Source of the DNA: a virus
Lineage: Duplodnaviria; Caudoviricetes
Length of the DNA stretch: 64,000 nt
Reading direction: 5' to 3' (one strand)
Virus record (IMG/VR): IMGVR_UViG_2630968317_000001
Coordinates: 1-64,000 of that record
Shown here: piece after piece, positions 1-64,000 of the stretch
Position numbering within the stretch: the stretch's first letter is position 1
Layout of the letters: every line of letters begins with the position of its first letter
The notes under the pieces: generated by a model
What the model was told of the DNA's origin: nothing
The model's input: only the letters and a program-made list of their open reading frames with translations
The model's database searches: none
Translations under genes and position numbers: made by a program

Positions 1-264
1 ATGAAACTTGAAAATTTACGAGAAGAGCGCATGTTGCAAGGAAAAACACAAACCTATATGGCGAAAAAATTAGGTTATAAGTACACAAGTGGCTATGCGA
101 ATATAGAAATGGGCAGAACGAAGCCAAGCTTAGAAATAGCAAAGCATATTGCAGATCTGCTGAATACCGGTGTTCAAGAGCTTTTTTTTGGTCAAAAGTT
201 ACACAAAAAGAGTAATTCTCTAGAAGGAGATCAGTTCTTAGAAAAGGGGAGACGAGCAGAATGA
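1..264 (+). CDS. Cro/Xre-family HTH regulator
   Basis: LREERMLQGKTQTYMAKKLG..YANIEMGRTKPSLEIAKHIADLL HTH_3 pattern. Confidence 0.85.
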   Translation: MKLENLREERMLQGKTQTYMAKKLGYKYTSGYANIEMGRTKPSLEIAKHIADLLNTGVQELFFGQKLHKKSNSLEGDQFLEKGRRAE

Positions 265-413
265 ATATTGAACATCCAATGGTGACACAGATGAGTGACT
301 TTGGTTATCCAAAAAGCTACTGGTCATATGACATGAAACGATATGGATACCAAACAGAAATTGAGGACAGTTTGGAGGGATCTGAAGAAGATGAGACATC
401 AGTTGATGTTTGA
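261..413 (+). CDS. Small YqaI/YjzJ-like phage protein (50 aa, not in ORF track)
   Basis: MNIEHPMVTQMSDFGYPK; ATGA overlap with upstream stop. Confidence 0.6.
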   Translation: MNIEHPMVTQMSDFGYPKSYWSYDMKRYGYQTEIEDSLEGSEEDETSVDV

Positions 414-630
414 TGCTAGAAAAGAAGCGCAGCTTTGTTTAGACCAAGCTGGCGGCTGGATCGCCTTTTATCAACAGAAACCGATGTTTGTTTTTGCCAC
501 AGCAGAAGAGAAAGAGACATATATGACCCTCCTGAAAGCTAAGTCGATGACAAAAAAGGAGGAATCAGGGCGACGTGAAACGATGGAAGCAAATCATGAC
601 ATTTTTGAAATGCTTGCTCAAAGCGAGTAA
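343..630 (+). CDS. Hypothetical PBSX early protein (true start probably near 406)
   Basis: ORF track; GGAGGG at about 374. Confidence 0.45.
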   Translation: MDTKQKLRTVWRDLKKMRHQLMFDARKEAQLCLDQAGGWIAFYQQKPMFVFATAEEKETYMTLLKAKSMTKKEESGRRETMEANHDIFEMLAQSE

Positions 631-680
631 AAACGAACAAGACATCCGCCAGTGGGCAGAGGATGACGGGAGATCATAAC

Positions 681-1082
681 ATGGTTATCCATTTAATCAT
701 TGAACATGAACATTTGTTAACAAAAGAGACATTGATGAAAAGAATACGATCAGCTGCAAAAGTACAATGCCCGCAAAAATTAGAAGGCGCACTATCACTT
801 GAAATTCGTTTATTTGATCACATGCCGCTTAACATTGCTGACTGCCAAAAAAAGCGTACATACGCAGAAAAAGGGTTGATACGCCCGATACACGTCAGCA
901 TCTTACAGCCAAGTCTACAGCATATTCAAGAAGCACTTCATTCTATAGCCGATCAAGTCCCTCTGCAGATTGTCGATTTAAGAGTTTCCCAGTTTTATAG
1001 TATGTGTGAAAGAGTTGAAATCATTATCAATACGGTAGGTGGTGGCACGAGGCCATCACCAAAAAAGGAGACAAGCATATGA
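681..1082 (+). CDS. xkdD: XkdD-like degenerate RusA-family protein
   Basis: LEGALSLEIRLF..AEKGLIRP..QIVDLRVSQFYS..RVEI RusA scaffold; catalytic KPDxDN absent; lies before xtrA. Confidence 0.6.
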   Translation: MVIHLIIEHEHLLTKETLMKRIRSAAKVQCPQKLEGALSLEIRLFDHMPLNIADCQKKRTYAEKGLIRPIHVSILQPSLQHIQEALHSIADQVPLQIVDLRVSQFYSMCERVEIIINTVGGGTRPSPKKETSI

Positions 1083-1285
1083 ACGAGCCAAAACAACTAT
1101 TCATTCAAGATAACCAAACATTTGTCGGTGAGATGGAAAAAGGAAAAATTCAAGTCATCGTGTTAGATGGAAATGTAGGAACGGCTTATCAAATGGATGT
1201 ACCTGAACATGGAAAAACCATTATTCAAACGGCAAAAGGTCATTTTGCAAGAGTAGATCACGAGATTGGTTTTAAAATCAGCTAA
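1079..1285 (+). CDS. xtrA: XtrA/YqaO-family protein
   Basis: GKIQVIVLDGNVGTAYQMDVPEHGKTIIQTAKGHFARVDHEIGFK. Confidence 0.85.
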   Translation: MNEPKQLFIQDNQTFVGEMEKGKIQVIVLDGNVGTAYQMDVPEHGKTIIQTAKGHFARVDHEIGFKIS

Positions 1286-1343
1286 CAGACTAAACACATC
1301 AAATCATAATACGTCCAAGACGGAAAGCCTGCGGACACTGATC

Positions 1344-1390
1344 AAGACCCTGCTAAAAGGGGACCTGATTGGTGTCCGTTTTTTATTTTC
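1344..1390 (+). terminator. Intrinsic terminator between xtrA and xpf
   Basis: GGACACTGATCA..TGATTGGTGTCC stem followed by T tract. Confidence 0.65.
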
Positions 1391-1412
1391 TTAAAAAAGG
1401 GAGAGAGCCAAT

Positions 1413-1931
1413 ATGCAAGATTTACTCATTGAATATAAAAGAGCATTAAAAAATGCTAGAAAACAATATGAACCATTTAAAGAAAAAGAAGAACATCAGC
1501 TGTCCGTTCAAGACAAGCATGATAAAAAAATGATCGCCAGTATGGTGAGCGATCTAGAATACGTAGTAGAATGGCTACAAATCGGAAGAGAGCCAGGTGC
1601 GCGCAGAGGGTTAGACAGACGTTCAGTCTATCAGCGCACCATTCTTGCAAATCCAGAAGTGTTAGAGGCTTTATCACATGAATATACCCTTATTCAAGAG
1701 AAAGAAAGAGAAGTCAGTGAGAGAGACAAAAAACGAATTGATGAAGCTTTGTCTGTTTTAACAGATCGAGAAAAGGACGTATTCTTTATGCACACAACAC
1801 AAGGATTATCGTTTAGCGAGATTGCGGTCATGCTGGATGTCAAAAAAGGAACTGTGCAAAAACATATGGAAAGAGCGCGGACGAAGATGTCCAAAAAAGT
1901 ACAAGAACGCCTATTCAGAGCTGCTGAATAG
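1413..1931 (+). CDS. xpf: Phage positive control sigma-like factor
   Basis: MQDLLIEYKRALK..GREPGARRGLDRRSVYQR; sigma70 region 4 at C-terminus. Confidence 0.92.
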   Translation: MQDLLIEYKRALKNARKQYEPFKEKEEHQLSVQDKHDKKMIASMVSDLEYVVEWLQIGREPGARRGLDRRSVYQRTILANPEVLEALSHEYTLIQEKEREVSERDKKRIDEALSVLTDREKDVFFMHTTQGLSFSEIAVMLDVKKGTVQKHMERARTKMSKKVQERLFRAAE

Positions 1932-1941
1932 GCGTTTTTTC
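1906..1941 (+). terminator. Terminator after xpf
   Basis: AACGCCTATTCAG..CTGAATAGGCGTT + T run. Confidence 0.8.
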
Positions 1942-1965
1942 TATCCAAAATAAATCAGCTAAAGC

Positions 1966-1997
1966 TTGTCTTACAGTTGCCACCTATAGTTAGAAAG
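1966..1997 (+). promoter_or_regulatory. Putative Xpf-dependent late promoter
   Basis: TTGTCTTACAGTTGCCACCTATAG between xpf terminator and terminase genes, where the PBSX late promoter lies. Confidence 0.45.
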
Positions 1998-2082
1998 ACC
2001 AAACGAATGTTTGCTAGCCCTACACAAATGATTCCTTCAAAGGGAATCATTCGAATTAAAAGGAGGCGGCAGGTGAATGTAA

Positions 2083-2727
2083 ATGAAAGATAAACGGATA
2101 GAGGCCAAGCGGGATTATATGAAGGGGATGACGTACCAGCAAATTGCTGATCATTACAATGTCTCGATCCATACCGTCAAATCGTGGAAAAGGCGATACG
2201 GATGGCAAAGACAAAAAACTTCGTCAAAGCAAGCACACTCGATCTTCAATCAATTTCTTTCAGATGAAACGATTGAGATCATGGAGAAAATGGATGGACG
2301 CACATCGCTTGATTTAATCTGGGATCAAATTCAAATTCAATATGCAGCCATTATTCGGGCGCAACGAATCATGTATGTAGCAGATCAAGAGGACATGATC
2401 AAAGAGTTGAAAAAGGCGGCATACATGCCTTCTTCATTAGAAGAAACAGGAGAAGGCATTCAGCCAGAATTAGACATCACCTCAGAAGAATATTCGTTTC
2501 AATTTTCATGGGATCGGCATGCGACGTTTTTAAATGCACAATCCCGTGCTATGGGTGAACTCAGGCGTTTAATAAAACAGTTTGAAGAGCTCGCACATGC
2601 GAAGGATGAACGAAGATTAAGGCTGAAACAAATTGAACTGACGATCGAAAAAACAAAAAAAGCAGTGCGTGAAGAAAAAGAGGAAGATCTTCAAATCATG
2701 ATCAAGCGAAAAGAGGACGACTCATGA
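2083..2727 (+). CDS. xtmA: Terminase small subunit
   Basis: N-terminal [27 protein letters not shown]; [20 protein letters not shown]. Confidence 0.92.
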
Positions 2728-4037
2728 CGCCATTGATTGAAAAAGAAGTCAATCCTCACTTTGAACACTTTCTATTCGATTGGAATCAAAAGTTTCAATT
2801 TTTAGTTGGAGGCTATGGCTCCTCTAAAAGCTATCACATTGCTTTAAAACTCGTCTTAAAGCTGCTGGAAGAAAAGCGGACAGCACTTGTCATTCGAGAA
2901 GTGTATGATACGCACCGCGAATCAACCTTTTCTTTATTACAAGAGATCGTCAGCGACCTCGGCATCGACCATGTGGTGAAGTGCCGAAGTTCGCCGCTTG
3001 CACTGACGTTTCGAAACGGCAGCAGCATCTTATTTAAAGGGCTGGACAAACCTGAAAAATTGAAATCAATCAACAACATCTCGATCATTTGGATTGAGGA
3101 ATGTTCAGAGGTTTCTTATGAAGGCTTTAAAGAGCTGCTTGGAAGGCTAAGGCATCCATCCTTACCGCTTTATATGATGTTATCGACCAATCCTGTTGGT
3201 CAGGATAATTGGACGTACCGACATTTTTTTCGAGATGAACAGCTGAAGCGTTTTGTTTTAGATGATGAAACCTTATACAAAAAGCGAACTGTTGTTATCA
3301 AGGATACGTACTATCATCACTCCACGGCAGAAGATAATCTATTCCTTCCTAAAAGCTACGTGAAGCAGCTGGATGAGCTGAAAGAGTATGACCCAGACCT
3401 CTATCGCATTGCGAGGAAGGGATATTTCGGCATTAATGGCACAAAGGTTTTTCCTCAGTTTGAGGTGAGAAGCCATTCTGATGTATTAGAAGCCATTCAG
3501 CAGATTGACAGACCGCTGAAACGAGCAGGCATGGATTTTGGATTTGTTGAATCATACAATGCGCTCATTCGGCTAGCTGTCGATCATGAAAAAAAGTACT
3601 TATATATTTATTGGGAATATTACGACCGCGGGAAAACAGATGATGAAACAGCCCTTGACTTGAAAGAGTTCATTGAATCAAAAGAACTGATTAAAGCCGA
3701 TGCAGCCGAACCTAAAACCATTCACTATTTTCGGCAGCGCGGCTTTCAAATGGTGGCGGCACATAAGTTCCAAGGCTCACGTTTACAGTATACAAAAAAG
3801 ATCAAACGGTTTAAGAAAATTATTTGTTCTGATGCATGTCCATATACCATCTATGAACTTCAATCACTAACCTATAAGGCAGATAAGGATGGACGTCTAG
3901 AGGAAGATGAATTTCAAATCGATCCACACACATTATCAGCCATCTGGTATGCGCTGGATGATTATGAAGTGACAGATTTGAAACAGACTGCCTCGGAGCG
4001 TGTCCGTCCAAACAGAGAGAGGAGGTCCATACAATGA
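2724..4037 (+). CDS. xtmB: PBSX-family terminase large subunit
   Basis: Walker A GGYGSSKS, Walker B IWIEE, nuclease GMDFG. Confidence 0.95.
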
Positions 4038-5491
4038 AACAATTGAAAGCAACCATTATGAAGGCAAACATGTCTGATCATACAAAACAAATGTATGCAG
4101 ATGAATTTTCCTACGAAAAGGATGACATTGTTCCCCCGCCTTACAATATCAATGAATTAAAAAGCATGGCAGAATATTCAACCATTCTTCAGCAATGTAT
4201 TGATGCGTATAAGACCAATATTTTAGGCTTTGGATTTGGTATAGAATATGCCTTTGACTTTAATGCAGAAGGCGTGAAACCGGCAAAAAAGAAGGCGGCA
4301 GAGAAGGAATGGACAAGACTTGAAGAGTTTACGAAATACATGAACTATGATGAGTCTGCTGATGTGGTGCTTGGCTATGTCATCGAAGACCGGGAGAAAA
4401 CGGGGAATGGTTTTTTAGAAGTTCTCCGAGATGGCCAGGGAAAGCCGGCAGGAATTGAGTATTTAGATGCGCTCCATATCCGCATTTGCAAGCTGAGTGA
4501 GCCAGTCGACGTCGAATTTCGGTATACAGAAAACGGCGAATTGAAAACAATGAATCGAAAGAAGCGATTCCGTAAATATGTGCAGGTGATCAATGAAAAG
4601 AAAGTCTTCTTCAAGGAGTACGGCGATCCGCGCATTTTACATTGTGAAACAGGCAAATACGATGACACCACCCCAGAGCCGCTTCGCGCAACAGAAGTGA
4701 TTCATTTTAAAATCGGCAGTGGAACGTATGGGATTCCCCGCTGGATTGGCAACATCGTCAATATGTATGGGGCACGCAAGGCAGAAGAGCTGAACTACCT
4801 TTATTTTAAACAAGGGCGGCATGTACCTGGTGCCCTCATTGTCGAAAATGGAATGCTGTCTGAGTCTTCCTATCAGCAGCTTCAAGATTATATGGACGAT
4901 ATTGAAGGCTCTGATCATGCACATAAGTTTCTATTGCTTGAAGTCGAAGGTCTCCCGACGGAAAAAGGATTAACTGGAGAAGAAGATGTCTCAAATGTCA
5001 AAGTGAACTTCAAATCCCTAGCAGAGATCTTGCAAGAAGATGCCCTCTTTTTAGAATACGATGAAAAAACAAGAAACAAAATCCGCTCTGCTTTTCGATT
5101 GCCGCCTATTTACACAGGTGAGTCTCAAGACTATAACAAAGCTACAGCCGATACGGCGCGGAAAACAACAGAAGAACAGGTATTTCAGCCTGAACGGCAT
5201 CTCATCACAGGGAAACTCAATACCCTTTTCCTGCCGGATCTTGATATTTGGCATGTCCGTTTCCTATTAAATGGTCCTGACTTTAGAGACCCATTAGAGA
5301 TTGCCAAGGTTCTGACACCATTTATTCAGGCTGGGGCAGTGTCACCAAACGATTTGCGAGATCTCGCGGGACGTATCCTTGGGAAAACGTTAGAGGAATG
5401 GCCGGAGGATCTCTATCACAGACCTTTAGAAAGCAGCATGACATCAGCTGAACAACAGTCTCAACGAGAGCCAGATCAGTTGAAAGAATAA
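4034..5491 (+). CDS. xkdE: Portal protein
   Basis: PBSX portal motifs [27 protein letters not shown]. Confidence 0.93.
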
Positions 5492-5529
5492 ACCGAAGCG
5501 CGTGTGCTTTTTTGAAAGGGGGTGAACAT

Positions 5530-6618
5530 ATGCCAAGAGAATTAAAAAACGCAAAAATTACGCATGTTTCCTACGTGGACAGAGCCGCAAACAAAAAGAA
5601 ATTCTTTTTGATGAAGGCAAAGAAAAGCCAGCCTGACTTTCAAAAAGAGGTGAGTGTGCTGACAAAGGCAGAAGATGCTCATCGCCTTGTGTATGGTGTC
5701 GTGTATGAACCGAATACACCTGATGCACACCAAGACTTTATGTCTGCCAAAGAAATTGAAAGAGCAGCACATGGTTTTATGAAAGATGCCCGTCACATTG
5801 ACAAGCAGCATGATTTTCAACATGGTGTTGGCGAAGTGGTTGAATCATACATTGCACCAGCTGATTTTGAAGTAGGCGGTGAGCTGATTCGAAAAGGATC
5901 TTGGGTGCTTGTAACAAAGGCTTCTCAAGAGATTTGGGATCAAATTCAGAAAGGCCACATTACAGGATATTCAATGGCAGGAACGGCGGACATCGTAGCA
6001 ATCGAAGAACAAGATCAGCTCCTATCTCAAAGCACGAATGAGAGAGGGCTTTTTTCTTTGCTGAAAAATTTCTTTTTGAAAGAGGAAGGTGCAAACATGT
6101 CACAACAATTTTGGAGCGTTTTAGACCATCTGCTGGAAACCTTACAGTCAAGTGATGGTGATGAGGCGGGGGTAAGAGCAGCGCTTGAGCAATTGCTGCC
6201 AATCGTGCAGGAGATTTTGAAGACAGAAGATGTGATTCAAACGATTGGTGAAAGGCCAGCCTCCGTACAAAAACAAGACACCGCTTTGACGACGGAGCAA
6301 GTACGAGAGCTTGAAAAAGCAAAAATGGCCATCGAAAACGTCTTACAGCATGCTGAACAGCAGGAAACAGATCAAACTGGGGAGGAACCTGTCCAAAAGG
6401 TGCTTGAGCAAGTCGTTGCACCGATTCGTCATCAGCTTTCTTCTTTAGAGAAATCAGCCAGCAGAGAAAAAGCAGCGCTTGAGCAAGTACTTCAGCAGCA
6501 GCTTTTGCCTATTTCAGAGCGGATTCACATGCTTGAAAAAGCGCGCGGCATGTCAAAACAAACAATCCACGATACACAAAACGACAGTACAAAGCCCATA
6601 TGGGATGGCTTACTATAA
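5530..6618 (+). CDS. xkdF: Prohead protease / scaffold
   Basis: MPRELKNAKITHVSYVDRAAN, LVYGVVYEP, ITGYSMAG; coiled C-terminus. Confidence 0.9.
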   Translation: MPRELKNAKITHVSYVDRAANKKKFFLMKAKKSQPDFQKEVSVLTKAEDAHRLVYGVVYEPNTPDAHQDFMSAKEIERAAHGFMKDARHIDKQHDFQHGVGEVVESYIAPADFEVGGELIRKGSWVLVTKASQEIWDQIQKGHITGYSMAGTADIVAIEEQDQLLSQSTNERGLFSLLKNFFLKEEGANMSQQFWSVLDHLLETLQSSDGDEAGVRAALEQLLPIVQEILKTEDVIQTIGERPASVQKQDTALTTEQVRELEKAKMAIENVLQHAEQQETDQTGEEPVQKVLEQVVAPIRHQLSSLEKSASREKAALEQVLQQQLLPISERIHMLEKARGMSKQTIHDTQNDSTKPIWDGLL

Positions 6619-6640
6619 GCCTAAATAAGGAGGAAACAGT

Positions 6641-7564
6641 GTGAGAAATCAAGAGTTGATTCGCAAGGCCGAAATGACACTTGCCAGCTTAAAAACCGGC
6701 GGTCTCATGAACGCAACCCAATCCAACACATTCATTAGAATGATGCAAAATACACCAACCGTTTTAAATGATGCACGTATCATTCCAATGGAAAGTGATT
6801 CACAAAAAATCGAAAAAATCGGCTTTGGCCAGCGTATTTTGCGCCCAGCAGAAGAAGGCAAAGCGCTTGATGCGAAAGACCGTGTTGTCCCAGCGACAAG
6901 CACTGTCCAGCTAAATGCGAAAGAGGTTATCGCAGAGATCCACATGACCTACGACAGCATTGAAAACAATATTGAGAAAGACGGCATTCAGCAGACGATT
7001 ATGCAAATGCTCGCTGAACGAGCAGCGGTTGACATTGAAGAGCTCATCGTCAATGGCGATACGACTTCAGCAGATCCATTTTTAGCTCAAATGGATGGTG
7101 TGAGAAAACAAGCGGTATCTCATATTGTAGACGCAAATGGGTCGGAAATTAGCCGCCAATTGTTTAAGCAAGCTTATAAAGCAATGCCGTCAAAATATTT
7201 ACGTGTTCCTCAGGATTTCCGTTTCTACACATCCCCAAGCTTAGAAGTTGAATGGAAGGATCAAGTAGCAAACCGTCAGACGGGCCTTGGGGATGCGGCC
7301 ATTCAAGGCGGACTTTCTTCTGCATTCGGTGTACCGGTCAAAGGTCTTGCCAATATGCAGCCATATGACGAAGCGGGAACAGATGTATCAGATATTTTGC
7401 TGACACATCCTAAAAATATTATCGTAGGTTTCTCTCGAAATATTCGAATTGAAGTAGAAAAAGATATTCGCAGCCGTAAATTTATTATTGTCCTCACAGC
7501 GAAGCTAGACAGCAAATTTGAGGAAGAGGATGCTGTAGCAAAAGTGATGAAAGTGAAAGAGTAG
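6641..7564 (+). CDS. xkdG: Major capsid protein
   Basis: [31 protein letters not shown]. Confidence 0.92.
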
Positions 7565-7577
7565 GTGACGGCAGACC

Positions 7578-7961
7578 ATGATCATTTCTGCTGAAGAACT
7601 GCAGGCCTATTCTGTATTTGATCGTGTGAAAAATCGATCTGTAGAAAGACTGTCAGCAGATATTATCGAAGCAGAAGCTGCGGTGTTTCAGATCGTAGGT
7701 CACGATTTCTCAAGCGAAAAATATCAGCCCCTCCCTGAAAAAGCAAGAATCGCATTATTAAAAATGGCCCAATATTTTGCCATGCTGAATGATGACGAAT
7801 CTATGATGAAAGGCTTTACGTCAGAGAAAATGGGTGATTATTCATATGCGAAGGCAGCTGATCAAGTGAAAGGCAGACCCTATGTATATGCCCTGCTAGT
7901 AGATTACATTGAACCAACATTAACTGCCGGCAGTGCCAAACTAAAGGTGAGATCATTATGA
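7578..7961 (+). CDS. Head-tail adaptor (YkzL/YqbG-like)
   Basis: SEKMGDYSY motif; synteny. Confidence 0.8.
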   Translation: MIISAEELQAYSVFDRVKNRSVERLSADIIEAEAAVFQIVGHDFSSEKYQPLPEKARIALLKMAQYFAMLNDDESMMKGFTSEKMGDYSYAKAADQVKGRPYVYALLVDYIEPTLTAGSAKLKVRSL

Positions 7962-8314
7962 GCTATCAATCTCTATTAACAGATCGCTGTGATCTTTTTC
8001 ACCTTGAACAGAAGGAGTCTGCCCGCGGGAAATTTGGAATTCCAGCTGATGATTTACAAATGACACTTTCCTATCCCGACGCTCCCAGCCTGACCGATCT
8101 AGCTTGTTATGTCATAGAAAAGAACCAGTCACTTGTGCAAGAAGAGCCGAATACAGTCATTTATCAATCCTATCTTGTGCATTTTCCTTTAGGAAGTGAT
8201 ATTCGCTTGCATGACAAAATGGTGTGGAATGGCGTGTCACTCAAATTACAGCAGCCTAAAAAAGTGAAAAATCATCACATCGAAGTGATGGCAGTCAGGA
8301 AGGAAAATCTATGA
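7958..8314 (+). CDS. xkdH: Head closure protein
   Basis: MSYQSLLTDRCDLFHL..NHHIEVMAVR. Confidence 0.85.
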   Translation: MSYQSLLTDRCDLFHLEQKESARGKFGIPADDLQMTLSYPDAPSLTDLACYVIEKNQSLVQEEPNTVIYQSYLVHFPLGSDIRLHDKMVWNGVSLKLQQPKKVKNHHIEVMAVRKENL

Positions 8315-8808
8315 AAATTGATGGACTTGACCGGCTGATTTCACAACTGCAGACAGCGTGTGATGGCGGTTTAAAGGCAGAATATCAAGATTGGCTGGAG
8401 GACATGGGCCTGCAGTTTTTAGACATCATTCAGGATGAATTAATCAAGGAGAATGCTGTTGATACAGGACGGCTTCTAAGATCCTTTACACAAGGCGACA
8501 AGGAGAATCATTTTCTCATTTCAAAAGGCGGCCTCACACTTGAAGTGGGAACGCAGCTTGAATATGCCTCCTATGTTAATGACGGACATGCCACTTCTTC
8601 AAGTGGAGAGCGAAGATGGGTGCCTGGCAGATGGACTGGCAGCCGCTTTGAATATGATCCGAATGCAAGTACAGGAATGATGCTTGCCTCTCAATGGGTT
8701 GAAGGCAATGGCTACTGGGATCATGCTGTCATGCTCTATGAGCAAATGTTTGAACAGTCGCTGGATCGAAAGCTGCAAAGCTGGTTCGATCGACATTTTG
8801 GGAGGTGA
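8311..8808 (+). CDS. xkdI: HK97 gp10-like neck protein
   Basis: VDTGRLLRSF, VGTQLEYASYVNDGH. Confidence 0.85.
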   Translation: MKIDGLDRLISQLQTACDGGLKAEYQDWLEDMGLQFLDIIQDELIKENAVDTGRLLRSFTQGDKENHFLISKGGLTLEVGTQLEYASYVNDGHATSSSGERRWVPGRWTGSRFEYDPNASTGMMLASQWVEGNGYWDHAVMLYEQMFEQSLDRKLQSWFDRHFGR

Positions 8809-8812
8809 TGGA

Positions 8813-9268
8813 ATGAATCAAGAAGTCGGGGCAATCATGCATTATATCTACACACACTTTCCTGTGACAATGTATGATCGTCTTTTGCCAGAACGCTTTC
8901 AAGTGCCATCCGTTTATGTGCCGCCTGTGACAGTGATCAGTGGTCCAGATACGGTTTCTACCTTTATGAAATCTTATTCGCTGCAAGTGAAAGTCTTTCA
9001 TATTGATACAGAAAAAGCACATGATGCGGCAGAAACAATCGTTGATGCATTGCTTGCTGATCGTCAAATCATTCAGATGATGAGTGAAGACGGAGAGGTG
9101 CTTGATGATTATGTCCGCATAAAAAGAGTGGAAACAAGAATGATAGATCAAGGCGTAGCAGCGATTGTCCTGACATGGGATAGCAGCTATTGGTACAACC
9201 GAGACAAACAGGCAAGCCTTGAAGATATCAACTTTTCAGATGGGGTGATCAAACGTGAGCAAGACTAA
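8813..9268 (+). CDS. xkdJ: Tail terminator / completion protein
   Basis: RBS GGAGGTG before ATG 8813; synteny. Confidence 0.8.
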   Translation: MNQEVGAIMHYIYTHFPVTMYDRLLPERFQVPSVYVPPVTVISGPDTVSTFMKSYSLQVKVFHIDTEKAHDAAETIVDALLADRQIIQMMSEDGEVLDDYVRIKRVETRMIDQGVAAIVLTWDSSYWYNRDKQASLEDINFSDGVIKREQD

Positions 9269-9467
9269 AAATGCACAGCCCGCTCAAACAGCCGGCGAAG
9301 AAAAAGAATTTGGCTTTTCATTTGAAGCCTTAAAGGAGCACAGCAAGGATCTTTTTGGGGTCAAACCAGAAATCCTTGAAGGGGCTCTTTTTTATATCAA
9401 AGATCAACCAATTACAAAAACAGAAGCGAAAAAGCACATTGATGCTTTTTTGTCCAAGGAGGTTTAA
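9255..9467 (+). CDS. YkzM-like small tail protein
   Basis: LFGVKPEILEGAL..FLSKEV. Confidence 0.75.
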   Translation: MSKTKNAQPAQTAGEEKEFGFSFEALKEHSKDLFGVKPEILEGALFYIKDQPITKTEAKKHIDAFLSKEV

Positions 9468-9470
9468 AGG

Positions 9471-10817
9471 ATGAACGGAGGCACTTTTACACCAGGTACA
9501 GAGAAAAAGCGTCCTGGCATTTACTTTAATTTTAAAACAACAGCAGAGCAGCGAATTACTTTAGGGGATCGAGGTACGGTGGCACTTCCTCTTGTGATGA
9601 GCTGGGGAGAGCCAAAAACCTTTATTTCCGTTTCAAATATGGAAGATTTAAATAAAAAGGTTGGACTCAACATTGATGAAAAGTCACTTCTTCTTTTCCG
9701 TGAAGCAAAGAAAAAAGCACAAACGGTCTTGCTTTACCGTCTAAATGAAGGAGAGCCGGCCAAAGCCGAAATTGCTGAAAATTTTGTCGTCACAGCAAAT
9801 TATGGCGGCCAAAAAGGAAATGAGATCACAGTACAAGTCGCAGAAAATGTACTTGATAGCACAAAACGCGATGTTATCACTTATCTTGGGACAGATATTG
9901 TGGATAAACAGGTCGTTACCGATGTCAAAGACCTTGTGAAAAACAAATACGTTCAATTTTCTGGTGAAGGTGCAGTCGTCATTACAGCTGGCGTGGCACT
10001 AAAAGGCGGGAAAAACGGCGTGGCAAGTGTCGCAGATTATACAGCTTTCCTAGAAGCAGCAGAAACAGAATACTTTGATGTCATTGCCCTTCCAGTCAAT
10101 AATAGTGAGCAATTAAAAGCAACCTTCGCTTCATTTATCGAACGTTTACGTGATAAGCAAGGACGTAAGGTGCAAGGGGTTGTGGCGAATTATGCAGCTG
10201 ACCAAGAAGGAATCATCAATGTGACAAGTGGTGTTGTACTCGAAGATGGAACAGAACTAACTCCTGCTCAAACAACAGCATGGGTCGCAGGGGCAAGTGC
10301 CGGAGCAAACTTTAATCAGTCACTCACCTTTGTTGAATACGAAGGAGCAGTCGATACATTAGAACGCCTTGACAATGATCAAGTAGAATACCGGTTATCA
10401 CAAGGGGAGTTCCTCTTCACCTTTGATGCGAGAGATCGTACCGTGAGTGTTGAAAAAGATATTAACTCCTTGACAAGCTTCACAACTGAAAAGAACCAGC
10501 AAATGGCGAAAAACAAAATCATTCGTGTACTTGATGCGATCAACAATGATTTAACATTCGAATTAAAAAATCTGATTAAATTACGCAAAGCCAATGGCAA
10601 TGACATTCCAGCATCAGATGATGGAGTGCAGCTTGTGAAAACACTGATTACCCAGTACCTCACACAGCTTCAAGATGGCAGCGGCATTACAGGCTTTAAC
10701 TCAGAAACAGATATCGTGATCGGCCTCAATGAAGATCGTGATGGATTTATCATCGATTTAGCGGTTCAACCAGTAGATGCAGCAGAAAAATTCTATTTCA
10801 ATGTGGAGGTGAAGTAA
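9471..10817 (+). CDS. xkdK: Contractile tail sheath
   Basis: MNGGTFTPGTEKKRPGIYFNF..PVDAAEKFYFNVEVK. Confidence 0.95.
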   Translation: MNGGTFTPGTEKKRPGIYFNFKTTAEQRITLGDRGTVALPLVMSWGEPKTFISVSNMEDLNKKVGLNIDEKSLLLFREAKKKAQTVLLYRLNEGEPAKAEIAENFVVTANYGGQKGNEITVQVAENVLDSTKRDVITYLGTDIVDKQVVTDVKDLVKNKYVQFSGEGAVVITAGVALKGGKNGVASVADYTAFLEAAETEYFDVIALPVNNSEQLKATFASFIERLRDKQGRKVQGVVANYAADQEGIINVTSGVVLEDGTELTPAQTTAWVAGASAGANFNQSLTFVEYEGAVDTLERLDNDQVEYRLSQGEFLFTFDARDRTVSVEKDINSLTSFTTEKNQQMAKNKIIRVLDAINNDLTFELKNLIKLRKANGNDIPASDDGVQLVKTLITQYLTQLQDGSGITGFNSETDIVIGLNEDRDGFIIDLAVQPVDAAEKFYFNVEVK

Positions 10818-10818
10818 G

Positions 10819-11262
10819 ATGGCTTTTAAAGCGCAAAATACAATTTCAGGTAAAGAAGGTCGTCTTTTCTTAGAAGGTGAGGAGCTTGCATTTATCAAAA
10901 CCTTCGAAGCAAACGTGGAGAAAAACAAATCAGAAGTGAACGTCATGGGCCGCCGAATGACTGGCCATAAAACAACGGGAGCAAACGGAACAGGAACGGC
11001 AACCTTTTATAAAGTTACATCTCGTTTCGTTCAATTGATGCTCAATTACGTGAAAAAAGGAGAAGATCCATATTTCACTCTTCAAGCTGTCATTGACGAT
11101 AAATCATCAGGCCGTGGCACTGAGCGTGTGACATTATTTGATGTCAACTTTGATTCAGCTAAAATCGCTGGATTGGATGTTGATTCAGAGGCGCTTGAAG
11201 AAGAAGTTCCTTTCACGTTTGAAGACTTTGATCTTCCTGAGAAGCTGAAGAATACTTTCTAA
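10819..11262 (+). CDS. xkdM: Tail tube protein
   Basis: NTISGKEGRLF..EEEVPFTFEDFD. Confidence 0.95.
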   Translation: MAFKAQNTISGKEGRLFLEGEELAFIKTFEANVEKNKSEVNVMGRRMTGHKTTGANGTGTATFYKVTSRFVQLMLNYVKKGEDPYFTLQAVIDDKSSGRGTERVTLFDVNFDSAKIAGLDVDSEALEEEVPFTFEDFDLPEKLKNTF

Positions 11263-11325
11263 GAAAAGTGGAGGAAATCAGCTAATTAATTAGCAAATTA
11301 AAAACTGAATATGCTATAATGCAGT

Positions 11326-11560
11326 TGTAATACAGCCGTCTTGAAGCCGTCTAAATTTCGGTCTGGCAATGTCTTGTATTCGATTCATTAAAATATGTTT
11401 ACATGCAAAGCCATTTGCATACAATAAAAAAAGCCAGGATGCTCTAACATCCCGGCAATGTACAATGAGGCCCTCAAAGGGGCTGGCTAATCAATTTAGA
11501 TAGTTTTTAGGATAGACTTCCCTTTAACCGTCCAAAGCTCAAGGGGAGTCTATTTTTTGT
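11326..11560 (+). ncRNA. Putative cis-antisense antitoxin RNA (SR5/as-bsrH-like); 5' end approximate
   Basis: TGcTATAAT at 11312-11320; terminator TAGACTTCCCTT..AAGGGGAGTCTA+TTTTTT overlapping the toxin stop. Confidence 0.6.
11426..11457 (-). terminator. Toxin mRNA terminator
   Basis: GCCAGGATG/CATCCCGGC stem preceded by an A run on the + strand. Confidence 0.7.
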
Positions 11561-11639
11561 TTATATACGTCAACAAAGTAAGGATAAACATCCCGAATAA
11601 AAACATGAGGGAAATCGCTTCAAATGTTGACATATGCAT
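11550..11639 (-). CDS. Type I toxin, BsrE/BsrH-like (holin-like toxin family), MHMSTFEAISLMFLFGMFILTLLTYINKK
   Basis: Close to BsrE/BsrH (MSTFQALMLMLAFGSFIIALLTYIKKK, recalled); RBS GGAAGGGGGTG. Confidence 0.85.
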   Translation of the reverse strand: MHMSTFEAISLMFLFGMFILTLLTYINKK

Positions 11640-11791
11640 CACCCCCTTCCTATCGGGGATGAGCCAGACGCCCTTGAGCAAGCCATTCAATTGTACAATT
11701 AAAATTATACATGAAAAGATTGGAAAGCACATTCAAAAAATGGATGTGCTTTTTTGCATTCAAAAAAACATAACAAAGGGAGTTTTTAAAC

Positions 11792-12232
11792 ATGAGTGAA
11801 AAACAAACATTTGATCTTTCATTTTTTATGCCAGGACAAACAGTAGAAGCGGAAGAAGTCAAAGTACCGATTTCTAAGCGTTTTGTTGATAAAAAAGGGA
11901 ATGTCATTCCTTTTGTCTTTAAAGCTATTACAACTGAACGTATTGATGAACTGGAAAAAGAAAACACAACCTTCAAAAATATCAAAGGCAGAGGACGTGT
12001 GAAAGACTTAGACAGCCAGCGCTTCTACGCACGTATTGCAATTGAATCGACGATTTACCCAGATTTCCGTTCAAAGGAATTAAGAGAAGCCTACAGCACA
12101 CAAGATCCAGTTGAAGTAGCAAAACGTGTCCTGTCAGTCGGCGGTGAATATGCGAACTGGTTAAACAAAGCAATCGAAATCAACGGATTCGAAGATGAAA
12201 TTGAAGATTTAGAAGAAGCAGCAAAAAACTAA
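11792..12232 (+). CDS. xkdN: Tail assembly chaperone
   Basis: FDLSFFMPG..GGEYANWLNKAIEINGF. Confidence 0.9.
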   Translation: MSEKQTFDLSFFMPGQTVEAEEVKVPISKRFVDKKGNVIPFVFKAITTERIDELEKENTTFKNIKGRGRVKDLDSQRFYARIAIESTIYPDFRSKELREAYSTQDPVEVAKRVLSVGGEYANWLNKAIEINGFEDEIEDLEEAAKN

Positions 12233-12411
12233 TAAAAGATGGGGATAAAGAAGCCGTGTTTTTATATTACGCGATGCACGAGCTTCACTACTCCCCATCT
12301 GAACTCCTTGATTTATACGAATCACCAAGACCATTCAAAGCATTCCTTTTCGGACTGATCAGCTACAAACTAGACATGTTAGAAAAAGAAGCAAAGAAAG
12401 GAGGTAAGTAA
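12223..12411 (+). CDS. -1 frameshift extension of the tail chaperone (G-T type, XkzB-like)
   Basis: Slippery A AAA AAC at 12223-12229 before the stop; -1 frame open as LIKDGDKEAVFLYYAMHELHYSPSELL.. to TAA 12411. Confidence 0.75.
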   Translation, partial: KKLIKDGDKEAVFLYYAMHELHYSPSELLDLYESPRPFKAFLFGLISYKLDMLEKEAKKGGK

Positions 12412-15400
12412 ATGGCGAAACTTACAGCGCGATTTGAATTAGAAGACCGGGTGTCGAAAAAGCTATTACGCATTCAAAAACGGTTTCAAACATTTGAGAA
12501 GCAGCTCAAACCATTTAGAAAACCAGTGAAAATAAGCCTAGAAATGGATGAAAAGAAGCTTAGAAATCTCACCTTATCGCTCCGGAAAATTTCAGCTGTT
12601 TCCATGACGCTGGATCAGGGAATTTATCGTGATCTAAAATTATTGAAAAATCAGTTAAATATGTTACCGAATCATATGGTCATATCCATTCAAGCAAAGG
12701 GACTGGATGTCATTAAAACCAGCATAGATCGTTTGAGACAAGTGGGGACAAGTCCCATTATGATGACGTTTAAATTGAACGATCAATTATCAGGTAAAAT
12801 ATCATCAATCAAAAAATCAATCCTTCAGCTCATCAACAGAACGTACTATATGAGATTAAACATGGTTGACCAAGCCACCGCTGCAATTCAACGAATCAAA
12901 AAGACACTCAAAAGCTTGACGATGTCCAAACACGAAATCAGAGTGTCTGTTCAAGACAATGCAAAAAGTAAGTTGAAAAAACGAGATCAGGCAGAGTCTG
13001 TTGTGAAAGAAAAGAAAGTAAAAAAGCAACATAATGAAACAGCTGCTACAAAAACGAATGAAAACAAACAGAGCTGGTTGGGAAATTTGAAAAACAAAGC
13101 AATAAAAGAAATTGAAAAATATGCAGGTGACGTTACCGATAAACTGAAGGAAAAATTGAGTCCTAGAAAATTTTGGGATGAGAAGGCGCTACCTTGGATT
13201 GAAACAAAAATCGACGAATACAAGCAAGAAGTGATCGGACGAATTAGTGAGAAGATTAAAATCAATCCTGAGGAGTATTTAGATAAATGGGTTAACAAAG
13301 GATTAGATTGGGTCCTTGGTCCAAAAAATCAAACGAATGACTCGGGTGGATCTAATGATAATGCTTCATCATCAGGGCAACCGGGTAACCAGAACTCAGA
13401 CCAAACGCAAAATGAAAAAGGTCTATTTAGAGTAAGCTGCTGTTCTTGCTGTGCAAAAGGTTTAAATCCAACGGGAACTGCCCGAACAGATAATAGAAAT
13501 GGACCCAAAAACCAACCGAATAATCCAACAGGAACTTCAAGGGTGGAAAAGAATAGAAAGCCTCCAACTAAATTAGGTGGTCTAACCAAAAAAATTCCAG
13601 GTGTTATGGCTATCGCCGGACTCGCTGGGATGTTCAAAGATACCGATAAGCTAAAAGGCTTAGGAGATACATTTAAAAATTTAGGTAAAGGAGCAGGTAA
13701 GCTATTAAAAAAAGTACCCATACTTGGGCCTTTGCTTAGTGCAACAGAATTAATCGGCACAACAAAAGAAAATGTAGGCGAAAAAGTAGGAGGATTCGGT
13801 GGGGGCGTCGCTGGTGGTATGGGTGGTGCCGCGATAGGAACAATGATTGCACCAGGTATTGGCACAGCAATTGGTGGAATCTTAGGTAGTATTTTAGGCG
13901 AAAGCTTAGGGAAATGGATCGGTAAAATGTTTGATGATGGAACCTTGAAGAAAAAATGGGATGACATTGTCAAAGGTGCTGAAAATGCAGTTAAGTGGAT
14001 TAAAGATATCTGGAACAAAGTTTCGAGCTGGATCAATAATAATGTTTTAATTCCTATTACATCGTTCTTCGGTGAGACATGGAATTGGATCACTGAAAAA
14101 TGGGGACAGCTTTCTTCTTGGTTCATGGAAAAAGTTTGGCTGCCTATTTATAATTTTTCAGTCCCGATTATCAATTTTGTAGTTGGTGTATTTGATGTTG
14201 CTTGGACAATTATCAAAAATATTTGGGCAGTAGCATCTAAATGGTTCATGGATTATGTTTGGGAACCATTTGGCCAATATGCAGTAGAAGCAATTGGCTG
14301 GGTATGGAATAAACTTGTTGACACATGGAATTGGATTCAGGAAACATGGGGTGTATTCTCTGAATGGTTTTTAACAAATGTTTGGGACCCATTCGGTCAA
14401 TATGCGATAGAAGCAATTGGCTGGGTATGGAATAAATTTGTTGAAACGTGGAACTGGATTCAGGAGACATGGGGTGTTTTTTCTGAGTGGTTTAATGAAT
14501 ACGTTTGGACGCCCTTTAAAACATATGCAATACCTGCAATTATGTTTATATGGAATCTGTTTCAAAATACATGGAACTGGATTCAAGAGAAATGGGGGGC
14601 ATTCTCTGAGTGGTTTAATGAATACGTTTGGACGCCGTTTAAGACATATGCCCTGCCAGCCATTACATTTGTGTGGAAGTTGTTTCAAAATACATGGAAC
14701 TGGATTAAAACTACCTGGGAGAAAGTTTCAACTTGGTTTGATGAAAATGTATGGCAACCCTATCAAAAATATGCCAAGCCAGCAATTGAATTCGTTTGGG
14801 AAAAATTTAATGAAGCATGGGAAACGATCAAGGGTATCTGGAAAAAAGTGAGTTCATGGTTCCAAGAGAAAGTATTTAATCCTTTGAAAAAGCATGCTGA
14901 TACTTTAAAGAAAACATGGGAAGGTATCTTTGGAGTTGTAGGAAATGTATTTGATACGGCTAAAAATATTGGTGGGAATCTTCTTAATATCTTTATTAAA
15001 AAAGGTGAAGAAAAAACAGGTTTGAAATCGTCTGAGAAAGCAGCAAATAACGCCACAGGCGGCTATATCACCCAGCCAACCTTATCATGGGTAGGTGAAG
15101 CAGGTAACGAATTTGTTATTCCAACTCAAAATAACCGAGGACGCGGAAAGATGCTGCTGGCACAGGCCGCTTCTCAACTTGGAATGTCTGTTGTACCGAG
15201 CGGAGCGGCAGGAAATTCAGTGTCAAGCTCCCCAGCTCCTACAGCAGTAGCTGCATCATCTTCTGTCGGTTCAATAGACGGATCGGTCTCGATGACTGGG
15301 GACATTCAGGCCTCTAGCATTGGTGAGCAATTTAATGACGATTTTGAACAAGGGTTAAATCGTAAAGTAATCTCCCTTGATCAATGGAAACAAAAGAATA

Positions 15401-16683
15401 TTCAGCAGCCTTTTGGTCAATTGACATCAGACTCAGGAAAGTATGGTCAACAAACGGTTTCAGCCTTTGCAAATGGTCAGCAGATGACACCAACAGGTAC
15501 AGCCAGCTTCTTGCAAAGTCGTGTAAAAACACCATACCAACAAGTCATGACCGCATCACCAACTTGGGGTTCTGGAACGGTTAGTGGTTTTGCAGCAGGC
15601 CAAAATGCCACATCAATTGGCACGAGCCAATACGTAGATCAACACATCAAACAACCATTCCTGCAAGCAAAACAAGAATCACCAGGCTGGGGATCTGGAA
15701 TGATTGACGCCTTTAACAGCGGTATGCGTTCCAAAGGAAGCGAAGTCACGCAAGCGGCCAAAGAAATGGCGAAGAAAGTAGAACAGGCGTTTAGAGAGGA
15801 ATTAGACATTCATTCCCCTTCACGCGTCATGATGAGTCTTGGGAAATTTGCATCAATTGGTGTCGTCAAAGGGCTCGACTCAGTTGATGTGAAAAAGTTT
15901 GCTGAAAATCAGGCTGGTTCATTAATCGGTGCCTTCAGCGGTATGGGAGCTTCAGGGCTTAATATTAAACAATGGCTCATGGCGGCCATCATGGCAACTG
16001 GCACATCTATGAGCTGGCTTCCAGGTCTGATGACCATCGCGCAGCATGAGTCACGTGGAAATCCGAGAGCGATCAACTTATGGGATTCCAACGCCAAAAA
16101 GGGAACACCTTCTAAAGGCTTAATGCAAACCATTGGAACGACGTTTAACGCCAATAAAGGCAAGGGCATGAATGACATTTGGAACCCAATTCATAATGCC
16201 GTAGCAGCCATTAACTACATTAAGGGCAGATATGGAACAGTCTTCAATACGCCGGGATTACGAAGTATGAGAAGAGGCGGTCCTTATAAAGGTTACGCAA
16301 ATGGTGGATTGATTACTCAAGAGCAAGTGGCTAGAGTCGGTGAAGGAAACAAACGTGAATGGATTATTCCCGAGGAAAGAGGCATTCGCGGAAGGTATTT
16401 ATTGACGCAGGCAGCTAAGGCACTTGGGATGCAAGTATATGATCCATCAAATGCATCTGCTCCTTTACCAGAAGCACAGATGCAGCAAGTCACCTCAGCT
16501 CAGTCTACTGGCAGTACAACATCGTCAGGTAATAAACAAATCACGATTCAATTCAATGGAGATCAGCATTTCCATAATGGACAAGATCAGCAATCGCTAG
16601 TCGAAAAAATTAAACAAATGCTTGTAGATGAACTGGAAATAGAGCTTCATACAGGAACGAAGGGGGTCGTGATCGATGGGTAA
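12412..16683 (+). CDS. xkdO: Tape measure protein with lytic transglycosylase domain
   Basis: [18 protein letters not shown]; Trp-rich 40-aa repeats; SLT motif [21 protein letters not shown]. Confidence 0.93.
14250..14830 (+). repeat. About five 120-bp (40-aa) tandem repeats within the tape measure
   Basis: [19 protein letters not shown] recurring at 120-bp period. Confidence 0.85.
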
Positions 16684-17344
16684 ATCAGTGTATCAATTGT
16701 GGATTTCCCAAGGAAAGGACAAGTTGCGATTCCCTGTTCTTCCATCCGAACTCGAAATCACAAATAACGTACAAAATGAAACGGTAAAGGTCGCCTCTTT
16801 TGGAGAACTGACCTTTATTGACGTACCATCGGCGAAACAAGTATCATTCACTTCATTATTTCCTAAGAAATATTCGCCGATTGCTGAATATAAAAGCATT
16901 CCATCACCAGAGAATGCAATCGCGAAAATTGAACGAATGATGCGTTCAAAGAAATCCGTGCGGTTGATTGTAACTGGGACAAAAATCAATATGACGTGCA
17001 GCATTGAAAGCTTCACCCACAAGGAAGGGTCATATGATATTGGAGATCGTGAATTTACGATCGAGTTAAAAGAATATAAAACCGCATCGCCTAGGAAAAT
17101 CAAACGAAAGAAAAAAGCAAAACAAACGAAAAAGAAACGGCCTTCAAAAACACCACCAAAAATGTACACCGTCAAAAAAGGGGATACGCTATGGGCCATT
17201 TCTGGCAGGTTTTATGGCGACAGTACAAAATGGCGGCGTATTTGGAATGCCAATAAATTAGCGATGATTAAACGTAGCAGACGTAATATTAAGCAGCCGG
17301 GGCATTGGATTTTCCCTGGACAAAGGTTAAAAATACCACAATAG
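16676..17344 (+). CDS. xkdP: LysM tail tube initiator
   Basis: [29 protein letters not shown]. Confidence 0.92.
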
Positions 17345-17355
17345 GGGGGCTGGCA

Positions 17356-18366
17356 TTGATCGAGCTTTTTGCCATCAGAAGCGGCACCATGTATGAGCTT
17401 GTCACAGAGAGTGTGACACTTCAGGGGCAAAGGTATCAAGCCCCTCGCTCAATTCAGGCAAATATTATCACAAAGCAAGGCAGTCAAACTTATTACCGTG
17501 TCTCGGAAGGGGACACGGTTCTTTTTAAATGGAAAGGAAAAGAGCTTTTTAGAGGCATCGTTTTTTCCCGGACACCTGTTGAAGGGAAGATGACCTTTAC
17601 CGCATACGATATGCTTCAATATTTGGTGAAAAACCAAGATGTCTATGTTTTTTCAAATCAAAGAGCAGATCAAATCTTAAGGCGGATTGGAGCTGACTTT
17701 CAAATTCCAATGACCTCCATCGCCAATACAGGACATGTCATCAAATCACTAGTCTTTAAAAATGATACGAGCCTGTATGACATGATATTGAAAGCATTAA
17801 AAGAAACGAAGCGGCAGACGGGAAGAAACTATCAAATCTATTCTGCTAAAGGCAAGATGGGGCTGAGAGCCTGGCCTGATCCAGAGGACGTATGGGTCAT
17901 TGAATCAGGCATCAATCTCATCAGCTATCAATACAGCACCTCGATTGAAGAGACAGCCACTCGTGTTAAGATGCGTACGTCTGCTGATGAACAGGGAAAG
18001 AATAAGAAAAAAGGCAGTAAATCCGAGATTGTGGTGATTGAACAGGATAAAGCCGGTCAGAATAAATATGGTATTTTACAGCATGTTGAGACAGTCACGG
18101 GGCAAATCAACCAGCCGCAGCTGCAAAAAAGAGCCAAAGTACGGCTGGCAGAGAAAAAAGGCGTCAAACAAGAAGTCAAAAGCATCCAAGCGCTAGGAAT
18201 TCCTGAGCTGCAAAGCGGTCTCCCAATCTATTTGAAAATTCCCGAAATCAACGTAAAAAAAACTTACTGGATCGATCAAGACAAACATGAATTTAGTGGG
18301 GTGAAACACACCATGACCATTGATGTTGTTGAGAAAAATTCAATGCCAAAGGGTGATCAAGCGTGA
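17356..18366 (+). CDS. xkdQ: Baseplate hub
   Basis: TTG start after GGGGGG; AYDMLQYLVKNQDVYVF. Confidence 0.9.
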   Translation: MIELFAIRSGTMYELVTESVTLQGQRYQAPRSIQANIITKQGSQTYYRVSEGDTVLFKWKGKELFRGIVFSRTPVEGKMTFTAYDMLQYLVKNQDVYVFSNQRADQILRRIGADFQIPMTSIANTGHVIKSLVFKNDTSLYDMILKALKETKRQTGRNYQIYSAKGKMGLRAWPDPEDVWVIESGINLISYQYSTSIEETATRVKMRTSADEQGKNKKKGSKSEIVVIEQDKAGQNKYGILQHVETVTGQINQPQLQKRAKVRLAEKKGVKQEVKSIQALGIPELQSGLPIYLKIPEINVKKTYWIDQDKHEFSGVKHTMTIDVVEKNSMPKGDQA

Positions 18367-18629
18367 GATTAAGTGAAGCAATTAAACGATTGGCAGTGAA
18401 TGCAGTAGACGCAGAATCTCCAATCGATCTTGTCATTGGAGAAGTCACGGCAGTTTCCCCGCTGAGCATCCGATTAAATGAGAATCGTAAGCTGACCATT
18501 CCAGAAGAATTACTGATTTGGCCGAAGCGCTTAAATAAGGGTGAGGATGATGAGCTGAAAAGAGGAGACAGTATTATGGTGCTTGCAATGGCAGGAGGGC
18601 AGTCCTTTTACATCATCGACAAATTGTAA
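18363..18629 (+). CDS. xkdR: Baseplate spike-like DUF2577 protein
   Basis: [27 protein letters not shown]. Confidence 0.88.
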
Positions 18630-18643
18630 GGGAGGTGATGAAC

Positions 18644-19066
18644 GTGGCACTTTCACCAGAGGAAGAAATCGAGGAAATAGAAGAAGACGAAGAGGTCGAA
18701 ACCTCGACGACGTATCGAATAGATTTTGAAACTGGCAGACTGACAGGCGAAACCATTTCAGGTATTGAAGCAATCCGGCAATTTATTTATATGACACTTA
18801 GGACAGAGCGGTACGCACATCCTATCTACAGCCACGACATTGGAACAGAAATTCAGGAGCTGTTGACGGATACAGAAGCTACGGATGAATACAAAGAGAT
18901 GGAGATTCCAAGGCTGCTAGAGGAGGCACTGCTCGTTGACGAGCGGATTGATCATATTGAAGAGTTAGAGGTCACAAAGCAAAATGAATCGTTTCATGTC
19001 AAATTAGCTATTGTCACAGATGAGGGAACAATAGAAATAGAGGAGGTGATGGAGGGCGATGTTTGA
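18644..19066 (+). CDS. xkdS: Baseplate wedge, gp25-like (DUF2634)
   Basis: [22 protein letters not shown]. Confidence 0.9.
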
Positions 19067-20108
19067 GGAACAGACGTACGAAGCATTAATGGAAAGAATG
19101 CTGGAAAGACTGCCAGATGATATAGATAAAAGAGAAAATAGCGTGATTTGGAATGCCTTGGCACCTGCTGCTGCTGAACTGGCCCAATCCTATATTTGGC
19201 TTGATCAAGTGTTTGAGCTGGTCTTTGCAGATACAGCACAAGGAGAGTTTCTAGATCGGCGGGCTGCTGAAGTAGGAATTGAAAGAAAACCAGCCACTAA
19301 AGCGGTTTGGTCAGCGGCCATTCAGCCAGAGAATATCAATATTCCAGATGGCTCACGTTTTTTTATTGAAGACGTTTATTTCCAGTATTCGAAGGATGGC
19401 ACGCTAGAATGTGAGACACCTGGTAAAGCAGGCAATGTTCAATTAACAGATCAGCCGCTGCTGTCACTTGATACAATTCCAGGACTTGAATCGATTACGA
19501 TGAAAGAACTGGTCATACCTGGTCAAGAGGAGGAAGATGACGCTTCATTATACGATCGATATTTAATACGTGCGAGGCGAGAGGCTGTCAGTGCCAACAG
19601 GGCGCATTATAAAAAATGGGCTGAGGAAGTAGCCGGTGTTGGCAGAGCGAAGGTGTTCCCGCTTTGGAACGGAGAAGGGACGGTCAAAATTGTTATCACA
19701 GATGGCAATCTAGATGTTGCATCAGACCTTCTTGTCAAAAGGGTACAGGAATATATCGACCCAGAGCCAGGTGAAGGAGAAGGACAAGCGCCTATAGGCT
19801 CAAAAGCAACCGTTGAAAGCGCCAAATGGCTGGATATCGACATAGAAGTGGCTGTCGAACTTCAAATGGACTGGACCCTTGAAGGAGCTCAGAAAGAAAT
19901 AGAAGAAAAGGTCAAGACGTTGTTGAAATCAATCGCATTTGAAAAGAGTACCATTCGAATGTCCGCCTTAAATGATATTCTGTATCATTCAGAAAGTGTG
20001 TCAGATTATGCAGATGTGTTATTGAATGGAGAGTCGAAAAACTTAGTATTACAGGACATTGAGATTCCGCGTCTTAGGCAGGTGAAGGTTATTGAGCAAA
20101 CAGGATGA
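19059..20108 (+). CDS. xkdT: Baseplate J-like protein
   Basis: [19 protein letters not shown]; [12 protein letters not shown]. Confidence 0.92.
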
Positions 20109-21015
20109 AATGAAAAACTATTTGCCGCCATATTTTACAGAAATTTATGAAGTAGATCACCTGCTCAAGACAGAAGCACCTGAATTTGAGCAATTGGATG
20201 AATCCATTTTCGACTTAACGGATCAGTTCTTTCCTTTAACAGCGACATGGGGATTGAATAGATGGGAAAGAATGCTGAAGGTACAGCGGGAATCAGATGA
20301 TTCAATTGAAGTGCGCAGAGCACGCATACTCAATATGATGTCGAATATTCCGCCAATCACATATCTTTCATTAGAGAAATCAGTGAATCGCTTTCTCAAG
20401 AATCCAAGTGCTGTCATCCGTCTCACAACCAATCGTTATCACTTCGCCTTACGTGTGAATCTAGATGATCTGCAAAACACGAGATATATTGTAGAAATTC
20501 TTGAAACGTTAAAGCCTGCTCACTTGGCTTATACGTTCACTGCTTTTCATCATACTGACGTACATGAAAAAAATGATCATCACGTGAGGCTCACACTGCG
20601 CAGCAGGGTGGGTTTTTTCGATCATATCCCGATTTTACTCAATGGTGAATTTGTCTTAAATGGTACGTTTTATCTCAGTGGAACACGAGGTACAACGGAT
20701 GTGCCTGCTCGTTTTAGACATTCATTAAACATGAGAATGCAGCTTCAACATCAGTCAGAAACAGCACATCGCATGAACTATGTCATGACTGGAGCGGTAC
20801 ATGAAACGAAGCAAGGAACGGCATTGACTTTACGCACAAAAAATCAGCTTCAGCATCAAACCAAAAAGAAGGTGACGTTCCGTCTGCCAGTACATGTCCA
20901 AACTGAGCAGGGTGGAAGCTTACTAATCAAGGATCATTACTGGATTCTTGATGGATCTGTTCCGCTGGATGGATCAAAAATGCTAGCAGCAACTTCTAAA
21001 AAAATAGAGCTATAA
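20092..21015 (+). CDS. xkdU: Baseplate wedge DUF2313 with C-terminal extension
   Basis: TATWGLNRWE, KPAHL; extra domain with LDGSVPLDGS. Confidence 0.85.
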   Translation: MSKQDEMKNYLPPYFTEIYEVDHLLKTEAPEFEQLDESIFDLTDQFFPLTATWGLNRWERMLKVQRESDDSIEVRRARILNMMSNIPPITYLSLEKSVNRFLKNPSAVIRLTTNRYHFALRVNLDDLQNTRYIVEILETLKPAHLAYTFTAFHHTDVHEKNDHHVRLTLRSRVGFFDHIPILLNGEFVLNGTFYLSGTRGTTDVPARFRHSLNMRMQLQHQSETAHRMNYVMTGAVHETKQGTALTLRTKNQLQHQTKKKVTFRLPVHVQTEQGGSLLIKDHYWILDGSVPLDGSKMLAATSKKIEL

Positions 21016-21026
21016 GGAGGATCACA

Positions 21027-21410
21027 ATGGCTGATCAATTAACCGTAACAACACTGTATGCACGACAACAAATGGCAAAGGCAAGAGCAGAAGGAACAAA
21101 ACTCACAAAAGTCGTCAAAATGGCATTTGGAAATGGGGGAACGAAGGATGGAAAACCGATCTCTCTCGACGGTACCGAACAAGCACTCAAAAAGGAACTG
21201 GTCCAAAAAAATATTGATTCATTTACCTTCATGGAGCCAGCAAAAATCCGCTACACCTGCACGATCGCCGAAGGAGAACTGGCAGGAGAAGTCATCAACG
21301 AACTAGCTCTTGTCGACGAAGACGGTAAATTCACCGCCATCCGCACCATGACAGACAAACAAAAAGACGGCGACATCGAATTCGTTTTTGAGATTGATGA
21401 TATTTATTAA
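21027..21410 (+). CDS. Stand-alone tail-collar / fibre anchor protein (DUF3751-like)
   Basis: TTLYARQQMAKARAEG..MAFGNGG..INELALVDEDG. Confidence 0.75.
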   Translation: MADQLTVTTLYARQQMAKARAEGTKLTKVVKMAFGNGGTKDGKPISLDGTEQALKKELVQKNIDSFTFMEPAKIRYTCTIAEGELAGEVINELALVDEDGKFTAIRTMTDKQKDGDIEFVFEIDDIY

Positions 21411-21425
21411 TGGAGGGGAAATGAA

Positions 21426-22298
21426 GTGGACATAAAATCACCTTTACCGTTTGAAACCTCAGACAAAGCCCATGCCAACTTGTTTAACCAGATGGTCGAC
21501 ACACTTGTAGAGAATGATCATGCACTCAGTAGACAGATAGAAGGAATCACAAATGAAAGTTTGTTCATATTAACAGGTGATCAAGCCATTCAAGATGCAT
21601 CAGTCAGCGGTGAGCAATATCCAAATGGGATTACGTTCATGGCTATAGCGAATGATACCGGATATCCTACAAAATTAGGTTTTGTGAAGAACGAAAAAAT
21701 GAATGAATATCGTTTTGTACAATATTATTATGGCAACGGTAATGAAACAAGTAGTTATTTTACTAGTACTGGTATTTGGTTTAGACAATGGTATATCGCT
21801 TCTGGGTGGACCGAGTGGCACAAAATCTCTGGTTTTCTTCATACGAACATTGGTACAACTGGTAAGCAGTTGCTTAATAATGCTGAGCGACAAAAAATCC
21901 TTTTTAATCGAAAAATTAAAGATAGTCACAATAATTTTGATATAAAAAATAGTCGTTTTATTTGTCCGGAAAATGGAATGTACTTAGTAAACGCTGGAGT
22001 CTATATTGAGACGGTTCAAATGTATGCAAATTTTGAGTTGTCTATCTTTTTAAATGGTAAAAATTATAAAAATATATCTCATTATAGACATCTCCCTGCC
22101 ACACCTTCTGACACAGCAAAGCTTGATATAGGTTTATATGGGGCTGCGAATGTGCCAGCGAATAAAGGAGATTACGTTGAAATCTACATGTATATAGGCT
22201 ATGCGGGAAATTCCGATCGTTATATATCTGATAATTCAGGCTGGTACAACTATTTCGATATTACAGAGTTAGGCGGCCGCAATTTCCCAAGAGTGTAG
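21426..22298 (+). CDS. Tail fibre / receptor-binding protein 1 (C1q/TNF-like C-terminus)
   Basis: Shared N-terminus DKAHANLFN; FICPENGMYLVNAG. Confidence 0.8.
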   Translation: MDIKSPLPFETSDKAHANLFNQMVDTLVENDHALSRQIEGITNESLFILTGDQAIQDASVSGEQYPNGITFMAIANDTGYPTKLGFVKNEKMNEYRFVQYYYGNGNETSSYFTSTGIWFRQWYIASGWTEWHKISGFLHTNIGTTGKQLLNNAERQKILFNRKIKDSHNNFDIKNSRFICPENGMYLVNAGVYIETVQMYANFELSIFLNGKNYKNISHYRHLPATPSDTAKLDIGLYGAANVPANKGDYVEIYMYIGYAGNSDRYISDNSGWYNYFDITELGGRNFPRV

Positions 22299-22308
22299 GA
22301 GGGTTCTG

Positions 22309-22638
22309 ATGATTTTATATGAAGCCATTAAGTATAAATACCCTAATGCGGACCCGCAAAAGGATTTTGAATTAAGGAATGACGGCGACGGTTCGTATAT
22401 AAATGAGTGGCATCTAGATGTGCCAAAGCCAACGGTAGAAGAGTTGAAAAAATGGTGGGAGGAATCTCAAACCAATCCTAGGTATCAACCCCCTCTTCCA
22501 CTAGATTATCTAGCGCAAGAAGTAGCAAAAGAAAAGTTGATGAGGAAACAGCTTGAACACAAATGTGATCTTCTAACAAACGAACTAAAAGCGCTAAAAA
22601 ATGAGATCCTTTTCAGTAAAGGAGAGAGTGAAACATGA
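22309..22638 (+). CDS. xkdW: Fibre assembly chaperone
   Basis: MILYEAIKYKYPNADPQKDFELRNDGDGSYINEWHLDVPKPT. Confidence 0.88.
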   Translation: MILYEAIKYKYPNADPQKDFELRNDGDGSYINEWHLDVPKPTVEELKKWWEESQTNPRYQPPLPLDYLAQEVAKEKLMRKQLEHKCDLLTNELKALKNEILFSKGESET

Positions 22639-22826
22639 ATTATTGGGTAATGGCATTATATTTCCAATGGGTGACACCTGAATTGGTCAAACAAGCAGTT
22701 GAACTAGGTGATTGTTCAATGGAAGATCTCAATGAAGGGTATGAGCAAAGGATGCTCACTTTAGAGCAGATGCAAGAAATAGAACCAAGCCATCAAAACA
22801 AGGGAGTGAAAATTGAATGGATATAA
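22635..22826 (+). CDS. xkdX: XkdX-family protein 1
   Basis: MNYWVMALYFQWVTPELVKQAV. Confidence 0.8.
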   Translation: MNYWVMALYFQWVTPELVKQAVELGDCSMEDLNEGYEQRMLTLEQMQEIEPSHQNKGVKIEWI

Positions 22827-23932
22827 AAGAACCAAAAGCTTTTAAAGTGAATGATAAAGCTCATGCCGATTTGTTTAATGACATGGTCAAAGTACTACTT
22901 GATAATGATACTGAAGTATTAGAGCAGCTCTTAAAACATACAAATGATGGCAGCGTACATGCATCTGAAGAAGAAAAGAAAAAATGGAATGGCTCACAGA
23001 TTTATAAAATAACAGCAGATAACGGTATGCAACTGATAAATATCTCAGCAGATTCAAAAATATTTGATGCGATTAAGGATAAAGGAACATGTACCTTTTA
23101 CGCAGCTTCTGGAGTCGAAGATTCTCCATCATCGTCAAATACAGCACTGAGAGGTATGCAAATAGTAGGGCAAGATAATATTGGGGCAGGTTTTGCGGTA
23201 GATATAAAAGGGAATGCTTACAGTTTTTATTACAATTCTGGTCATACGACTATTACTTGGACACCACTTCCGAGTAAAGAAGATTTAAATAAATGGAATG
23301 GCAGTCAACTAATCAAAATTACAAATGATACGGGTGGAGTTCGTGTATCTGTAGGAGCTACAGAGAGTTTGTTCGATAAAATTACTCAAACTGGAAAAAC
23401 ATTTGGCACATTTTATTCTCCATCTGGGGTACAGGACAATCCTTCAGCTTTATCGGCACGTGGTTTTTATCACTTTACATCTGCCGATAATAATAACAAA
23501 GGGACTTTTGGATGGGTGATTGCTGTAGATTATCGTAATAACGTCTTTACAAATTATCTAGATTTAAATTTAGGCTGGCAGGGCTGGCGAAGATTAATAT
23601 CTCATGCTGATTTTGAAAATGTTCAGTGGCTAGATGTCACACTAGCCAATGGTTCCTCTATTGGAGACAGACCGGTCCAATATGTTAAATGGGGAAACTT
23701 ATTATTGTTGAGGGGCCACCTAATAGCAAATAGAGAAGTGATCTGTGGAAGTATTCCAAATACTGGATTACCCGATAAAGGCATAGTAGTATCAGTTCCA
23801 GTATCAGGTACAACGGGTCATAGTAAATTATATATATATAAGACAGGAGAGCTAAAACTAACTGGTTTACATGCAGTGAACAACAGTGCAGTAACTGGCT
23901 ACTATTTTGACATGGTCGTCCCATTAAATTAA
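22817..23932 (+). CDS. Tail fibre protein 2 (knob repeats)
   Basis: DKAHADLFND N-terminus; KWNGSQ repeated twice. Confidence 0.82.
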   Translation: MDIKEPKAFKVNDKAHADLFNDMVKVLLDNDTEVLEQLLKHTNDGSVHASEEEKKKWNGSQIYKITADNGMQLINISADSKIFDAIKDKGTCTFYAASGVEDSPSSSNTALRGMQIVGQDNIGAGFAVDIKGNAYSFYYNSGHTTITWTPLPSKEDLNKWNGSQLIKITNDTGGVRVSVGATESLFDKITQTGKTFGTFYSPSGVQDNPSALSARGFYHFTSADNNNKGTFGWVIAVDYRNNVFTNYLDLNLGWQGWRRLISHADFENVQWLDVTLANGSSIGDRPVQYVKWGNLLLLRGHLIANREVICGSIPNTGLPDKGIVVSVPVSGTTGHSKLYIYKTGELKLTGLHAVNNSAVTGYYFDMVVPLN

Positions 23933-23944
23933 GGAAGTGATAGT

Positions 23945-24265
23945 ATGATACAAGTTTATGAATACAATCATCAAAATGAATTGGTCAGACCTATTGAAGT
24001 GTTCGAAAGGGATGATGAAGGCAATTATGTCATTCCAGATCAATGTACAACAATTGCACCACCCAATAATCCTTCTTTTTATAAAGCTGCATTTGATGTG
24101 GAAAAACAACAATGGTATGAATCAGCGACACAGGAGTATATAGATAGCCTAAAATCAGCCCCTCTACCGCCCAATGATATAGAGCTTTTGAAAAAACAAA
24201 ATGCTTTGTTATCAAAACAATTAACGCAGCTATTGGCTATGCAGAAAGGGGAAAATTCAGAATGA
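23945..24265 (+). CDS. Fibre chaperone 2
   Basis: CTTIAPP..YKAAFD..WYESATQEYIDSL, then coiled coil. Confidence 0.75.
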   Translation: MIQVYEYNHQNELVRPIEVFERDDEGNYVIPDQCTTIAPPNNPSFYKAAFDVEKQQWYESATQEYIDSLKSAPLPPNDIELLKKQNALLSKQLTQLLAMQKGENSE

Positions 24266-24405
24266 TGTTTCCAACTGTAGCAGATATCAAACAATTTTGG
24301 GACTGGCAGTGTTACAGCCAAGAGGATATTGCTTTTTATGTAAGTATTGGATGGATCTCCGTAGATGACTATCAAGACATAACAGGAGAAACATACCAAG
24401 CCTAA
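24262..24405 (+). CDS. XkdX-family protein 2 (47 aa, not in ORF track)
   Basis: MMFPTVADIKQFWDWQCYSQEDIAFYVSIGWISVDDYQDITGETYQA. Confidence 0.8.
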   Translation: MMFPTVADIKQFWDWQCYSQEDIAFYVSIGWISVDDYQDITGETYQA

Positions 24406-24506
24406 ATGCTTTATTTTTTTGCTCGGAAGAAGGATTGTGGGGAGCAAGATTGAGGTTGGGGTTGTTGTTTTTACATTTCATGTAATTTCAAAAAGGAGAG
24501 ATACCA

Positions 24507-25919
24507 TTGGATATAAAAACTCCTCGTTCTTTTGAAACGAGTGACAAAGCTCATGCTGATCTATTCAACGATATGTTGAAAACATTGCTTCATAACGACA
24601 CTGGTATATCAGAACAATTAACTCTTCATATCGGTGATTCTAGCCAACACTCTTCAGAACTAGAAAAAAAGAAATGGAATGAGTCGCAGCTGTATAAAAT
24701 TACAGGAGATAATGGAGTACAACTTTTAAATATTCCTGCCGGCTCAAAAATCTTTGACTCAATTAAAGACAAAGGGACATGTACATTTTATGCGCCCAGT
24801 GGAATAGAGGATAGCCCTTCACAATTCGCCATTAGAGGGATACAGACAGTGGGACAAAATAACATTGGAACAGGCTTTGCGATAGATACATCAGGCAATG
24901 CATATTACTTCTACTATAATTCTAGCCATTTATCTATCACTTGGACTCAGATTCCGACAGTAGCTGAAAAAGATAAATGGAACAACGGACAGTTATATAA
25001 ATTGACTCAAAACAATGGTAGACCTATTTATAAAGGGGTAAGTGAGACCACTGACTATAACGAAATTACGGAAACAGGAATGTATCTCATTTATAATGCT
25101 GGCCTTAATGGTCCAATAGAGATCAAAAGGGCATTTATGATTGTTATCAGTTATGGAAATACCCTGTTACAAACTATATATGATGCAGTCAATGGTCTGA
25201 ACTCTTTTTATAGAATCAGGAAGACTGACTATACATGGACTGAATGGGAAAGGCAGCTCACATCTACAGATTTAAATGCTATTCAATCGTTTCCTATTAC
25301 TGATATTAATGGACAGGGGAAGGCTTATATCAGAAATACAGAAGATTTCCATGAAGTATTACCAAAGTATCGAGGTTTAGTTCATTTTGCATCTGCAAAT
25401 GCACCAACCAATGGCCCGGGTAATGCGTTAAGGGGGATTTGGACTTGTAATAACACAGGTACGTACGGGCAGGCAATTGGCTTTGACCACTTAAACCGCA
25501 CTTGGCGTAAGACTATGGCGAATGGCGTGTGGTCAAAATGGGAGCGTTTGCTAACCGGTGCAGAGCAACTAGAATGGAAGTCCCCGACAACAATAATAAA
25601 CGGATGGAAACAATACGGTACTCAAAAAGTGCAATTTTATAAGAATCCATTTGGAGAGGTAGAGTTAATGGGTTCTATCACAGGGGGGACTATCGGTTTT
25701 GAAGTACCTGTTTTTACATTGCCAAGTGGTTATCGTCCTATACAGGGAATGCATTTCATAGGGGTAGCATCTAGTATCGGTGCTGGTTCAACACCACAAA
25801 CACACAGGACACATATTGATACTGATGGTAATGTGTATATACAAAGTGTCTCCAATTCAACAAACCCAAATGAATTTATTACTTTCGGCTTTAAATTCAT
25901 GGCGGCACAGGAGGGATGA
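24507..25919 (+). CDS. Tail fibre protein 3 (knob repeats)
   Basis: DKAHADLFND; KWNESQ/KWNNGQ repeats; FTLPSGYRP tip motif. Confidence 0.82.
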   Translation: MDIKTPRSFETSDKAHADLFNDMLKTLLHNDTGISEQLTLHIGDSSQHSSELEKKKWNESQLYKITGDNGVQLLNIPAGSKIFDSIKDKGTCTFYAPSGIEDSPSQFAIRGIQTVGQNNIGTGFAIDTSGNAYYFYYNSSHLSITWTQIPTVAEKDKWNNGQLYKLTQNNGRPIYKGVSETTDYNEITETGMYLIYNAGLNGPIEIKRAFMIVISYGNTLLQTIYDAVNGLNSFYRIRKTDYTWTEWERQLTSTDLNAIQSFPITDINGQGKAYIRNTEDFHEVLPKYRGLVHFASANAPTNGPGNALRGIWTCNNTGTYGQAIGFDHLNRTWRKTMANGVWSKWERLLTGAEQLEWKSPTTIINGWKQYGTQKVQFYKNPFGEVELMGSITGGTIGFEVPVFTLPSGYRPIQGMHFIGVASSIGAGSTPQTHRTHIDTDGNVYIQSVSNSTNPNEFITFGFKFMAAQEG

Positions 25920-26269
25920 AAGTGAACTGGATATATAAATACGACGGAAAATTCAATTACCTTCCAGGGGAAGAAATAGAAATTGAAGGGGACGCAGACA
26001 TCCCAAAAGGATATACAGATGTAAGACCTCAAGATGGTTTGTACAAAGGTAAATACAATGAAACGAAAAGAGCATGGTATGAGTCGGCAACACAAGAATA
26101 CATTGATGGCTTGCAGCCAAAGCCGCTGCCACCATCAGAAATTGATCTATTAAAACAGCAAAATGCTGATCTGCTTCAGCAACTGGCAGAATCAGAAAAG
26201 AGAGTAGAAGAACAATCAAAAACAATATCAGAACTTATCATGTTGCTGAATGAAAAGGGGGTCATTTAA
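25916..26269 (+). CDS. Fibre chaperone 3
   Basis: YTDVRPQDGLYK..WYESATQEYIDGL; paralogue of chaperone 2. Confidence 0.78.
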   Translation: MKVNWIYKYDGKFNYLPGEEIEIEGDADIPKGYTDVRPQDGLYKGKYNETKRAWYESATQEYIDGLQPKPLPPSEIDLLKQQNADLLQQLAESEKRVEEQSKTISELIMLLNEKGVI

Positions 26270-26416
26270 TTGGATTGGTTCCGTAGTATTTCATTGTTCT
26301 ATCAATGGAAGTGTTATGAAAATGAAGATGTAGCAAAATTTGTTCGTTTCGAGAAGATTACGCCGGAACAATACAAAGAAATAACAAGAGAAGAATATCC
26401 AACAAACGCTAAATAG
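26270..26416 (+). CDS. XkdX-family protein 3 (48 aa, not in ORF track)
   Basis: TTG start; MDWFRSISLFYQWKCYENEDVAKFVRFEKITPEQYKEITREEY. Confidence 0.8.
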   Translation: MDWFRSISLFYQWKCYENEDVAKFVRFEKITPEQYKEITREEYPTNAK

Positions 26417-26462
26417 GCGTTTTTATTTTGCCTTCTTTAAAATGGGCAAAGTGAGGGAGTAG

Positions 26463-26684
26463 GTGAGTGCAGTGGAAATGGATTTGACTCAATATTTAAT
26501 GACACAAGGACCGTTTGCGGTGTTGTTTTGTTGGGTGCTGTTTTACGTATTAAACACAACAAAGGAAAGAGAAAACAAGCTCAATGAGCAAATCGAGGCA
26601 CAAAATGATGTGTTAGCAAAGTTTAGTGAAAAGTATGACGTCGTGATCGACAAACTCGACAAAATAGAACGAAATTTAAAATAG
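26463..26684 (+). CDS. bhlA: BhlA/UviB-family holin-like protein
   Basis: [27 protein letters not shown]. Confidence 0.9.
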
Positions 26685-26695
26685 GAGGAAAACTC

Positions 26696-26959
26696 ATGAA
26701 AACATTCGACAAAGGCACTGTGATTCGCACAGTGCTTCTTTTTATTGCTCTGATCAATCAAACGCTTGTCATGTTTGGACAGACGGTGCTGCCGATTAGT
26801 GAGGAGCAAGTACAAACCGCAGGTGAAGCACTTTATGTGGCAGGTTCTACGATTTTTACTATGGTCACAGCCGTTATCGCTTGGTTTAAAAACAATTATG
26901 TGACCTACAAAGGCCAATTACAAAAAGATGCTCTGAAACAAAGAGGGCTAACAAAATAA
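26696..26959 (+). CDS. xhlB: SPP1-family holin
   Basis: [27 protein letters not shown]. Confidence 0.9.
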
Positions 26960-26978
26960 TACTTGAAGGAGAAACGAC

Positions 26979-27782
26979 ATGGTGAAAATCATTCAAGCAT
27001 TGATCCCAAAACAACATCGCAACAGACCAGGAAACACGATGAAGCCGCTCTATATTACGGTGCATAATACGTCAAACAGTGCAAAAGGTGCTAATGCGGC
27101 CAGTCATGCAGCGTTTGTTGCACGTTCAAGTACCGGTGTCAGCTGGCATTACACTGTTGATGATCAGGTGATTTATCAGCATTTACCGTTAAACGAAAAC
27201 GGCTGGCACGCAGGGGATGGCAGAGGCACCGGCAATATGAAGTCAATTGGAATTGAAATTTGTGAAAATGCAGACGGTAACTTTGAACAAGCAGTCGAAA
27301 ATGCCCAATGGCTCATTCGCAAGCTGATAGGAGATTTGGGGATTCCTTTATCAAATGTAGTGCCTCATAAACATTGGAGCGGGAAAGAGTGTCCAAGGAA
27401 ACTTCTCGGACGATGGGATCAGTTTAAAGCTGGCATAGCCACAGCGCATACCGGCAGCAAAAGCACAAGAAAACCAGTTCAGGCAGAAAGCTTGAGCCAC
27501 AAAGCACCCGTTTCCAAACAGAAATCGTCAAACCTGCCATCTGGCATTTTAAAAGTAACCAAGCCCTTAACAAAAGGCCCTCAAGTCACTGCCGTGCAAA
27601 AAGCCTTATCATCCCTCTATTTTTACCCAGACAAAGGGGCAAAAAACAACGGGATTGACGGCTATTATGGACCAAAAACGGCAAATGCGGTCAAACGGTT
27701 TCAGCTTATGAACGGCTTAGCTGCAGACGGAATTTACGGACCGAAGACGAAGAACAAAATCGAACAATTGCTGAAGAAGTGA
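26979..27782 (+). CDS. xlyA: N-acetylmuramoyl-L-alanine amidase endolysin with PG-binding domain
   Basis: ITVHNT, SWHYTVD, WHAGDG, IGIEIC, HKHWSGKECP; DGYYGPKT/DGIYGPKT. Confidence 0.92.
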   Translation: MVKIIQALIPKQHRNRPGNTMKPLYITVHNTSNSAKGANAASHAAFVARSSTGVSWHYTVDDQVIYQHLPLNENGWHAGDGRGTGNMKSIGIEICENADGNFEQAVENAQWLIRKLIGDLGIPLSNVVPHKHWSGKECPRKLLGRWDQFKAGIATAHTGSKSTRKPVQAESLSHKAPVSKQKSSNLPSGILKVTKPLTKGPQVTAVQKALSSLYFYPDKGAKNNGIDGYYGPKTANAVKRFQLMNGLAADGIYGPKTKNKIEQLLKK

Positions 27783-27796
27783 CGATCTTTAAAAAG

Positions 27797-27836
27797 AGCT
27801 ATCAGCAAGTGAGGAAATGCTTCCTTGCTGATAGCT
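27797..27836. terminator. Hairpin ending the late operon
   Basis: Perfect 13-bp inverted repeat AGCTATCAGCAAG/CTTGCTGATAGCT. Confidence 0.7.
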
Positions 27837-27898
27837 AACAAAAAATTACATCATATGTGGTATAATCAACCAAATCACTATCATGAGAGGAGAGAAAA

Positions 27899-28081
27899 AT
27901 GAAAAAAGAACTGTTCCAGATCATCATGCTGTCAGTGCTACTCATCTATTTCATTTATCACGGAATGACGAGCGGTTTTCCTGTATCCTATACAATCATT
28001 CTCATCTTAACTTATCTTTCTGTGATTACATACCGCATCATAAATTTATTAAGAATACGAAAAAACAAAGAACAAGCATAA
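27899..28081 (+). CDS. Small two-TM membrane protein with its own sigmaA promoter
   Basis: TGgTATAAT upstream, RBS GAGGAG; hydrophobic with a basic tail. Confidence 0.65.
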   Translation: MKKELFQIIMLSVLLIYFIYHGMTSGFPVSYTIILILTYLSVITYRIINLLRIRKNKEQA

Positions 28082-28094
28082 GAGATATGTACAT

Positions 28095-28129
28095 AAAAAA
28101 CCATCCTTGATTTCTCAAGAATGGTTTTT
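28095..28129. terminator. Bidirectional terminator downstream of the tRNA 3' end
   Basis: AAAAACCAT..ATGGTTTTT. Confidence 0.75.
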
Positions 28130-28133
28130 CGTA

Positions 28134-28176
28134 TGGAGCATAGCGGGATCGAACCGCTGACCTCTACGCTGCCAGC
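28134..28176 (-). other. att core: 3' half of tRNA-Ala(GGC), prophage boundary
   Basis: Reverse complement GCTGGCAGCGTAGAGGTCAGCGGTTCGATCCCGCTATGCTCCA gives anticodon loop, T arm and acceptor 3' strand; the 5' half is absent. Confidence 0.9.
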
Positions 28177-28207
28177 TTCCACGTCGTTATATCTACGTTG
28201 TTTTTCT

Positions 28208-28261
28208 CCGATAAGTCACCCGTAAAGTCAACTATATCAACGTTAAGTCACCGATAAGTCA
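28208..28261 (+). repeat. Four AAGTCA repeats (CCGATAAGTCA twice); putative integrase arm sites
   Basis: Read directly, 30-85 bp inside the att core. Confidence 0.55.
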
Positions 28262-28327
28262 ATCGTCTCTAAGCGCATTATACCGCATAGGAACGCTACA
28301 CCGCAACTAAATATGGCGCTACCCTGA

Positions 28328-28357
28328 ACCCTCGTCTTAATAGGCGGGGGTTTTTTG
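28328..28357 (+). terminator. Terminator inside the att junction
   Basis: AACCCTCGTCT..AGGCGGGGGTT+TTTT. Confidence 0.75.
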
Positions 28358-28393
28358 CGTTTTATGGGACGATTCAAAAAAAAGTTCAAAACG

Positions 28394-28428
28394 AATGTCC
28401 CGATTTTGATCGATCACATGCGACTGTA
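28394..28428 (+). promoter_or_regulatory. Phage motif copy 1: AATGTCCCGATT-N9-CACATGCGACTGTA
   Basis: Identical blocks and spacing at 37782 and 51310; heads the replication operon. Confidence 0.8.
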
Positions 28429-28458
28429 CTTATGAAAGCGAAAAACGGAGGGGATGGC

Positions 28459-28911
28459 GTGAGTGCTATAAGCAATCGTAATTTTTGCGGATATGCAGCC
28501 GAAAACGTAGTTCGGGCCGACTTAGCTAAGAGAAATATCGTAAGTTTAAGTCCGGACATCCCGTGGGCTCATTACGATTTAGTCGCCGACATAAACGGGG
28601 TATTTACTCGAATTCAAGTTAAAACAAACATAGAACACGACGGTTACCGGATGAAAATAGACAATCGTAAATCGAACGGAGCCAGTCGTCCTTACACTAA
28701 AGAAGATTACGAAGTTCTTGCAATTGTCGATTTAGAAAGTGGCGGAGTTGCGTATCTACCTTACGAAGTTTGGAGAGGTAAGTCGCAAATAAATATCATG
28801 CTTCGAGAGGTTTCGAATATGAAGGGGTACGGAAAGGGTAAACAGCCGTTGTATTTCTCTGATTTTAGCGATTTTCCTAACGAAGTAAAGACGGGCGAGG
28901 TGGTAGCGTGA
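28459..28911 (+). CDS. PD-(D/E)XK endonuclease (group I intron-associated family)
   Basis: GYAAE..YDLVAD..RIQVKT..YTKEDYEVLAIV. Confidence 0.8.
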   Translation: MSAISNRNFCGYAAENVVRADLAKRNIVSLSPDIPWAHYDLVADINGVFTRIQVKTNIEHDGYRMKIDNRKSNGASRPYTKEDYEVLAIVDLESGGVAYLPYEVWRGKSQINIMLREVSNMKGYGKGKQPLYFSDFSDFPNEVKTGEVVA

Positions 28912-29324
28912 CAAACGAACACCAACGGCTCGTCTCCGTAGAAACTCAGTCGGAATATAACTTAACGTCCGGAAAGTCTGAAACGCGTATCTTCGTTAAG
29001 ATGTACGTCGATGCCGTCAAGAAAGGCTTGATCGCGGATATCGGACCCGAACGTTGGCAGACGCTTTGCGTACTATCATCGTTTATGAACGCAAACGGCG
29101 AATGCTACCCGACACAGGACCAAATCGGTGAAGCGCTAAATTTAAGCCGAGTCGCGGCAAATAAACGGATACAATCGCTATGTGAATACCGATGGCAGGG
29201 ACGCCCTCTTGTCGTTAAAAAACAAGGGCGCGAAGGAAAGACTCAGCGGTGGGAGAACGCTCGCTATACGATACTTCCGATTAGTCAACTCGCTATATTT
29301 GACGGAGATACAGAGGAATTATAA
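28908..29324 (+). CDS. wHTH replication initiator, N-terminal type (replisome organiser)
   Basis: LSSFMNANGECYPTQDQIGEALNLSRVAANKRIQSL..NARYTI. Confidence 0.75.
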   Translation: MTNEHQRLVSVETQSEYNLTSGKSETRIFVKMYVDAVKKGLIADIGPERWQTLCVLSSFMNANGECYPTQDQIGEALNLSRVAANKRIQSLCEYRWQGRPLVVKKQGREGKTQRWENARYTILPISQLAIFDGDTEEL

Positions 29325-29500
29325 ACGCCGTGTATCGTCTACCCATATACGGCTGACCCGTACACGGCTCGGCTTTACACTAACTAGAACCATCTTTTAA
29401 CTAGAGCCATTAATAACTAGATAAATAATAGCGCTCAATCAAAACCTTTCGCGCAAATAATTACTTTAAAAGATATATCTATCGCGATAAAAGGATATTT
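29325..29500. other. Putative replication origin
   Basis: CCGTGTAT/ATACGGCT/ACACGGCT boxes, TAACTAGA three times, then an AT-rich tract. Confidence 0.55.
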
Positions 29501-29568
29501 GCAAAGAGTGAGCGTAAGCGAACGAATTGCTACGGTTTAAATAACAAACGAAAAGGAGTCCGATAATC

Positions 29569-29934
29569 ATGACGATTAATATTCCGATCTCACCCGATTA
29601 CCACCTTACATCCGACGTCCATAACATCATCGTAAATGAGCGCTATTTCACCGATCCGACCAAAGCGCCGGGCTGGGCGAAGAAACTGGCCGAAAACCCT
29701 GACGCAGACCCAACGCCGGTCGAGCGCTGGCGAGAAGTTTCGTACCACCCTACGATTGATCGCGCCGTCTTGGACGTAATGAATCGGCGGATCAAAACAT
29801 CGGATGCGACGTCTTTAGCCGAGATTGCACAAATGGTACGGGAATTTCGCACGGAATTAGCGGCGGCATTGACGATTGAGGGCGTTATACTGCCGACAAA
29901 TAAAACGGCTAGGAGGCGGTTAAAACGTGGATAA
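29569..29934 (+). CDS. Hypothetical phage protein
   Basis: ORF with AAGGAG RBS. Confidence 0.7.
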   Translation: MTINIPISPDYHLTSDVHNIIVNERYFTDPTKAPGWAKKLAENPDADPTPVERWREVSYHPTIDRAVLDVMNRRIKTSDATSLAEIAQMVREFRTELAAALTIEGVILPTNKTARRRLKRG

Positions 29935-30154
29935 AACGAATGAGCAAGAAATCGCAGAGTTACGTCAGGCAATGGCGGAGCTTATTGCGGAGAATGAGAC
30001 GTATATGCACCACCTCGCAGAAATTCGCGACATGATGCCGTATGAATTCGATGATGAGAATGCGACCGAACATTTACTCGCAATTACGGGTCCTGAGTAC
30101 GTTAAAGATTACGTTAGATGCTTATTAAACCGAATGAAGGAGGCGTTAAAATGA
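29927..30154 (+). CDS. Hypothetical protein
   Basis: AGGAGG RBS, translationally coupled. Confidence 0.65.
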   Translation: MDKTNEQEIAELRQAMAELIAENETYMHHLAEIRDMMPYEFDDENATEHLLAITGPEYVKDYVRCLLNRMKEALK

Positions 30155-30528
30155 AGCCGGAAATCACGAAAGAGCAGGCGGATGCTATAACATTTTTAAG
30201 AGGACTCGGTAGGGACGACGAATATATTTTGAGTCACTTTGGCGAATACGTCAGGCATTGCGCAGTACTGAACGATTTAAGTCGTGTTTCATTAGCGGCT
30301 GCGTTAATCAACGGATATGAAGTCTCAAAGTCGCCGGAGGAGAAGGTACGAGATTACTACGAATCTAATTACGCCAAACACGAAAGGTCGAAGCCATATA
30401 GTGACGACGATTATTATACGACAGGTGTTTTGACCGGCATCAGTCGGACGCTTGATCTCCTCGACATCAAAATCGAAGGTGTAAACGTCAGACGTGAGGA
30501 GGCGGAGGCGAATGGCTTCGGATACTAA
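30151..30528 (+). CDS. Phage protein (DUF1642-like, ALINGYEV)
   Basis: ITKEQADAI..LAAALINGYEV. Confidence 0.6.
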   Translation: MKPEITKEQADAITFLRGLGRDDEYILSHFGEYVRHCAVLNDLSRVSLAAALINGYEVSKSPEEKVRDYYESNYAKHERSKPYSDDDYYTTGVLTGISRTLDLLDIKIEGVNVRREEAEANGFGY

Positions 30529-30880
30529 GCCTATCGAAAAATGGACGGCACGCGACTTCATCGTCTATCTACACGAACGCCACCTCGAAGTCTACGGCAT
30601 TAAATATGTCGCCAATAATCGCGGCATGGAAGCGCGGAACCTAAAGACGATGATCGCCGAGCATGGGGCGGCTGTCGTACGGGACTTCATTGACGCTTGC
30701 TTTGCGGCTAAGAAACCGACGGCTCAGTGGCCTGGCTGCAACTTCGGCTTTATGTTTTCGTATATGCGCGACCGTCACTTGCCGCCGTTACTCGTAAAGC
30801 AAAAGACGGTTAAGCAGTCGGAGGAAGACGATCAAAGGGCGGCTGCACAGTCGCAAATAAACTACGGGGAGTTGTTTTAG
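30512..30880 (+). CDS. Helical protein, possibly the separated C-terminal domain of the initiator
   Basis: Position upstream of the DnaC-like loader; WTARDF..FIDACF. Confidence 0.5.
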   Translation: MASDTKPIEKWTARDFIVYLHERHLEVYGIKYVANNRGMEARNLKTMIAEHGAAVVRDFIDACFAAKKPTAQWPGCNFGFMFSYMRDRHLPPLLVKQKTVKQSEEDDQRAAAQSQINYGELF

Positions 30881-30881
30881 T

Positions 30882-31691
30882 ATGACGAAATATAAGACGG
30901 AGAAACGTAAGGCACGTGTAGGCGAGCGTATTTTGATTACGGATAAACACGTATTTAGCACAAGGTATAAAAATGGAGATGTTCTGAAGGTAGGTAGCGT
31001 CAAACCTATCGGAGTTATTAGCGGGGAGGGTTTTGCGATTTTTCACACAGAGTACGAAGTCATCGTCGGTGAACACACGCCCACCCCGAACCTGTACGAA
31101 ATGCCCTTCGATGAATTAGTGTCGCTTAGTGAGGACGTAATGAAGGCGATTACAATCCGATCATATAAAAACGGCTACGAACAAGGTCGTTTTGATGCGG
31201 AAATTGAGGCGGCGCATGGCACGTATGAGAAGTCCGATCAGCAGAAACGGGATGAGGTCGTTGAGAAGGCGAAGGAGGACGTAGAATATTTGGTCAGACG
31301 ATGCTTCACAGCTAGAACCGAATTTATCGTTAATGCTGAAAAAAGAACTGCCGTCGCAATACGTAAGGCGTTTGGGAACGGTCGCGTAATCTCTAAAGGA
31401 ATCGCCAAATGCGCACCAAACGACTGCTTCAACGCACACATCGGCAAGGCTATTGCGCTAAGACGTGCGCTAGGGTTACCGGTGCCGGCAGAATATCTAA
31501 ACGTGCCGCAGCCGGAAGAAGTACGTGTAGGTGACGTTATTAATTATCGCAATGCTTACATTCTCAAAGTCGTGAATGACGATATCCAACGCACTGCAAA
31601 ACCAGTTTCAACCGTAAGTATTAGCGCACTTCAAGGCAGCGGCGGCGGTTACGTAATTATTGACGATTCGAGAGCGGGTGAGGGCGAATGA
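30882..31691 (+). CDS. Phage protein with SH3/KOW-like repeats
   Basis: RKARVGERILIT; GIAKCAPNDCFNAHIGKAIALRRAL. Confidence 0.65.
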   Translation: MTKYKTEKRKARVGERILITDKHVFSTRYKNGDVLKVGSVKPIGVISGEGFAIFHTEYEVIVGEHTPTPNLYEMPFDELVSLSEDVMKAITIRSYKNGYEQGRFDAEIEAAHGTYEKSDQQKRDEVVEKAKEDVEYLVRRCFTARTEFIVNAEKRTAVAIRKAFGNGRVISKGIAKCAPNDCFNAHIGKAIALRRALGLPVPAEYLNVPQPEEVRVGDVINYRNAYILKVVNDDIQRTAKPVSTVSISALQGSGGGYVIIDDSRAGEGE

Positions 31692-31855
31692 TTTTCGATG
31701 CCAAGACTATCGAGCCGTATTTAGATTATACGGAAGGGACGTTACGGGTAGTTGAGGGTCGAGATTGTAACGTTTATATATTCGTTGAGAAAAGTAGCGG
31801 AAAGGCCCACGTTCTCAATATTGTAGAAAACTAAACCGAAAGGAGGCGGCTAAGA

Positions 31856-32617
31856 ATGACGAATGACTCACGATGCCTACTCGCAAGCAAATGCGCCCAA
31901 GCCGGCGGCGTTAATTGTACGAAACACTGCGAACTATACCTCGGCTTGCACGGCTTAGACGGCGCTGGAGGACGGTCGGGGGCGGCTGGATTGGCGGAGG
32001 ACTACCGCCTAGTGACGCTTAAAAACTCGCCTGCTCGCGCTGATCAGCCCGGAGCTTACAAGGCGGCGGATGCTTATGCGGATACCTTTGACCGCCAATT
32101 TGACGCCGAAGCCGAGCGCATTAAATCGCTATATTTATACAGCGCGAAATCAGGCACAGGCAAGACGACGACGGCTGCGGCTTTGCTTAACGAATATTTG
32201 ACCGCCCATTATATTGGCGCACTAAAACGAGGCATACAACCGCAGCAGAGACCGGCTTATTTTCTCGATGTTAATGCGTGGCAAAACGAATACAACGAGT
32301 TTAATAGACCGCGAGTTCCGGACGCAATCGCAGAGCCGGCAGCCAAACGATATTATGCCGCGCTAGAAGCAGCAAAACGGGCGCCATTCGCAGTGCTGGA
32401 CGATATAGGCGTACGAGAAGCAACGGACGGATTTCGCGGCGATTTACACACGATAATCAACTACCGCGTGACGAATCGTATGCCGACCGTTTATACGTCG
32501 AATATAAAAATGGCGGATCTGCCGGAAGTGTTCGGAGAAGCGCGACTAGCAGACCGTATCGCTGACCAGTGCAAAGAAATCGTCTTCGCGGGCGGATCAA
32601 AAAGGAGGCGGCTGTAA
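31856..32617 (+). CDS. DnaC/IstB-like helicase loader ATPase
   Basis: SGTGKTT, VLDDIG, IINYR..PTVYTSN. Confidence 0.88.
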   Translation: MTNDSRCLLASKCAQAGGVNCTKHCELYLGLHGLDGAGGRSGAAGLAEDYRLVTLKNSPARADQPGAYKAADAYADTFDRQFDAEAERIKSLYLYSAKSGTGKTTTAAALLNEYLTAHYIGALKRGIQPQQRPAYFLDVNAWQNEYNEFNRPRVPDAIAEPAAKRYYAALEAAKRAPFAVLDDIGVREATDGFRGDLHTIINYRVTNRMPTVYTSNIKMADLPEVFGEARLADRIADQCKEIVFAGGSKRRRL

Positions 32618-33268
32618 ATGAGCGGATTATCATTAACGGAAATTCAATACTTACGTGACCTACTCGTTGCGGATTCGTTGGCTAACGGAGAGGGCGCATC
32701 CAAACTCGCTATTTTCGATAAACTAGATGCGCTTGAATTTGCGGACCATACGCCGGCCTATAAAACTGGCGACCTAGTTTCGGTCGAAGGCTATAAAGGA
32801 CGCGTCTTCTACGTTGATTGCGCCCGATACATCGAGGAAACGTCGAAAGAGGCCGTCTTTAACTTTATTGAATACGACCTGTATGACGCGATCAATGGCG
32901 AATGGCTCGAAGCGTTCGAGGCGGACATGGCGTTAGTGGCAAGCGCGCTTGTTGCGGAGGATTACTTGGCGGACTTCAACCTAGAAGACTATCCGCCAGC
33001 AAGAAGTACCGTTTATCTAATAAACTACGAAACGGAGGCGGCTAATATGGCGGCAAAAGAACAGCCGAAGACACCGAGACAGCTCAGCGCGATTGAAGCG
33101 GAAAAGCGTAAGCAGGAACGTAAAGAGGCGGCGGCACAAACCGATAACCTACTCGACATTTACAACTGGAATAAGGCGCAGTATGAAAAGACGGGTGAGG
33201 TAACGTTTAAGGCTAAGATGGACGACACTATGGCGCAATTGGCTGGCGAGGGAGCTGAACGCCGATGA
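32618..33268 (+). CDS. Hypothetical protein (SH3-like plus IDEAL-like tail)
   Basis: YKTGDLVSVEG; DNLLDIYN. Confidence 0.55.
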   Translation: MSGLSLTEIQYLRDLLVADSLANGEGASKLAIFDKLDALEFADHTPAYKTGDLVSVEGYKGRVFYVDCARYIEETSKEAVFNFIEYDLYDAINGEWLEAFEADMALVASALVAEDYLADFNLEDYPPARSTVYLINYETEAANMAAKEQPKTPRQLSAIEAEKRKQERKEAAAQTDNLLDIYNWNKAQYEKTGEVTFKAKMDDTMAQLAGEGAERR

Positions 33269-34656
33269 GTTTCGGAGCTTCTCTACTATCGAAAGTAATC
33301 GAAGCGAACGACCCGTCGGCTTTATTGCGGTACGGCATAACGCGTAAGGATTTTCAAACGGATGGCGAGCGGGCAGCATTCGAATATATCAGCACCTACG
33401 CGGAAAAGAACGGCAACCAAGCACCTACTGCCGAGATGGTAGCGACCGAGGTACCGACATTCCAGCCGGAATTCAGCATCGACGCAACGTTCGAGTACCT
33501 GGCGCAGAAGGCGAAAGAAACGGCTGCGTTAAACGACTTTACCGAAATATTCAACGATAAGTACGGCGCCAACGGAGTCAAAAAAGCCGATTCGGAATTT
33601 ATTCAGCGATTCAACCGAGCACAGGACGGAGGTAATCCACAGGAATTTTTTGATTGGTTGACCGAAGTCGCGGAACGGAGTAAAATAAGAACAAGCGTTC
33701 GTAAATCGGTGGGAACAAACGTCGTGACAGACGTCGATAAGTTCCGAGCCGAATACGAAAAACGCAAGGCTGGCGAGTCTTTCCGCATTTGGAACAGTAA
33801 GTTTCCGGCTCTTAACAAAGCGATCGGGGGCTACGTCAGCTCGAACATGTACGTAGTTTACGGAAAGCCCGGGCGCGGCAAGTCGGCGATCACGCTTGAA
33901 GAATCGATTAATTGCGCAGTTCAAGGCGCTAACGTACTTATCTGGTCGATGGAGATGGGCTGGTTCGAGGTACTCGTTCGAATCTACGTTTCACTTTCCG
34001 GCGATCAAGGCGTTGCTTTAACCGAAATCGATGGCCAGCAAATGGAAGCCGGCTTTGATTCGAGGGACGTCCGCCAAGGCAAGTTATCGGAAGAGTTCGA
34101 GGCTGGCTTTATGGAATTCATCGCGACGTTAAATACGATAATTGACGGAGATATTACGGTTCGAGCCGTAGATGACAAAGACTTCGATTCTCGTTCGCTG
34201 CGTGATCTCAAAGCGGATATTGAGCAAACAAAAGCCGACGTTGTTATGATCGATCCATTCTACTACCTCGACTACGAATCAAACTCGAATAAAACGACAG
34301 GCGGTGCGGCTGCTGATACGTCTAAAAAGATGCGTCGTTTAGCCGGAACAATGGACGTTGTCATTTTCGCAATTACACAAGCCGGAGAAGATGACGCGAC
34401 TGAAGACGAAGCCGGTAATCGCGAGATCAAGTTGCCGAAGCGAAAAGACGTCATGAAAACGTCTGCCCTACTTCAAGACGCTGCTGTATTAATTCCGGTT
34501 GATACGAACGCACGGGAAGGTCGCGGATTGATTGGCGTCAATAAGGGGCGCGATGGTGGCGAAGATGAAGTCGTTGAGATCGTTTATCTACCACAAGTCG
34601 GCCTAATTAAGCAAGTGGCGGCGGGAGAAACGGATTTAGAGGTATTCGGGTTCTAA
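33265..34656 (+). CDS. DnaB-like replicative helicase
   Basis: GKPGRGKS, WSMEM, MIDP, AITQ, KGRDG. Confidence 0.92.
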   Translation: MSFGASLLSKVIEANDPSALLRYGITRKDFQTDGERAAFEYISTYAEKNGNQAPTAEMVATEVPTFQPEFSIDATFEYLAQKAKETAALNDFTEIFNDKYGANGVKKADSEFIQRFNRAQDGGNPQEFFDWLTEVAERSKIRTSVRKSVGTNVVTDVDKFRAEYEKRKAGESFRIWNSKFPALNKAIGGYVSSNMYVVYGKPGRGKSAITLEESINCAVQGANVLIWSMEMGWFEVLVRIYVSLSGDQGVALTEIDGQQMEAGFDSRDVRQGKLSEEFEAGFMEFIATLNTIIDGDITVRAVDDKDFDSRSLRDLKADIEQTKADVVMIDPFYYLDYESNSNKTTGGAAADTSKKMRRLAGTMDVVIFAITQAGEDDATEDEAGNREIKLPKRKDVMKTSALLQDAAVLIPVDTNAREGRGLIGVNKGRDGGEDEVVEIVYLPQVGLIKQVAAGETDLEVFGF

Positions 34657-34768
34657 ATACTGGAATCCTTACCATGAATTACACCGAACAATTCTGAATA
34701 TTTTCGACAAATTACGACTACAATGTCGATGAGAATAGTGTAATATAACGAAAGGGGCTCGTATATAC

Positions 34769-35770
34769 ATGTCGATTCTTACGATTAATGGCGTCCTGAC
34801 AGACGTCGACATACGCGAAGAATTAGAGCGATTCGAATGGGATCGACCTACGTGGCACGCGGACCGTTTAACGGCGGCAAGCCCTTTTCGCGACGATCGG
34901 ACTCCTAGTTTTTACGTTTACTACGAAGACACTCCGACCGCAAAAGCCGGCTATTTCGGAGATAGCGGCACAGGAGAGCGCGGCGGCTTAATTAAACTGC
35001 TTGCGTTTCTGCGTGAAGAAACCGAGGAAGAGACGGCTTATTATCTCGCTGAGACTTATGGTACCGGCGAAGGAGAAGGACGTCTAAAACTCCGTGTTCC
35101 TCGTTTAAAAATCGTTGAGCCTAGACGTCCATTAGCCGAGACTTTACTGGACGGCATCAAGATCGGTCCGAACGCTTACTTAGCCAATCGCGGCATAAGC
35201 GAAGAAGTCCAGCGCAAAGCAGGCGTAGGCACGGTCGGACAAACGGTGGTGATTCCGTGGCGGCTGCCTAATAAGCGCCTGGCAAACGTGAAGTACCGAT
35301 CGACACACAATAAAGCGTTTTGGTACGCAAAAGGCGGATGGCCGATACGTGAATTAATCTACGGCATAGACACCGTTTATGCTAATCACGCCAAAGTAGC
35401 GGTTCTAGCCGAAGCTGAAATCGATGCGCAGTCGTGGCGTACGGCAGGCTTTTGCGGCATTGCGACAGGCGGCAGTAAATTTTCCGACCGAAAGGCGGAC
35501 ATAATTGCGCAGTCACCAATCGAATATTTAATAGTAGTATCTGACAACGACGAAGCCGGTGAGAAATTGCGGAAGGAGGTCGAGCTAAAGATGCGCGGCA
35601 AAGTCAGGCTTGCGCACGGTTATATAACGAAAGGGTACAAAGACGCAAATGAATTATTGATAGCGGAAGGTGAGGACGCTCTTAAGCGAGTTGTTGATCG
35701 TGCGGAGGCGGTAAGTATTAACATAAGGTTCGGGAATATCCGAACTTTTGGTCGGCGGAGGTTATCTTAA
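34769..35770 (+). CDS. DNA primase (TOPRIM)
   Basis: SPFRDDRTPSF, EAEIDA, SDNDEAG, KDANE. Confidence 0.9.
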   Translation: MSILTINGVLTDVDIREELERFEWDRPTWHADRLTAASPFRDDRTPSFYVYYEDTPTAKAGYFGDSGTGERGGLIKLLAFLREETEEETAYYLAETYGTGEGEGRLKLRVPRLKIVEPRRPLAETLLDGIKIGPNAYLANRGISEEVQRKAGVGTVGQTVVIPWRLPNKRLANVKYRSTHNKAFWYAKGGWPIRELIYGIDTVYANHAKVAVLAEAEIDAQSWRTAGFCGIATGGSKFSDRKADIIAQSPIEYLIVVSDNDEAGEKLRKEVELKMRGKVRLAHGYITKGYKDANELLIAEGEDALKRVVDRAEAVSINIRFGNIRTFGRRRLS

Positions 35771-36000
35771 CCCTCCGTGTTGCTACCGGATAAAGGACGC
35801 CAATTATATAAGGCTTCGACCGGGCAGTCGAGGCAGCGCGCTAAGGAATACGCCATTTCAACGTTAGGGATGTTCCTCAGCGAGATATAATCGGAAAGCT
35901 GCGTTTTTGAGATTCCGACCATTTCTGCGAGTTGAATAAGAGTATAACCACGTTTATAACACAGCTCCTTTATCCGGCAAGATACGACCGAATACTGCGA
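35767..36000 (-). CDS. YopS-like HTH regulator; expected start codon reads TCG
   Basis: CRIKELC..KTQLSDY..LDCPVEALY; RBS GGAGGTG and TGgTATAAT upstream. Confidence 0.7.
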   Translation of the reverse strand, partial: SQYSVVSCRIKELCYKRGYTLIQLAEMVGISKTQLSDYISLRNIPNVEMAYSLARCLDCPVEALYNWRPLSGSNTEG

Positions 36001-36077
36001 GATAAACACCTCCGCAAAGCAAAATGACGCGAGCTTTACGAAGGAAATTATACCACATAACCGCGCCGATTCCATCG

Positions 36078-36284
36078 TCATTCGGGCGGATTTGGTAGAA
36101 TGCGGACAACCTTTTCGATGGGTACGTCCAATTCGAGGCAGACGGCTTCTATAGTTGATAAGCTTACGGGCTTGTCCTCGTTAATCTTTGTTACTAGGTT
36201 CCTATGGATGACTTTATCCCTTAGAATTCCAGTTGTTAATCCTCTTTCAGCCAGGTAAGTTCTAAGTGGTTCATAACTAATCAT
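36078..36284 (-). CDS. Cro/C1 HTH_26 regulator divergent from aimR
   Basis: MISYEPLR..KINEDKPVSLSTIEAVCLELDVPIEKVV. Confidence 0.85.
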   Translation of the reverse strand: MISYEPLRTYLAERGLTTGILRDKVIHRNLVTKINEDKPVSLSTIEAVCLELDVPIEKVVRILPNPPE

Positions 36285-36315
36285 AAAAAAAAATCTCCTT
36301 TTTCCTTAAATTCCC

Positions 36316-36331
36316 GCACACAAAAGTGTGC
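36316..36331. promoter_or_regulatory. Palindromic operator GCACAC-AAAA-GTGTGC in the divergent promoter region
   Basis: Perfect 6-4-6 palindrome just upstream of the aimR extended -10 (TGtTATATT). Confidence 0.6.
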
Positions 36332-36377
36332 ATTTATGTTATATTATAAACAGAGAGAAGGCGCAAGTCTATAAGGG

Positions 36378-37553
36378 GTGTGTATTATGCAGTCAATTAA
36401 AGATGATTTTATCAACCTCAGAGAAAAATACGACTTAAGTATAACATGTATTTCCACAAAAACAGGAATTAACCAGGATGTTCTATATGAGTTTACTGAT
36501 AGTGGGTCTATCGGATTTAAACACCTGGTAACACTTTCGAAGTTCTTCTACAAAGAGAAGTATCACGAAATAATGCGTGAATGGTGTATGAAAATAGATT
36601 CTCCCGAGTGGCTGAAACAGGCTTTTGAGTATGCTGCGTTAAAAAGGGATTCAGATTTACTTGGGATGCTTCTTGAAAAAAGTAAAGAAGAACATGGTAT
36701 TAAACAATTTTTAGATATGTACGGATTAATTTTAGATTTCATGGTTGACCGAATTGATTTTAGAGAATTATCTGATAGAATGAGTAGTCTTAAAGTATCG
36801 AGTTCTAAAGATTTAAAAATCTTAAAGGACATATACTCATGCGTTTTTATGTATTATGATGACGAATTTATAGGAATCACAAAAAATGCCAGCTTAATCT
36901 ATAAAGAGATTGTTAAGTTGGGAAAACGAAGAGCATTTATAAAGGAAGCTTTTTCCTATCGTTTATCCGAAATTTTAGCACCGGCTTACCTACATCTTAA
37001 TGAACCTAAATTATGTATGTTTCACGCGAATGTGTTAGTTAGTACCGGACTCAATAATAAACATATATCAGACGGGAACTATTACATAGGGATGTGTAAA
37101 CTCCATGAGGATAAAACCTCGTGTCTGACTCATATGGAGAAAAGTCTTCATTTCGCGAAAGAAACGAAAGAACCATTATTAATAAGAGAAGCTACTAACA
37201 ATTTAAATATGGTTAAATCACTCTTTTCTTTTATAGAGGGTGGAAGTGCTCCTGTTTTCGCAGGTGAAAAAGAAAAGTTTCTTTTAGGAGGTGATGCAGA
37301 CTTTGTAGTATACTTCAACTACGTACGTAATAGAGAGATCAGTAATGTGTATGCTGCGTATAAACATTTCTTTGAAGAGATGAACTTTTTCTTCGCTTCT
37401 ATAGCAGCTGAAACACTACGTATGTTTGGGGTAGATGATATTCAGATTGATGTTCTTAAGTCATTCAAATTAAAATCAAAGGGAGATGTTGTTTATGAAA
37501 AAGATTTTATTGATGGGTTTTGTTTTAGGGGCACTAGTTGTATCGCTTCTTAA
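36378..37553 (+). CDS. aimR: AimR-family arbitrium peptide receptor (HTH + TPR)
   Basis: About 390 aa; N-terminal HTH, KQAFEYA, YRLSEILAPAYLHLN, FFFASIA; followed by a pre-peptide gene. Confidence 0.88.
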   Translation: MCIMQSIKDDFINLREKYDLSITCISTKTGINQDVLYEFTDSGSIGFKHLVTLSKFFYKEKYHEIMREWCMKIDSPEWLKQAFEYAALKRDSDLLGMLLEKSKEEHGIKQFLDMYGLILDFMVDRIDFRELSDRMSSLKVSSSKDLKILKDIYSCVFMYYDDEFIGITKNASLIYKEIVKLGKRRAFIKEAFSYRLSEILAPAYLHLNEPKLCMFHANVLVSTGLNNKHISDGNYYIGMCKLHEDKTSCLTHMEKSLHFAKETKEPLLIREATNNLNMVKSLFSFIEGGSAPVFAGEKEKFLLGGDADFVVYFNYVRNREISNVYAAYKHFFEEMNFFFASIAAETLRMFGVDDIQIDVLKSFKLKSKGDVVYEKDFIDGFCFRGTSCIAS

Positions 37554-37629
37554 CACTGAGGGGATGAAAATAGATAGCGCGAGCAGTGATAATGTAGTAC
37601 ATGTTAGCGAAATTAAAGTAGGCGGATAA
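37495..37629 (+). CDS. aimP: Arbitrium pre-pro-peptide, 44 aa: MKKILLMGFVLGALVVSLLNTEGMKIDSASSDNVVHVSEIKVGG
   Basis: RBS AAGGGAG, signal peptide, C-terminal EIKVGG; overlaps the aimR end; not in ORF track. Confidence 0.88.
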   Translation: MKKILLMGFVLGALVVSLLNTEGMKIDSASSDNVVHVSEIKVGG

Positions 37630-37634
37630 AAGAT

Positions 37635-37670
37635 CGGGCCAATCGGCCTTTTTCTTTTGTCTTTTTTTTA
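37635..37670 (+). terminator. Short terminator after aimP
   Basis: GGGCC-AATC-GGCCT followed by long T tracts. Confidence 0.6.
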
Positions 37671-37781
37671 ATATTTTTCGGAAAAGTCTAAAAAACTAAG
37701 ATTATCCAAAAACCACAAACTCCTCCTACCAAGATGCTAATATATGGTCATGGAAGAAAAATTATAAAAAACTTTAAATCA

Positions 37782-37816
37782 AATGTCCCGATTCATACGG
37801 ACCACATGCGACTGTA
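37782..37816 (+). promoter_or_regulatory. Phage motif copy 2
   Basis: AATGTCCCGATT-CATACGGAC-CACATGCGACTGTA ahead of the sigma-like gene. Confidence 0.8.
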
Positions 37817-37845
37817 TAAGTGTAAGGGACGGGAGGAGAAAGAAC

Positions 37846-38376
37846 TTGGATAAACAAAAATTTAATAGACTACAATTGGCCGCAGATTACGGAGCGATTC
37901 CGTATGTACAAAGAGAATCGCAACGAATCGCACACTTAGTTCCCGACGAAACATCGTTTGAGCAGCGGACCTTACTTTCGATAGGCTACTGGCTAGAACG
38001 ATACGAAGGCAATGGTCGCGATAAGAAAGCGCTGATCCAGCGCATTATCGTAAGGGAACGAAACAAGTACCTGAAGGCATCACGAAAAGAAGCGGCTTTA
38101 TCTATAGAAGGAATGCGAGACGACGGTAATGTCTCGTGGGAACCTCACGACAGTTTGGCGACTATCGATGACGGTTTGATGGCAAAAGAAAAGATCGCTC
38201 TGTTGGCGCAGAACGATCCAAGAAAAACAATGATCTTACAGTTTTGGAGCGAAGGATGTACGAATATGGACGAAATCTCCAAGTTGTTGGCGCAACATTT
38301 AGGAGGAAATTTCGAAGCACATCGCAAGTTCATCCGCCGTTTCCGTTTACACTGCCAGCGCGAACTAACAGCATAA
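37846..38376 (+). CDS. Divergent sigma70/ECF-like phage transcription factor
   Basis: TTG after GGAGGAG; two helical domains joined by a LSIEG linker; region-4-like DPRKTMILQFWSEG..EISKLLA..FIRRFR. Confidence 0.65.
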   Translation: MDKQKFNRLQLAADYGAIPYVQRESQRIAHLVPDETSFEQRTLLSIGYWLERYEGNGRDKKALIQRIIVRERNKYLKASRKEAALSIEGMRDDGNVSWEPHDSLATIDDGLMAKEKIALLAQNDPRKTMILQFWSEGCTNMDEISKLLAQHLGGNFEAHRKFIRRFRLHCQRELTA

Positions 38377-38415
38377 TCACGTATCTAGGCACGAGGGCTT
38401 CGCTACGCATTTTTA

Positions 38416-38444
38416 ATGATAATCGATTGAGAATCGAATTTCAA
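38416..38444 (-). promoter_or_regulatory. Antisense sigmaA promoter TTGAAA-17-TATCAT
   Basis: Read directly on the minus strand; no ORF downstream of it. Confidence 0.55.
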
Positions 38445-38511
38445 GCGAACACCATGCGAACAACCCTCCGTCTAGTACGTTTTACCTAAAATTCAAGGAG
38501 GCTAACGTACT

Positions 38512-38655
38512 ATGAAACAACCTACAAACGATTTCCCACCCGTAGTAAACATCCAAAAATTAACGGAATTACAATACGAAGGCGCACTAAATCACGAAGA
38601 TGATCCGGCTGACTTTTATCGTCCTGCAACTATTAAGGCGGTGCGCGTCGGATGA
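38512..38655 (+). CDS. 47-aa leader protein MKQPTNDFPPVVNIQK.. (not in ORF track)
   Basis: AAGGAGG RBS; ATGA coupling to the next gene. Confidence 0.65.
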   Translation: MKQPTNDFPPVVNIQKLTELQYEGALNHEDDPADFYRPATIKAVRVG

Positions 38656-39155
38656 ACTTTCAATTCGGACCGCACGCACGAAAAGCGCTTAAGGATCGTT
38701 TCGGAATCACGAACTATTACGCGTCTTATAAATGGCTGGCCGAACGCCTGTCTTCTTCGGTCGATCTTGGCGTCAGCGTAGATAAGAACGGCAAAGAAGC
38801 CCGCATGTATGGCGCAGGAGATGCGATTATATTATGCGATATTAACGAAGATTTTGTAATCACTGTACTGAAGCCGCGCCGGTTTAATCCGGTATTCGTA
38901 CGAAAGGTTTACCAAGCGGAAAAACAGTCCGTCGAAGAACGTATTCAATATAACGATCGGCTCTCGTCTGAGTTGCCGGATGAATTGTCGCATTGGCAAC
39001 GCGAGCTAAAACGCACACGCTCAGCCGCGAAGAAAAGGGCGATTCAAGCACGTATTAACGCGATTCAGGCACGCCTAGACGAACTACCGAACGAAACTTT
39101 CGAAGCTCGTCGTGATTTAACACGAGTAGCACAGGCGGTGGCTGCGTATGTTTGA
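38652..39155 (+). CDS. Hypothetical protein (RelE-like N-terminal pattern, coiled-coil C-terminus)
   Basis: HARKALKDRFGI..VITVL. Confidence 0.55.
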   Translation: MNFQFGPHARKALKDRFGITNYYASYKWLAERLSSSVDLGVSVDKNGKEARMYGAGDAIILCDINEDFVITVLKPRRFNPVFVRKVYQAEKQSVEERIQYNDRLSSELPDELSHWQRELKRTRSAAKKRAIQARINAIQARLDELPNETFEARRDLTRVAQAVAAYV

Positions 39156-39264
39156 CGACTTCCTAATGTAATTCGCATTCGTCGGCAGCATCGCGACCGT
39201 CATTATCGGCGGCATGTACTGGTCGCTTCTACGCGAAGAGAGACGGAATAAAGGCGGCGAATGA
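39148..39264 (+). pseudogene. Small TM protein interrupted by TAA at 39169
   Basis: MFDDFLM*FAFVGSIATVIIGGMYWSLLREERRNKGGE. Confidence 0.5.
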
Positions 39265-39404
39265 CCGCCGACGCTCGGAGAATACCGGGGCGTTCGTTAA
39301 GTAAAACTGTCGCGTCGCTATGCTGTGCGCTGGCGGCGTCTCGGGCGCAGATACCGGTGTTTTGCGAGGGTCAAACCCTAAAACAAATTAACGGAGGTAA
39401 TCGG

Positions 39405-40178
39405 ATGACAAAGTACACAAGCGGAGCTGACGCTCTAAACGCATTGAACGCAACAAATGAAGGAGGCGGCGGGGGTAATAGCGCCGAGTTTGCGAGCTTC
39501 AAGACGGGCACGGTTTATAAGGTACGCGTTATGAGTGCTTTCGATCTAATTCGCTTCTTTTCATACGGAATCTACAAGAAAGTAAATTCGTTCTCGGCGG
39601 CTAATCCGAGCACGCTAAACAAAAACGGCTTTCCTGAGTCGAATCTAACGTCATGGGATCGCGCGTGGAAGTACTACCAAGACCAAAAGAAAGCGGCTGC
39701 TGATCGAGGCGATGCCAAAGCGGAGGAGGCGGCTAAACAAGAAGCGGCTAAGTATCGCGTCAAAGAACGATATGCGCTCGGATTTATTAACCTTGAAACG
39801 GGCCAGCCGATCATCGTCGATCTTTCTAAAACGCAGGCCACGACGGTTCACGCGGTTATTAAAAAGCAGGAAAAGAAACTCGGCCGCATCGCGTTTGAAT
39901 TGGAGAAGTCTGGTTCAGGTACGAACACAGTAGTTTCATTAACGCCTCTTATCGATATGGAAGAAGACTTGACGGAAGCGGAACGTAAGCATTTTGCGGA
40001 TCAAGACGGTAAAGAATTCGATATGTCTTTATTTGACGGCTTAATTTACGAAGCTGATGAAAAGGAAATGATCGAAAACCTTGTCGCGGCCGGCTTTAAC
40101 TTAGCGCTGATCGGAGAATCGCTTGACGGTGGCGCAGAAGACGTGGAACTACCAGCCGGAGAAAACTTCGAATTTTAA
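39405..40178 (+). CDS. gp32-like single-stranded DNA-binding protein
   Basis: GGAGG RBS; acidic tail ending ENFEF; replication context. Confidence 0.7.
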   Translation: MTKYTSGADALNALNATNEGGGGGNSAEFASFKTGTVYKVRVMSAFDLIRFFSYGIYKKVNSFSAANPSTLNKNGFPESNLTSWDRAWKYYQDQKKAAADRGDAKAEEAAKQEAAKYRVKERYALGFINLETGQPIIVDLSKTQATTVHAVIKKQEKKLGRIAFELEKSGSGTNTVVSLTPLIDMEEDLTEAERKHFADQDGKEFDMSLFDGLIYEADEKEMIENLVAAGFNLALIGESLDGGAEDVELPAGENFEF

Positions 40179-40191
40179 GGAGGGCGCATAG

Positions 40192-40443
40192 ATGCGAGAA
40201 ATTAAAACGGAAGCGCAGACGTTAGATTTATCGAAAAAGGTGACCGTAGAAGTTTCGCTGGCGGAGTTGATTGTACTATCTGCCACCCTCGCCGAGATCG
40301 ATAGTGGCGTAGTTTACCATAACCTCGAATGGAATTATAGCGAGTCAACGATAGACGGTATTGATCGAATTGGAGTTTGTACGTCATCTATTGCGGATAA
40401 TATCGGCACTATTATTTCAGAACACATCCCGAAGGAGGACTGA
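40192..40443 (+). CDS. Hypothetical protein
   Basis: RBS AAGGAGG. Confidence 0.6.
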   Translation: MREIKTEAQTLDLSKKVTVEVSLAELIVLSATLAEIDSGVVYHNLEWNYSESTIDGIDRIGVCTSSIADNIGTIISEHIPKED

Positions 40444-40445
40444 GT

Positions 40446-40880
40446 ATGGCGCACAAAGAAGAAACGATCGGCAAATTCGCCGAACTGATCGCACGCGCTG
40501 CCTTAATGGCGGCCGGCTGGTCAGGCGTTAGTAAGCCGGAAACCGAAGAACCGTATGATATTCTCGCGGCCGAGCCGATCACGGGCGCAATCAAACGCAT
40601 TCAGGTCAAGACGATTCGTGACCGTCGGGATAGCCGCGGTTGTTTAACCGTCAGCGGACGGAAGAACACCGGTCAGGCTTATACGAAATCTGATACGGAC
40701 TATTTTATCGGAGTGCTGATCGAAGACAACGAGACTAAGGCGTATATGTTCGAATGTCGCAACATTACGGACTATTGGATGCCGCGTAAGAACGAAGGCG
40801 TCCGAGCATGGCACGAACTCAAACTTAACTTAGACCGCGCATACTTGGCTGCATTAGAAAACGAAGCGGAGGCGGTATAA
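40446..40880 (+). CDS. PD-(D/E)XK endonuclease
   Basis: GKFAEL..YDILA..RIQVKT..YTKSDTDYF. Confidence 0.78.
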   Translation: MAHKEETIGKFAELIARAALMAAGWSGVSKPETEEPYDILAAEPITGAIKRIQVKTIRDRRDSRGCLTVSGRKNTGQAYTKSDTDYFIGVLIEDNETKAYMFECRNITDYWMPRKNEGVRAWHELKLNLDRAYLAALENEAEAV

Positions 40881-41594
40881 ATGGCGGCATTAAAAGGCGT
40901 AAAGACGCTCGATATGGTGGACGGCGAAATTACGAAAGTTGCGTATGAAGGTGCGGAGTATGAACGTGTTGAGGGAGGCGCAAAGGTCGGCGATATCATA
41001 CGACTAACAGAAGAAGCTCGACGCGACGTCACCCCTGGCGGATTTTATACTGTAAGAGGAGTTATAGGCGCCAGAGTTCAGATAACAGACGACGTTAATG
41101 CGCCGCATCATTGGGACGAGGAATATTATGTTCCATTCCGCAAGAAGTACGTACGCCTAAAAGTCGGCGATTATGCGAAGGTGGTCGATTGGCCTAGTCC
41201 TTTTAAAGGAGCCGAAGGTGACTTGGTTAAGGTATTGACTGATGCCCGAAAATCTCGTCCGTTTCACTGCGAGCTTTTGACCGGAAATTACGTTGGAGAT
41301 AGAATTTGGGCACGTGAATCCGAACTAGTCCTCGCAACCGAAGCCGAAGTCGCCAAAGAAGCGGAAGCAAAACGATCCACCGAAGCGAAATGGGCGAAGA
41401 TCGGACGCAAAGTTGGCGAGTATCGTAAAGGCGATATTGTTCAATTTAAAGACGACTACGTAGCGATCGGAGTTGTCGAGGATGTCGGTGCCGATCTTCT
41501 AGGAGTACGCATGCCAGACGAAGCCTATCAGTGTCCGTACAAGAACAACGTAACGCTAATCACTCCGGTCGAGGCACGTTTTGACCGCAGCTAA
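40881..41594 (+). CDS. SH3/KOW-repeat phage protein
   Basis: AKVGDII, LKVGDYAKV, YRKGDIV. Confidence 0.65.
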   Translation: MAALKGVKTLDMVDGEITKVAYEGAEYERVEGGAKVGDIIRLTEEARRDVTPGGFYTVRGVIGARVQITDDVNAPHHWDEEYYVPFRKKYVRLKVGDYAKVVDWPSPFKGAEGDLVKVLTDARKSRPFHCELLTGNYVGDRIWARESELVLATEAEVAKEAEAKRSTEAKWAKIGRKVGEYRKGDIVQFKDDYVAIGVVEDVGADLLGVRMPDEAYQCPYKNNVTLITPVEARFDRS

Positions 41595-41770
41595 ATGCGC
41601 CTCCTGCCAAGCGCCCATTAACGAAGGCCAGTCCGCCGTTTACGACTCACTTTACGAAGTGTATTGTTGCGCCGGCGACTGCTGGTCGGAGTTTTATTCG
41701 GATAATGAGACGGCTCATAGACGGAAGTGGACGGACACCATCGAATTTTAAACGGGAGGGAGGACGCGAC

Positions 41771-44050
41771 GTGGAAATCAAGCCGTTAAAACTAAACGTA
41801 AATGCGGGCAAGGCGGCGCCGGCGACCGAAGTTGCTAAACGTAAGCAAGCGGCCAACGCCGTCGAGCCAATCGAGGATGCCTGGCGTCGCATCTACGCTA
41901 GCAAACTTAGCGACTCGGACCGGCAGAAATTAGACGAAGTCAAGGCGGCTTTGGAGGACGGACGCTTGGCGCGCGATCCTTCTGACTGCGTTAATAAGGC
42001 GGGCAAGCCGAAGAAGTTCAGCAAGGCGGAAGCGCTGCGACTTTGGAAAACGGTGCAAGCGCAGGTCCGCGAGGAAAAGCTACGCAAGATGGTCGAGGAA
42101 ACGCCCGTCAACTACGAACTTATTACGACTGAACACGAACTTGCGAATTTACTCGACGATCTTAGGAACGAAGAGATAATCGCAGTTGATACGGAGACAA
42201 CTGGCGTAGACGTGTACACGGACGTTATTGTCGGTATTTCACTAACTTTACCTCGAACTGACCGGCACGTATATCTACCGGTTGATCACGTTGGTTGCGA
42301 GCAGCTTAGCCGAGAGTACGTACTTAGCGAATTAGCGGTCGTATTTAACGACGATAAGATCGGAAAGGTCCTGCACAACGCCATATTCGATATCGCAATG
42401 CTACGGAGACACGGGCATGACCTCGAAGGCGTCGTGTGGGATACAATGACCGCGATGCATATTCTTAATGAGAACGAAGGAGATCGAAGTACCGGCGGCG
42501 CTGGTTCGTTTAAATTAAAAGACTTGGCGCCTAAATATTTAAAAACGCCGTCAGACACCTACGACAGTCTATTCGGAAAGAATGCGCAATTTAGAGAAGT
42601 TCCTTTAGATATCGCGCTAGTTTATGCTGCGAAGGATACGGAGTTAACTTGGAGACTTTACGAATTTCAGCGAAAACATATGGCGCAAATGCCGACGGTC
42701 TTAGAATACTACGAAACCGTGGAAGTGCCGTTGCTATATGTAATTGTAACCTTAGAAGCCAACGGATATGTACTCGACTTGGACTTCGCTAAGGAATACG
42801 GAGAAAAGTTGCACCAACGTGCCGAAGAATTACGGGAAGAATTAGTCGCAGAGTTGACGCCGTTTCATGAAGGGGACGAACAGATAAATCTAAATTCGAC
42901 ACATCAAATGCGCCCTGCACTCTCGAAATCGATCGGCAAAGAACTTCCTAATATGGATGCGAAGAAAACGCTGAAACCGTTAAAAGATAGTCACGATATC
43001 ATTGCGAAGCTCTTGGAATACCGTAAAATCAGCAAGTTGAGTGGGACATATATCGATACTTTACCGACTAAACAAAACCCTACAACTAAGCGATGGCACT
43101 CACGATTCAACCCGATGGGAACCGTAACAGGGAGATTCAGTTCCGGTAAGGATGAAGAAGACAAGACGCAACAGGGATTTAATGTGCAGAACCAACCGCC
43201 GGAAGCGCGACCTATGTTTATACCTCCGAAAGGGAAAGTTCTTGTAGGCGCCGACTTCAAAGCCCAGGAAATTAGATGCGTAGCGTATTTGTCAGAAGAA
43301 CCCGTTCTAATCGACGCATTCTTAAAAAGCCTCGATCCTTACGCAACGATGGCGTCCAACTTCTATAAGCGACCTTACGCGGATGTTTATAAGAATCCCG
43401 ATGGATCCGACACTAAAGAGCGAAAGCAGATGAAAGTAGTGTGGCTAGCGACGCTATACGGTATGAGCGACTATTCTCTCGCAGACATGCTCGGAACTTC
43501 TAAGAAAGACGCTACGGCGTTTAAGGAAGAGCTATTCGGAAGTATGCCGAAGCTATCTTCGTGGCTAAAAGAGAACGAAAACTTTGTTCGTGAGTATGGG
43601 TTCGTATGGGCGGATTTAAAAGCACGTAAGCGAAGACTGCCCGACGCGAAATTACCTAGAAAAAACATTCCATTCGGAAAGTGGAACGATCCTAAATACG
43701 ACGCTGCTAGAAAACACAATTCGAGTATTAACCGAGCCTTACGTCAGGCGACAAATGCGCGTGTTCAAGGTTCGTCATCTATTCAAACAAAAGTGACGAT
43801 GATTAAGGCGCATGAGTATTGCGGGAACAAACCGGGATGGAAGTTGTGGTCATCGGTACATGACGAACTAATTTTCGAAGTCCCGGAAGATTTTACACAA
43901 GAAGAAGCGCAAGATATTCGCGATATTATGCTTAATTCGTATCGCTGGGGAGACGTTGTGCCTAACGGAACTGATATCGAAGTTATGCGGAAATGGGGAG
44001 AAGGCGTGCCCTTAGACGACTGGTTTAAAAATAAGGAGGAGATTAATTGA
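41771..44050 (+). CDS. polA: Family A DNA polymerase with 3'-5' exonuclease
   Basis: DTETTG, HNAIFD, YAAKD, TVTGRFSS, ADFKAQEIR, KVVWLATLYG, VHDEL. Confidence 0.95.
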   Translation: MEIKPLKLNVNAGKAAPATEVAKRKQAANAVEPIEDAWRRIYASKLSDSDRQKLDEVKAALEDGRLARDPSDCVNKAGKPKKFSKAEALRLWKTVQAQVREEKLRKMVEETPVNYELITTEHELANLLDDLRNEEIIAVDTETTGVDVYTDVIVGISLTLPRTDRHVYLPVDHVGCEQLSREYVLSELAVVFNDDKIGKVLHNAIFDIAMLRRHGHDLEGVVWDTMTAMHILNENEGDRSTGGAGSFKLKDLAPKYLKTPSDTYDSLFGKNAQFREVPLDIALVYAAKDTELTWRLYEFQRKHMAQMPTVLEYYETVEVPLLYVIVTLEANGYVLDLDFAKEYGEKLHQRAEELREELVAELTPFHEGDEQINLNSTHQMRPALSKSIGKELPNMDAKKTLKPLKDSHDIIAKLLEYRKISKLSGTYIDTLPTKQNPTTKRWHSRFNPMGTVTGRFSSGKDEEDKTQQGFNVQNQPPEARPMFIPPKGKVLVGADFKAQEIRCVAYLSEEPVLIDAFLKSLDPYATMASNFYKRPYADVYKNPDGSDTKERKQMKVVWLATLYGMSDYSLADMLGTSKKDATAFKEELFGSMPKLSSWLKENENFVREYGFVWADLKARKRRLPDAKLPRKNIPFGKWNDPKYDAARKHNSSINRALRQATNARVQGSSSIQTKVTMIKAHEYCGNKPGWKLWSSVHDELIFEVPEDFTQEEAQDIRDIMLNSYRWGDVVPNGTDIEVMRKWGEGVPLDDWFKNKEEIN

Positions 44051-45096
44051 CGGCAGACAAACGAAAATTAGCGGCTCAATTACTTAGTAACGGCGGTTCT
44101 TCCGAGCCATCATTTGCGCAATCAATCGCGGATGAACTTGTATCGTATCTTAACGAATGGCATTCGCTGCCCGAGACGTGGGATAACCAATTAGACGCAG
44201 ATATTCACCGATGGTATGCGAACGCGCCAAACGTATTTCCGAAGCGTCCGTATTTCTCACCGTCGGCATCAAACGCATGTCCGCGCGAACTATACCACAA
44301 GGCGCTGAACGCGAAAAAGGACGTCGAGGCCAAGCCGCCATATCAAGGACGATGGACGCGTCTAGGAACGGCGATCGGCGACATGATCCAGCGCGATATT
44401 TTGTTCATGGCGAAGCACTTCGGTAAAAAGACCGGACGCGTGTGTCCGTTTGACTTTGAACGCAACGAGGACGGAACACCGGTATTCGAGGACTTTGCTA
44501 AACGCAATCACAAGATCGAGCGCGGTGGGCAGACGTTCTACTTATACGGGACTTGCGACGGCATTCTTCGCTATGTGACGGCAGACGGCGAAATCTTACG
44601 GGTTGGCCTCGAAATCAAGTCGAAGCAAACGACCGCCGCCAAGACTTCGCTGCATTCGATGCGTGAACCGGAAGCAAAACACGTAGCGCAATGCGTGACT
44701 TACGGGCCGATGTATGGTGTCGATTATTACGTTATTTTGTACGTCAACGCGTCCAAGAAATCGTGGGTCTATCCGGAAGGTGAGTTCGAGAAATCGCCGG
44801 ACATCCGAGCGTTCGGCATCGAAATCAAGCCGCATGACATTGACGCGATTCTTGATAGATTCGTAGATATCCGAGATGCGGTCGATGCGGGTACGCCGCC
44901 GGCGCTTGATCTCGGAGCATGGACGTTCAACAACTATAAAACTACGATTGCTAAGTCGTTAACGGATGAGGAACTGCAGATCATTCGCGAGAAAGTAGCG
45001 CAAGTACGTAGGTCGGGCATGTACGCAAGCACGAAGCAGCAGTACGCAGAGGCGCTCGCATTTATCGAGAGAGTACGAGAAGGGGAGGCGGTTTGA
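44047..45096 (+). CDS. Cas4/RecB-like PD-(D/E)XK exonuclease
   Basis: FSPSASNACPRELY, GTCDG, LEIKSK, QCVTY. Confidence 0.8.
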   Translation: MTADKRKLAAQLLSNGGSSEPSFAQSIADELVSYLNEWHSLPETWDNQLDADIHRWYANAPNVFPKRPYFSPSASNACPRELYHKALNAKKDVEAKPPYQGRWTRLGTAIGDMIQRDILFMAKHFGKKTGRVCPFDFERNEDGTPVFEDFAKRNHKIERGGQTFYLYGTCDGILRYVTADGEILRVGLEIKSKQTTAAKTSLHSMREPEAKHVAQCVTYGPMYGVDYYVILYVNASKKSWVYPEGEFEKSPDIRAFGIEIKPHDIDAILDRFVDIRDAVDAGTPPALDLGAWTFNNYKTTIAKSLTDEELQIIREKVAQVRRSGMYASTKQQYAEALAFIERVREGEAV

Positions 45097-45350
45097 TGTC
45101 GTTTAAACTTATCAGAGTTCGGAGCATCGGAAATAAAGAGGTGCCGGAGTGGAAGAAAAGCTTCACGGGTGAATTATGCCGTATCGGAAACGTTCGTTTG
45201 GGGAGACGCCTAGTAGTCGATTTTCCAAACGTAGACATGCATCTTGTCACTACCGAAATAGTCGCGTACAACTCCGACTGGAGGGCGAGTAACAGCTTAA
45301 TCTTGCAAACCCAAAATACAGTTTACGTGTTCTCGAAGGAGGCGGTTTGA
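45093..45350 (+). CDS. Hypothetical protein
   Basis: Coupled ORF; TQNTVYVF. Confidence 0.6.
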   Translation: MMSFKLIRVRSIGNKEVPEWKKSFTGELCRIGNVRLGRRLVVDFPNVDMHLVTTEIVAYNSDWRASNSLILQTQNTVYVFSKEAV

Positions 45351-45547
45351 TGACGGTAGATGACGTTCGGGAACGCGTTGAAAATATCCGACAAGTAGCC
45401 TTCGATGACGAGACGGCTCATGGCATGGAAGACGACTTGTATATCGATGTTTTAGAGGCGATCGCAACCGGCGCAGATAGCCCAGAAAAACTTGCGGCAG
45501 AGGCGCTAAAGACGCAGGAAATCGAATTCTATCGGTGGTATTCGTGA
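45347..45547 (+). CDS. Small acidic helical phage protein
   Basis: DDETAHGMEDDLY..FYRWYS. Confidence 0.65.
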   Translation: MMTVDDVRERVENIRQVAFDDETAHGMEDDLYIDVLEAIATGADSPEKLAAEALKTQEIEFYRWYS

Positions 45548-46080
45548 CCGCCGCCAAGCCTATCCGCATCCTTGCGCTAGACATATCAACGAACCCAGGC
45601 TTCGCAGTCCTCGAAGTTAAGCGCCTAAAGTCAGGACCGCGTATCAATCTCGTTCACGTAACGTCTGTCAGCACGTCAAGCCAATCGCCGGATAGCCATC
45701 GTTACTCTTATATCGAAGCTGCAACGACAATGGTTCTGCACGAATACGGACCGTTTGACGTAGTTGTCCGCGAACATTTCAAGGGCGGTCGAAATAAGAG
45801 ATCGACGCAAACAGTGTTCGGAGCATGGGCGGTCATTGATACGGCGCTTGGTAAATACGGATACAAGGTCGACGAAGAGATACCGCCGACCGCAGTTAAG
45901 CGGGATGTGACTGGAAATGGCAGCGCATCAAAGGACGAAGTAGAGGCGGGTGTAAGGCGCATGCTTGCGTTACCGGATGACTTTACGTTTCGTACGGATG
46001 ATGAATCGGATGCGGTGGCGGTTGGGCTTTCGTATCTAGTTCGTGAAGGCGTAATTGAGAAACCGAAAGGGGCGGAATAG
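45544..46080 (+). CDS. ruvC: RuvC-like Holliday junction resolvase
   Basis: ILALDIS..PGFA, VVRE, VKRDVTGNGSASKDEV, DDESDAVAVG. Confidence 0.88.
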   Translation: MTAAKPIRILALDISTNPGFAVLEVKRLKSGPRINLVHVTSVSTSSQSPDSHRYSYIEAATTMVLHEYGPFDVVVREHFKGGRNKRSTQTVFGAWAVIDTALGKYGYKVDEEIPPTAVKRDVTGNGSASKDEVEAGVRRMLALPDDFTFRTDDESDAVAVGLSYLVREGVIEKPKGAE

Positions 46081-46575
46081 ATGGGCGTGGGTTTAATTAT
46101 TACGTTTGTTGTAACTACGTTAGTTGCCGCAGTTTTAATGCTCGGTATATATGGTTACGTCGCTTCACTCCTCCTCGGAGCAGCAGGAGGAGCAATAGTC
46201 GCACTCATCGCGTGTATACCTATGATTTTTGCGGAAATGCATGCGGTCGATCCAGTTAAAACGGAAGTCTATTCGCTGAAAGATGCGTCCGAAACATCCG
46301 GTAGATTCGTCTTAGGATCGGGAACAGCGCAAGAGGTGCCGTATTTTTACTACGTAGTGGAGAAGGACGGATTTAAGTCGATTGATAAAGCGGTAATTGG
46401 AGCTTCTAAGATTCGCGAAGGGTCATACGAAAAGCCATACGTTCTTACTTATGACGTCCAGTATAAATCGGCTATTGCACGATTCTTCTATGGCAAGAGT
46501 ACGGGGTTAAATACGTACGAATTTTACTTACCGGAAAACACGATTACGACCGACTATAAAATTGATATGGAGTGA
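46081..46575 (+). CDS. Membrane protein
   Basis: Two N-terminal TM segments; GRFVLGSG. Confidence 0.65.
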   Translation: MGVGLIITFVVTTLVAAVLMLGIYGYVASLLLGAAGGAIVALIACIPMIFAEMHAVDPVKTEVYSLKDASETSGRFVLGSGTAQEVPYFYYVVEKDGFKSIDKAVIGASKIREGSYEKPYVLTYDVQYKSAIARFFYGKSTGLNTYEFYLPENTITTDYKIDME

Positions 46576-46844
46576 TTCGGATGGATAAACACGAAGAATA
46601 CGTAATCAAAATTACAGGCGCATTAGGGGAAGTTTTTAACGAAGAATCCGAGCATTTTATTGCGGAATTAAAGAACGTCGACTTAACGGCATTCTTTACG
46701 GCTGCAAACACAGCTCTCGGAGTCATGTATAACCACTATACAGGCGACCATAAGAACGCGGTTGAATTTACGCACCTACTTAACGGGTTGGCGGTTCGGA
46801 AAGCGATCGAGAGTGCAACGAAGGAGGCGGGTGCAAATGGATAA
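46572..46844 (+). CDS. Hypothetical protein
   Basis: Coupled ORF. Confidence 0.6.
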   Translation: MIRMDKHEEYVIKITGALGEVFNEESEHFIAELKNVDLTAFFTAANTALGVMYNHYTGDHKNAVEFTHLLNGLAVRKAIESATKEAGANG

Positions 46845-47202
46845 AGCGATGGCTTACATCGACAAGTTAGCCGCAAAGCTCGGAGTGGCGGCGGAACATG
46901 TTTACGGAGTGCTCGTTAAGCAGGCGGTGGTCGGCGGAGTACTTTCAACGCTTATGATGATAGCCGCCATAATTATCGCGGTGTTGTTAACGAAATCACT
47001 CGCGAAGAAGAGTCGTGAGCACCAAAAACATATTGGAGAATACGACCTCAATCCGTACCAAGTAATTCATTGGTGTACGGTGCTTGCTTTAGCGGTACTC
47101 TCTATAGCTGCGTTAATTAACGGGCCTGATATGGTCGGGAAGATCATCAACCCGGAATACTACGCGATCAAGGAAATCCTCGACACGATCGGAGGTAAAT
47201 GA
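46837..47202 (+). CDS. Phage membrane protein (LAAKLGVAAEHVY..NPEYYAIK family)
   Basis: AAGGAGG RBS; two TM segments. Confidence 0.7.
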   Translation: MDKAMAYIDKLAAKLGVAAEHVYGVLVKQAVVGGVLSTLMMIAAIIIAVLLTKSLAKKSREHQKHIGEYDLNPYQVIHWCTVLALAVLSIAALINGPDMVGKIINPEYYAIKEILDTIGGK

Positions 47203-47408
47203 CGATGGGATACGGAGATATTTTCGTTGCGCCGATCGCTAATTTGCTCGACATGAAGCGGCGGCTCGAATCAGATTTAGGCGACCATGAATACGCATTA
47301 AACCGCCTTGAACTTAAGCGCGTCGAAACGGAAATCGAACGTGACCGGACGGCTGCTAGAATTGAGGAATTAGCTGCAGAAATTGAACGGAGAGGTGGGC
47401 GCGGATGA
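47199..47408 (+). CDS. Coiled-coil hypothetical protein
   Basis: Coupled ORF. Confidence 0.6.
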   Translation: MTMGYGDIFVAPIANLLDMKRRLESDLGDHEYALNRLELKRVETEIERDRTAARIEELAAEIERRGGRG

Positions 47409-47599
47409 AAACGAGAGAAGAGATTCAGTCAGAGATAGCCGGATTACGTAGCATGATTGAAGCCGCGAATAGTGAGATTGAAGCCGCGAATAGTGAGATT
47501 GAAGACTTAGAAAGAGATATTAACTATGCATACGATAAAAAGGCCGAACTTGAAGCCGAGTTAGCCTCGCTAGATCAATCGGAAGGTGAAGACGAATGA
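47405..47599 (+). CDS. Coiled-coil protein with a duplicated heptad
   Basis: IEAANSE twice. Confidence 0.6.
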   Translation: MKTREEIQSEIAGLRSMIEAANSEIEAANSEIEDLERDINYAYDKKAELEAELASLDQSEGEDE

Positions 47600-47760
47600 T
47601 TACGTACGTTGCGCTATTCAGCCTCGCAATCCTCATCATTTTTGTAGGCGGCACAAATGCGAAGACGTTCGAAAAAATCACGACGAAAATCGCCGGCCTC
47701 GTCCTACTAATCATTCCTACTGCGGTGCTATTAGCGTACGCGACCGGAGTTCAGCCGTGA
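47596..47760 (+). CDS. 54-aa two-TM protein (not in ORF track)
   Basis: MITYVALFSLAILIIFVGG..; ATGA and GTGA coupling at both ends. Confidence 0.6.
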   Translation: MITYVALFSLAILIIFVGGTNAKTFEKITTKIAGLVLLIIPTAVLLAYATGVQP

Positions 47761-48113
47761 TCGTATATTTCTACTCGCTGACGGGAAACGTACGGCGGTT
47801 CATCGCTAAGACCGGACTAGGTGGTCATGCGCGTGAAGTCAAGACGGGCGAGGTCGTTGAGGAACCGTTCGTACTCGTAACGCCGACCTACGACTTCGGC
47901 CGGCCGCCTGCAACAGTAAGCGAATGGCTTAAGGATAACGGCGATTGGATGGTCGGCGTGTCGGCGTCGGGCAATCGTAACTGGGGCGACGGCTTTGGCG
48001 CGGCTGCCGACGTTATTGCGACGCTTTATGACGTTCCGGTGGTCGGCAAATTCGAATTAGCAGGGACGGAAGAGGACGTAAGACAATTTACGGAAAGGGT
48101 GAAGGCGCTTTGA
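47757..48113 (+). CDS. nrdI: Ribonucleotide reductase flavodoxin
   Basis: YSLTGNVRRF, TPTYDFG, SGNRNWG, FELAGT. Confidence 0.93.
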   Translation: MIVYFYSLTGNVRRFIAKTGLGGHAREVKTGEVVEEPFVLVTPTYDFGRPPATVSEWLKDNGDWMVGVSASGNRNWGDGFGAAADVIATLYDVPVVGKFELAGTEEDVRQFTERVKAL

Positions 48114-50197
48114 AGCGACACATCGAGTTAAATAACGAAATTATGATTCAAAAAGACGGGCGGTTTCAATTCGAGAAAGACGAAGAGGCCGTCCGTGCTT
48201 ATTTTATAGACTACGTAAATCAAAACACCGTATTTTTCCACGATTTAAAAGAAAAACTCGACTATCTACGCGATAACGATTACTACGAGACGGAATTCTT
48301 AGACGCTTATACATTCGATGAAATCAAGGCGGTCTATAAAACGGCCTATGCCGCCAAGTTCAGATTCCCTTCGTTCATGAGCGCATTCAAATTCTACAAC
48401 GACTACGCGCTGAAGACGAACGACCGTAAAAAGATTCTCGAACGCTACGAGGACCGCATCGCTTGCTGTGCGCTGTACTTCGGAAAAGGAGACGTGGCTA
48501 AGGCGATCGAGTTTGCGCAGTTAATGATCCGCCAAGAGTATCAGCCGGCGACTCCTACGTTTTTGAATGCCGGACGTAAACGCAGAGGCGAGATGGTGTC
48601 ATGTTTTCTGCTCGAAGTAAACGATTCGCTGAACGATATTTCACGTGCAATCGACATTTCGATGCAGCTATCGAAGGTTGGCGGGGGCGTATCGCTTAAC
48701 TTATCTAAACTTCGCGCAAAAGGTGAGGCGATCAAGGAAGTGGAGGGCGTAACGAAAGGCGCGATCGGCGTAATGAAGCTGCTCGATAATGCGTTCCGAT
48801 ATGCAGATCAGATGGGCCAGCGGCAAGGTTCGGGCGCAGCGTATCTAAACGTATTCCACGCGGATATAAACGATTTCTTAGATACGAAAAAAATCTCGGC
48901 AGATGAAGACGTCCGCGTCAAAACGCTATCCATCGGCGTCGTGGTGCCCGATAAATTCATCGAACTAGCGCGAGAAGATCGTCCCGCCTACGTTTTCTAT
49001 CCACATACGGTCTATAAGGCATATGGAACGCATCTAGACGAAATGGACATCGGCGCAATGTACGATGAACTCGTAAATAATCCGGCGGTACGTAAAGAAC
49101 GGATTAACCCGCGCCAGCTACTCGAAAAGATGGCCGTGCTGCGCTCCGAGTCAGGATATCCGTACATGATGTTTCAAGACAACGTTAACCGAGAACATGC
49201 GTTGAATCATATCAGCCGCGTTAAATTCTCGAATTTGTGTTCGGAGGTGCTTCAGGCGTCAACCGTCTCGGAATACACCGACTATGGAGAACCGGATGAT
49301 ATCGGCCTAGACATTTCGTGTAATCTCGGCTCTCTTAATATTGCGAATGTGATGGCGGGTGGCTCGATCGAAAACGCCGTCAAATTGGCCGTTGATGCGC
49401 TTACGGTCGTCTCTGAATCTACGAATATTAAAAACGCGCCAGCTGTCGCAAAGGCTAACCGTGAGATGCGTTCTATCGGACTCGGCGCGATGAATCTGCA
49501 TGGCTATCTAGCGCAGAATGGCATCGCATATGAATCGGAAGAAGCGCGTGACTTTGCTAACGTGTTTTTCGCCACAGTTAACTACTGGACGTTGGTACGC
49601 TCGAATGAATTGGCGCAGGAAACGGGATCAACATTTGAAGGCTACGAGGGTTCTACGTATGCGAGCGGAGAGTATTTCGAGAAGTATTTCGAAGGTGATT
49701 ATCGACCAAAAACGGATAAAGTGCGGGCGCTATTTAAAGACATCGTGATTCCTACGCCCCTCGAATGGGAAGTCTTACGCGATAACGTAAACATGCACGG
49801 ACTCTACCACGCCTATAGACTTGCGATTGCGCCTAACGGATCTATTTCGTATGTGCAGTCGGCGACGGCTTCGGTCATGCCAATTATGGAGCGTATTGAA
49901 GAACGGACTTACGGAAATTCGAAGACGTACTATCCAATGCCTGGATTATCGCCGCAAAACTGGTTCTTTTACAAGGAAGCGTACGACATGGATATGTTCA
50001 AGGTCGTGGATATGATCGCAACAATTCAGCAGCACGTCGACCAAGGCATCTCATTTACGCTGTTTTTAAAAGATACGATGACGACGCGTGATCTGAATCG
50101 GATTGACCTGTACGCGCACCACAAAGGAATCAAGACGCTTTATTATGCGCGCACTAAAGATACGACGCAGGAGGGGTGTTTATCATGTGCCGTTTAG
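48110..50197 (+). CDS. nrdE: Class Ib ribonucleotide reductase alpha subunit
   Basis: PATPTFLNAG, SCFLL, SNLCSE, C-terminal CLSC. Confidence 0.97.
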   Translation: MKRHIELNNEIMIQKDGRFQFEKDEEAVRAYFIDYVNQNTVFFHDLKEKLDYLRDNDYYETEFLDAYTFDEIKAVYKTAYAAKFRFPSFMSAFKFYNDYALKTNDRKKILERYEDRIACCALYFGKGDVAKAIEFAQLMIRQEYQPATPTFLNAGRKRRGEMVSCFLLEVNDSLNDISRAIDISMQLSKVGGGVSLNLSKLRAKGEAIKEVEGVTKGAIGVMKLLDNAFRYADQMGQRQGSGAAYLNVFHADINDFLDTKKISADEDVRVKTLSIGVVVPDKFIELAREDRPAYVFYPHTVYKAYGTHLDEMDIGAMYDELVNNPAVRKERINPRQLLEKMAVLRSESGYPYMMFQDNVNREHALNHISRVKFSNLCSEVLQASTVSEYTDYGEPDDIGLDISCNLGSLNIANVMAGGSIENAVKLAVDALTVVSESTNIKNAPAVAKANREMRSIGLGAMNLHGYLAQNGIAYESEEARDFANVFFATVNYWTLVRSNELAQETGSTFEGYEGSTYASGEYFEKYFEGDYRPKTDKVRALFKDIVIPTPLEWEVLRDNVNMHGLYHAYRLAIAPNGSISYVQSATASVMPIMERIEERTYGNSKTYYPMPGLSPQNWFFYKEAYDMDMFKVVDMIATIQQHVDQGISFTLFLKDTMTTRDLNRIDLYAHHKGIKTLYYARTKDTTQEGCLSCAV

Positions 50198-50340
50198 ATC
50201 GAAATACGACGGAGTACTCAAACAAAGATAAAGCGGTTAGACTTTCGCATAACACAAAGGCTTATGCGGACGGAGAGAAGTCGTTTAGACTATCCCATAA
50301 TACAAAGACACTTGTAAATCAGGGGAGGACGAATACTTGA
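50185..50340 (+). CDS. 51-aa micro-ORF bridging nrdE and nrdF, RLSHNTK twice
   Basis: GGAGGGG RBS; stop overlaps the nrdF TTG. Confidence 0.4.
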
Positions 50341-51311
50341 CGACATTCACAGCGGCCAATTGGTCGCAATCAGACGATAATTTCACGGCCATGTTCTACG
50401 ATCAGAACGTCAAGCAATTTTGGCTGCCGGAGGAGATTTCGCTAAATGGCGACCTCCTTGCGTGGCACGAACTGAAGCCAGCCGAACGCGATACGTATAT
50501 GAAAGTGCTCGCCGGCCTGACGTTATTAGATACGGAGCAAGGCAACACCGGCATGCCCGCGATTATGGCGCACGTAGACGGACACCAACGCAAGGCCGTC
50601 CTTAATTTCATGGCGATGATGGAGAACGCAGTCCATGCGAAATCCTATTCGAATATCTTTCTAACGCTGGCGCCTTCGGAAACCATTACGGCCGTCTTCG
50701 AATGGGTTAAAGAAAACCGTTATTTGCAGCGCAAAGCGAAGCTGATCACCGACCTTTATCGCGATATCAAGGCAGGCGACGATATTTCGTTATACAAAGC
50801 GATGGTGGCTTCGGTATACCTCGAAAGTTTCCTATTCTACAGCGGCTTTTATTATCCGTTGTATTTCTACGGGCAGGGACGCATGATGCAGAGCGGCGAG
50901 ATAATTAACTTAATTATTCGCGATGAAGCGATACACGGCGTCTACGTCGGGTTGCTTGCGCAGGAAATTTATAACCGGCAGACGGCCGTCGTTAAGGCGG
51001 GCTTGCACGAATGGGCAGTCGGTTTATTAACGGATCTATACGAAAACGAGGTCGCATATACGGACGATGTGTATGGTGCGGTCGGTTTGGCGCATGATGT
51101 TAAGTCTTTCGTCCGATACAACGCGAATAAGGCACTCATGAACCTCGGCTTTGCGGCGCATTTTCCGGATGAGCCGGTCAATCCGATTGTGATAAACGGG
51201 TTGAGTACGAAGACGAAGGCACATGACTTCTTCTCAATGCAAGGAAACGGATATAAAAAGGCAACGGTCGAGGCACTTAAAGACGAAGATTTTTATTTTC
51301 CTGCCGATTAA
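50337..51311 (+). CDS. nrdF: Class Ib ribonucleotide reductase beta subunit
   Basis: [32 protein letters not shown]. Confidence 0.97.
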
Positions 51312-51344
51312 TGTCCCGATTTCCGCCGTCCACATGCGACTGTA
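51310..51344 (+). promoter_or_regulatory. Phage motif copy 3
   Basis: AATGTCCCGATT-TCCGCCGTC-CACATGCGACTGTA, followed by TGAAAGCGAAAA as in copy 1. Confidence 0.8.
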
Positions 51345-51375
51345 TAAGTGAAAGCGAAAATAAGGAGCTGATCGT

Positions 51376-51546
51376 ATGCGAGAGACGATTAACCGAGGCG
51401 CTTTAATTGCGGCGTCCATCGTGCCGGCCTTTTGGTACGCACATGCAGCGGGCTTTTGGTGGTTCGTGGCGGCGGGAGCGCCGTTCTTACTATACGTGGT
51501 TACGCTACCGTTTGAGGACGGTAAGCCCACGAAGGAGGGCGAATAA
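51376..51546 (+). CDS. 56-aa membrane protein
   Basis: AAGGAG RBS; MRETINRGALIAASIVPAFW. Confidence 0.6.
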   Translation: MRETINRGALIAASIVPAFWYAHAAGFWWFVAAGAPFLLYVVTLPFEDGKPTKEGE

Positions 51547-51693
51547 ATGCGTTATATTCTAGCGGGAATAGTGATAGTCGGCACCGCGACGTGGCTGGAT
51601 TGTTTCAGACCATCTATCGCAGAGGCCGTAATCTACCTCGTTACTATTGCGGCGGCCTTACTCACGGGCGCGGTTAAAAAGGAGGACGAGTAG
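51547..51693 (+). CDS. 48-aa membrane protein
   Basis: AAGGAGG RBS; MRYILAGIVIVG. Confidence 0.55.
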   Translation: MRYILAGIVIVGTATWLDCFRPSIAEAVIYLVTIAAALLTGAVKKEDE

Positions 51694-51888
51694 ATGAGCG
51701 GAAATAATGATCCGTACTATAAGCCGGAAGTTCCGCAGTGGGTTAGCGATATTCTTCGTGCAGAAAAAGAGAAAAATCCGTTAGCTGCCCACGGTCGCTC
51801 GCGAAAATGGAGCAGTTGGAAGAGGAGTTATTCGCGAAAGTTAAAATACGCACGTTTAAACGGATGGACTATTGAGGAGGGTGAGTAG
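51694..51888 (+). CDS. DUF1642-like protein
   Basis: KPEVPQWVSD..ARLNGWTIE. Confidence 0.6.
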   Translation: MSGNNDPYYKPEVPQWVSDILRAEKEKNPLAAHGRSRKWSSWKRSYSRKLKYARLNGWTIEEGE

Positions 51889-52101
51889 ATGTTCAGAATT
51901 ATTATCGAAACTAAAAACAGCGTAAGGTATTCCGCAGATACTAATAACGAAGGTGTGTCTGACTTCACGGATGATCTAAATACCTGCGAAAATAACGAAT
52001 TTATCGTCCTCCATTGTAATCGAATTGACTGGGAGTACCATATCAGACGCGGTGAAATTACGGGAGTTACGATTAATCGCATCGGGGAGGCATCGCAATG
52101 A
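51889..52101 (+). CDS. Hypothetical protein
   Basis: GAGGAGG RBS. Confidence 0.55.
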   Translation: MFRIIIETKNSVRYSADTNNEGVSDFTDDLNTCENNEFIVLHCNRIDWEYHIRRGEITGVTINRIGEASQ

Positions 52102-52429
52102 ACGTAAATATTAAGCGGCTATCAGCCGACGCAACTACGCCAACATACGCACATTCGACGGACGCCTGCTTCGATCTATACGCGGCGACCGACGTCATTA
52201 TCGAGCCGGGCGAGACGGCATTAGTGCCTACGGGCCTCTTACGGTAAGTAGAGAAATCGATCGCATGATCGGTCATCATCCGAAATGGACGTATAAACTA
52301 CGCAAAGGAGATCGCATAGCTCAAGCGGTCATCAAACCGATAGAGCAAGCGACCTTTACAGTTGTGGATGCGTTGGAAGATACGGAACGAGGTGCGGGCG
52401 GCTTCGGGAGTAGCGGTGTTGGAAAATGA
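52098..52429 (+). pseudogene. dut: dUTPase with internal deletion and frameshift
   Basis: Motif 1 ACFDLY..VPTGL then stop; other frame has [17 protein letters not shown]; motifs 2 and 3 missing. Confidence 0.88.
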
Positions 52430-52926
52430 GATACAACTATCTAACAGTCATTGGCGATAAGATAGTTAAACGGTCTAGTATTGGCCGAAGATATTATTTA
52501 ACAAAATGTATCTGTGGAACTGAGAAATGGGTTCTTGCGCAAAATATTAAGAACGGAAGAACTAAAAGCTGTGGATGTATGAGTAGTGAGTTAAAGAGAA
52601 TTGGGAGCACAAAGCATGGTATGCATAGTACTAGAATTTATCAGATTTACGTGGATATGAAAGATAGATGTTTAAATAAGAACAACAAAAGATTTCATAG
52701 ATACGGAGGTAGAGGGATCAGTATTTGTAGTGACTGGTTAACCGGTTTCGAAGCTTTTTATAAATGGGCTATCGTAAACGGTTATCAAGATAATTTAACT
52801 ATTGAGCGGATCGATAACGACGGTAATTACTGCCCTGAAAATTGCAAGTGGGCAACTATGGAGGAACAACTTAAAAATAGGGATACTAGGAGGATGGGAC
52901 TTGGCAGAAACAAACATGTCGGTTGA
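52426..52926 (+). CDS. Free-standing HNH-type homing endonuclease
   Basis: [36 protein letters not shown]; AT-rich. Confidence 0.85.
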
Positions 52927-53710
52927 ATTAATGTTTCACACGCAGATTAGTGCCAAATTTAGAGAGAAATTACGGAAAGCCTCCGCCCAACTAGCGGAGA
53001 TGACGGACGGAAAGATTCTCGCGCTGACTGCCATCCGTACTTGTTATAGCGCAAATAAGCCGTCTGAAATTGCGATTAAAGAAGGAGCCAAGTATTTCGG
53101 ATCTGTAGCATCGGACGGCGACTCCGGGTCAGACGCGGATAGGCTTATTCGGCAGATTGTTGCGTCGAAACATACGTCTACTTTAGAAGGAATTACGTTC
53201 ACCTTTGCGATCGAAGGCGTCAGCCGAGCCTTATTAGCGCAGTTAACACGACACCGCGCGGGCTTTAGCTTCAGCGTCCAATCACAGCGTTATGTGCGAT
53301 TAGGCAGTGATGATAGGTCGGGCGGGTTCGATTACGTTGTCCCTGAAAAAGTAAGTACATCGCCAAAGACGATTACTGAAGAATTCGATCATTGCGACGG
53401 TCTTGAAATCGAACGGAGAGCATCGGATATCTTCTCGGAAGCGATGTCCAACGCCCAACAGGCATACGATAAATTGCGTGAAGCAGGCGTTCCCGCCGAA
53501 GATTGCCGAGCCGTCTTACCGCAAGCCGCAGCTACTAATCTCGTAATGACCGTCAACCTACGCGCTCTACTAGGTTTCTACGCTAAGAGACGAAAGGGCA
53601 ACGGCGCCCAGGCGGAAATCGCCGACCTAGCCGAAGCCTTACGCCGAGAAGTAACCGAAGTCGAGCCGTGGACTGCGCAATTCTTCGAGGGGGTGTCTGC
53701 ATCGGTATAA
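52901..53710 (+). CDS. thyX: FAD-dependent thymidylate synthase
   Basis: [31 protein letters not shown]; TTG after AGGAGG. Confidence 0.93.
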
Positions 53711-54204
53711 TGACGACCATGACGCTTGCGTGCGGCTTATTATGTACGCAGCAACCAGCGGCGGAAATACCAGCGCCAATATTAACGGCTGATCAAGCGG
53801 CTTTACAGCGAGCTAACCAACGCATCAAGACGTTAGAGGACGAAGTAAAGGCGCTTAAAGAGACGAAGCACGTAGTCAAACGCAAGCAAAAAGCGCCGAA
53901 ACTAGCGCAAACTTACGAAGTGACTGCGTACACAAACGGCGCCGAGTCTACCGGGAAGTCAGCCGGTGACCCTGACTACGGCGTAACGGCAAGCGGCGCG
54001 CGCACCAAAACGGGCCATACGATTGCCTGCCCGCCGTCAATGGCGTTCGGGACCCGGCTGAATATCGAGGACATCGGCGTTAGGACATGCGAAGACCGAG
54101 GCGGCGCAATTACGGAAGGACATATCGATCTGTACGTTGCGGGCGTGGCTGAGGCGCAGGCATTTGGACGTCAGCGGCTAAAGGCGGAAATCATAACGAA
54201 ATAG
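53710..54204 (+). CDS. 3D-domain (cell wall) protein
   Basis: VTAYT..GVTASG..CEDRGGAI..HIDLY. Confidence 0.88.
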   Translation: MTTMTLACGLLCTQQPAAEIPAPILTADQAALQRANQRIKTLEDEVKALKETKHVVKRKQKAPKLAQTYEVTAYTNGAESTGKSAGDPDYGVTASGARTKTGHTIACPPSMAFGTRLNIEDIGVRTCEDRGGAITEGHIDLYVAGVAEAQAFGRQRLKAEIITK

Positions 54205-54218
54205 GGAGGCGGCTATAG

Positions 54219-55070
54219 ATGATTCACGTACTAAAGGACGAAAAGCTCGGCGTTGATCGCGAATATGTTGCGGTAGATAGAAACGCAGAAGTTGGCGAGA
54301 CGATCGTAATTGTAGAGAAGAGTAATAGTCAAGATCCGTATAATGAAGGCGATGTTTTTACGGTAGATACTCTTTCGGAATTGGAGGATTTCGTACGAAG
54401 TTCTGCGGCCATTTCTGACTTCAGCGAGAAAGGGACTATATTTCATACGGAATACCACGTACTCGAACCGACCGACATCGTCCACATTGACGGAGAGCGC
54501 TACCGTTTAGAAGATCGTAAGGCGGAAGTGGGCGAAAAGATTATCGTAACTAAAAGCTACGACATGCCGATCGGTCATATCAGCGTGGTGAAAGGTATTG
54601 ACGTCAGTTATGACGATGGTTCTTGTTATTTGGAAGACGCACGCGGCGGTGAGGATTATTTCGACGGAGAAAGCGACCAGCTTCTTGTCCTGACTCCGGT
54701 TCAAGACGATGCCGAGGCGCAAGAATCCGACGTCATCACCGTCCTTGCCAATCTAGGCGCAGAGGTGGCGGAATTAAAACGGAAAAACGACCGATTCGAG
54801 CAAGCCCTCGGATGGAACGAAATGGGGCCAAGTCATATACCGAGTCTCCGTAACGGATTAGACGTGCTTAAATCGGTTATCTCGGAATTAGAAGATAAAT
54901 ATGAATCGGAGCTTGAACGTATGCAGTCCGAAATTAACGCCCTGCACGAAGATAAAGTCCGTCTCGGCGAACAGCTCGCAAAGGTGACGGCAGACGGCAC
55001 GAAAGCCTTGTCGTTCACTGCGGCTGATCTTGCGCAGGTAATCGTAAGTCTAAAGAAGGCCGGCCTATGA
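54219..55070 (+). CDS. SH3/KOW-repeat plus coiled-coil phage protein
   Basis: DRNAEVGETIVI, DRKAEVGEKIIV. Confidence 0.65.
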   Translation: MIHVLKDEKLGVDREYVAVDRNAEVGETIVIVEKSNSQDPYNEGDVFTVDTLSELEDFVRSSAAISDFSEKGTIFHTEYHVLEPTDIVHIDGERYRLEDRKAEVGEKIIVTKSYDMPIGHISVVKGIDVSYDDGSCYLEDARGGEDYFDGESDQLLVLTPVQDDAEAQESDVITVLANLGAEVAELKRKNDRFEQALGWNEMGPSHIPSLRNGLDVLKSVISELEDKYESELERMQSEINALHEDKVRLGEQLAKVTADGTKALSFTAADLAQVIVSLKKAGL

Positions 55071-55627
55071 AGCTCGCAATCACGGGTAAGCTAGGCGCAG
55101 GCAAAGACGCAGCCGTCGATTATCTCGTATCCATGTACGAATTATTTCCGTTCACGTTTTCCGCAAAAGGTAAGGCGCTCTTCTACGAACTGTTTCCGGA
55201 AATGCGCGGCGACGCCAAACAGCGCCAGCCTATGCGTGATTTCATTAACGGAATCACCGAATTAGACGTGCCTGGCGCTAAAGACGTGTGGGTCGATTAT
55301 TTGTTCCGCCGCATTGAAGACCACGATAAGCTGCGCTGCTGCCGAGATAGCCGCATATTGATCACGGACATTCGGAAGCCGGCTGAATACGAACGAGCCA
55401 AGGCGGAAGGGTTTACGATACTACGCATTACTGCACCGGACGAACTGCGCATTGAACGCGCCAAAAGACGAGGCGACAAATTCAAGGTGGACGACTTAAA
55501 CCATCCGACAGAAACGGCGCTCGACGGATTCGAAGTCGATTATGAGATCGTAAATGACGGAACACTTGGCGACCTATATGCGCGGCTGGACGAAATTATG
55601 GCCGATCAACTCAAAGAGAACGCGTAA
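55067..55627 (+). CDS. Deoxynucleoside monophosphate kinase
   Basis: GKLGAGKD, ITDIRKPAE, HPTE, NDGT. Confidence 0.85.
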   Translation: MKLAITGKLGAGKDAAVDYLVSMYELFPFTFSAKGKALFYELFPEMRGDAKQRQPMRDFINGITELDVPGAKDVWVDYLFRRIEDHDKLRCCRDSRILITDIRKPAEYERAKAEGFTILRITAPDELRIERAKRRGDKFKVDDLNHPTETALDGFEVDYEIVNDGTLGDLYARLDEIMADQLKENA

Positions 55628-55980
55628 GTACCTTTCGGATAGGCTAGATGCGGCTGCTTAGACGCCTCGCCGTCGCCAATCAAATAGAAGCGTAGCGGTA
55701 GCTCGCGATCTTCGAGACCGGCCCCTTCTAATACGTGTCGAGCACGGTTACTATACGAATCTTTATCGAACTGGAACGGCTGAGTATCCGTTTTTACCAT
55801 TTCCGGCTTTGCAACGACTAGGCATTTAGCTTCGGCGTCGTAGCCAATCACTAGTTGAAACCTAGTATTGGGCGGTATTCCAATTAAAGCTTTTGCCGCA
55901 GCGTTTACGTAGATACGTCGCTGACTATCTAACGTTATGAAGGCGGTATTACTAACCGCGGAAATCCATTCTATTGCCAT
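55606..55980 (-). CDS. Counter-oriented gene with its own promoter; AbrB-like start
   Basis: ITLDSQRRIYV; TTGCTT-17-TATAAT at 56039-56011; RBS GAGGTG. Confidence 0.7.
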   Translation of the reverse strand: MAIEWISAVSNTAFITLDSQRRIYVNAAAKALIGIPPNTRFQLVIGYDAEAKCLVVAKPEMVKTDTQPFQFDKDSYSNRARHVLEGAGLEDRELPLRFYLIGDGEASKQPHLAYPKGTYAFSLS

Positions 55981-56057
55981 ACGGATACACCTCGCTTATT
56001 TTATATGACGATTATAGACGATTCACAGGCGGAAAGCAAACGAAGGAGGCGGTATTA

Positions 56058-56432
56058 TTGGGCGCATCGACGAACAAGCCCGACCAGCACTTACGATATG
56101 AAACGCAATACAAACTCGACGGACCCGACGGCGTCAAGGCGCTTCTAGCCGATTATACAACGCTCAGACAGCGGCGCTTCTTAGGCGACATGGCTGCTTG
56201 CGATATTCTGATCGACCTATGTCGCGCTATTGAATTGGCGGCGCTGACCGGAAAGCAATACGAAGCCCTGCGCCTAGTCTATTTCGATGACCTATCGCAA
56301 ACACAGGCGGGTGCGGCGCTCGGTATTACGCAGCAAGCCGTTGACTATGCGATTAATGCTGCGATAAATAAGATCGTCGACATTTACTACTATTGGGCGT
56401 CGCACGGCGAAGGTTACGGAGGTTCGATATGA
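56058..56432 (+). CDS. Sigma70 region-4 HTH protein (late regulator-like)
   Basis: LTGKQYEALRLVYFDDLSQTQAGAALGITQQAV. Confidence 0.75.
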   Translation: MGASTNKPDQHLRYETQYKLDGPDGVKALLADYTTLRQRRFLGDMAACDILIDLCRAIELAALTGKQYEALRLVYFDDLSQTQAGAALGITQQAVDYAINAAINKIVDIYYYWASHGEGYGGSI

Positions 56433-56635
56433 ACTTATATAGATACGCTCATCAAACGGACGAAGGCGAGCTTATCCGATGCTTATTTATAGACGTATGG
56501 AAATATCGGGTATTAATTGCGCTAGCTCAAACTAATTGGGAAACGAGCGGTCAACCGAGACGCATACCAATATACGCAAGTAAGAACGATCTAATGATTT
56601 ATCGTTTTGCAATTAGATTCGGAGTACGTAAGTAA
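56429..56635 (+). CDS. Hypothetical protein
   Basis: GGAGG RBS, ATGA overlap. Confidence 0.5.
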   Translation: MNLYRYAHQTDEGELIRCLFIDVWKYRVLIALAQTNWETSGQPRRIPIYASKNDLMIYRFAIRFGVRK

Positions 56636-56649
56636 AGGAGGGCGCCTAA

Positions 56650-57138
56650 TTGACGAAGGAAGAACTACACGAAGCCATTACGGATATATACGAACGTACA
56701 AAAGCTGGCGCCATAGAGCGTGAAGAACGTATCGGAGAAATAGAGGCTTTACTCGCGACTTATGACGGCACACCGCCGGCAAACACGCTGGAACGTCTAT
56801 CCGACTTAATCTTATACGAAGAACTCTCGGATACGCGCCGCAATAAAATGACGGCCGAAGAGTATCCGATCATGTCCGAGCGTATGGAAAAAACACGCAA
56901 GACTGGCGAAGCGTCCGATAAGATGGCCGAGGAATACGATAGCACCGGCACCAATCGCGGCGTACCTAAGCGACGCACTCGGTCACCATACGATAATCTA
57001 TTCACGGACCGTCACGCAAAAGCGCGTAATAAAACGGCTCGCAGGCGATATAACGATTTCGTCAACGGAAAGTCTAGCGGACAATTCACCGTAAATATAG
57101 CAACCGGCTTCAAAACGGTAAGGTCAGACGCTCAATAG
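56650..57138 (+). CDS. Hypothetical phage protein
   Basis: LERLSDLILYEELSD..EEYPIMSE. Confidence 0.65.
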   Translation: MTKEELHEAITDIYERTKAGAIEREERIGEIEALLATYDGTPPANTLERLSDLILYEELSDTRRNKMTAEEYPIMSERMEKTRKTGEASDKMAEEYDSTGTNRGVPKRRTRSPYDNLFTDRHAKARNKTARRRYNDFVNGKSSGQFTVNIATGFKTVRSDAQ

Positions 57139-57176
57139 GCGTCTTTTGTTTTGCGATAAATACGAAAAGGGGCGGT

Positions 57177-58016
57177 ATGATGAGGTATGATCGCGTAGTA
57201 AATGAGGACGGAGAACTCGGCGTATTTGTGCCGGACGCCATAAAAGCCGTCATTAGGACGCCGGAAGAACTCGAAAAGGCGCGCCTGCGAGCGACCTTAG
57301 CGCCAAAGAAACGATTTCATCATGGACGCAATTACATCGTATCTTACAACGATACGTTGAGCGCTATTATTCGCGACCTATCACTTACGGAAGCCGGCGC
57401 AATGGTTAAAATCATGCTTCAGCTACGCATCAAAAGCGACGGCAAGCTCGTAAAAGGGGCGGCCGGGGAACCGATGAATAAGTCGGACATAGCTCGCTTG
57501 CTTGACCGTAGCCGCTCGAATGCTAATGCGCTGGTCGGTCGATTGGCTGAACTCGGCTTGATCGAACTGAAAGACGACGGCATTTACGTCAGCAGCCGTT
57601 TTCATACGATGGGCGGCCGCATCAAAAACGAAGTATTTACGAAAGTCTATACGGTTAAGGCACGGCAGACCATCGCTAATCTGCGCCTAAACGAAATCGG
57701 CATGCTGTATAAGATTATTCCGTTCTTTCATTATAGCGAGTATTATCTTTGCGCAGATCCCAACGCAGAAAAGGCGGACATTGATTACATCGGCCGCGAA
57801 ACGTTAGCCGAATTAATCGGACACGATGCATCGACGGTCTCGAAAATCATGGGACGTCTGCAAGGCGTAGGCGCCGTATTAGTCACCGGAACGCGCAACG
57901 AAGTACGTTACTTAGTGCACCCGGATTTACTGTTTCGCCAGCCTGAAGGCTTTAAAACGGAATGGACGGTAGCCGTGCGAAAGTTATTCGATGACCACGC
58001 CAAGAAGTCGCGTTAA
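57177..58016 (+). CDS. Tandem wHTH (RepL-like) DNA-binding protein
   Basis: Two repeated units: LSLTEAG..NKSDIARLL..YVSSRF and LRLNEIG..RETLAELI..YLVHPDL. Confidence 0.65.
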   Translation: MMRYDRVVNEDGELGVFVPDAIKAVIRTPEELEKARLRATLAPKKRFHHGRNYIVSYNDTLSAIIRDLSLTEAGAMVKIMLQLRIKSDGKLVKGAAGEPMNKSDIARLLDRSRSNANALVGRLAELGLIELKDDGIYVSSRFHTMGGRIKNEVFTKVYTVKARQTIANLRLNEIGMLYKIIPFFHYSEYYLCADPNAEKADIDYIGRETLAELIGHDASTVSKIMGRLQGVGAVLVTGTRNEVRYLVHPDLLFRQPEGFKTEWTVAVRKLFDDHAKKSR

Positions 58017-58023
58017 ATAAACG

Positions 58024-58057
58024 AAAAAGGACGCCTACGAGGGCGTCTTTATTTTTG
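58024..58057. terminator. Bidirectional terminator
   Basis: AAAAAGGACGCC..GGCGTCTTTT. Confidence 0.8.
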
Positions 58058-58059
58058 CG

Positions 58060-58245
58060 CTATATTCGCTTAGTCATTCCGCATTTCGAACATTTACGGA
58101 GAAATACCCCGCCTTTGATCGAACTGTTAAACTTCGATGTATCACAATTGTCACACCGTCCGCTCTTAACGTCCGGCATCTCGCGAACATCATAAACGAC
58201 AGATACGTCATAATCGCCTGGCTGCGGTCTATTCACGTCTTTCAC
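58060..58245 (-). CDS. Zn-ribbon protein
   Basis: CDNC..CSKCG. Confidence 0.65.
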   Translation of the reverse strand: MKDVNRPQPGDYDVSVVYDVREMPDVKSGRCDNCDTSKFNSSIKGGVFLRKCSKCGMTKRI

Positions 58246-58279
58246 CTCACAACCTTCGTATTATAACGTATCTATGCGC

Positions 58280-58411
58280 TTATTTAAACAATCTTCCGAA
58301 AGCTCTTCCGACGCTGCGTCGCACGATCCGTCCGCGTACGTCGTTCTTTTTCACCGCGTTAACGTCTCCCAAAAACCTAGCCCATCCGTACAAGAATCTG
58401 CGGAAATTCAT
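58280..58411 (-). CDS. 43-aa highly basic amphipathic peptide (not in ORF track)
   Basis: AAGGAGG RBS; MNFRRFLYGWARFLGDVNAVKKNDVRGRIVRRSVGRAFGRLFK. Confidence 0.65.
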   Translation of the reverse strand: MNFRRFLYGWARFLGDVNAVKKNDVRGRIVRRSVGRAFGRLFK

Positions 58412-58440
58412 ATCGTCGTCCTCCTTCGTATTTTAGACGC

Positions 58441-58824
58441 CTACCACCGAGTCACTGCGAAGTCTTTCGATAGGTAAGTACCGATTTTCTTCGTCTTGGC
58501 TGCGTTGCTATAAGCCGTCAGTTTAATCCGGTATTGCCCGTTCGTCATAGTCGAAGTATAGAAGCGTTTGATCGGCGTGCTTTTAACGAACTCGCCACTC
58601 AACGATTGTTTCGACTTCCATCCGTCTGTATACTGTTGCTGCAAAGTCATCGTGTAATATACGCGGCTGCCGCTGCTTTTCGATGCCACTACGTCCACTG
58701 ACGTCGCCTTAGGCGTGTAGTATGGGGCGTCAACCTTAACCGTAATAGAAGCCGCATTGGCTGGCGTTGTAAGTCCGAGCGTCATAAGTACAACCGCAAT
58801 TGTTATCGTAATAAAACGTTTCAT
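58441..58824 (-). CDS. Secreted beta-rich protein
   Basis: Signal peptide MKRFITITIAVVLMTLGLTTPANA. Confidence 0.75.
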   Translation of the reverse strand: MKRFITITIAVVLMTLGLTTPANAASITVKVDAPYYTPKATSVDVVASKSSGSRVYYTMTLQQQYTDGWKSKQSLSGEFVKSTPIKRFYTSTMTNGQYRIKLTAYSNAAKTKKIGTYLSKDFAVTRW

Positions 58825-59000
58825 TATTCAACATCTCCTTCGAGTTTTATATCGTATCCGAACGCGATCAGAGCGAGTCTAAAGCCGAAGTCAAAGCCGG
58901 CAGGCGCATCGTCGCGTTCTCTTTTAAATAGTTCGGCGGCTCGCTGTAGCGGATCGGCTACAGCTTGGGTTCCGTCTAAGGCCGTCAATTTTACGTCCAC
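58824..59000 (-). CDS. Hypothetical protein
   Basis: GTG after GAGGAGG. Confidence 0.55.
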   Translation of the reverse strand: MDVKLTALDGTQAVADPLQRAAELFKRERDDAPAGFDFGFRLALIAFGYDIKLEGDVE

Positions 59001-59116
59001 TAAGCGATCTCCTCCTCGATGTTTAGAAGGCCGCCGCAATTCGGACATTTAGCGGCCATTTCGATTTCTACGTCTAGCCGGGCGAATGAACAGTCCGGAC
59101 AGTTATACTCGATCAT
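59000..59116 (-). CDS. 38-aa Zn-ribbon peptide
   Basis: GGAGG RBS; MIEYNCPDC..KCPNCGG. Confidence 0.55.
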   Translation of the reverse strand: MIEYNCPDCSFARLDVEIEMAAKCPNCGGLLNIEEEIA

Positions 59117-59202
59117 AGTCAGCGATTCCTCCACGATTTTAGTACGCCAGCGCCGTCTTAGTTGCGTCTTAGGGTCGTAGGTAGGGACGGCTGCCCGACG
59201 TC

Positions 59203-59361
59203 TTATTTCATTAGCGATTTTAAAGCGACCGTAAAGCCGAAAATGACTAACGTTGCAATGGCTGCGCAGTCAATCGGCTGCATTGAACCGTAATCCAAAA
59301 ACGCTATCCAGGCGATCAAAACGATAATGAGCAACGTATCAAGCGTATTAATTTTGCGCAT
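59203..59361 (-). CDS. 52-aa two-TM protein, YonU-like
   Basis: MRKINTLDTLLIIVLIAWIAFLDYGSMQPIDCAAIATLVIFGFTVALKSLMK. Confidence 0.6.
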   Translation of the reverse strand: MRKINTLDTLLIIVLIAWIAFLDYGSMQPIDCAAIATLVIFGFTVALKSLMK

Positions 59362-59379
59362 GTGTGGTATAATTGATTG

Positions 59380-59447
59380 AACCGGGGCGCTAAGCCCCGT
59401 CCGTTTACTTGCGACGTTTCTTCTTGGAGGGAGACCGTCGCTTTTTC
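59380..59447 (+). ncRNA. Putative SR6-like antisense antitoxin RNA
   Basis: TGgTATAAT at 59365-59373; hairpin GGGGC..GCCCC; terminator GCGACG..CGTCGC+TTTTT covering the toxin 3' end. Confidence 0.6.
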
Positions 59448-59530
59448 ATTGCCTTGATTTCCATCGCGGTTTTGATGATCGCCAACCACGACGCAAGCAA
59501 GACGGATATTTTAGTAGCTAGTTCAATCAA
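59405..59530 (-). CDS. 41-aa YonT-like type I toxin: MIELATKISVLLASWLAIIKTAMEIKAMKKRRSPSKKKRRK
   Basis: AAAGGAGGTG RBS + TTG; TM helix and polybasic tail. Confidence 0.7.
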   Translation of the reverse strand: MIELATKISVLLASWLAIIKTAMEIKAMKKRRSPSKKKRRK

Positions 59531-59557
59531 TCGTGTTCACCTCCTTTCTGTACTTTT

Positions 59558-59586
59558 ATTATAACGTATAAGCGTTATAACGTCAA
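59558..59586 (-). promoter_or_regulatory. Strong sigmaA promoter TTGACG-17-TATAAT overlapped by palindrome TTATAACG-N6-CGTTATAA
   Basis: Read directly; divergent HTH gene adjacent. Confidence 0.75.
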
Positions 59587-59644
59587 TGCGTTATTTACAA
59601 AAATATCGTATTTGCGTTATAATTTTCGTAGGAGGTGTCGGAAT

Positions 59645-59857
59645 ATGAACGTCAAACTTAAAATTGGCGAGCTTATCGAGCGGCGGAATATAACGCAAAC
59701 AACCCTTGCGGAACTGACCGGTATAAGACCTAGCGCAATAAGCGACCTGTGTCGTAATAGAAGAGATCGGGTGCAGCTCGACCATTTGGCGAAGATAGCA
59801 GCGGCACTGGACGTAAAAGACATACGGGAACTGATCGATATAGAGAACGAAGAGTAG
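59645..59857 (+). CDS. Xre/HTH_26 repressor
   Basis: LIERRNITQTTLAELTGIRPSAISDLCRN; AGGAGGTG RBS. Confidence 0.85.
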   Translation: MNVKLKIGELIERRNITQTTLAELTGIRPSAISDLCRNRRDRVQLDHLAKIAAALDVKDIRELIDIENEE

Positions 59858-59887
59858 AGACGTTCAGGGCGAGCGTCTCTTTTTTTG
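59856..59887 (+). terminator. Terminator
   Basis: AGAGACGTTC..GAGCGTCTCT + T run. Confidence 0.8.
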
Positions 59888-59911
59888 CGCCTGAAAAACG
59901 GGCAGCCGACG

Positions 59912-59967
59912 TTTCAGTGTGGCGAAAACAGAACAAAACGGCCTTTCAGTGTGGCGAAAACAGAACA
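59912..59967 (+). repeat. Two perfect 24-bp direct repeats TTTCAGTGTGGCGAAAACAGAACA
   Basis: Starts at 59912 and 59944 (32-bp period). Confidence 0.9.
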
Positions 59968-60897
59968 CGCTAAAACCGCCTTGACGCTTAGAGCCACGTG
60001 GGATACAGACGTTTTTAGGCGTTAACGTTGTCTTATTCTTAGGGAAAGACCTAGCGTCACTCCGTTCCGCAGATAACGCAATAGAATACATATAGAAGGA
60101 CGGCGGATTATTATTTGCGGACGAGGCGGAGCCGAGGTCGCTGTACTTAAATACATACGGAAAGGATACCGTTAATAGGACGGACACTGATCGTTAAGGA
60201 TTGCGAAGATATACTTGTGTAACATACGGATATGCTGTCTTACGTTATAGAGAGACGTAACGCAACGTAACATACTAACGGTAAGCATACGATAGGCAGC
60301 GATTAGGGTACCGTCCTACAGGCGCCATGTAACGGCAGGCACAGATGGTCTATATAATATAGTACGAAGGCGGACGGTAGGGTGACGTGGGTATACCGGG
60401 AAGGAACTCCGCAATCAAGCAAGCGCCGCCCGCGGACGAGGCCTCCGAAAACTCAGGGGGTTGAAAGCCGAAGCCAATCCGTTTATGCACGATCCTATAC
60501 ATACCGGCCGGCATAGGCAGCCCGCACGAATGGCGGCATGGCGGGGCTGGTACGATGCATAAAGTTCATTCGTTTCGTTGCGCTGGTCGAACGGCTACCA
60601 ACTGTGACACACCAACGTTTGTGCTTAACGCGAATGTAACAGAAAGTCTTTTTGTTACTTTCGTTATGCAACGTTATGAATTCGTTATTCAATAATAATC
60701 GCGAAAAATAAACGAAAGCCGACCGCCCCCAAGCGCCCCAGCCAAAACCGCCCGATCTGACGCTTTAACCTTGCGCACAATTTTTTAAACTCGGGGTGTT
60801 AACCGTCTAGCCCTACGTATACGTACGTTAATCATCCGAAGTTTCTCGGAAGGGCTAGAGGGTTAATACGCTAATTAAACGGAGAGGAGGCGTTCAA

Positions 60898-61059
60898 ATG
60901 AGTCGCTATAAAGTTGTCCCATCAGACGTAAGTTTCAAATTGCCGTTTCGATTCGATTTTGATCGGCTAAAATATATCGTAGGTCGCGTAGCCTGTAAAA
61001 CGGCTTCTGACGCTTTGTTTATATGGAATATGCGTTTAATAACGCGAGGGAGGCGCTAA
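60898..61059 (+). CDS. 53-aa hypothetical protein
   Basis: GAGGAGG RBS; MSRYKVVPSD. Confidence 0.5.
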   Translation: MSRYKVVPSDVSFKLPFRFDFDRLKYIVGRVACKTASDALFIWNMRLITRGRR

Positions 61060-61060
61060 C

Positions 61061-61342
61061 GTGGCGATAGATACTAACGGCTGTATTCAAATCGCGGCCA
61101 ACGCTTATCTTACGGAAGGTGCAAGCGAAAAGCTACGAGAATATCTATGCGATGCATTGCCGCACTCGTTCGAAATGTACGAACTTAGACGCGATCTATC
61201 CGAAGTCCCACTAAGAGGGGTCATCGACTACGGATACTGGCGTCTTGTTGCGCTCTCCTCGGATATATTCCCGGAAGAGATTCCGCTATTTCCTGACGAA
61301 GATGGAAACGTATTTTTTGTTATACGGGAAGGAGGACGTTAG
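61061..61342 (+). CDS. Hypothetical protein, paralogue A
   Basis: GCIQI..YL..RLVALSSDIFPEEIPLFPDEDG. Confidence 0.65.
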   Translation: MAIDTNGCIQIAANAYLTEGASEKLREYLCDALPHSFEMYELRRDLSEVPLRGVIDYGYWRLVALSSDIFPEEIPLFPDEDGNVFFVIREGGR

Positions 61343-61343
61343 G

Positions 61344-61625
61344 ATGATCGATAAAATCAGCGGATGTATCAAGATTACTGAAAACGGGTACCTCTCGAAG
61401 GCTACAAGCAACAATGTACGCAAATACTTAGGACTTGAAAATCTGACGGAGTTGACCGACTATCAAATGGAACCAACGTTGAATATCACGCCGGCAGGCG
61501 TCTTGATCTCGATTAGTAGTCGTTTAGTTGCGAAAAGTTCCGATATCCATCCGAAAGAAATCCCGTTGGTGCCGGATAAAGATGGTTCCTTCTTTTTCAG
61601 CTTCGTCCAAGGTGATCGCACATGA
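61344..61625 (+). CDS. Hypothetical protein, paralogue B
   Basis: GCIKI..YL..RLVAKSSDIHPKEIPLVPDKDG. Confidence 0.65.
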   Translation: MIDKISGCIKITENGYLSKATSNNVRKYLGLENLTELTDYQMEPTLNITPAGVLISISSRLVAKSSDIHPKEIPLVPDKDGSFFFSFVQGDRT

Positions 61626-61909
61626 CCGCGCTACCTACTTTCGCCACCTGCGGCGCATGTACTCAACGGACCGCCGTCGTATTAAAAGAACGGGCCATAC
61701 GAAAAGGTGTCGTCGAAACGTACTTTGACTGTATCGTCTGTGGTACGCACTGCCCGACCGCGATCACGAACAGCGCGCTGCGAACGAAAATCGAGTCGCT
61801 TAAGCAATTACGGCTAACAGACGGATCAGAATCGGCTGCAATCGACGCACTCAAAGCGGAAATAACCGTCGATATGAAAGTATTGCGGGAACGGTACGGA
61901 CTAACATAA
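61622..61909 (+). CDS. Zn-ribbon plus coiled-coil protein
   Basis: CGAC..YFDCIVCG. Confidence 0.65.
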   Translation: MTALPTFATCGACTQRTAVVLKERAIRKGVVETYFDCIVCGTHCPTAITNSALRTKIESLKQLRLTDGSESAAIDALKAEITVDMKVLRERYGLT

Positions 61910-62000
61910 CGATTTTAACACGTAAAAGGCACGAAATTAGACGTTTCGGTAGTCGACTAGAGTATTCGTAAGGTAGGTCGGTGAAAAACGCTGATTTCGT

Positions 62001-62246
62001 GTGATTCCTAAGGAGGTTCGGAAGGTGATTATTGATACGAGAGAATCCGGCGTTGTTAAAATCGCAGGAAACGGTGACTTGATTTTAACGAAAGACAGCG
62101 TAGCTTTTGACTTAAAAACGGATAAGTCGTCTAAAACGGCGTTTCATATCACGGACCACGTAATTTATTGCGTAGGGTCAAGCGTAACTTTCAGACGAAA
62201 AATACGAATGGCCTTAAAAGTATTAAAGTACATTTTCGGAAAATAA
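62001..62246 (+). CDS. Hypothetical protein (start probably GTG near 62025)
   Basis: AAGGAGG RBS. Confidence 0.5.
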   Translation: MIPKEVRKVIIDTRESGVVKIAGNGDLILTKDSVAFDLKTDKSSKTAFHITDHVIYCVGSSVTFRRKIRMALKVLKYIFGK

Positions 62247-62273
62247 AAGCAATCAGATGGGGAGGACGGATAG

Positions 62274-62558
62274 ATGACGAAGTATCGCAAAAAGCCGGTC
62301 GTAGTCGAAGCGGTTCTTTTCGAGGACGGTATGGAAGACGGCTACGCCAGTTATCCGGTGTTTTCGGACAAATTAATCGGGTTTTATCCGAAAGGCGGCC
62401 CGATACCTAAAGCGAATAACAAACCGGCGATCAAAACGCTCGAAGGATGGTACGAGGTTGAAGTCGGCAAGCATTACATCGTCACCGGAGTTCGTGGCGA
62501 GCGTTATCCGGTTGAAAAGGAGATATTCGAAGAGACATACGAGAAAGTCGAAGAGTAA
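62274..62558 (+). CDS. KKPV/TLEG conserved phage protein (PGDYG-like)
   Basis: KYRKKPVVVEA..IKTLEG..GVRGERYPV..IFEETYE. Confidence 0.75.
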   Translation: MTKYRKKPVVVEAVLFEDGMEDGYASYPVFSDKLIGFYPKGGPIPKANNKPAIKTLEGWYEVEVGKHYIVTGVRGERYPVEKEIFEETYEKVEE

Positions 62559-62566
62559 ATAAACGA

Positions 62567-62693
62567 ATGCGGTGGCGGAATAGGTAGACGCTTAGTACGT
62601 GCGAAAGCATAGGAGAATCGGGAGTGAACCCGCTAAAAAACTCGTGAGTCAGAAAGCTCGGCTGACATACGAGGTGCAAATCCTCGTCCGCAT
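62567..62693 (+). ncRNA. tRNA-like RNA with an expanded multi-hairpin central domain
   Basis: Acceptor ATGCGG/CCGCAT, D arm TGGCGGAATAGGTAGACGC, T arm ACGAGG-TGCAAAT-CCTCGT; about 77 nt between D and T arms. Confidence 0.65.
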
Positions 62694-62776
62694 ATCCTGA
62701 CGCGACTAAGGATTCTCCGCCGGTGGGGACGTAAAATACGTACCGGAAAGCGTGTGATATTGTCGCAATCAGAACG

Positions 62777-62807
62777 AGGCTTCCGGTCAGCGCCGGAGGT
62801 CTTTTTG
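62777..62807 (+). terminator. Terminator within the ncRNA cluster
   Basis: GGCTTCCGG..CCGGAGGTC+TTTTT. Confidence 0.7.
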
Positions 62808-62907
62808 TGCTTGCGTCTAGCATTAGAGCCGTAAAGGCATTCGGTTGACGTACGTGCATTCACCGGCACGCCTCTCGAAGAAGCGGACCACGGCCGGTGT
62901 GACAAGA

Positions 62908-62966
62908 TAGGGGCGCATGTTCCAAGGCGGCGAATTATTGGGCAGGTTTGATTCCTGTCGCCTCTG
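62908..62966 (+). ncRNA. tRNA-like RNA lacking the anticodon arm (pseudo-tRNA)
   Basis: Acceptor TAGGGGCG/CGCCTCTG, T arm GCAGG-TTTGATT-CCTGT; only ATTATTG follows the D region. Confidence 0.55.
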
Positions 62967-63024
62967 TAAGTCAGAGATTCATTGTGAAGCTCTGTCTCTA
63001 AAACGGACAGAGGGGATGACGTGA

Positions 63025-63327
63025 ATGGCGGAAAACAAACGCGAATCAGTCGGCGGATTAAACGTAAAGGTAGACGTAGATGTTGCGGAGGCTATCAAGG
63101 GACTCAAAGCGGTCCAGCGCGCAGCAAAAGACGCGACTAAAGCGTTGGCAGAGTTAGAGTCGGCGATGAAAGGGTACGAGAATGCGCAGAAGAACGACAG
63201 ACTGATCGGCGTAGATGTAGGAGTTGTCGGCTATGACTCGCGTCCAGTAGTGGGAACGATGAAGCACGCGGGACCTAATAGATTTTTCGGCTACGGAACT
63301 TCACCGGCAAAAAGCACCACTAACTAA
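63025..63327 (+). CDS. Hypothetical phage protein
   Basis: VKVDVDVAEAIKGLKAVQRAAKDATKALAELE. Confidence 0.65.
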   Translation: MAENKRESVGGLNVKVDVDVAEAIKGLKAVQRAAKDATKALAELESAMKGYENAQKNDRLIGVDVGVVGYDSRPVVGTMKHAGPNRFFGYGTSPAKSTTN

Positions 63328-63869
63328 ATCGTGATGCTCTCGTATGCGACCGAAATCTCGTCGGCTGTGATACCGATGTATTTCAGCGTATCTTTTTCGG
63401 ATGAATGACCGAGAATCGCCATGATCCGGTCGACTGTGATATTCATTTCATACAAGCGGTAGCCGAACGTTTTTCTAAGCGTGTGAGTCCCGATGTTGCC
63501 GATCTTTTGAGCGATTTCGGCACGTTCGGCGGCTTCGTTTAGAATGCGATAGGCCTGAACGCGGCTGATCGGCTTGGCGCCCTTGCGGCTGGCAAATACG
63601 TAGTCATCTTCGGCACCTTCGAGTTCATTGACGAGCTTTATGACGGATGCTGAGAACGTAATGACACGCGTTTTCTTGCGCTTGGCCTCGGTTATTTTAA
63701 GAGACGTTTGGCCGCGAAGATCGCCGACCTTAAGTGAAAGTAAATCGGAGATTCTCAGCCCAAAAGCCGTCCCTAGTTGTAATAACAGACGGTCGCGCCC
63801 CGGTTTGAGGGCATTTTTTAGTTTATTGAAATCGCGTTTACTTTTAATCGGATTCACTTCGTTAGCCAT
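63324..63869 (-). CDS. Small catalytic-domain tyrosine recombinase (resolvase-like)
   Basis: GLRISD, K, HTLRKT, LGH, Y all present; about 181 aa, no arm-binding domain. Confidence 0.9.
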   Translation of the reverse strand: MANEVNPIKSKRDFNKLKNALKPGRDRLLLQLGTAFGLRISDLLSLKVGDLRGQTSLKITEAKRKKTRVITFSASVIKLVNELEGAEDDYVFASRKGAKPISRVQAYRILNEAAERAEIAQKIGNIGTHTLRKTFGYRLYEMNITVDRIMAILGHSSEKDTLKYIGITADEISVAYESITI

Positions 63870-63882
63870 ACGTCTCCACTCC

Positions 63883-63912
63883 AATGTACTTTAATTATTT
63901 TTAAGTTACATT
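63883..63912. promoter_or_regulatory. Putative recombinase crossover site, 12-6-12
   Basis: AATGTACTTTAA-TTATTT-TTAAGTTACATT (10/12 inverted match), just downstream of promoter TTGACT-17-TATAAT (63942-63914). Confidence 0.6.
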
Positions 63913-63971
63913 TATTATACGATATCGAGTTCGGCAAGTCAACGGCAAATAGACGGGAAGGAGGCGGTAGT

Positions 63972-64000
63972 TTGGCGTTTATTAACGGCAAGTTTTTAGA
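63972..64000 (+). CDS. Start of next gene (MAFINGKFL..), possibly terminase large subunit; truncated by window edge
   Basis: AAGGAGG RBS + TTG; product is a guess from position. Confidence 0.3.

Follow-up and report, generated by a model that had tools for sequence, protein, structure and literature searches.

A repeated two-part motif in a Bacillus prophage is probably the promoter read by a phage-encoded sigma-like protein

A Bacillus prophage carries the same 35-base, two-part motif at three places, and the question that this locus raises is which protein reads it. The initial annotation took the motif for a -35/-10 type promoter recognized by the product of 37846-38376, here called sigma1, and offered an operator for AimR or for a helix-turn-helix (HTH) protein as the alternative. 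The window, meaning the whole stretch analysed, comprises 64,000 nucleotides of the provirus record IMGVR_UViG_2630968317_000001.

Motif copies and their setting

A search for AATGTCCCGATT-N9-CACATGCGACTGTA that allowed up to three mismatches returned three exact matches, all on the plus strand, against an expectation of zero (no match in 100 dinucleotide-preserving shuffles). The three are the only copies in the whole 88,161-base record:

28394-28428, plus strand: motif copy 1, with a proposed -35 element TGTCCC (28396-28401), a proposed -10 region TGCGAC (28419-28424) and a predicted start at about 28431-28434.
37782-37816, plus strand: motif copy 2, adjoining the 5' side of the sigma1 gene, with TGTCCC at 37784-37789, TGCGAC at 37807-37812, a predicted start at about 37819-37822 and a ribosome-binding site at 37831-37838.
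51310-51344, plus strand: motif copy 3, overlapping the nrdF stop codon (51309-51311), with a predicted start at about 51347-51350.

The 9-nt spacers all differ (TTGATCGAT, CATACGGAC and TCCGCCGTC), and the likeness among the copies extends 3' past the motif as first delimited, as TA(T/C)(A/T)(A/T)(G/A)TG(A/T)AAG(C/G)GA. Neither half of the motif was found in any further exact copy, and near-matches of single halves with 2-3 mismatches occur at the frequency expected by chance. Each copy is co-oriented with the genes that follow it and has a Shine-Dalgarno sequence 27-35 nt downstream: GGAGGGG with the start codon GTG 28459 behind copy 1, GGGAGGAG with TTG 37846 behind copy 2, and AAGGAG with ATG 51376 behind copy 3. 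The pattern scan and the shuffles thus bear out the earlier report of three exact plus-strand copies shortly upstream of ribosome-binding sites.

That all three stand at operon heads, as had also been proposed, holds in part. Copy 1 heads the replication module (28459-35770), downstream of a terminator-like hairpin (28326-28353), and no sigmaA-consensus promoter is present in 27700-28600. It marks the extreme left edge of a prophage resembling phage KLEB27-1; the DNA upstream differs from that of KLEB27-1 and of a second relative, G001, and this difference ends only where the motif begins. The first 28.3 kb of the window are part of a different phage-like element, and the window cannot be treated, as it had been, as one prophage. 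Copy 3, in contrast, overlaps the nrdF stop and no terminator was found ahead of it, so that its position is that of an internal promoter and not of the head of a separate operon. Behind it lie, in order, small open reading frames, dut, thyX, an SprT-like gene, a kinase gene and, last, the gene for a second sigma-like protein (sigma2), with synteny as in KLEB27-1. Around copies 1 and 3 no sigmaA-consensus promoter was found to a distance of about 400 nt, and no motif copy precedes the structural or terminase genes.

The sigma1 protein and its neighbourhood

Copy 2 lies among genes of the kind that control lysogeny, and the features of this region, together with sigma2, are as follows:

35767-36284, minus strand: two small Cro/CI-type HTH genes (35767-36081 and 36078-36284; Pfam HTH_3 1.7e-11, HTH_26 1.7e-4), divergent from aimR.
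36378-37553, plus strand: aimR, the arbitrium receptor gene, lying just 5' of the sigma1 locus (Pfam AimR PF22871, E 1.1e-19, with 71 bits where the cutoff is 26.7).
37486-37629, plus strand: candidate aimP, 47 aa with a hydrophobic N-terminus, assigned by position and sequence shape.
37846-38376, plus strand: sigma1, 176 aa, a divergent sigma-like protein of two domains (phrog_24888; without a Pfam family) and the proposed reader of the motif.
38377-38514, plus strand: a non-coding element, structured and conserved, that separates the sigma1 stop codon from the open reading frame that follows, with a core long-range helix at about 38379-38480 and no match to an Rfam family.
55974-56432, plus strand: sigma2, the last gene of the unit that follows copy 3 and presumed to encode a late-gene factor (phrog_3512 'sigma factor', 1.5e-22; Pfam Sigma70_r4 6.7e-6, with 26.0 bits where the cutoff is 24.1).

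The two HTH genes are candidate lysogeny repressors. Their bin has very high k-mer depth in RNA-library contigs of a related prophage, these libraries being assembled contigs in which 5' ends are not visible. Candidate aimP is followed by a terminator-like hairpin (37636-37649), after which the next gene is sigma1 itself and not a small aimX gene or RNA. The order aimR, aimP, sigma-type gene recurs in KLEB27-1, 268TH007 and the relatives G003, G004, G006, G008 and L024, while G005, G007 and G009 lack aimR and have sigma1 directly divergent from HTH repressor-like genes. Gene order thus suggests that sigma1 occupies the position of aimX or cro. Near its promoter we found no site resembling the LexA-box consensus.

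At threshold no Pfam family, including Sigma70_r2, Sigma70_r4 and Sigma70_ECF, matches sigma1 or any of 23 close relatives. Among 66 diverse family members Sigma70_r2 appears weakly in three (best E 0.013) and Sigma70_ECF in one (3.4e-4), and sequence-profile searches of PDB sequences matched no sigma factor. The literature searched yielded no biochemical work on the family, and no anti-sigma gene was recognized next to sigma1. The AF2 model (pLDDT 90) consists of two helical domains joined by a low-confidence linker (residues 89-111). Sigma factors account for about 45 of the best 50 Foldseek matches to this model (best E 0.11) and for 47 of the best 50 in a second structure comparison, VIA (Z up to 7.4), scores that miss the thresholds for a confident match of the tools themselves (a Foldseek E of 0.001; a Z of 8 where the protein is all-helical). 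The N-terminal domain superimposes on sigma region 2 of 1sig (Z 7.4, rmsd 2.3 over 70 residues) and of 3ugo (Z 6.9), and in the ESM-Atlas 20 of the 30 nearest named clusters carry Sigma70_r2, with a score of 0.96. The structure prediction that the initial annotation had proposed for this product therefore points to a sigma-like fold with modest scores, and the enrichment for sigma factors among the matches to the model is striking.

Conservation, proposed promoter anatomy and candidate readers

Scanning the prophage and its relatives, a check that had likewise been suggested, returned the three copies in the record and the same three syntenic sites in KLEB27-1 (0-1 mismatch each) and in related proviruses. 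All nine loci or records with a sigma1 of at least 81% identity (L001, L006 and L010-L016) have the motif directly 5' of that gene. An exact degenerate scan of the IMG/VR viral contigs gave 22 matches in nine contigs only (3, 3, 3, 2, 3, 3, 2, 1 and 2 each), and sigma1 was verified as encoded in eight of the nine. More widely, 12 of 13 records have, in front of the sigma1 homologue, a bipartite element built in the same way (TGT[C/T]NC, 25 nt, TATA), and it is found at the syntenic sites in three copies in six records and in two copies in three. The block on its -10 side varies with the group: CACATGCGACTG in group A, CCTACCCGTTA in G003 and G004, CTACGTGTTA in G005 and G008, GCGTCCCCTTC in G009 and CTGTATCCTACAT in L041. 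Distant relatives thus keep the three-site design with the promoter-proximal block replaced, and this block tracks sigma1 rather than AimR, the three HTH proteins or sigma2. Co-variation of motif and gene across related phages, named beforehand as a test, was in this sense observed.

The motif of G006 is A-like (..CCGACTGTA) and its sigma1 shares the helix EQRTLLS(I/V)GYWL(E/D)RY with group A; identity to group A is 63-71% for sigma1, 45-46% for sigma2 and 32-36% for HTHa. Within sigma1 the C-terminal domain (58-69%) is better conserved than the N-terminal one (50-57%), which agrees with the better conservation of the -35 block. G006 has no motif copy ahead of its sigma1, but has one directly ahead of the sigma2 operon. 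Phage 268TH007 carries an unrelated sigma-annotated gene at the sigma1 locus and a different motif class, GTCCA-N13-ATACGCATC, at all three sites, which looks like a cassette swap in which the motif class matches the swapped sigma. It should be emphasized that the third site of both G007 and G008 has the 268TH007-type motif although neither encodes the 268TH007 sigma, and thus the pairing of one sigma with one motif is not perfectly clean. Paenibacillus phage Tripp, whose sigma1 is about 30% identical, yielded no multi-copy motif.

The relatives also constrain where transcription would start. At five of their sites (copy 3 of G003 and G004; copy 1 of G004, G008 and G009) a Shine-Dalgarno sequence follows TATA(A)GTG by 0-4 nt. 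The start must thus fall in or before this octamer, and the variable block is then the -10 region. From this constraint we infer the geometry TGTCCC-N17-TGCGAC-N6-(+1, purine). The promoter would comprise an A/T-rich upstream stretch, the -35 element, a 17-nt spacer with 9 freely varying nt, the -10 region TGCGAC(TG) and, within TATAAGTG, a purine as the start. Such a start, overlapping the 3' end of the motif, is close to the position a few nucleotides after GACTGTA that had been predicted earlier. Given this start, the element resembles ECF-type promoters in being bipartite, with about 16-18 nt between -35 and -10, and in preceding the sigma gene itself in the 12 of 13 records.

It could be argued that the motif is instead read by sigma2, with sigma1 as one of its targets, and this is the main rival reader. 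Of the two proteins sigma2 alone has a Pfam sigma match at threshold and the PHROG name 'sigma factor'. It is encoded in every near-complete relative, its identity drops across groups roughly with the change in motif, and its place in the unit behind copy 3 would make it autoregulated too. Indeed, the co-variation with sigma1 is confounded by shared descent, sigma2 co-varies too across most groups, and only three cases, G006, 268TH007 and G007, separate sigma2 from the motif. The sigma2 of G006, however, at 45-46%, is less similar to that of group A, with which the phage shares its motif type, than is the sigma2 of group B (48-49%), a group with a very different motif. The sigma2 of 268TH007 is 78-80% identical to those of G003 and G004, yet all three sites carry the other motif class and spacing, matching the swapped sigma, and G007 encodes a sigma2 88-91% identical to those of G005 and G008 whereas the element before its sigma1 differs. 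The structural and terminase genes, where a late factor would be expected to act, also lack the motif. We therefore regard sigma2 as an improbable reader.

Still less probable, in our judgement, is that the blocks are bound by a phage regulator, whether AimR, the HTH_36 protein or one of the Cro/CI-type HTH proteins, that activates or represses a host sigmaA promoter with TATAAG as its -10. This hexamer is the most invariant part of the element across all groups and matches the sigmaA -10 consensus at five of six positions, and several HTH genes lie near motif copies. The blocks, however, show no dyad symmetry when read directly, no conserved sigmaA -35 occurs at 17 nt, a position that falls in the free spacer, and with TATAAG as the -10, transcription would begin within or beyond the Shine-Dalgarno at the five sites described above. 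The individual regulators do not follow the motif either. In G001 and KLEB27-1, whose motif is the same, AimR has 27% identity, and in G004, G008 and L024, which have others, 46-47%; it is absent from G005, G007 and G009. The HTH_36 protein shows 89% identity in KLEB27-1, which shares the motif, versus 92% in G005 and 86% in G003 and G004 (other motifs), and is absent from G009 and L041. HTHb shows 42% identity in G001 and KLEB27-1 versus 76-77% in G008 and L024. HTHa is 100% identical in G008 and L024, whose motifs differ, while the HTHa proteins of G005 and G008 bear no resemblance to each other although the two have the same -10 block. The operator offered as an alternative in the initial annotation is thus rejected by the same co-variation tests. 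Most remote of all is recognition by an alternative (ECF) sigma of the Bacillus pumilus group host, through which the phage would tap a host stress response. TGT..C followed some 19 nt on by CGAC loosely recalls Bacillus ECF promoters, but the motif has no AAC core of the kind found in ECF -35 elements, the proximal block is not the same in phages whose hosts are closely related and follows a phage gene, and the IMG/VR matches were confined to the nine viral contigs, eight with sigma1.

We conclude that the motif is probably the cognate promoter of sigma1, a phage-encoded and highly divergent ECF-like factor with three promoters, one of them autoregulatory, at the place of aimX or cro. Support comes from the exact repeats and their synteny, from co-variation with sigma1 and the exclusion of four other regulators, from the predicted sigma-like fold and from the constraint on the start position. 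Of the explanations first proposed, the sigma1 promoter is the one best supported by the comparative tests, notably synteny, co-variation of the proximal block and predicted fold.

Proposed circuit and known systems

Gene order suggests how a sigma1 of the domain order sigma2-linker-sigma4 (domains, not the second gene) might act. It would be kept off by the divergent HTH repressor-like genes and by the aimR-aimP module with its terminator. Once some sigma1 is made, it would displace host sigmaA from core RNA polymerase and fire the three promoters, those of the replication module, of its own gene (positive feedback) and of the nucleotide-metabolism unit, the last of which ends in sigma2, which may then drive the late genes. 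If this is true, sigma1 switches on itself, DNA replication and nucleotide supply once the lysogeny controls permit.

Autoregulated ECF (group IV) sigmas are two-domain sigma2-sigma4 proteins of about 170-200 aa whose bipartite promoters have a CG-containing -10 and a copy before their own gene. Sigma1 would be similar in its predicted two-domain build, the CG in its proposed -10 and the motif copy before its gene. It differs in having no Pfam Sigma70_r2, r4 or ECF match at threshold and no recognized adjacent anti-sigma gene, in a -35 of TGTC(C/G)C rather than the AAC type, and in being phage-borne with a regulon of phage DNA metabolism. In phage SPO1, gp28 replaces the host sigma for middle genes and gp33/34 then act for late genes; SPO1 is virulent, has no lysogeny switch and uses many promoters per class. 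The position of sigma2 at the end of a sigma1-type unit, and of the motif directly before the sigma2 operon in G006, recalls this cascade, whereas the phage described here is temperate and has three promoters, one autoregulatory.

The likeness to arbitrium systems lies in aimR, a short secreted-peptide-like open reading frame and a terminator, followed by a gene expected to promote lysis. Here, however, that gene encodes a 176-aa sigma-like protein and not a small AimX peptide or RNA, and the HTH pair lies upstream of aimR, whereas the aimC/aimL pair is placed downstream of aimP in a preprint (10.1101/2025.11.23.689978) in whose text the word 'sigma' does not occur.

The closest known analogue would be SigN (ZpdN) of the Bacillus subtilis plasmid pBS32, as described in PMC6751061. 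SigN differs in its consensus, ATTTACGTTT-N~11-CCAGATATAAAT (Table 2 of that paper), a promoter (TTTACG.. / ..GATATAA) unlike those of the window and of all groups in both blocks; in its 17 mapped and two predicted promoters against three for sigma1; and in its upstream control by LexA, where sigma1 has Cro/CI-type HTH genes and aimR-aimP beside it (PMC6751061). A tblastn search with sigma1 of 72,556 plasmid records, among which the presence of pBS32 is unconfirmed, gave one chance-level match, to a Brucella plasmid (E 10), and none in Bacillus. The likeness is one of design. SigN is encoded by a mobile element and weakly ECF-like, turns on its own gene through a dedicated promoter, PsigN3, and thereby locks in the activated state, controls the replication and nucleotide-synthesis operons of pBS32 itself, and is held by a repressor in the resting state (PMC6751061); each of these features has its proposed counterpart in sigma1.

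The repeated element and the phage that carries it

The window contains the bipartite element AATGTCCCGATT-N9-CACATGCGACTGTA in three copies (28394, 37782 and 51310), always on the + strand and with 0 mismatches; the scan tolerated up to three mismatches, and 100 dinucleotide-preserving shuffles of the window, which served as the control, gave 0 matches. Neither half alone has a further exact copy, near-matches being at chance level, and the full 88,161-base provirus record has no copies beyond these three. The 9-nt spacers are mutually unrelated, the likeness of the copies extends 3' beyond the motif (TA(T/C)(A/T)(A/T)(G/A)TG(A/T)AAG(C/G)GA), and a Shine-Dalgarno sequence lies 27-35 nt past each copy, followed by a start codon. 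Pattern scan and shuffles thus bear out the exact, fixed-spacing, threefold repeat with a variable spacer that the initial annotation had described, and the repeat is real, non-random and conserved. The further claim that the copies stand at operon heads agrees with the ribosome-binding site (RBS) behind each of them, but is weakened for copy 3, which begins on the nrdF stop codon.

The initial annotation had treated the window as one prophage, a view that we reject, as the first 28.3 kb belong to a separate phage-like element. This element (1-28300), which may be PBSX-like, has terminase, portal, tail and lysis genes of its own, and for those genes (1-28.2 kb) tblastn found no match in any related phage, including those like Bacillus phage vB_BauS_KLEB27-1 (hereafter KLEB27-1). 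Together, the two elements give the window three sigma-like genes. The motif belongs to the second phage, which begins at about 28.3 kb, is collinear with KLEB27-1 and extends past the window end; its terminase gene is at 63972, and the structural genes follow at record positions 64-84 kb. At the leftmost end of this prophage is copy 1, where the sequence 5' of the motif's first base is unlike that of KLEB27-1 and of the related record G001; a terminator-like hairpin (28326-28353) lies upstream of it.

Features of the window
1413-1931: Xpf-like protein with sigma region 4, in the first element (Sigma70_r4_2, 4e-14)
11434-11695, minus strand: BsrG-type RNA (type I toxin-antitoxin family; Rfam, 157 bits versus a gathering score of 55, E 4e-38), within the structural region of the first element
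28394, plus strand: motif copy 1, start codon GTG 28459; then PD-(D/E)XK protein, HTH_36 DNA-binding protein, replication initiator, DnaC-like loader, DnaB and primase
35767-36284, minus strand: two small Cro/CI-type HTH genes (HTHa, 35767-36081; HTHb, 36078-36284)
36378-37553: aimR (Pfam AimR, 1e-19)
Between aimR and copy 2: 47-aa aimP-like ORF, then a terminator
37782, plus strand: motif copy 2, start codon TTG 37846; then sigma1 (37846-38376, 176 aa), DNA polymerase, exonucleases, RuvC and NrdIEF
51310, plus strand: motif copy 3, start codon ATG 51376; then dut, thyX, other genes and sigma2 (55974-56432; phrog 'sigma factor', Sigma70_r4)

Sigma1 and the specificity of the motif

At the level of sequence profiles neither sigma1 nor any of 23 relatives has a Pfam family at threshold, 66 members of its family give only stray weak Pfam hits, PDB profile searches return no sigma match, and PHROGs assigns it to a family of unknown function; in the GenBank annotation of KLEB27-1 its homologue is a sigma factor. 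The AlphaFold model, built with 66 homologues (pLDDT 90), has two helical domains joined by a soft linker (89-111). Sigma factors make up about 45 of the best 50 Foldseek rows (ECF sigmaH, L, E, AlgU and BldN; sigma28, S, B and A), the best E value being only 0.11 because the two domains are oriented differently. A second look with VIA gave sigma factors in 47 of 50 rows (Z up to 7.4), and in an unbiased VIA search the N-domain was superposed on sigma region 2 (1sig, Z 7.4, rmsd 2.3 Å over 70 residues; 3ugo, Z 6.9); in the ESM Atlas, Sigma70_r2 families account for 20 of the 30 nearest named clusters (score 0.96). Structure prediction of the proposed sigma factor therefore favours a sigma-like fold, though not a profile-level match, and from this likeness despite profile silence sigma1 is judged ECF-type-like. 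It is probably, on the strength of the model, a very divergent ECF-type sigma outside any Pfam family. If so, a family of 'hypothetical' proteins that forms about 177 sequence clusters, from Bacillus, Paenibacillus larvae and Sporosarcina phages, would gain a function and a DNA target.

Among close relatives the motif accompanies this gene. KLEB27-1 has three copies at syntenic places with 0-1 mismatch, and the motif stands about 63 nt before the gene in all nine loci or records in which sigma1 identity reaches 81% (L001, L006, L010-L016); sigma1 homologues below 65% identity have it upstream in 0 of 28 loci, the variant in L017 being located elsewhere than before sigma1. An exact scan of IMG/VR, with the pattern made degenerate to absorb the variants seen, returned 22 matches in only nine contigs (3, 3, 3, 2, 3, 3, 2, 1 and 2). 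Sigma1 was verified in eight of these; the ninth is a fragment, and another contig of the same metagenome bears a sigma1 C-terminus (L043).

For the more distant relatives, whole records were searched with each phage's own sigma-upstream element. In 12 of 13 records, G006 being the exception, a bipartite element of the same layout (an A/T-rich stretch, TGT(C/T)NC, 25 nt, TATA) precedes the sigma1 homologue. The -35-side block is alike across groups, while the -10-side block is group-specific, and the group's element is found again at the syntenic positions for replication and nucleotide metabolism. G000, G001, KLEB27-1, G003, G004 and G009 have three copies of their own element, G005, G008 and L041 have two, and G007 and two fragments, G010 and L024, have the sigma copy only. 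A third match in G005 (24/36, minus strand, position 11183), at threshold level, was taken as chance.

Group-specific -10-side block and identity of sigma1 to that of the window
Group A, with the window-like motif (G000, G001, KLEB27-1): CACATGCGACTG; 82-100%
Group B (G003, G004): CCTACCCGTTA; 57%
G005, G008: CTACGTGTTA; 51-53%
G009: GCGTCCCCTTC; 37%
L041, G010: CTGTATCCTACAT; 35%

The family reaches further still. Genes annotated as hypothetical, with 29-35% identity, occur in Sporosarcina phage Lietuvens and in the Paenibacillus larvae phages Tripp, C7Cdelta, Ley, Ash, Halcyone, Unity, Heath and Scottie. In Tripp, the gene comes after the primase, without aimR, and sigma2, of a 'SigK-like' type, is close to the terminase. 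The element upstream of the Tripp gene did not recur at the threshold used, a 23/36 match on the opposite strand being taken as chance.

Candidate readers of the motif were compared through a tblastn table and pairwise identities. It could be argued, as the initial annotation did in the alternative, that the motif is an operator for AimR or an HTH protein, but four such regulators do not follow it. AimR is 27% identical in G001 and KLEB27-1, which have the same motif, versus 46-47% in G004, G008 and L024, which have others, and is absent from G005, G007 and G009. The corresponding values for the HTH_36 protein, absent from G009 and L041, are 89% in KLEB27-1 versus 92% in G005 and 86% in G003 and G004; those for HTHb are 42% in G001 and KLEB27-1 versus 76-77% in G008 and L024. 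HTHa is 100% identical between G008 and L024 despite their different elements, and has no similarity between G005 and G008 despite their common -10 block. As all four are out of step with the motif, they were rejected as readers of the variable block, and the operator reading is largely excluded.

The predicted co-variation of motif and sigma gene is, by contrast, seen, since the group-specific -10 block follows sigma1. The helix EQRTLLS(I/V)GYWL(E/D)RY is common to the sigma1 of group A and G006 and is replaced elsewhere, for example by EQECYQAIGRTLENL; the C-terminal domain (58-69% conserved) is more conserved than the N-terminal domain (50-57%), mirroring the better-conserved -35 block. It should be emphasized that shared descent confounds this co-variation, which is therefore support and not proof. 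Indeed sigma2, the main rival as reader, also co-varies with the motif across most groups. Three relatives argue against it. In G006 the motif is A-like (AATGTCCCGTTT-N10-CATATCCGACTGTA) and sigma1 is 63-71% identical to group A, yet sigma2 is only 45-46% identical to group A, below group B with its quite different motif. The sigma2 of phage 268TH007 (L076) is 78-80% identical to that of G003 and G004 although its motif class differs at all three sites, and the G007 sigma2 is 88-91% identical to those of G005 and G008 although the element before the G007 sigma1 is different. In 268TH007 synteny is kept, but the gene annotated as sigma at the sigma1 locus shows no relationship to sigma1 (BLASTP E 0.94; hhalign probability 0.1), and hmmsearch found no sigma1 homologue in its six-frame ORFs; there all three sites bear the other class of motif, GTCCA-N13-ATACGCATC, with tandem variants at two. 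We thus consider sigma1 the likely reader of the motif and sigma2 an improbable one.

The classes also mix. In 268TH007 a second related element lies 60 nt behind the first (9040-9140 and 33140-33250), and in G006 (6929-7060) a 268TH007-like ACGCAGTTATTTATGAG lies behind the A-like motif. An element of the 268TH007 type occupies the third (dut) site in G007 (about 25470-25520) and G008 (about 26700-26750), both of which lack that sigma.

Predicted promoter geometry and neighbouring elements

Very probably, the motif represents a class of promoter found in this phage lineage alone, and no sigmaA-consensus promoter was found less than about 400 nt from copy 1 or copy 3. In five copies from relatives (site 3 of G003, sites 3 and 1 of G004, site 1 of G008 and site 1 of G009) a Shine-Dalgarno sequence follows TATA(A)GTG by 0-4 nt. 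Taking TATAAG as the -10 would put the start inside or behind the RBS, so the start should lie within or before the octamer, which makes the group-specific block the -10 region. The geometry deduced from RBS placement would be TGTCCC-N17-TGCGAC-N6-purine(+1), with normal sigma-70-family spacing, and at each of the three sites the start is predicted to fall inside TATAAGTG. The sequence (T)AAGTG(A/T)A(A/G)GGCGAAA, covering about +1 to +18 (28429-28446, 37817-37834 and 51345-51361, and all relatives' copies), is kept across groups with completely different -10 blocks, and may be an initial-transcribed or leader signal, acting for example in pausing, antitermination or stability.

About 45 nt upstream of copy 2, the window has ATGCTAATATATGG(T/A)CATG(G/A)AAGAAA (37725-37770), which group A, G003 and 268TH007 have in common although their AimR and sigma genes differ greatly, and which includes an extended -10-like TGCTAATAT. 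Judged by its sequence, this stretch could serve as the sigmaA promoter from which expression of sigma1 is primed, and might be a site of AimR action.

Directly 3' of the sigma1 stop codon lies a conserved structured non-coding element (38377-38514, + strand), detectable in the DNA of 268TH007 too, despite its unrelated sigma gene. An alignment of 11 sequences gives 16 consensus pairs (94% paired) with compensatory changes in five; the covariation score is 0.247 versus 0.146 in shuffles (0 of 500 reach 0.247), slid controls are far lower, and the minimum free energy is -33.3 kcal/mol (z -2.3). The interior holds an invariant CAAGCGAACA-N5-(A/G)CGAAC, and no Rfam family matched.

In RNA-library contigs of a prophage about 90% alike (three runs, one study), k-mer depth was 1,800-10,600 over the two HTH genes (bin 35637-36303) and 1,460-5,770 at a short sigma1 3' piece (bin 38305-38971) versus about 25 over the replication genes, a pattern which fits a lysogen, in contigs that carry neither strand nor starts. 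Contigs from four libraries, compared with 28300-48299, gave no usable signal at the motif copies. Some of the contigs end in sequencing-adapter letters at 38400 and 38404, and a sigmaA-like promoter lies on the minus strand at 38444-38416. On both grounds, an antisense RNA against sigma1 could be expressed from this promoter in the lysogen.

The proposed circuit and its relation to known systems

In G005, G007 and G009, which have no aimR, sigma1 lies next to HTH repressor-like genes in divergent orientation, a position likened to that of cro in lambda. In the window, G003, G004, G006, G008, L024, KLEB27-1 and 268TH007, aimR-aimP lies between the repressors and the sigma gene, which thus also occupies the place held by aimX in known arbitrium systems. 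We propose that repressor and arbitrium would gate the first burst of sigma1, which would then switch on the replication and nucleotide operons and, through its own promoter, itself; sigma2 would act afterwards, on late genes. Sigma2 is last in the copy-3 unit of the window, and in G006 the motif precedes the sigma2-containing operon. No motif copy lies upstream of the terminase or structural genes, and inspection by eye defined no late promoter for sigma2 upstream of terL. A search of 28-66 kb with a LexA-box consensus gave no exact match; one-mismatch sites are at 33688, 35741, 43864 and 49230, none next to the sigma1 promoter.

A broader, tentative reading, which we hold to be possible but rather less than even in probability, is that the whole lytic programme of these temperate Bacillus siphoviruses of about 65 kb rests on one self-activating sigma at a 'cro/aimX position' opposite the repressors. 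Insertion of aimR-aimP before the sigma would make it the output of peptide communication in 'RP-only' arbitrium, specificity would evolve by swapping the sigma cassette together with three promoters (groups such as A, B and C, and the unrelated 268TH007 sigma), and the conserved initial transcribed sequence and structured RNA may add antitermination or RNA-level control. The proposed control by sigma1 would account for the joint activation of three long operons that have no sigmaA promoters. It would also give a concrete output to arbitrium systems without aimX, aimC or aimL, unexplained in the main text of a 2025 preprint surveying arbitrium architecture, which leaves a generic 'RP' class without known output and does not contain the word 'sigma' (10.1101/2025.11.23.689978). 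Isolated phages of the same design exist on tractable hosts (KLEB27-1; B. subtilis phages 268TH002 and 268TH007), and orthogonal sigma/promoter pairs, of at least five specificities, are possible parts for Bacillus synthetic biology.

In the literature searched, no paper joins an arbitrium module to a sigma-factor output, the motif is not described, and the phages are named in genome announcements only. Among known systems the closest is SigN (ZpdN) of plasmid pBS32, described as weakly ECF-like, LexA-gated and self-activating at PsigN3, whose regulon comprises element-borne genes for replication and nucleotide synthesis (PMC6751061). A tblastn search with sigma1 in a plasmid collection gave no Bacillus plasmid match, and the SigN promoter, as reported there, differs from the sigma1-associated motif (PMC6751061). 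Sigma factors encoded by mobile elements, with autoregulatory promoters and regulons of DNA metabolism, are already known as a kind, and the circuit proposed here has the same logic as that of SigN; what is new, as read from sequence, is the family, the motif, the apparent cassette-like co-evolution and the proposed coupling to arbitrium.

Follow-up and report, generated by a model that had tools for sequence, protein, structure and literature searches.

A conserved, folded RNA leader containing a backward-facing promoter precedes the replication genes of a temperate Bacillus phage

To what use does a temperate Bacillus phage put the 135-base spacer that leads from a sigma-like gene to the first gene of its replication-gene block? 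We addressed this question in a stretch of 64,000 nucleotides (positions 1 to 64,000 of IMG/VR record IMGVR_UViG_2630968317_000001, here called the window), where the spacer encodes a folded RNA leader that is conserved among relatives and encloses a promoter facing backwards. The element lies between the primase and polymerase genes; the phage encodes aimR and aimP, and its record is an integrated provirus by classification, with tyrosine integrases present. Arbitrium phages are a model for the viral choice between lysis and dormancy, most of them using a small antirepressor protein as the output. The group to which the window phage belongs has a different layout, with a sigma-like gene behind aimR–aimP and an RNA leader that, together with a countertranscript, would guard the replication genes. 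Our analysis indicates that the element is a real cis-antisense regulatory unit, apparently undescribed, with a mechanism that is partly supported. It is flanked by the following features.

37783..38376, plus strand: open reading frame of the sigma-like gene, downstream of aimR and aimP; likely start TTG at 37846 (176 aa)
38512..38655, plus strand: open reading frame of 47 aa, the first gene after the element, matching phrog_30530 at 3e-12
38495..38514, plus strand: translation initiation region of the 47-aa ORF, with AAGGAGG at 38495-38501, the right arm of the start-codon hairpin described below at 38504-38512 and ATG at 38512-38514

The stop of the 47-aa ORF and the start of the next ORF (38652) overlap by 4 bases. 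For the upstream gene, the preliminary description of this DNA had used the name sigma gene, which is backed by position, by the annotation of relatives and by a language-model lead, but not by the window protein itself, which has no Pfam, NCBIfam or PDB sequence match. Homologues of the gene in phages KLEB27-1 and 268TH007 are annotated in GenBank as 'RNA polymerase sigma factor', and the Atlas language-model lead is a Sigma70_r2 cluster (score 0.96), the Atlas record beginning at residue 22; residues 22-197 match phrog_24888. One type of positional equivalent in relatives matches Sigma70_r2 at 27.2 bits (cut-off 24), and profile comparison (hhalign) of the window protein with its positional equivalents revealed no homology.

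For comparison we collected 34 distinct copies of the element from Bacillus phages, prophages and metagenomes, which are related and fall into approximately nine lineages, so that the counts given below overstate independent events. A search of positions 36000-41000 on both strands against Rfam gave no match at E ≤ 1. The conserved module begins exactly at the 5′ arm of a long stem, which we term P1, irrespective of the upstream gene, and this arm is almost unchanged among phages with three different sigma-like genes. Conservation of both arms of P1 and of the 47-aa ORF's start region far exceeds that of the coding DNA on either side.

38379..38403, plus strand: 5′ arm of P1 (anti-sequestrator), placed by the minimum free energy (MFE) fold, the centroid and covariation
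38456..38480, plus strand: 3′ arm of P1, containing CCCUCC (38464-38469) and UAGUACGU

The pairing of 38379-38403 with 38456-38480, put forward in the preliminary description, is present and forms the minimum-energy fold. P1 consists of four helices of 5+6+5+5 pairs (21 pairs) and is both the MFE structure and the centroid of 38370-38520, at −34.1 kcal/mol (z −2.37; 6 of 200 shuffled sequences were as good), and the element alone (38376-38484) folds at −31.8 kcal/mol (z −3.72; 0 of 200). The minus strand of the element folds equally well (−35.4, z −3.76), so energy alone is uninformative as to strand. P1 with at least 12 pairs is found in the free MFE structure of 29 of the 34 distinct copies, and RNAalifold recovers it with 17 pairs, 4 of them changed on both sides. 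A model-fitted alignment of 28 copies, itself built to the structure, has pairing in 86.9% of its cells, where shuffled alignments have 79.7 ± 0.7 (0 of 500 attain the observed value); double-sided changes affect 13 of 27 pairs, a count that 1 of 500 shuffles reached. Slid controls pair in 30–42% of cells. Whole helices are exchanged, as in GAGGG:CCCUC to CGGAAGG:CCUUCCG, or single pairs, as in U:A to C:G in copy L055; indels repair bulges, an extra U pairing the bulged A in L052 and an extra G the bulged C in L053. P1 is a conserved, covarying structure, although wobble cells outnumber A·C cells by only 36 to 18. The check on covariation across related phages that had been suggested at the outset is in this way borne out for P1, but the alternative start-codon hairpin described below shows no informative covariation.

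Within the apical loop of P1 lies the minus-strand promoter that had been read there, TTGAAA-17-TATCAT, at 38444..38416. It overlaps or adjoins two further sequence features.

38416..38444, minus strand: antisense promoter of sigma-A type, with −35 TTGAAA at 38444..38439, a 17-base spacer and −10 TATCAT at 38421..38416
38423..38437, no strand assigned: inner hairpin or palindrome P2 (UCGAUU-GAG-AAUCGA), inside the spacer of the minus-strand promoter
38445..38462, no strand assigned: tandem direct repeat GCGAACA-N4-GCGAACA, immediately ahead of the −35 when read on the minus strand

The promoter scores 10 of 12 and is the best promoter-like match nearby, yet the region 37500-39300 holds 7 such sites where 2.5 ± 1.7 are expected by chance, so a single match is weak alone and its weight comes from conservation in relatives. 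All 34 distinct copies carry a minus-strand promoter of at least 9 of 12, in 33 of them with the 17-base spacer as the best, although the hexamers vary (TATCAT, TATTAT, TATGAT, TACAAT, TAAAAT). The best plus-strand matches in the same stretch reach only 5–9 of 12, at places that shift among the copies, and a plus-strand promoter in the spacer was rejected. Variants of P2 keep its pairing (TCGCTT/AAGCGA, TCTGTT/AACAGA, TCCGTT/AACGGA); P2 is lost in L052, L056, L084 and L094, where the promoter is retained. The tandem repeat is the most conserved part of the element and unique within the window, and its second copy doubles as the innermost helix of P1.

Downstream of this promoter, in the minus-strand sense, the following features would make up an antisense RNA gene.

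38184..38409, minus strand: predicted antisense RNA of approximately 225 nt, defined by promoter, terminator and fold, with the start placed from the −10
38347..38376, minus strand: 13-bp hairpin of the antisense RNA, in which 5 G·U pairs correspond to mismatches on the plus strand
38184..38219, minus strand: intrinsic-terminator-like hairpin (38219..38192, 11 pairs) and U-run, inside the sigma-like coding sequence

As had been proposed, the predicted RNA would have two complements: the 5′ arm of P1, matched by a 5′ tail of approximately 33 nt, and the upstream gene's 3′ part, whose last approximately 190 nt the body of the RNA would cover in antisense. The terminator-like hairpin does not appear in the preliminary list of features. 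A minus-strand site of this kind is found 178–268 nt downstream in 32 of 32 testable copies, as against 3 of 32 on the other strand, and the hairpins have three different sequences in three types of sigma-like gene. In alignment A8, which covers the window type, pairing holds for 98.3% of 121 cells, 22 of which are wobbles that only the minus strand allows, and 2 pairs carry changes on both sides. In the 13-bp hairpin, one G:C pair becomes A:U by a double change that is synonymous in the gene (L004, L007, L011). The conserved promoter, the terminator and the strand-specific wobble pairs make the predicted antisense RNA gene of approximately 225 nt (38409..38184) well supported. That the antisense RNA pairs directly with the start region was rejected, since shuffled RNAs do no worse: 295 of 300 were at least as good.

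The 3′ arm of P1 has a second possible partner, the 47-aa ORF's start region, and the 5′ arm itself carries a segment resembling that start region and another resembling a Shine–Dalgarno sequence. Perfect pairing between 38473-38481 and 38504-38512, claimed from the sequence alone, was confirmed, and the leader has two mutually exclusive folds, P1 and a start-codon hairpin. With the 5′ arm omitted (38404-38520), the hairpin appears in the MFE structure and extends to UCUAGUACGUU/AACGUACUA-U-GA, placing the AUG (38512-38514) in the stem and AAGGAGG (38495-38501) in a 22-nt loop; folded locally it reaches −12.4 kcal/mol (z −2.29; 5 of 200 shuffles as good). The closing of the 3′ arm over the start codon, predicted for a blocked 5′ arm, was obtained whether the arm was left out, masked or bound by antisense RNA in a co-fold. 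Masking the first 37 nt brought the start region into pairing with the 3′ arm in 32 of 34 copies, compared with 8 of 34 unmasked; the start-codon hairpin is absent from masked L036 and L064. When masked, L064 and the short form L065 have an MFE structure in which a pyrimidine tract within the 3′ arm is paired to Shine–Dalgarno bases. Co-folding of the leader with the first 70 nt of the antisense RNA gave −104.5 kcal/mol, against −53.1 for the two apart, and the leader within the complex forms the start-codon hairpin.

The start-codon hairpin pairs in 95.1% of cells against 94.4% in shuffled columns (18 of 500 shuffles reach this value), its right arm having been part of one copy-search pattern, and reading of the alignment showed no covariation for the anti-Shine–Dalgarno pairing. 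P1 is more stable than the alternative fold by approximately 15 kcal/mol, so an already folded leader would resist invasion. The switch step is partly supported: it is energetically coherent and conserved, but selection on structure is unsupported for the start-codon hairpin, because shuffled columns pair as often. No plus-strand terminator-like site occurs between 38376 and 38512; the run that follows the 3′ arm reads TTTT in the window but is not conserved among relatives.

From these features we infer, tentatively and at somewhat short of even confidence, a two-part unit in which a leader switch and an opposite-strand antisense RNA control the start of the 47-aa ORF. The plus-strand leader alone would fold as P1, occupying the 3′ strand, the complement of the start region further down, and leaving the ribosome site of the 47-aa ORF open. 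The sigma-A-type promoter in the apical loop would fire backwards and yield an RNA of approximately 225 nt that ends at the intrinsic terminator inside the sigma-like gene and whose first approximately 30 bases are the exact complement of the 5′ arm. Capture of the 5′ arm by this RNA would be easiest during transcription of the leader, and the freed 3′ arm would then close over the start codon, or in some relatives cover the Shine–Dalgarno bases with its pyrimidine tract, lowering translation of the 47-aa ORF. Since the next ORF overlaps the stop of this one, expression further downstream would probably fall too. The antisense RNA may also lower expression of the sigma-like gene, whose 3′ part it overlaps and whose incoming transcription its promoter opposes. 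Minus-strand synthesis, pairing in the cell, an effect on translation and a set time in the phage life cycle would all belong to such a mechanism. The preliminary description had the antisense RNA shut the SSB/polymerase/RNR operon in lysogens, as a second layer under arbitrium; it may act there, may reach the whole operon and may be tied to arbitrium. If the mechanism is true, the element would be a second, RNA-based control point, testable in the cultured Bacillus subtilis phages of the group, and a compact, portable antisense-controlled expression switch for Bacillus.

Parts of this arrangement are familiar. The temperate phage lambda makes OOP RNA, a short countertranscript of the lysis–lysogeny regulator gene cII: starting from a promoter just beyond that gene, it runs back into the gene's 3′ end, to which it is antisense, as far as its own terminator. 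The window RNA would likewise read back into the 3′ end of a regulator gene as far as a terminator. Unlike OOP, it would also complement, through its first approximately 30 bases, the structured leader conserved ahead of the next gene; refolding of that leader is the output proposed, and the regulator is a sigma-like protein behind an arbitrium module. The sar RNA of P22 and the c4 RNA of P1/P7, which acts on icd-ant, are phage antisense RNAs made within the operon, with immunity functions, and block translation of the next cistron or a small leader cistron, hence of the coupled genes. The window RNA would similarly block a small cistron with coupled genes, but whereas sar and c4 pair with the ribosome site itself, it would act indirectly by capturing the anti-sequestrator strand.

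The preliminary description had likened the locus to plasmid antisense attenuation. In plasmids pT181, pIP501 and pAMbeta1, which use antisense-RNA-mediated attenuation, the countertranscript is complementary to the 5′ part of the leader, and its binding to the upstream strand releases a downstream inhibitory hairpin. The likeness holds for the mode of action, a leader with two exclusive folds and an antisense RNA on the upstream strand, as in the co-fold, but not for the output: the inhibitory hairpin of the window has no U-run and is not a terminator that could be switched; it covers the start codon, so control would be translational. The setting also differs, a phage early operon as opposed to a plasmid rep gene. 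If the mechanism is true, the element would do in such an operon, at the level of translation, what antisense attenuation does in plasmids. In the IncI-alpha and IncB plasmids, Inc RNA controls repZ or repA through an activator pseudoknot, with small leader ORFs coupled to the main gene. There, as proposed here, the antisense RNA prevents a long-range interaction that keeps the ribosome site usable, but in the window that interaction is a plain nested stem, not a pseudoknot, and the element has no sequence or family relation to those plasmids and no Rfam match.

Assemblies of RNA runs from a related prophage add one observation.

38360..38401, strand-blind: very deep contig of 41–42 nt in two RNA runs of the related prophage

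The depth of this piece is 23,158 in run X15 (42 nt) and 23,955 in run X16 (41 nt), approximately 2000 times that of its flanks, although Logan contigs give neither strand, ends nor level. In the same runs the upstream gene stands at 39–53 and the contig running to 38656 at approximately 10.5. The right end of the piece (38401/38400) lies approximately 8 nt inside the start expected from the −10, and on the left it ends within the antisense hairpin's loop. Its length of 41–42 nt disagrees with the predicted RNA of approximately 225 nt; the contig over the terminator region is only 39–53× deep, so the full RNA is not abundant in X15 and X16. One host genome bearing a related prophage has no second copy of 38360-38401, and an origin of the piece in a host RNA was rejected on this ground. 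Positions 38229-38359 have no contig cover in X15 and X16, which may be an assembly effect; a contig of run X20 spans 38240-38656.

Several other readings of the same features have to be weighed. The one we take most seriously, although we consider it unlikely, accepts the antisense RNA as real and makes the sigma-like gene its main target, much as OOP acts on cII. It would pair with the mRNA's 3′ portion and lead to duplex cleavage, interfere head-on with the arbitrium-driven transcript during transcription, or both; P1 would only stabilize or process the mRNA, and the start-codon hairpin would be incidental. The RNA overlaps approximately 190 nt of the gene against only approximately 30 nt of the leader, and the promoter–terminator pair is kept in three different types of sigma-like gene, which argues that antisense cover of the gene itself is conserved; the start-codon hairpin lacks covariation and does not form in L036 and L064. 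The gap at 38229-38359 would fit duplex removal but may be an assembly effect; neither this gap nor the small shares of sequence words in the listed runs is counted as evidence. Such a reading has to contend, however, with a conserved module that starts exactly at the 5′ arm whatever the upstream gene, with arms and a start region far more conserved than the coding DNA around them, and with a masked arm that sends the start region into pairing in 32 of 34 copies, L064 and L065 using Shine–Dalgarno pairing. The two roles are in any case mutually compatible. We give distinctly less credence to the proposal that the arms, the palindrome and the GCGAACA repeats are DNA signals rather than RNA structure, namely binding sites of phage or host regulators at the backward promoter. 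That the repeat beside the −35 is the most conserved part, that it recurs with the same promoter layout ahead of genes in unrelated contigs, that both strands fold equally well, that the innermost helix of P1 reuses the repeat and that P2 sits exactly in the promoter spacer, where a dimer operator would also show symmetric changes, all agree with binding sites. Against them stand arms of 25 bases with bulges, indels that restore pairing and not spacing (L052, L053), an inter-arm distance that varies, with a 3-base insertion in relatives, the excess of wobble pairs over A·C cells (36 to 18), and the loss of P2 from L052, L056, L084 and L094 with the promoter kept. The tandem repeat occurs nowhere else in the window and so is not a multi-site operator of this phage; binding to the repeat and P2 could hold without removing P1.

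It is also improbable, in our judgement to a marked degree, that P1 is an RNase III-type processing site that separates the messages of the sigma-like gene and the replication genes, with no switch. The position of P1 between two cistrons and its shape, a long, imperfect 21-pair stem interrupted by internal loops, would suit such a site, as would the sharp depth boundary at 38401/38402 inside the innermost helix, but the partner strand (38456-38480) is only approximately 10.5× deep in the same runs, and the reading explains neither the embedded promoter–terminator unit nor why complementarity between 3′ arm and start region is conserved. Least credible of all is an RNA-primed replication origin with ColE1-like antisense copy control, to which we assign a very slight probability. 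The phage encodes its own family-A polymerase, the element sits between the primase and polymerase genes and combines a structured RNA with a countertranscript, and RNA-based prophage origins exist in mycobacteriophages (PMC7157519). The classification of the record as an integrated provirus with tyrosine integrases speaks against an origin, as does the target of the conserved complementarity, which is a ribosome site and not a primer–template hybrid.

The switch with its antisense RNA, which we prefer to these alternatives, permits a further and speculative reading, which we regard as rather unlikely: an RNA-level immunity and commitment device. Because the antisense promoter lies inside the loop of the stem it would control and faces the arbitrium-driven transcription, the two directions would exclude each other and form a bistable toggle. 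Because the 5′ arm is almost unchanged across the three sigma-like types, the RNA of a resident prophage, possibly in the form of the abundant processed piece of approximately 42 nt, could close the replication-gene leader of incoming relatives. If true, this would be a cross-immunity of RNA type, independent of a protein repressor.

Extended arbitrium modules comprise aimR-aimP-aimX with convergent aimC/aimL, and an antisense transcript was once proposed as arbitrium output, antisense pairing being concluded not to matter in the common layout; these statements come from the part of a preprint consulted here (bioRxiv 10.1101/2025.11.23.689978), which does not describe the element. The window phage departs from the modules set out in that part in having two HTH genes upstream, diverging from aimR, and a co-directional sigma-like gene behind aimP. 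The main text of the 268TH007 genome announcement (PMC9476937) does not contain the words sigma, arbitrium, AimR or antisense, and we found no description of the element in the literature searched.

Further interpretations of the spacer were rejected. A repeated phage promoter or operator is contradicted by conserved blocks that do not recur in the window: TTCAAGCGAACAC with at most 3 mismatches has 13 matches where 22 are expected, and TAGTACGT is somewhat enriched genome-wide but unclustered elsewhere. GCGAAC...CGT was rejected as an ECF-like promoter, since relatives differ by 3 bases in its spacing. An invertible promoter does not agree with the 34 distinct copies, which all face the same way, and no strand-changing joint at the element is listed in 4 RNA runs. 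Ribosome-termination coupling is not a conserved feature, since relatives place the arm anywhere from 3 to approximately 20 nt after the upstream stop codon. Outside these relatives, and in favour of the antisense gene, a similar repeat-plus-promoter cassette forms a second class in other metagenome contigs (six copies, five distinct loci), which has no match in phage or plasmid collections and whose following ORFs have no Pfam family; each of these cassettes stands approximately 35 nt upstream of GGAGG and an ORF, in the predicted direction of the promoter.

The window takes up the first 64,000 bases of an IMG/VR provirus record that is 88,161 bases long, and it is nearly the whole of an integrated Bacillus siphophage that carries nearly all of its long open reading frames (ORFs) on the plus strand. 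The spacer under study lies in the following neighbourhood.

Genes and sites around the spacer (minus strand where indicated)
34769-35770: primase
35767-36284, minus strand: two HTH genes
36378-37553: aimR (Pfam AimR, 1.1e-19)
37486/37495-37629: aimP-like ORF overlapping the end of aimR; peptide ends ...SEIKVGG
37636-37649: terminator-like site between the aimP-like ORF and the sigma-like gene
37783-38376: sigma-like gene, co-directional with aimR
between the sigma-like gene and the 47-aa ORF: spacer, 135 bases
38512-38655: 47-aa ORF, its stop overlapping the following ORF
41705-44050: family-A polymerase, farther downstream
farther downstream: class Ib ribonucleotide reductase genes
63372-63809: tyrosine integrase

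The arbitrium region (36378-38376) is unusual in that the co-directional sigma-like gene replaces the small aimX and the convergent HTH genes, and both HTH genes lie upstream of aimR and divergent from it. This differs from the common layout as set out in bioRxiv 10.1101/2025.11.23.689978.

To collect relatives, we gathered copies of the spacer by several independent routes, among them the upstream protein and two DNA patterns, one taken from each end of the element. BLAST matched the spacer in 7 of 49 genomes of the genus, a covariance model in 9 of 91 genomes of the family, and a core pattern found 58 stretches in metagenome contigs, 8 of them full-length members and 5 partial matches of another kind. 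The total came to 34 distinct full elements from about nine lineages. The spacer was more conserved than the coding DNA on both sides, and in copies with another type of upstream gene the similarity started exactly at the 5′ arm.

All features listed in the preliminary description are present in the sequence. The long stem that it proposed, P1 (38379-38403 pairing with 38456-38480), forms together with the inner hairpin P2 (38423-38437) the minimum-energy and centroid fold (−34.1 kcal/mol, z −2.37), and the element folded alone reached z −3.72, with none of 200 shuffles as good; Rfam contained no family matching at this locus. RNAalifold recovered P1 with 17 pairs, four of them changed on both sides. 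In a model-fitted alignment of 28 copies, 86.9% of P1 cells were paired versus 79.7% in column shuffles (reached by 0 of 500), both-sided changes occurred in 13 of the 27 pairs (1 of 500 shuffles), and sliding the partner by 1–3 columns lowered pairing to 30–42%. Individual events weigh more than these totals, since the alignment is biased towards the model and its members are related. Copies resembling phage 268TH007 replace CUAGGC:GUCUAG by CUAGGU:ACCUAG and UUCGC:GCGAA by UUCGU:ACGAA, metagenome copies replace CGGAGGG:CCCUCCG by CGGAAGG:CCUUCCG, and locus L055 changes a U:A to C:G in the outer helix and has rebuilt middle helices. Moreover, an added U in L052 pairs the otherwise bulged A and an added G in L053 pairs the bulged C; such pairing-restoring indels favour an RNA helix over protein-binding repeats. 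Wobble cells in P1 outnumbered A·C cells by 36 to 18, a modest sign in favour of the plus strand, and since the backward promoter sits between the arms, both occur together only in a plus-strand transcript. P1 is thus probably a functional RNA structure, and we hold this with good confidence.

The minus-strand promoter claimed within the loop, TTGAAA-17-TATCAT (38444..38416), was the top-scoring of seven promoter-like sites in 1.8 kb, where 2.5 were expected. A match of at least 9 of 12 positions was kept in 34/34 distinct copies, with varying hexamers and a 17-base spacer in the best match of 33 (16 in L056); on the plus strand of the same stretch the best match scored 5–9 and shifted position between copies. 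The promoter persists in the four copies in which P2 is lost (L052, L056, L084 and L094). The same scan revealed a minus-strand terminator-like hairpin (38219..38192) inside the sigma-like gene. A minus-strand hairpin with a U-run lay 178–268 nt from the predicted start in all 32 copies with enough upstream sequence, and the plus-strand reading of this DNA gave one in 3 of 32. Three distinct hairpin sequences occur, one per type of sigma-like gene, and the antisense terminator was therefore retained or acquired irrespective of the coding sequence. In the window-type hairpin 98.3% of 121 cells were paired, 22 of them as wobble pairs that are mismatched on the plus strand, and in two pairs both partners had changed, in part by substitutions that alter the protein of the overlapping gene. 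The antisense gene, for which we predict the following product, very likely exists.

Predicted antisense RNA (minus strand)
38409 to about 38184: whole RNA, from promoter and terminator
5′ tail, roughly 33 nt: complementary to the P1 5′ arm
38376..38347: hairpin of 13 pairs, five of them wobble, followed by further structure and then the terminator

The RNA data were assembled contigs of public runs, which carry no strand. In two runs of one study (X15 and X16), strandless contigs of 42 and 41 nt covered 38360-38401 at depths of 23,158 and 23,955, their source being a prophage with about 93% similarity to the window. Depths in the same runs were 39–53 for the upstream gene, about 10.5 for a contig at 38372-38656, about 9–10 for genes further on and about 600 for a contig touching the HTH genes. 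The deep contig is ~2000 times deeper than its flanks, and 38229-38359 is covered by no contig in either run. The ~600× contigs, mostly unlike the window, touch 36085-36137, towards the 3′ end of the two HTH genes, a pattern that would be in keeping with expression of the repressor region in a lysogen. The deep stretch had no other copy in a host genome carrying a related prophage and is therefore not a host RNA. It spans exactly the 5′ arm and the last 17 bases of the sigma-like gene, the site where the antisense RNA had been placed. In length it falls far short of the predicted RNA, and its ends coincide with neither the predicted start nor the terminator: on the right it stops some 8 nt inside that start, on the left within the loop of the antisense hairpin, and depth over the terminator region is not high. 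The piece may be a processed 5′ fragment. A contig from another study spans 38240-38656, compatible with co-transcription of the sigma-like gene and the 47-aa ORF.

With the 5′ arm left out, the 3′ arm paired with 38504-38512 and beyond (−12.4 kcal/mol, z −2.29), placing the AUG inside the stem and AAGGAGG in the loop. P1 was present in 29/34 unmasked copies; masking the first 37 nt made the start region pair with the 3′ arm in 32/34, versus 8/34 unmasked. The exceptions were L036, where a weak 5-pair stem alone remained, and L064, where, as in the short-form copy L065, a 3′-arm pyrimidine tract (CCUUCC and CCUUCGG, respectively) paired with Shine-Dalgarno bases. The window's 3′ arm also has CCCUCC, paired in P1 with GAGGG, so the 5′ arm mimics the Shine-Dalgarno sequence as well as the start region. 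When the leader was co-folded with the first 70 nt of the antisense RNA, the energy was −104.5 kcal/mol, versus −53.1 for both apart, and the leader took its start-codon hairpin form. The alternative hairpin of the preliminary description thus forms without the 5′ arm and in the complex, yet its helix, whose right arm is almost invariant and was used in one search pattern, had no informative covariation (95.1% paired versus 94.4% in shuffles). The switch logic is therefore conserved and computable, and the inhibitory fold is unproven as a selected structure.

The short form itself (L065:1501-1620, ~120 nt) has P1 reduced to CCGAAGG/CCUUCGG and retains P2, the tandem repeat and a backward promoter, TTGTAA-17-TAAAAT; its 3′ arm is complementary to Shine-Dalgarno bases, not to the start codon.

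Building on the computed folds, the covarying P1 pairs and the conservation of promoter and terminator, we propose that the leader would fold into P1 and allow translation of the 47-aa ORF, until a countertranscript from inside the loop captured the 5′ arm, most plausibly before the leader was completed. The freed 3′ arm would then close the ribosome site, with the same consequence for coupled genes and for those downstream; the sigma-like gene may be a further target of the antisense RNA, through pairing or head-on transcription. The strand of the RNA seen, pairing in vivo, the effect on translation, operon polarity and timing are what we infer here, and the full switch is put forward tentatively, as falling just short of probable. 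Its mechanism would be closest to plasmid antisense attenuation of the pT181/pIP501 type; as the phage element has no switched terminator, the feature defining that type, it would be a translational analogue. By its position and role the element resembles lambda OOP, P22 sar and bacteriophage P1 c4, but it is proposed to act via the anti-sequestrator strand, not the ribosome site itself. The literature searched, with the announcement of the 268TH007 genome included, contained no description of it; cultured Bacillus phages allow a direct test.

The label 'sigma' used in the preliminary description is favoured by sigma-factor annotation of homologues in phages KLEB27-1 and 268TH007 and by a language-model search leading to a Sigma70_r2 cluster (score 0.96; a lead only), but the window's own protein had no match in Pfam, NCBIfam or PDB sequences and the label is unproven. 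Related phages carry other small proteins at this position, and one type among them passes the cut-off for Sigma70_r2. The small sigma-like genes that precede the one conserved spacer fall into three types unrelated in sequence (window versus L019, L020, L024, L034, L036, L051 and L056); the pattern is one of module exchange, with its break exactly at the 5′ arm. Near 37843 relatives have one extra base and their ORFs run upstream in a different frame; a start at residue 22 (TTG 37846) fits the PHROG match, the Atlas record and the KLEB27-1 annotation. A second 10-of-12 promoter-like match, GGGACA-17-TATAAT (37761-37789, minus strand), faces backwards where the sigma-like gene begins. Behind the 47-aa ORF, the relatives seen in runs X15–X17 have ~500 unrelated bases (joints table) instead of the 167-aa ORF at 38656-39138, which thus appears to be a swappable gene cassette directly 3′ of the putatively regulated ORF.

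A tandem GCGAACA repeat (38445-38462) abuts the −35 of the backward promoter. A similar cassette of tandem repeat, −35, 16-base spacer and TATAAT was found in six copies at five distinct loci on other metagenome contigs (L111:1829-1907; L122; L071; L115:9246-9325; L119:8543-8623 and 10393-10482). These contigs are unrelated to the window and more GC-rich, and one has two cassettes within 1.8 kb. The ORFs behind the cassette encode 83–140 aa and match no Pfam family. All six copies are followed, in the promoter direction, by GGAGG and an ORF ~35 nt on, which supports both the promoter reading and its direction.
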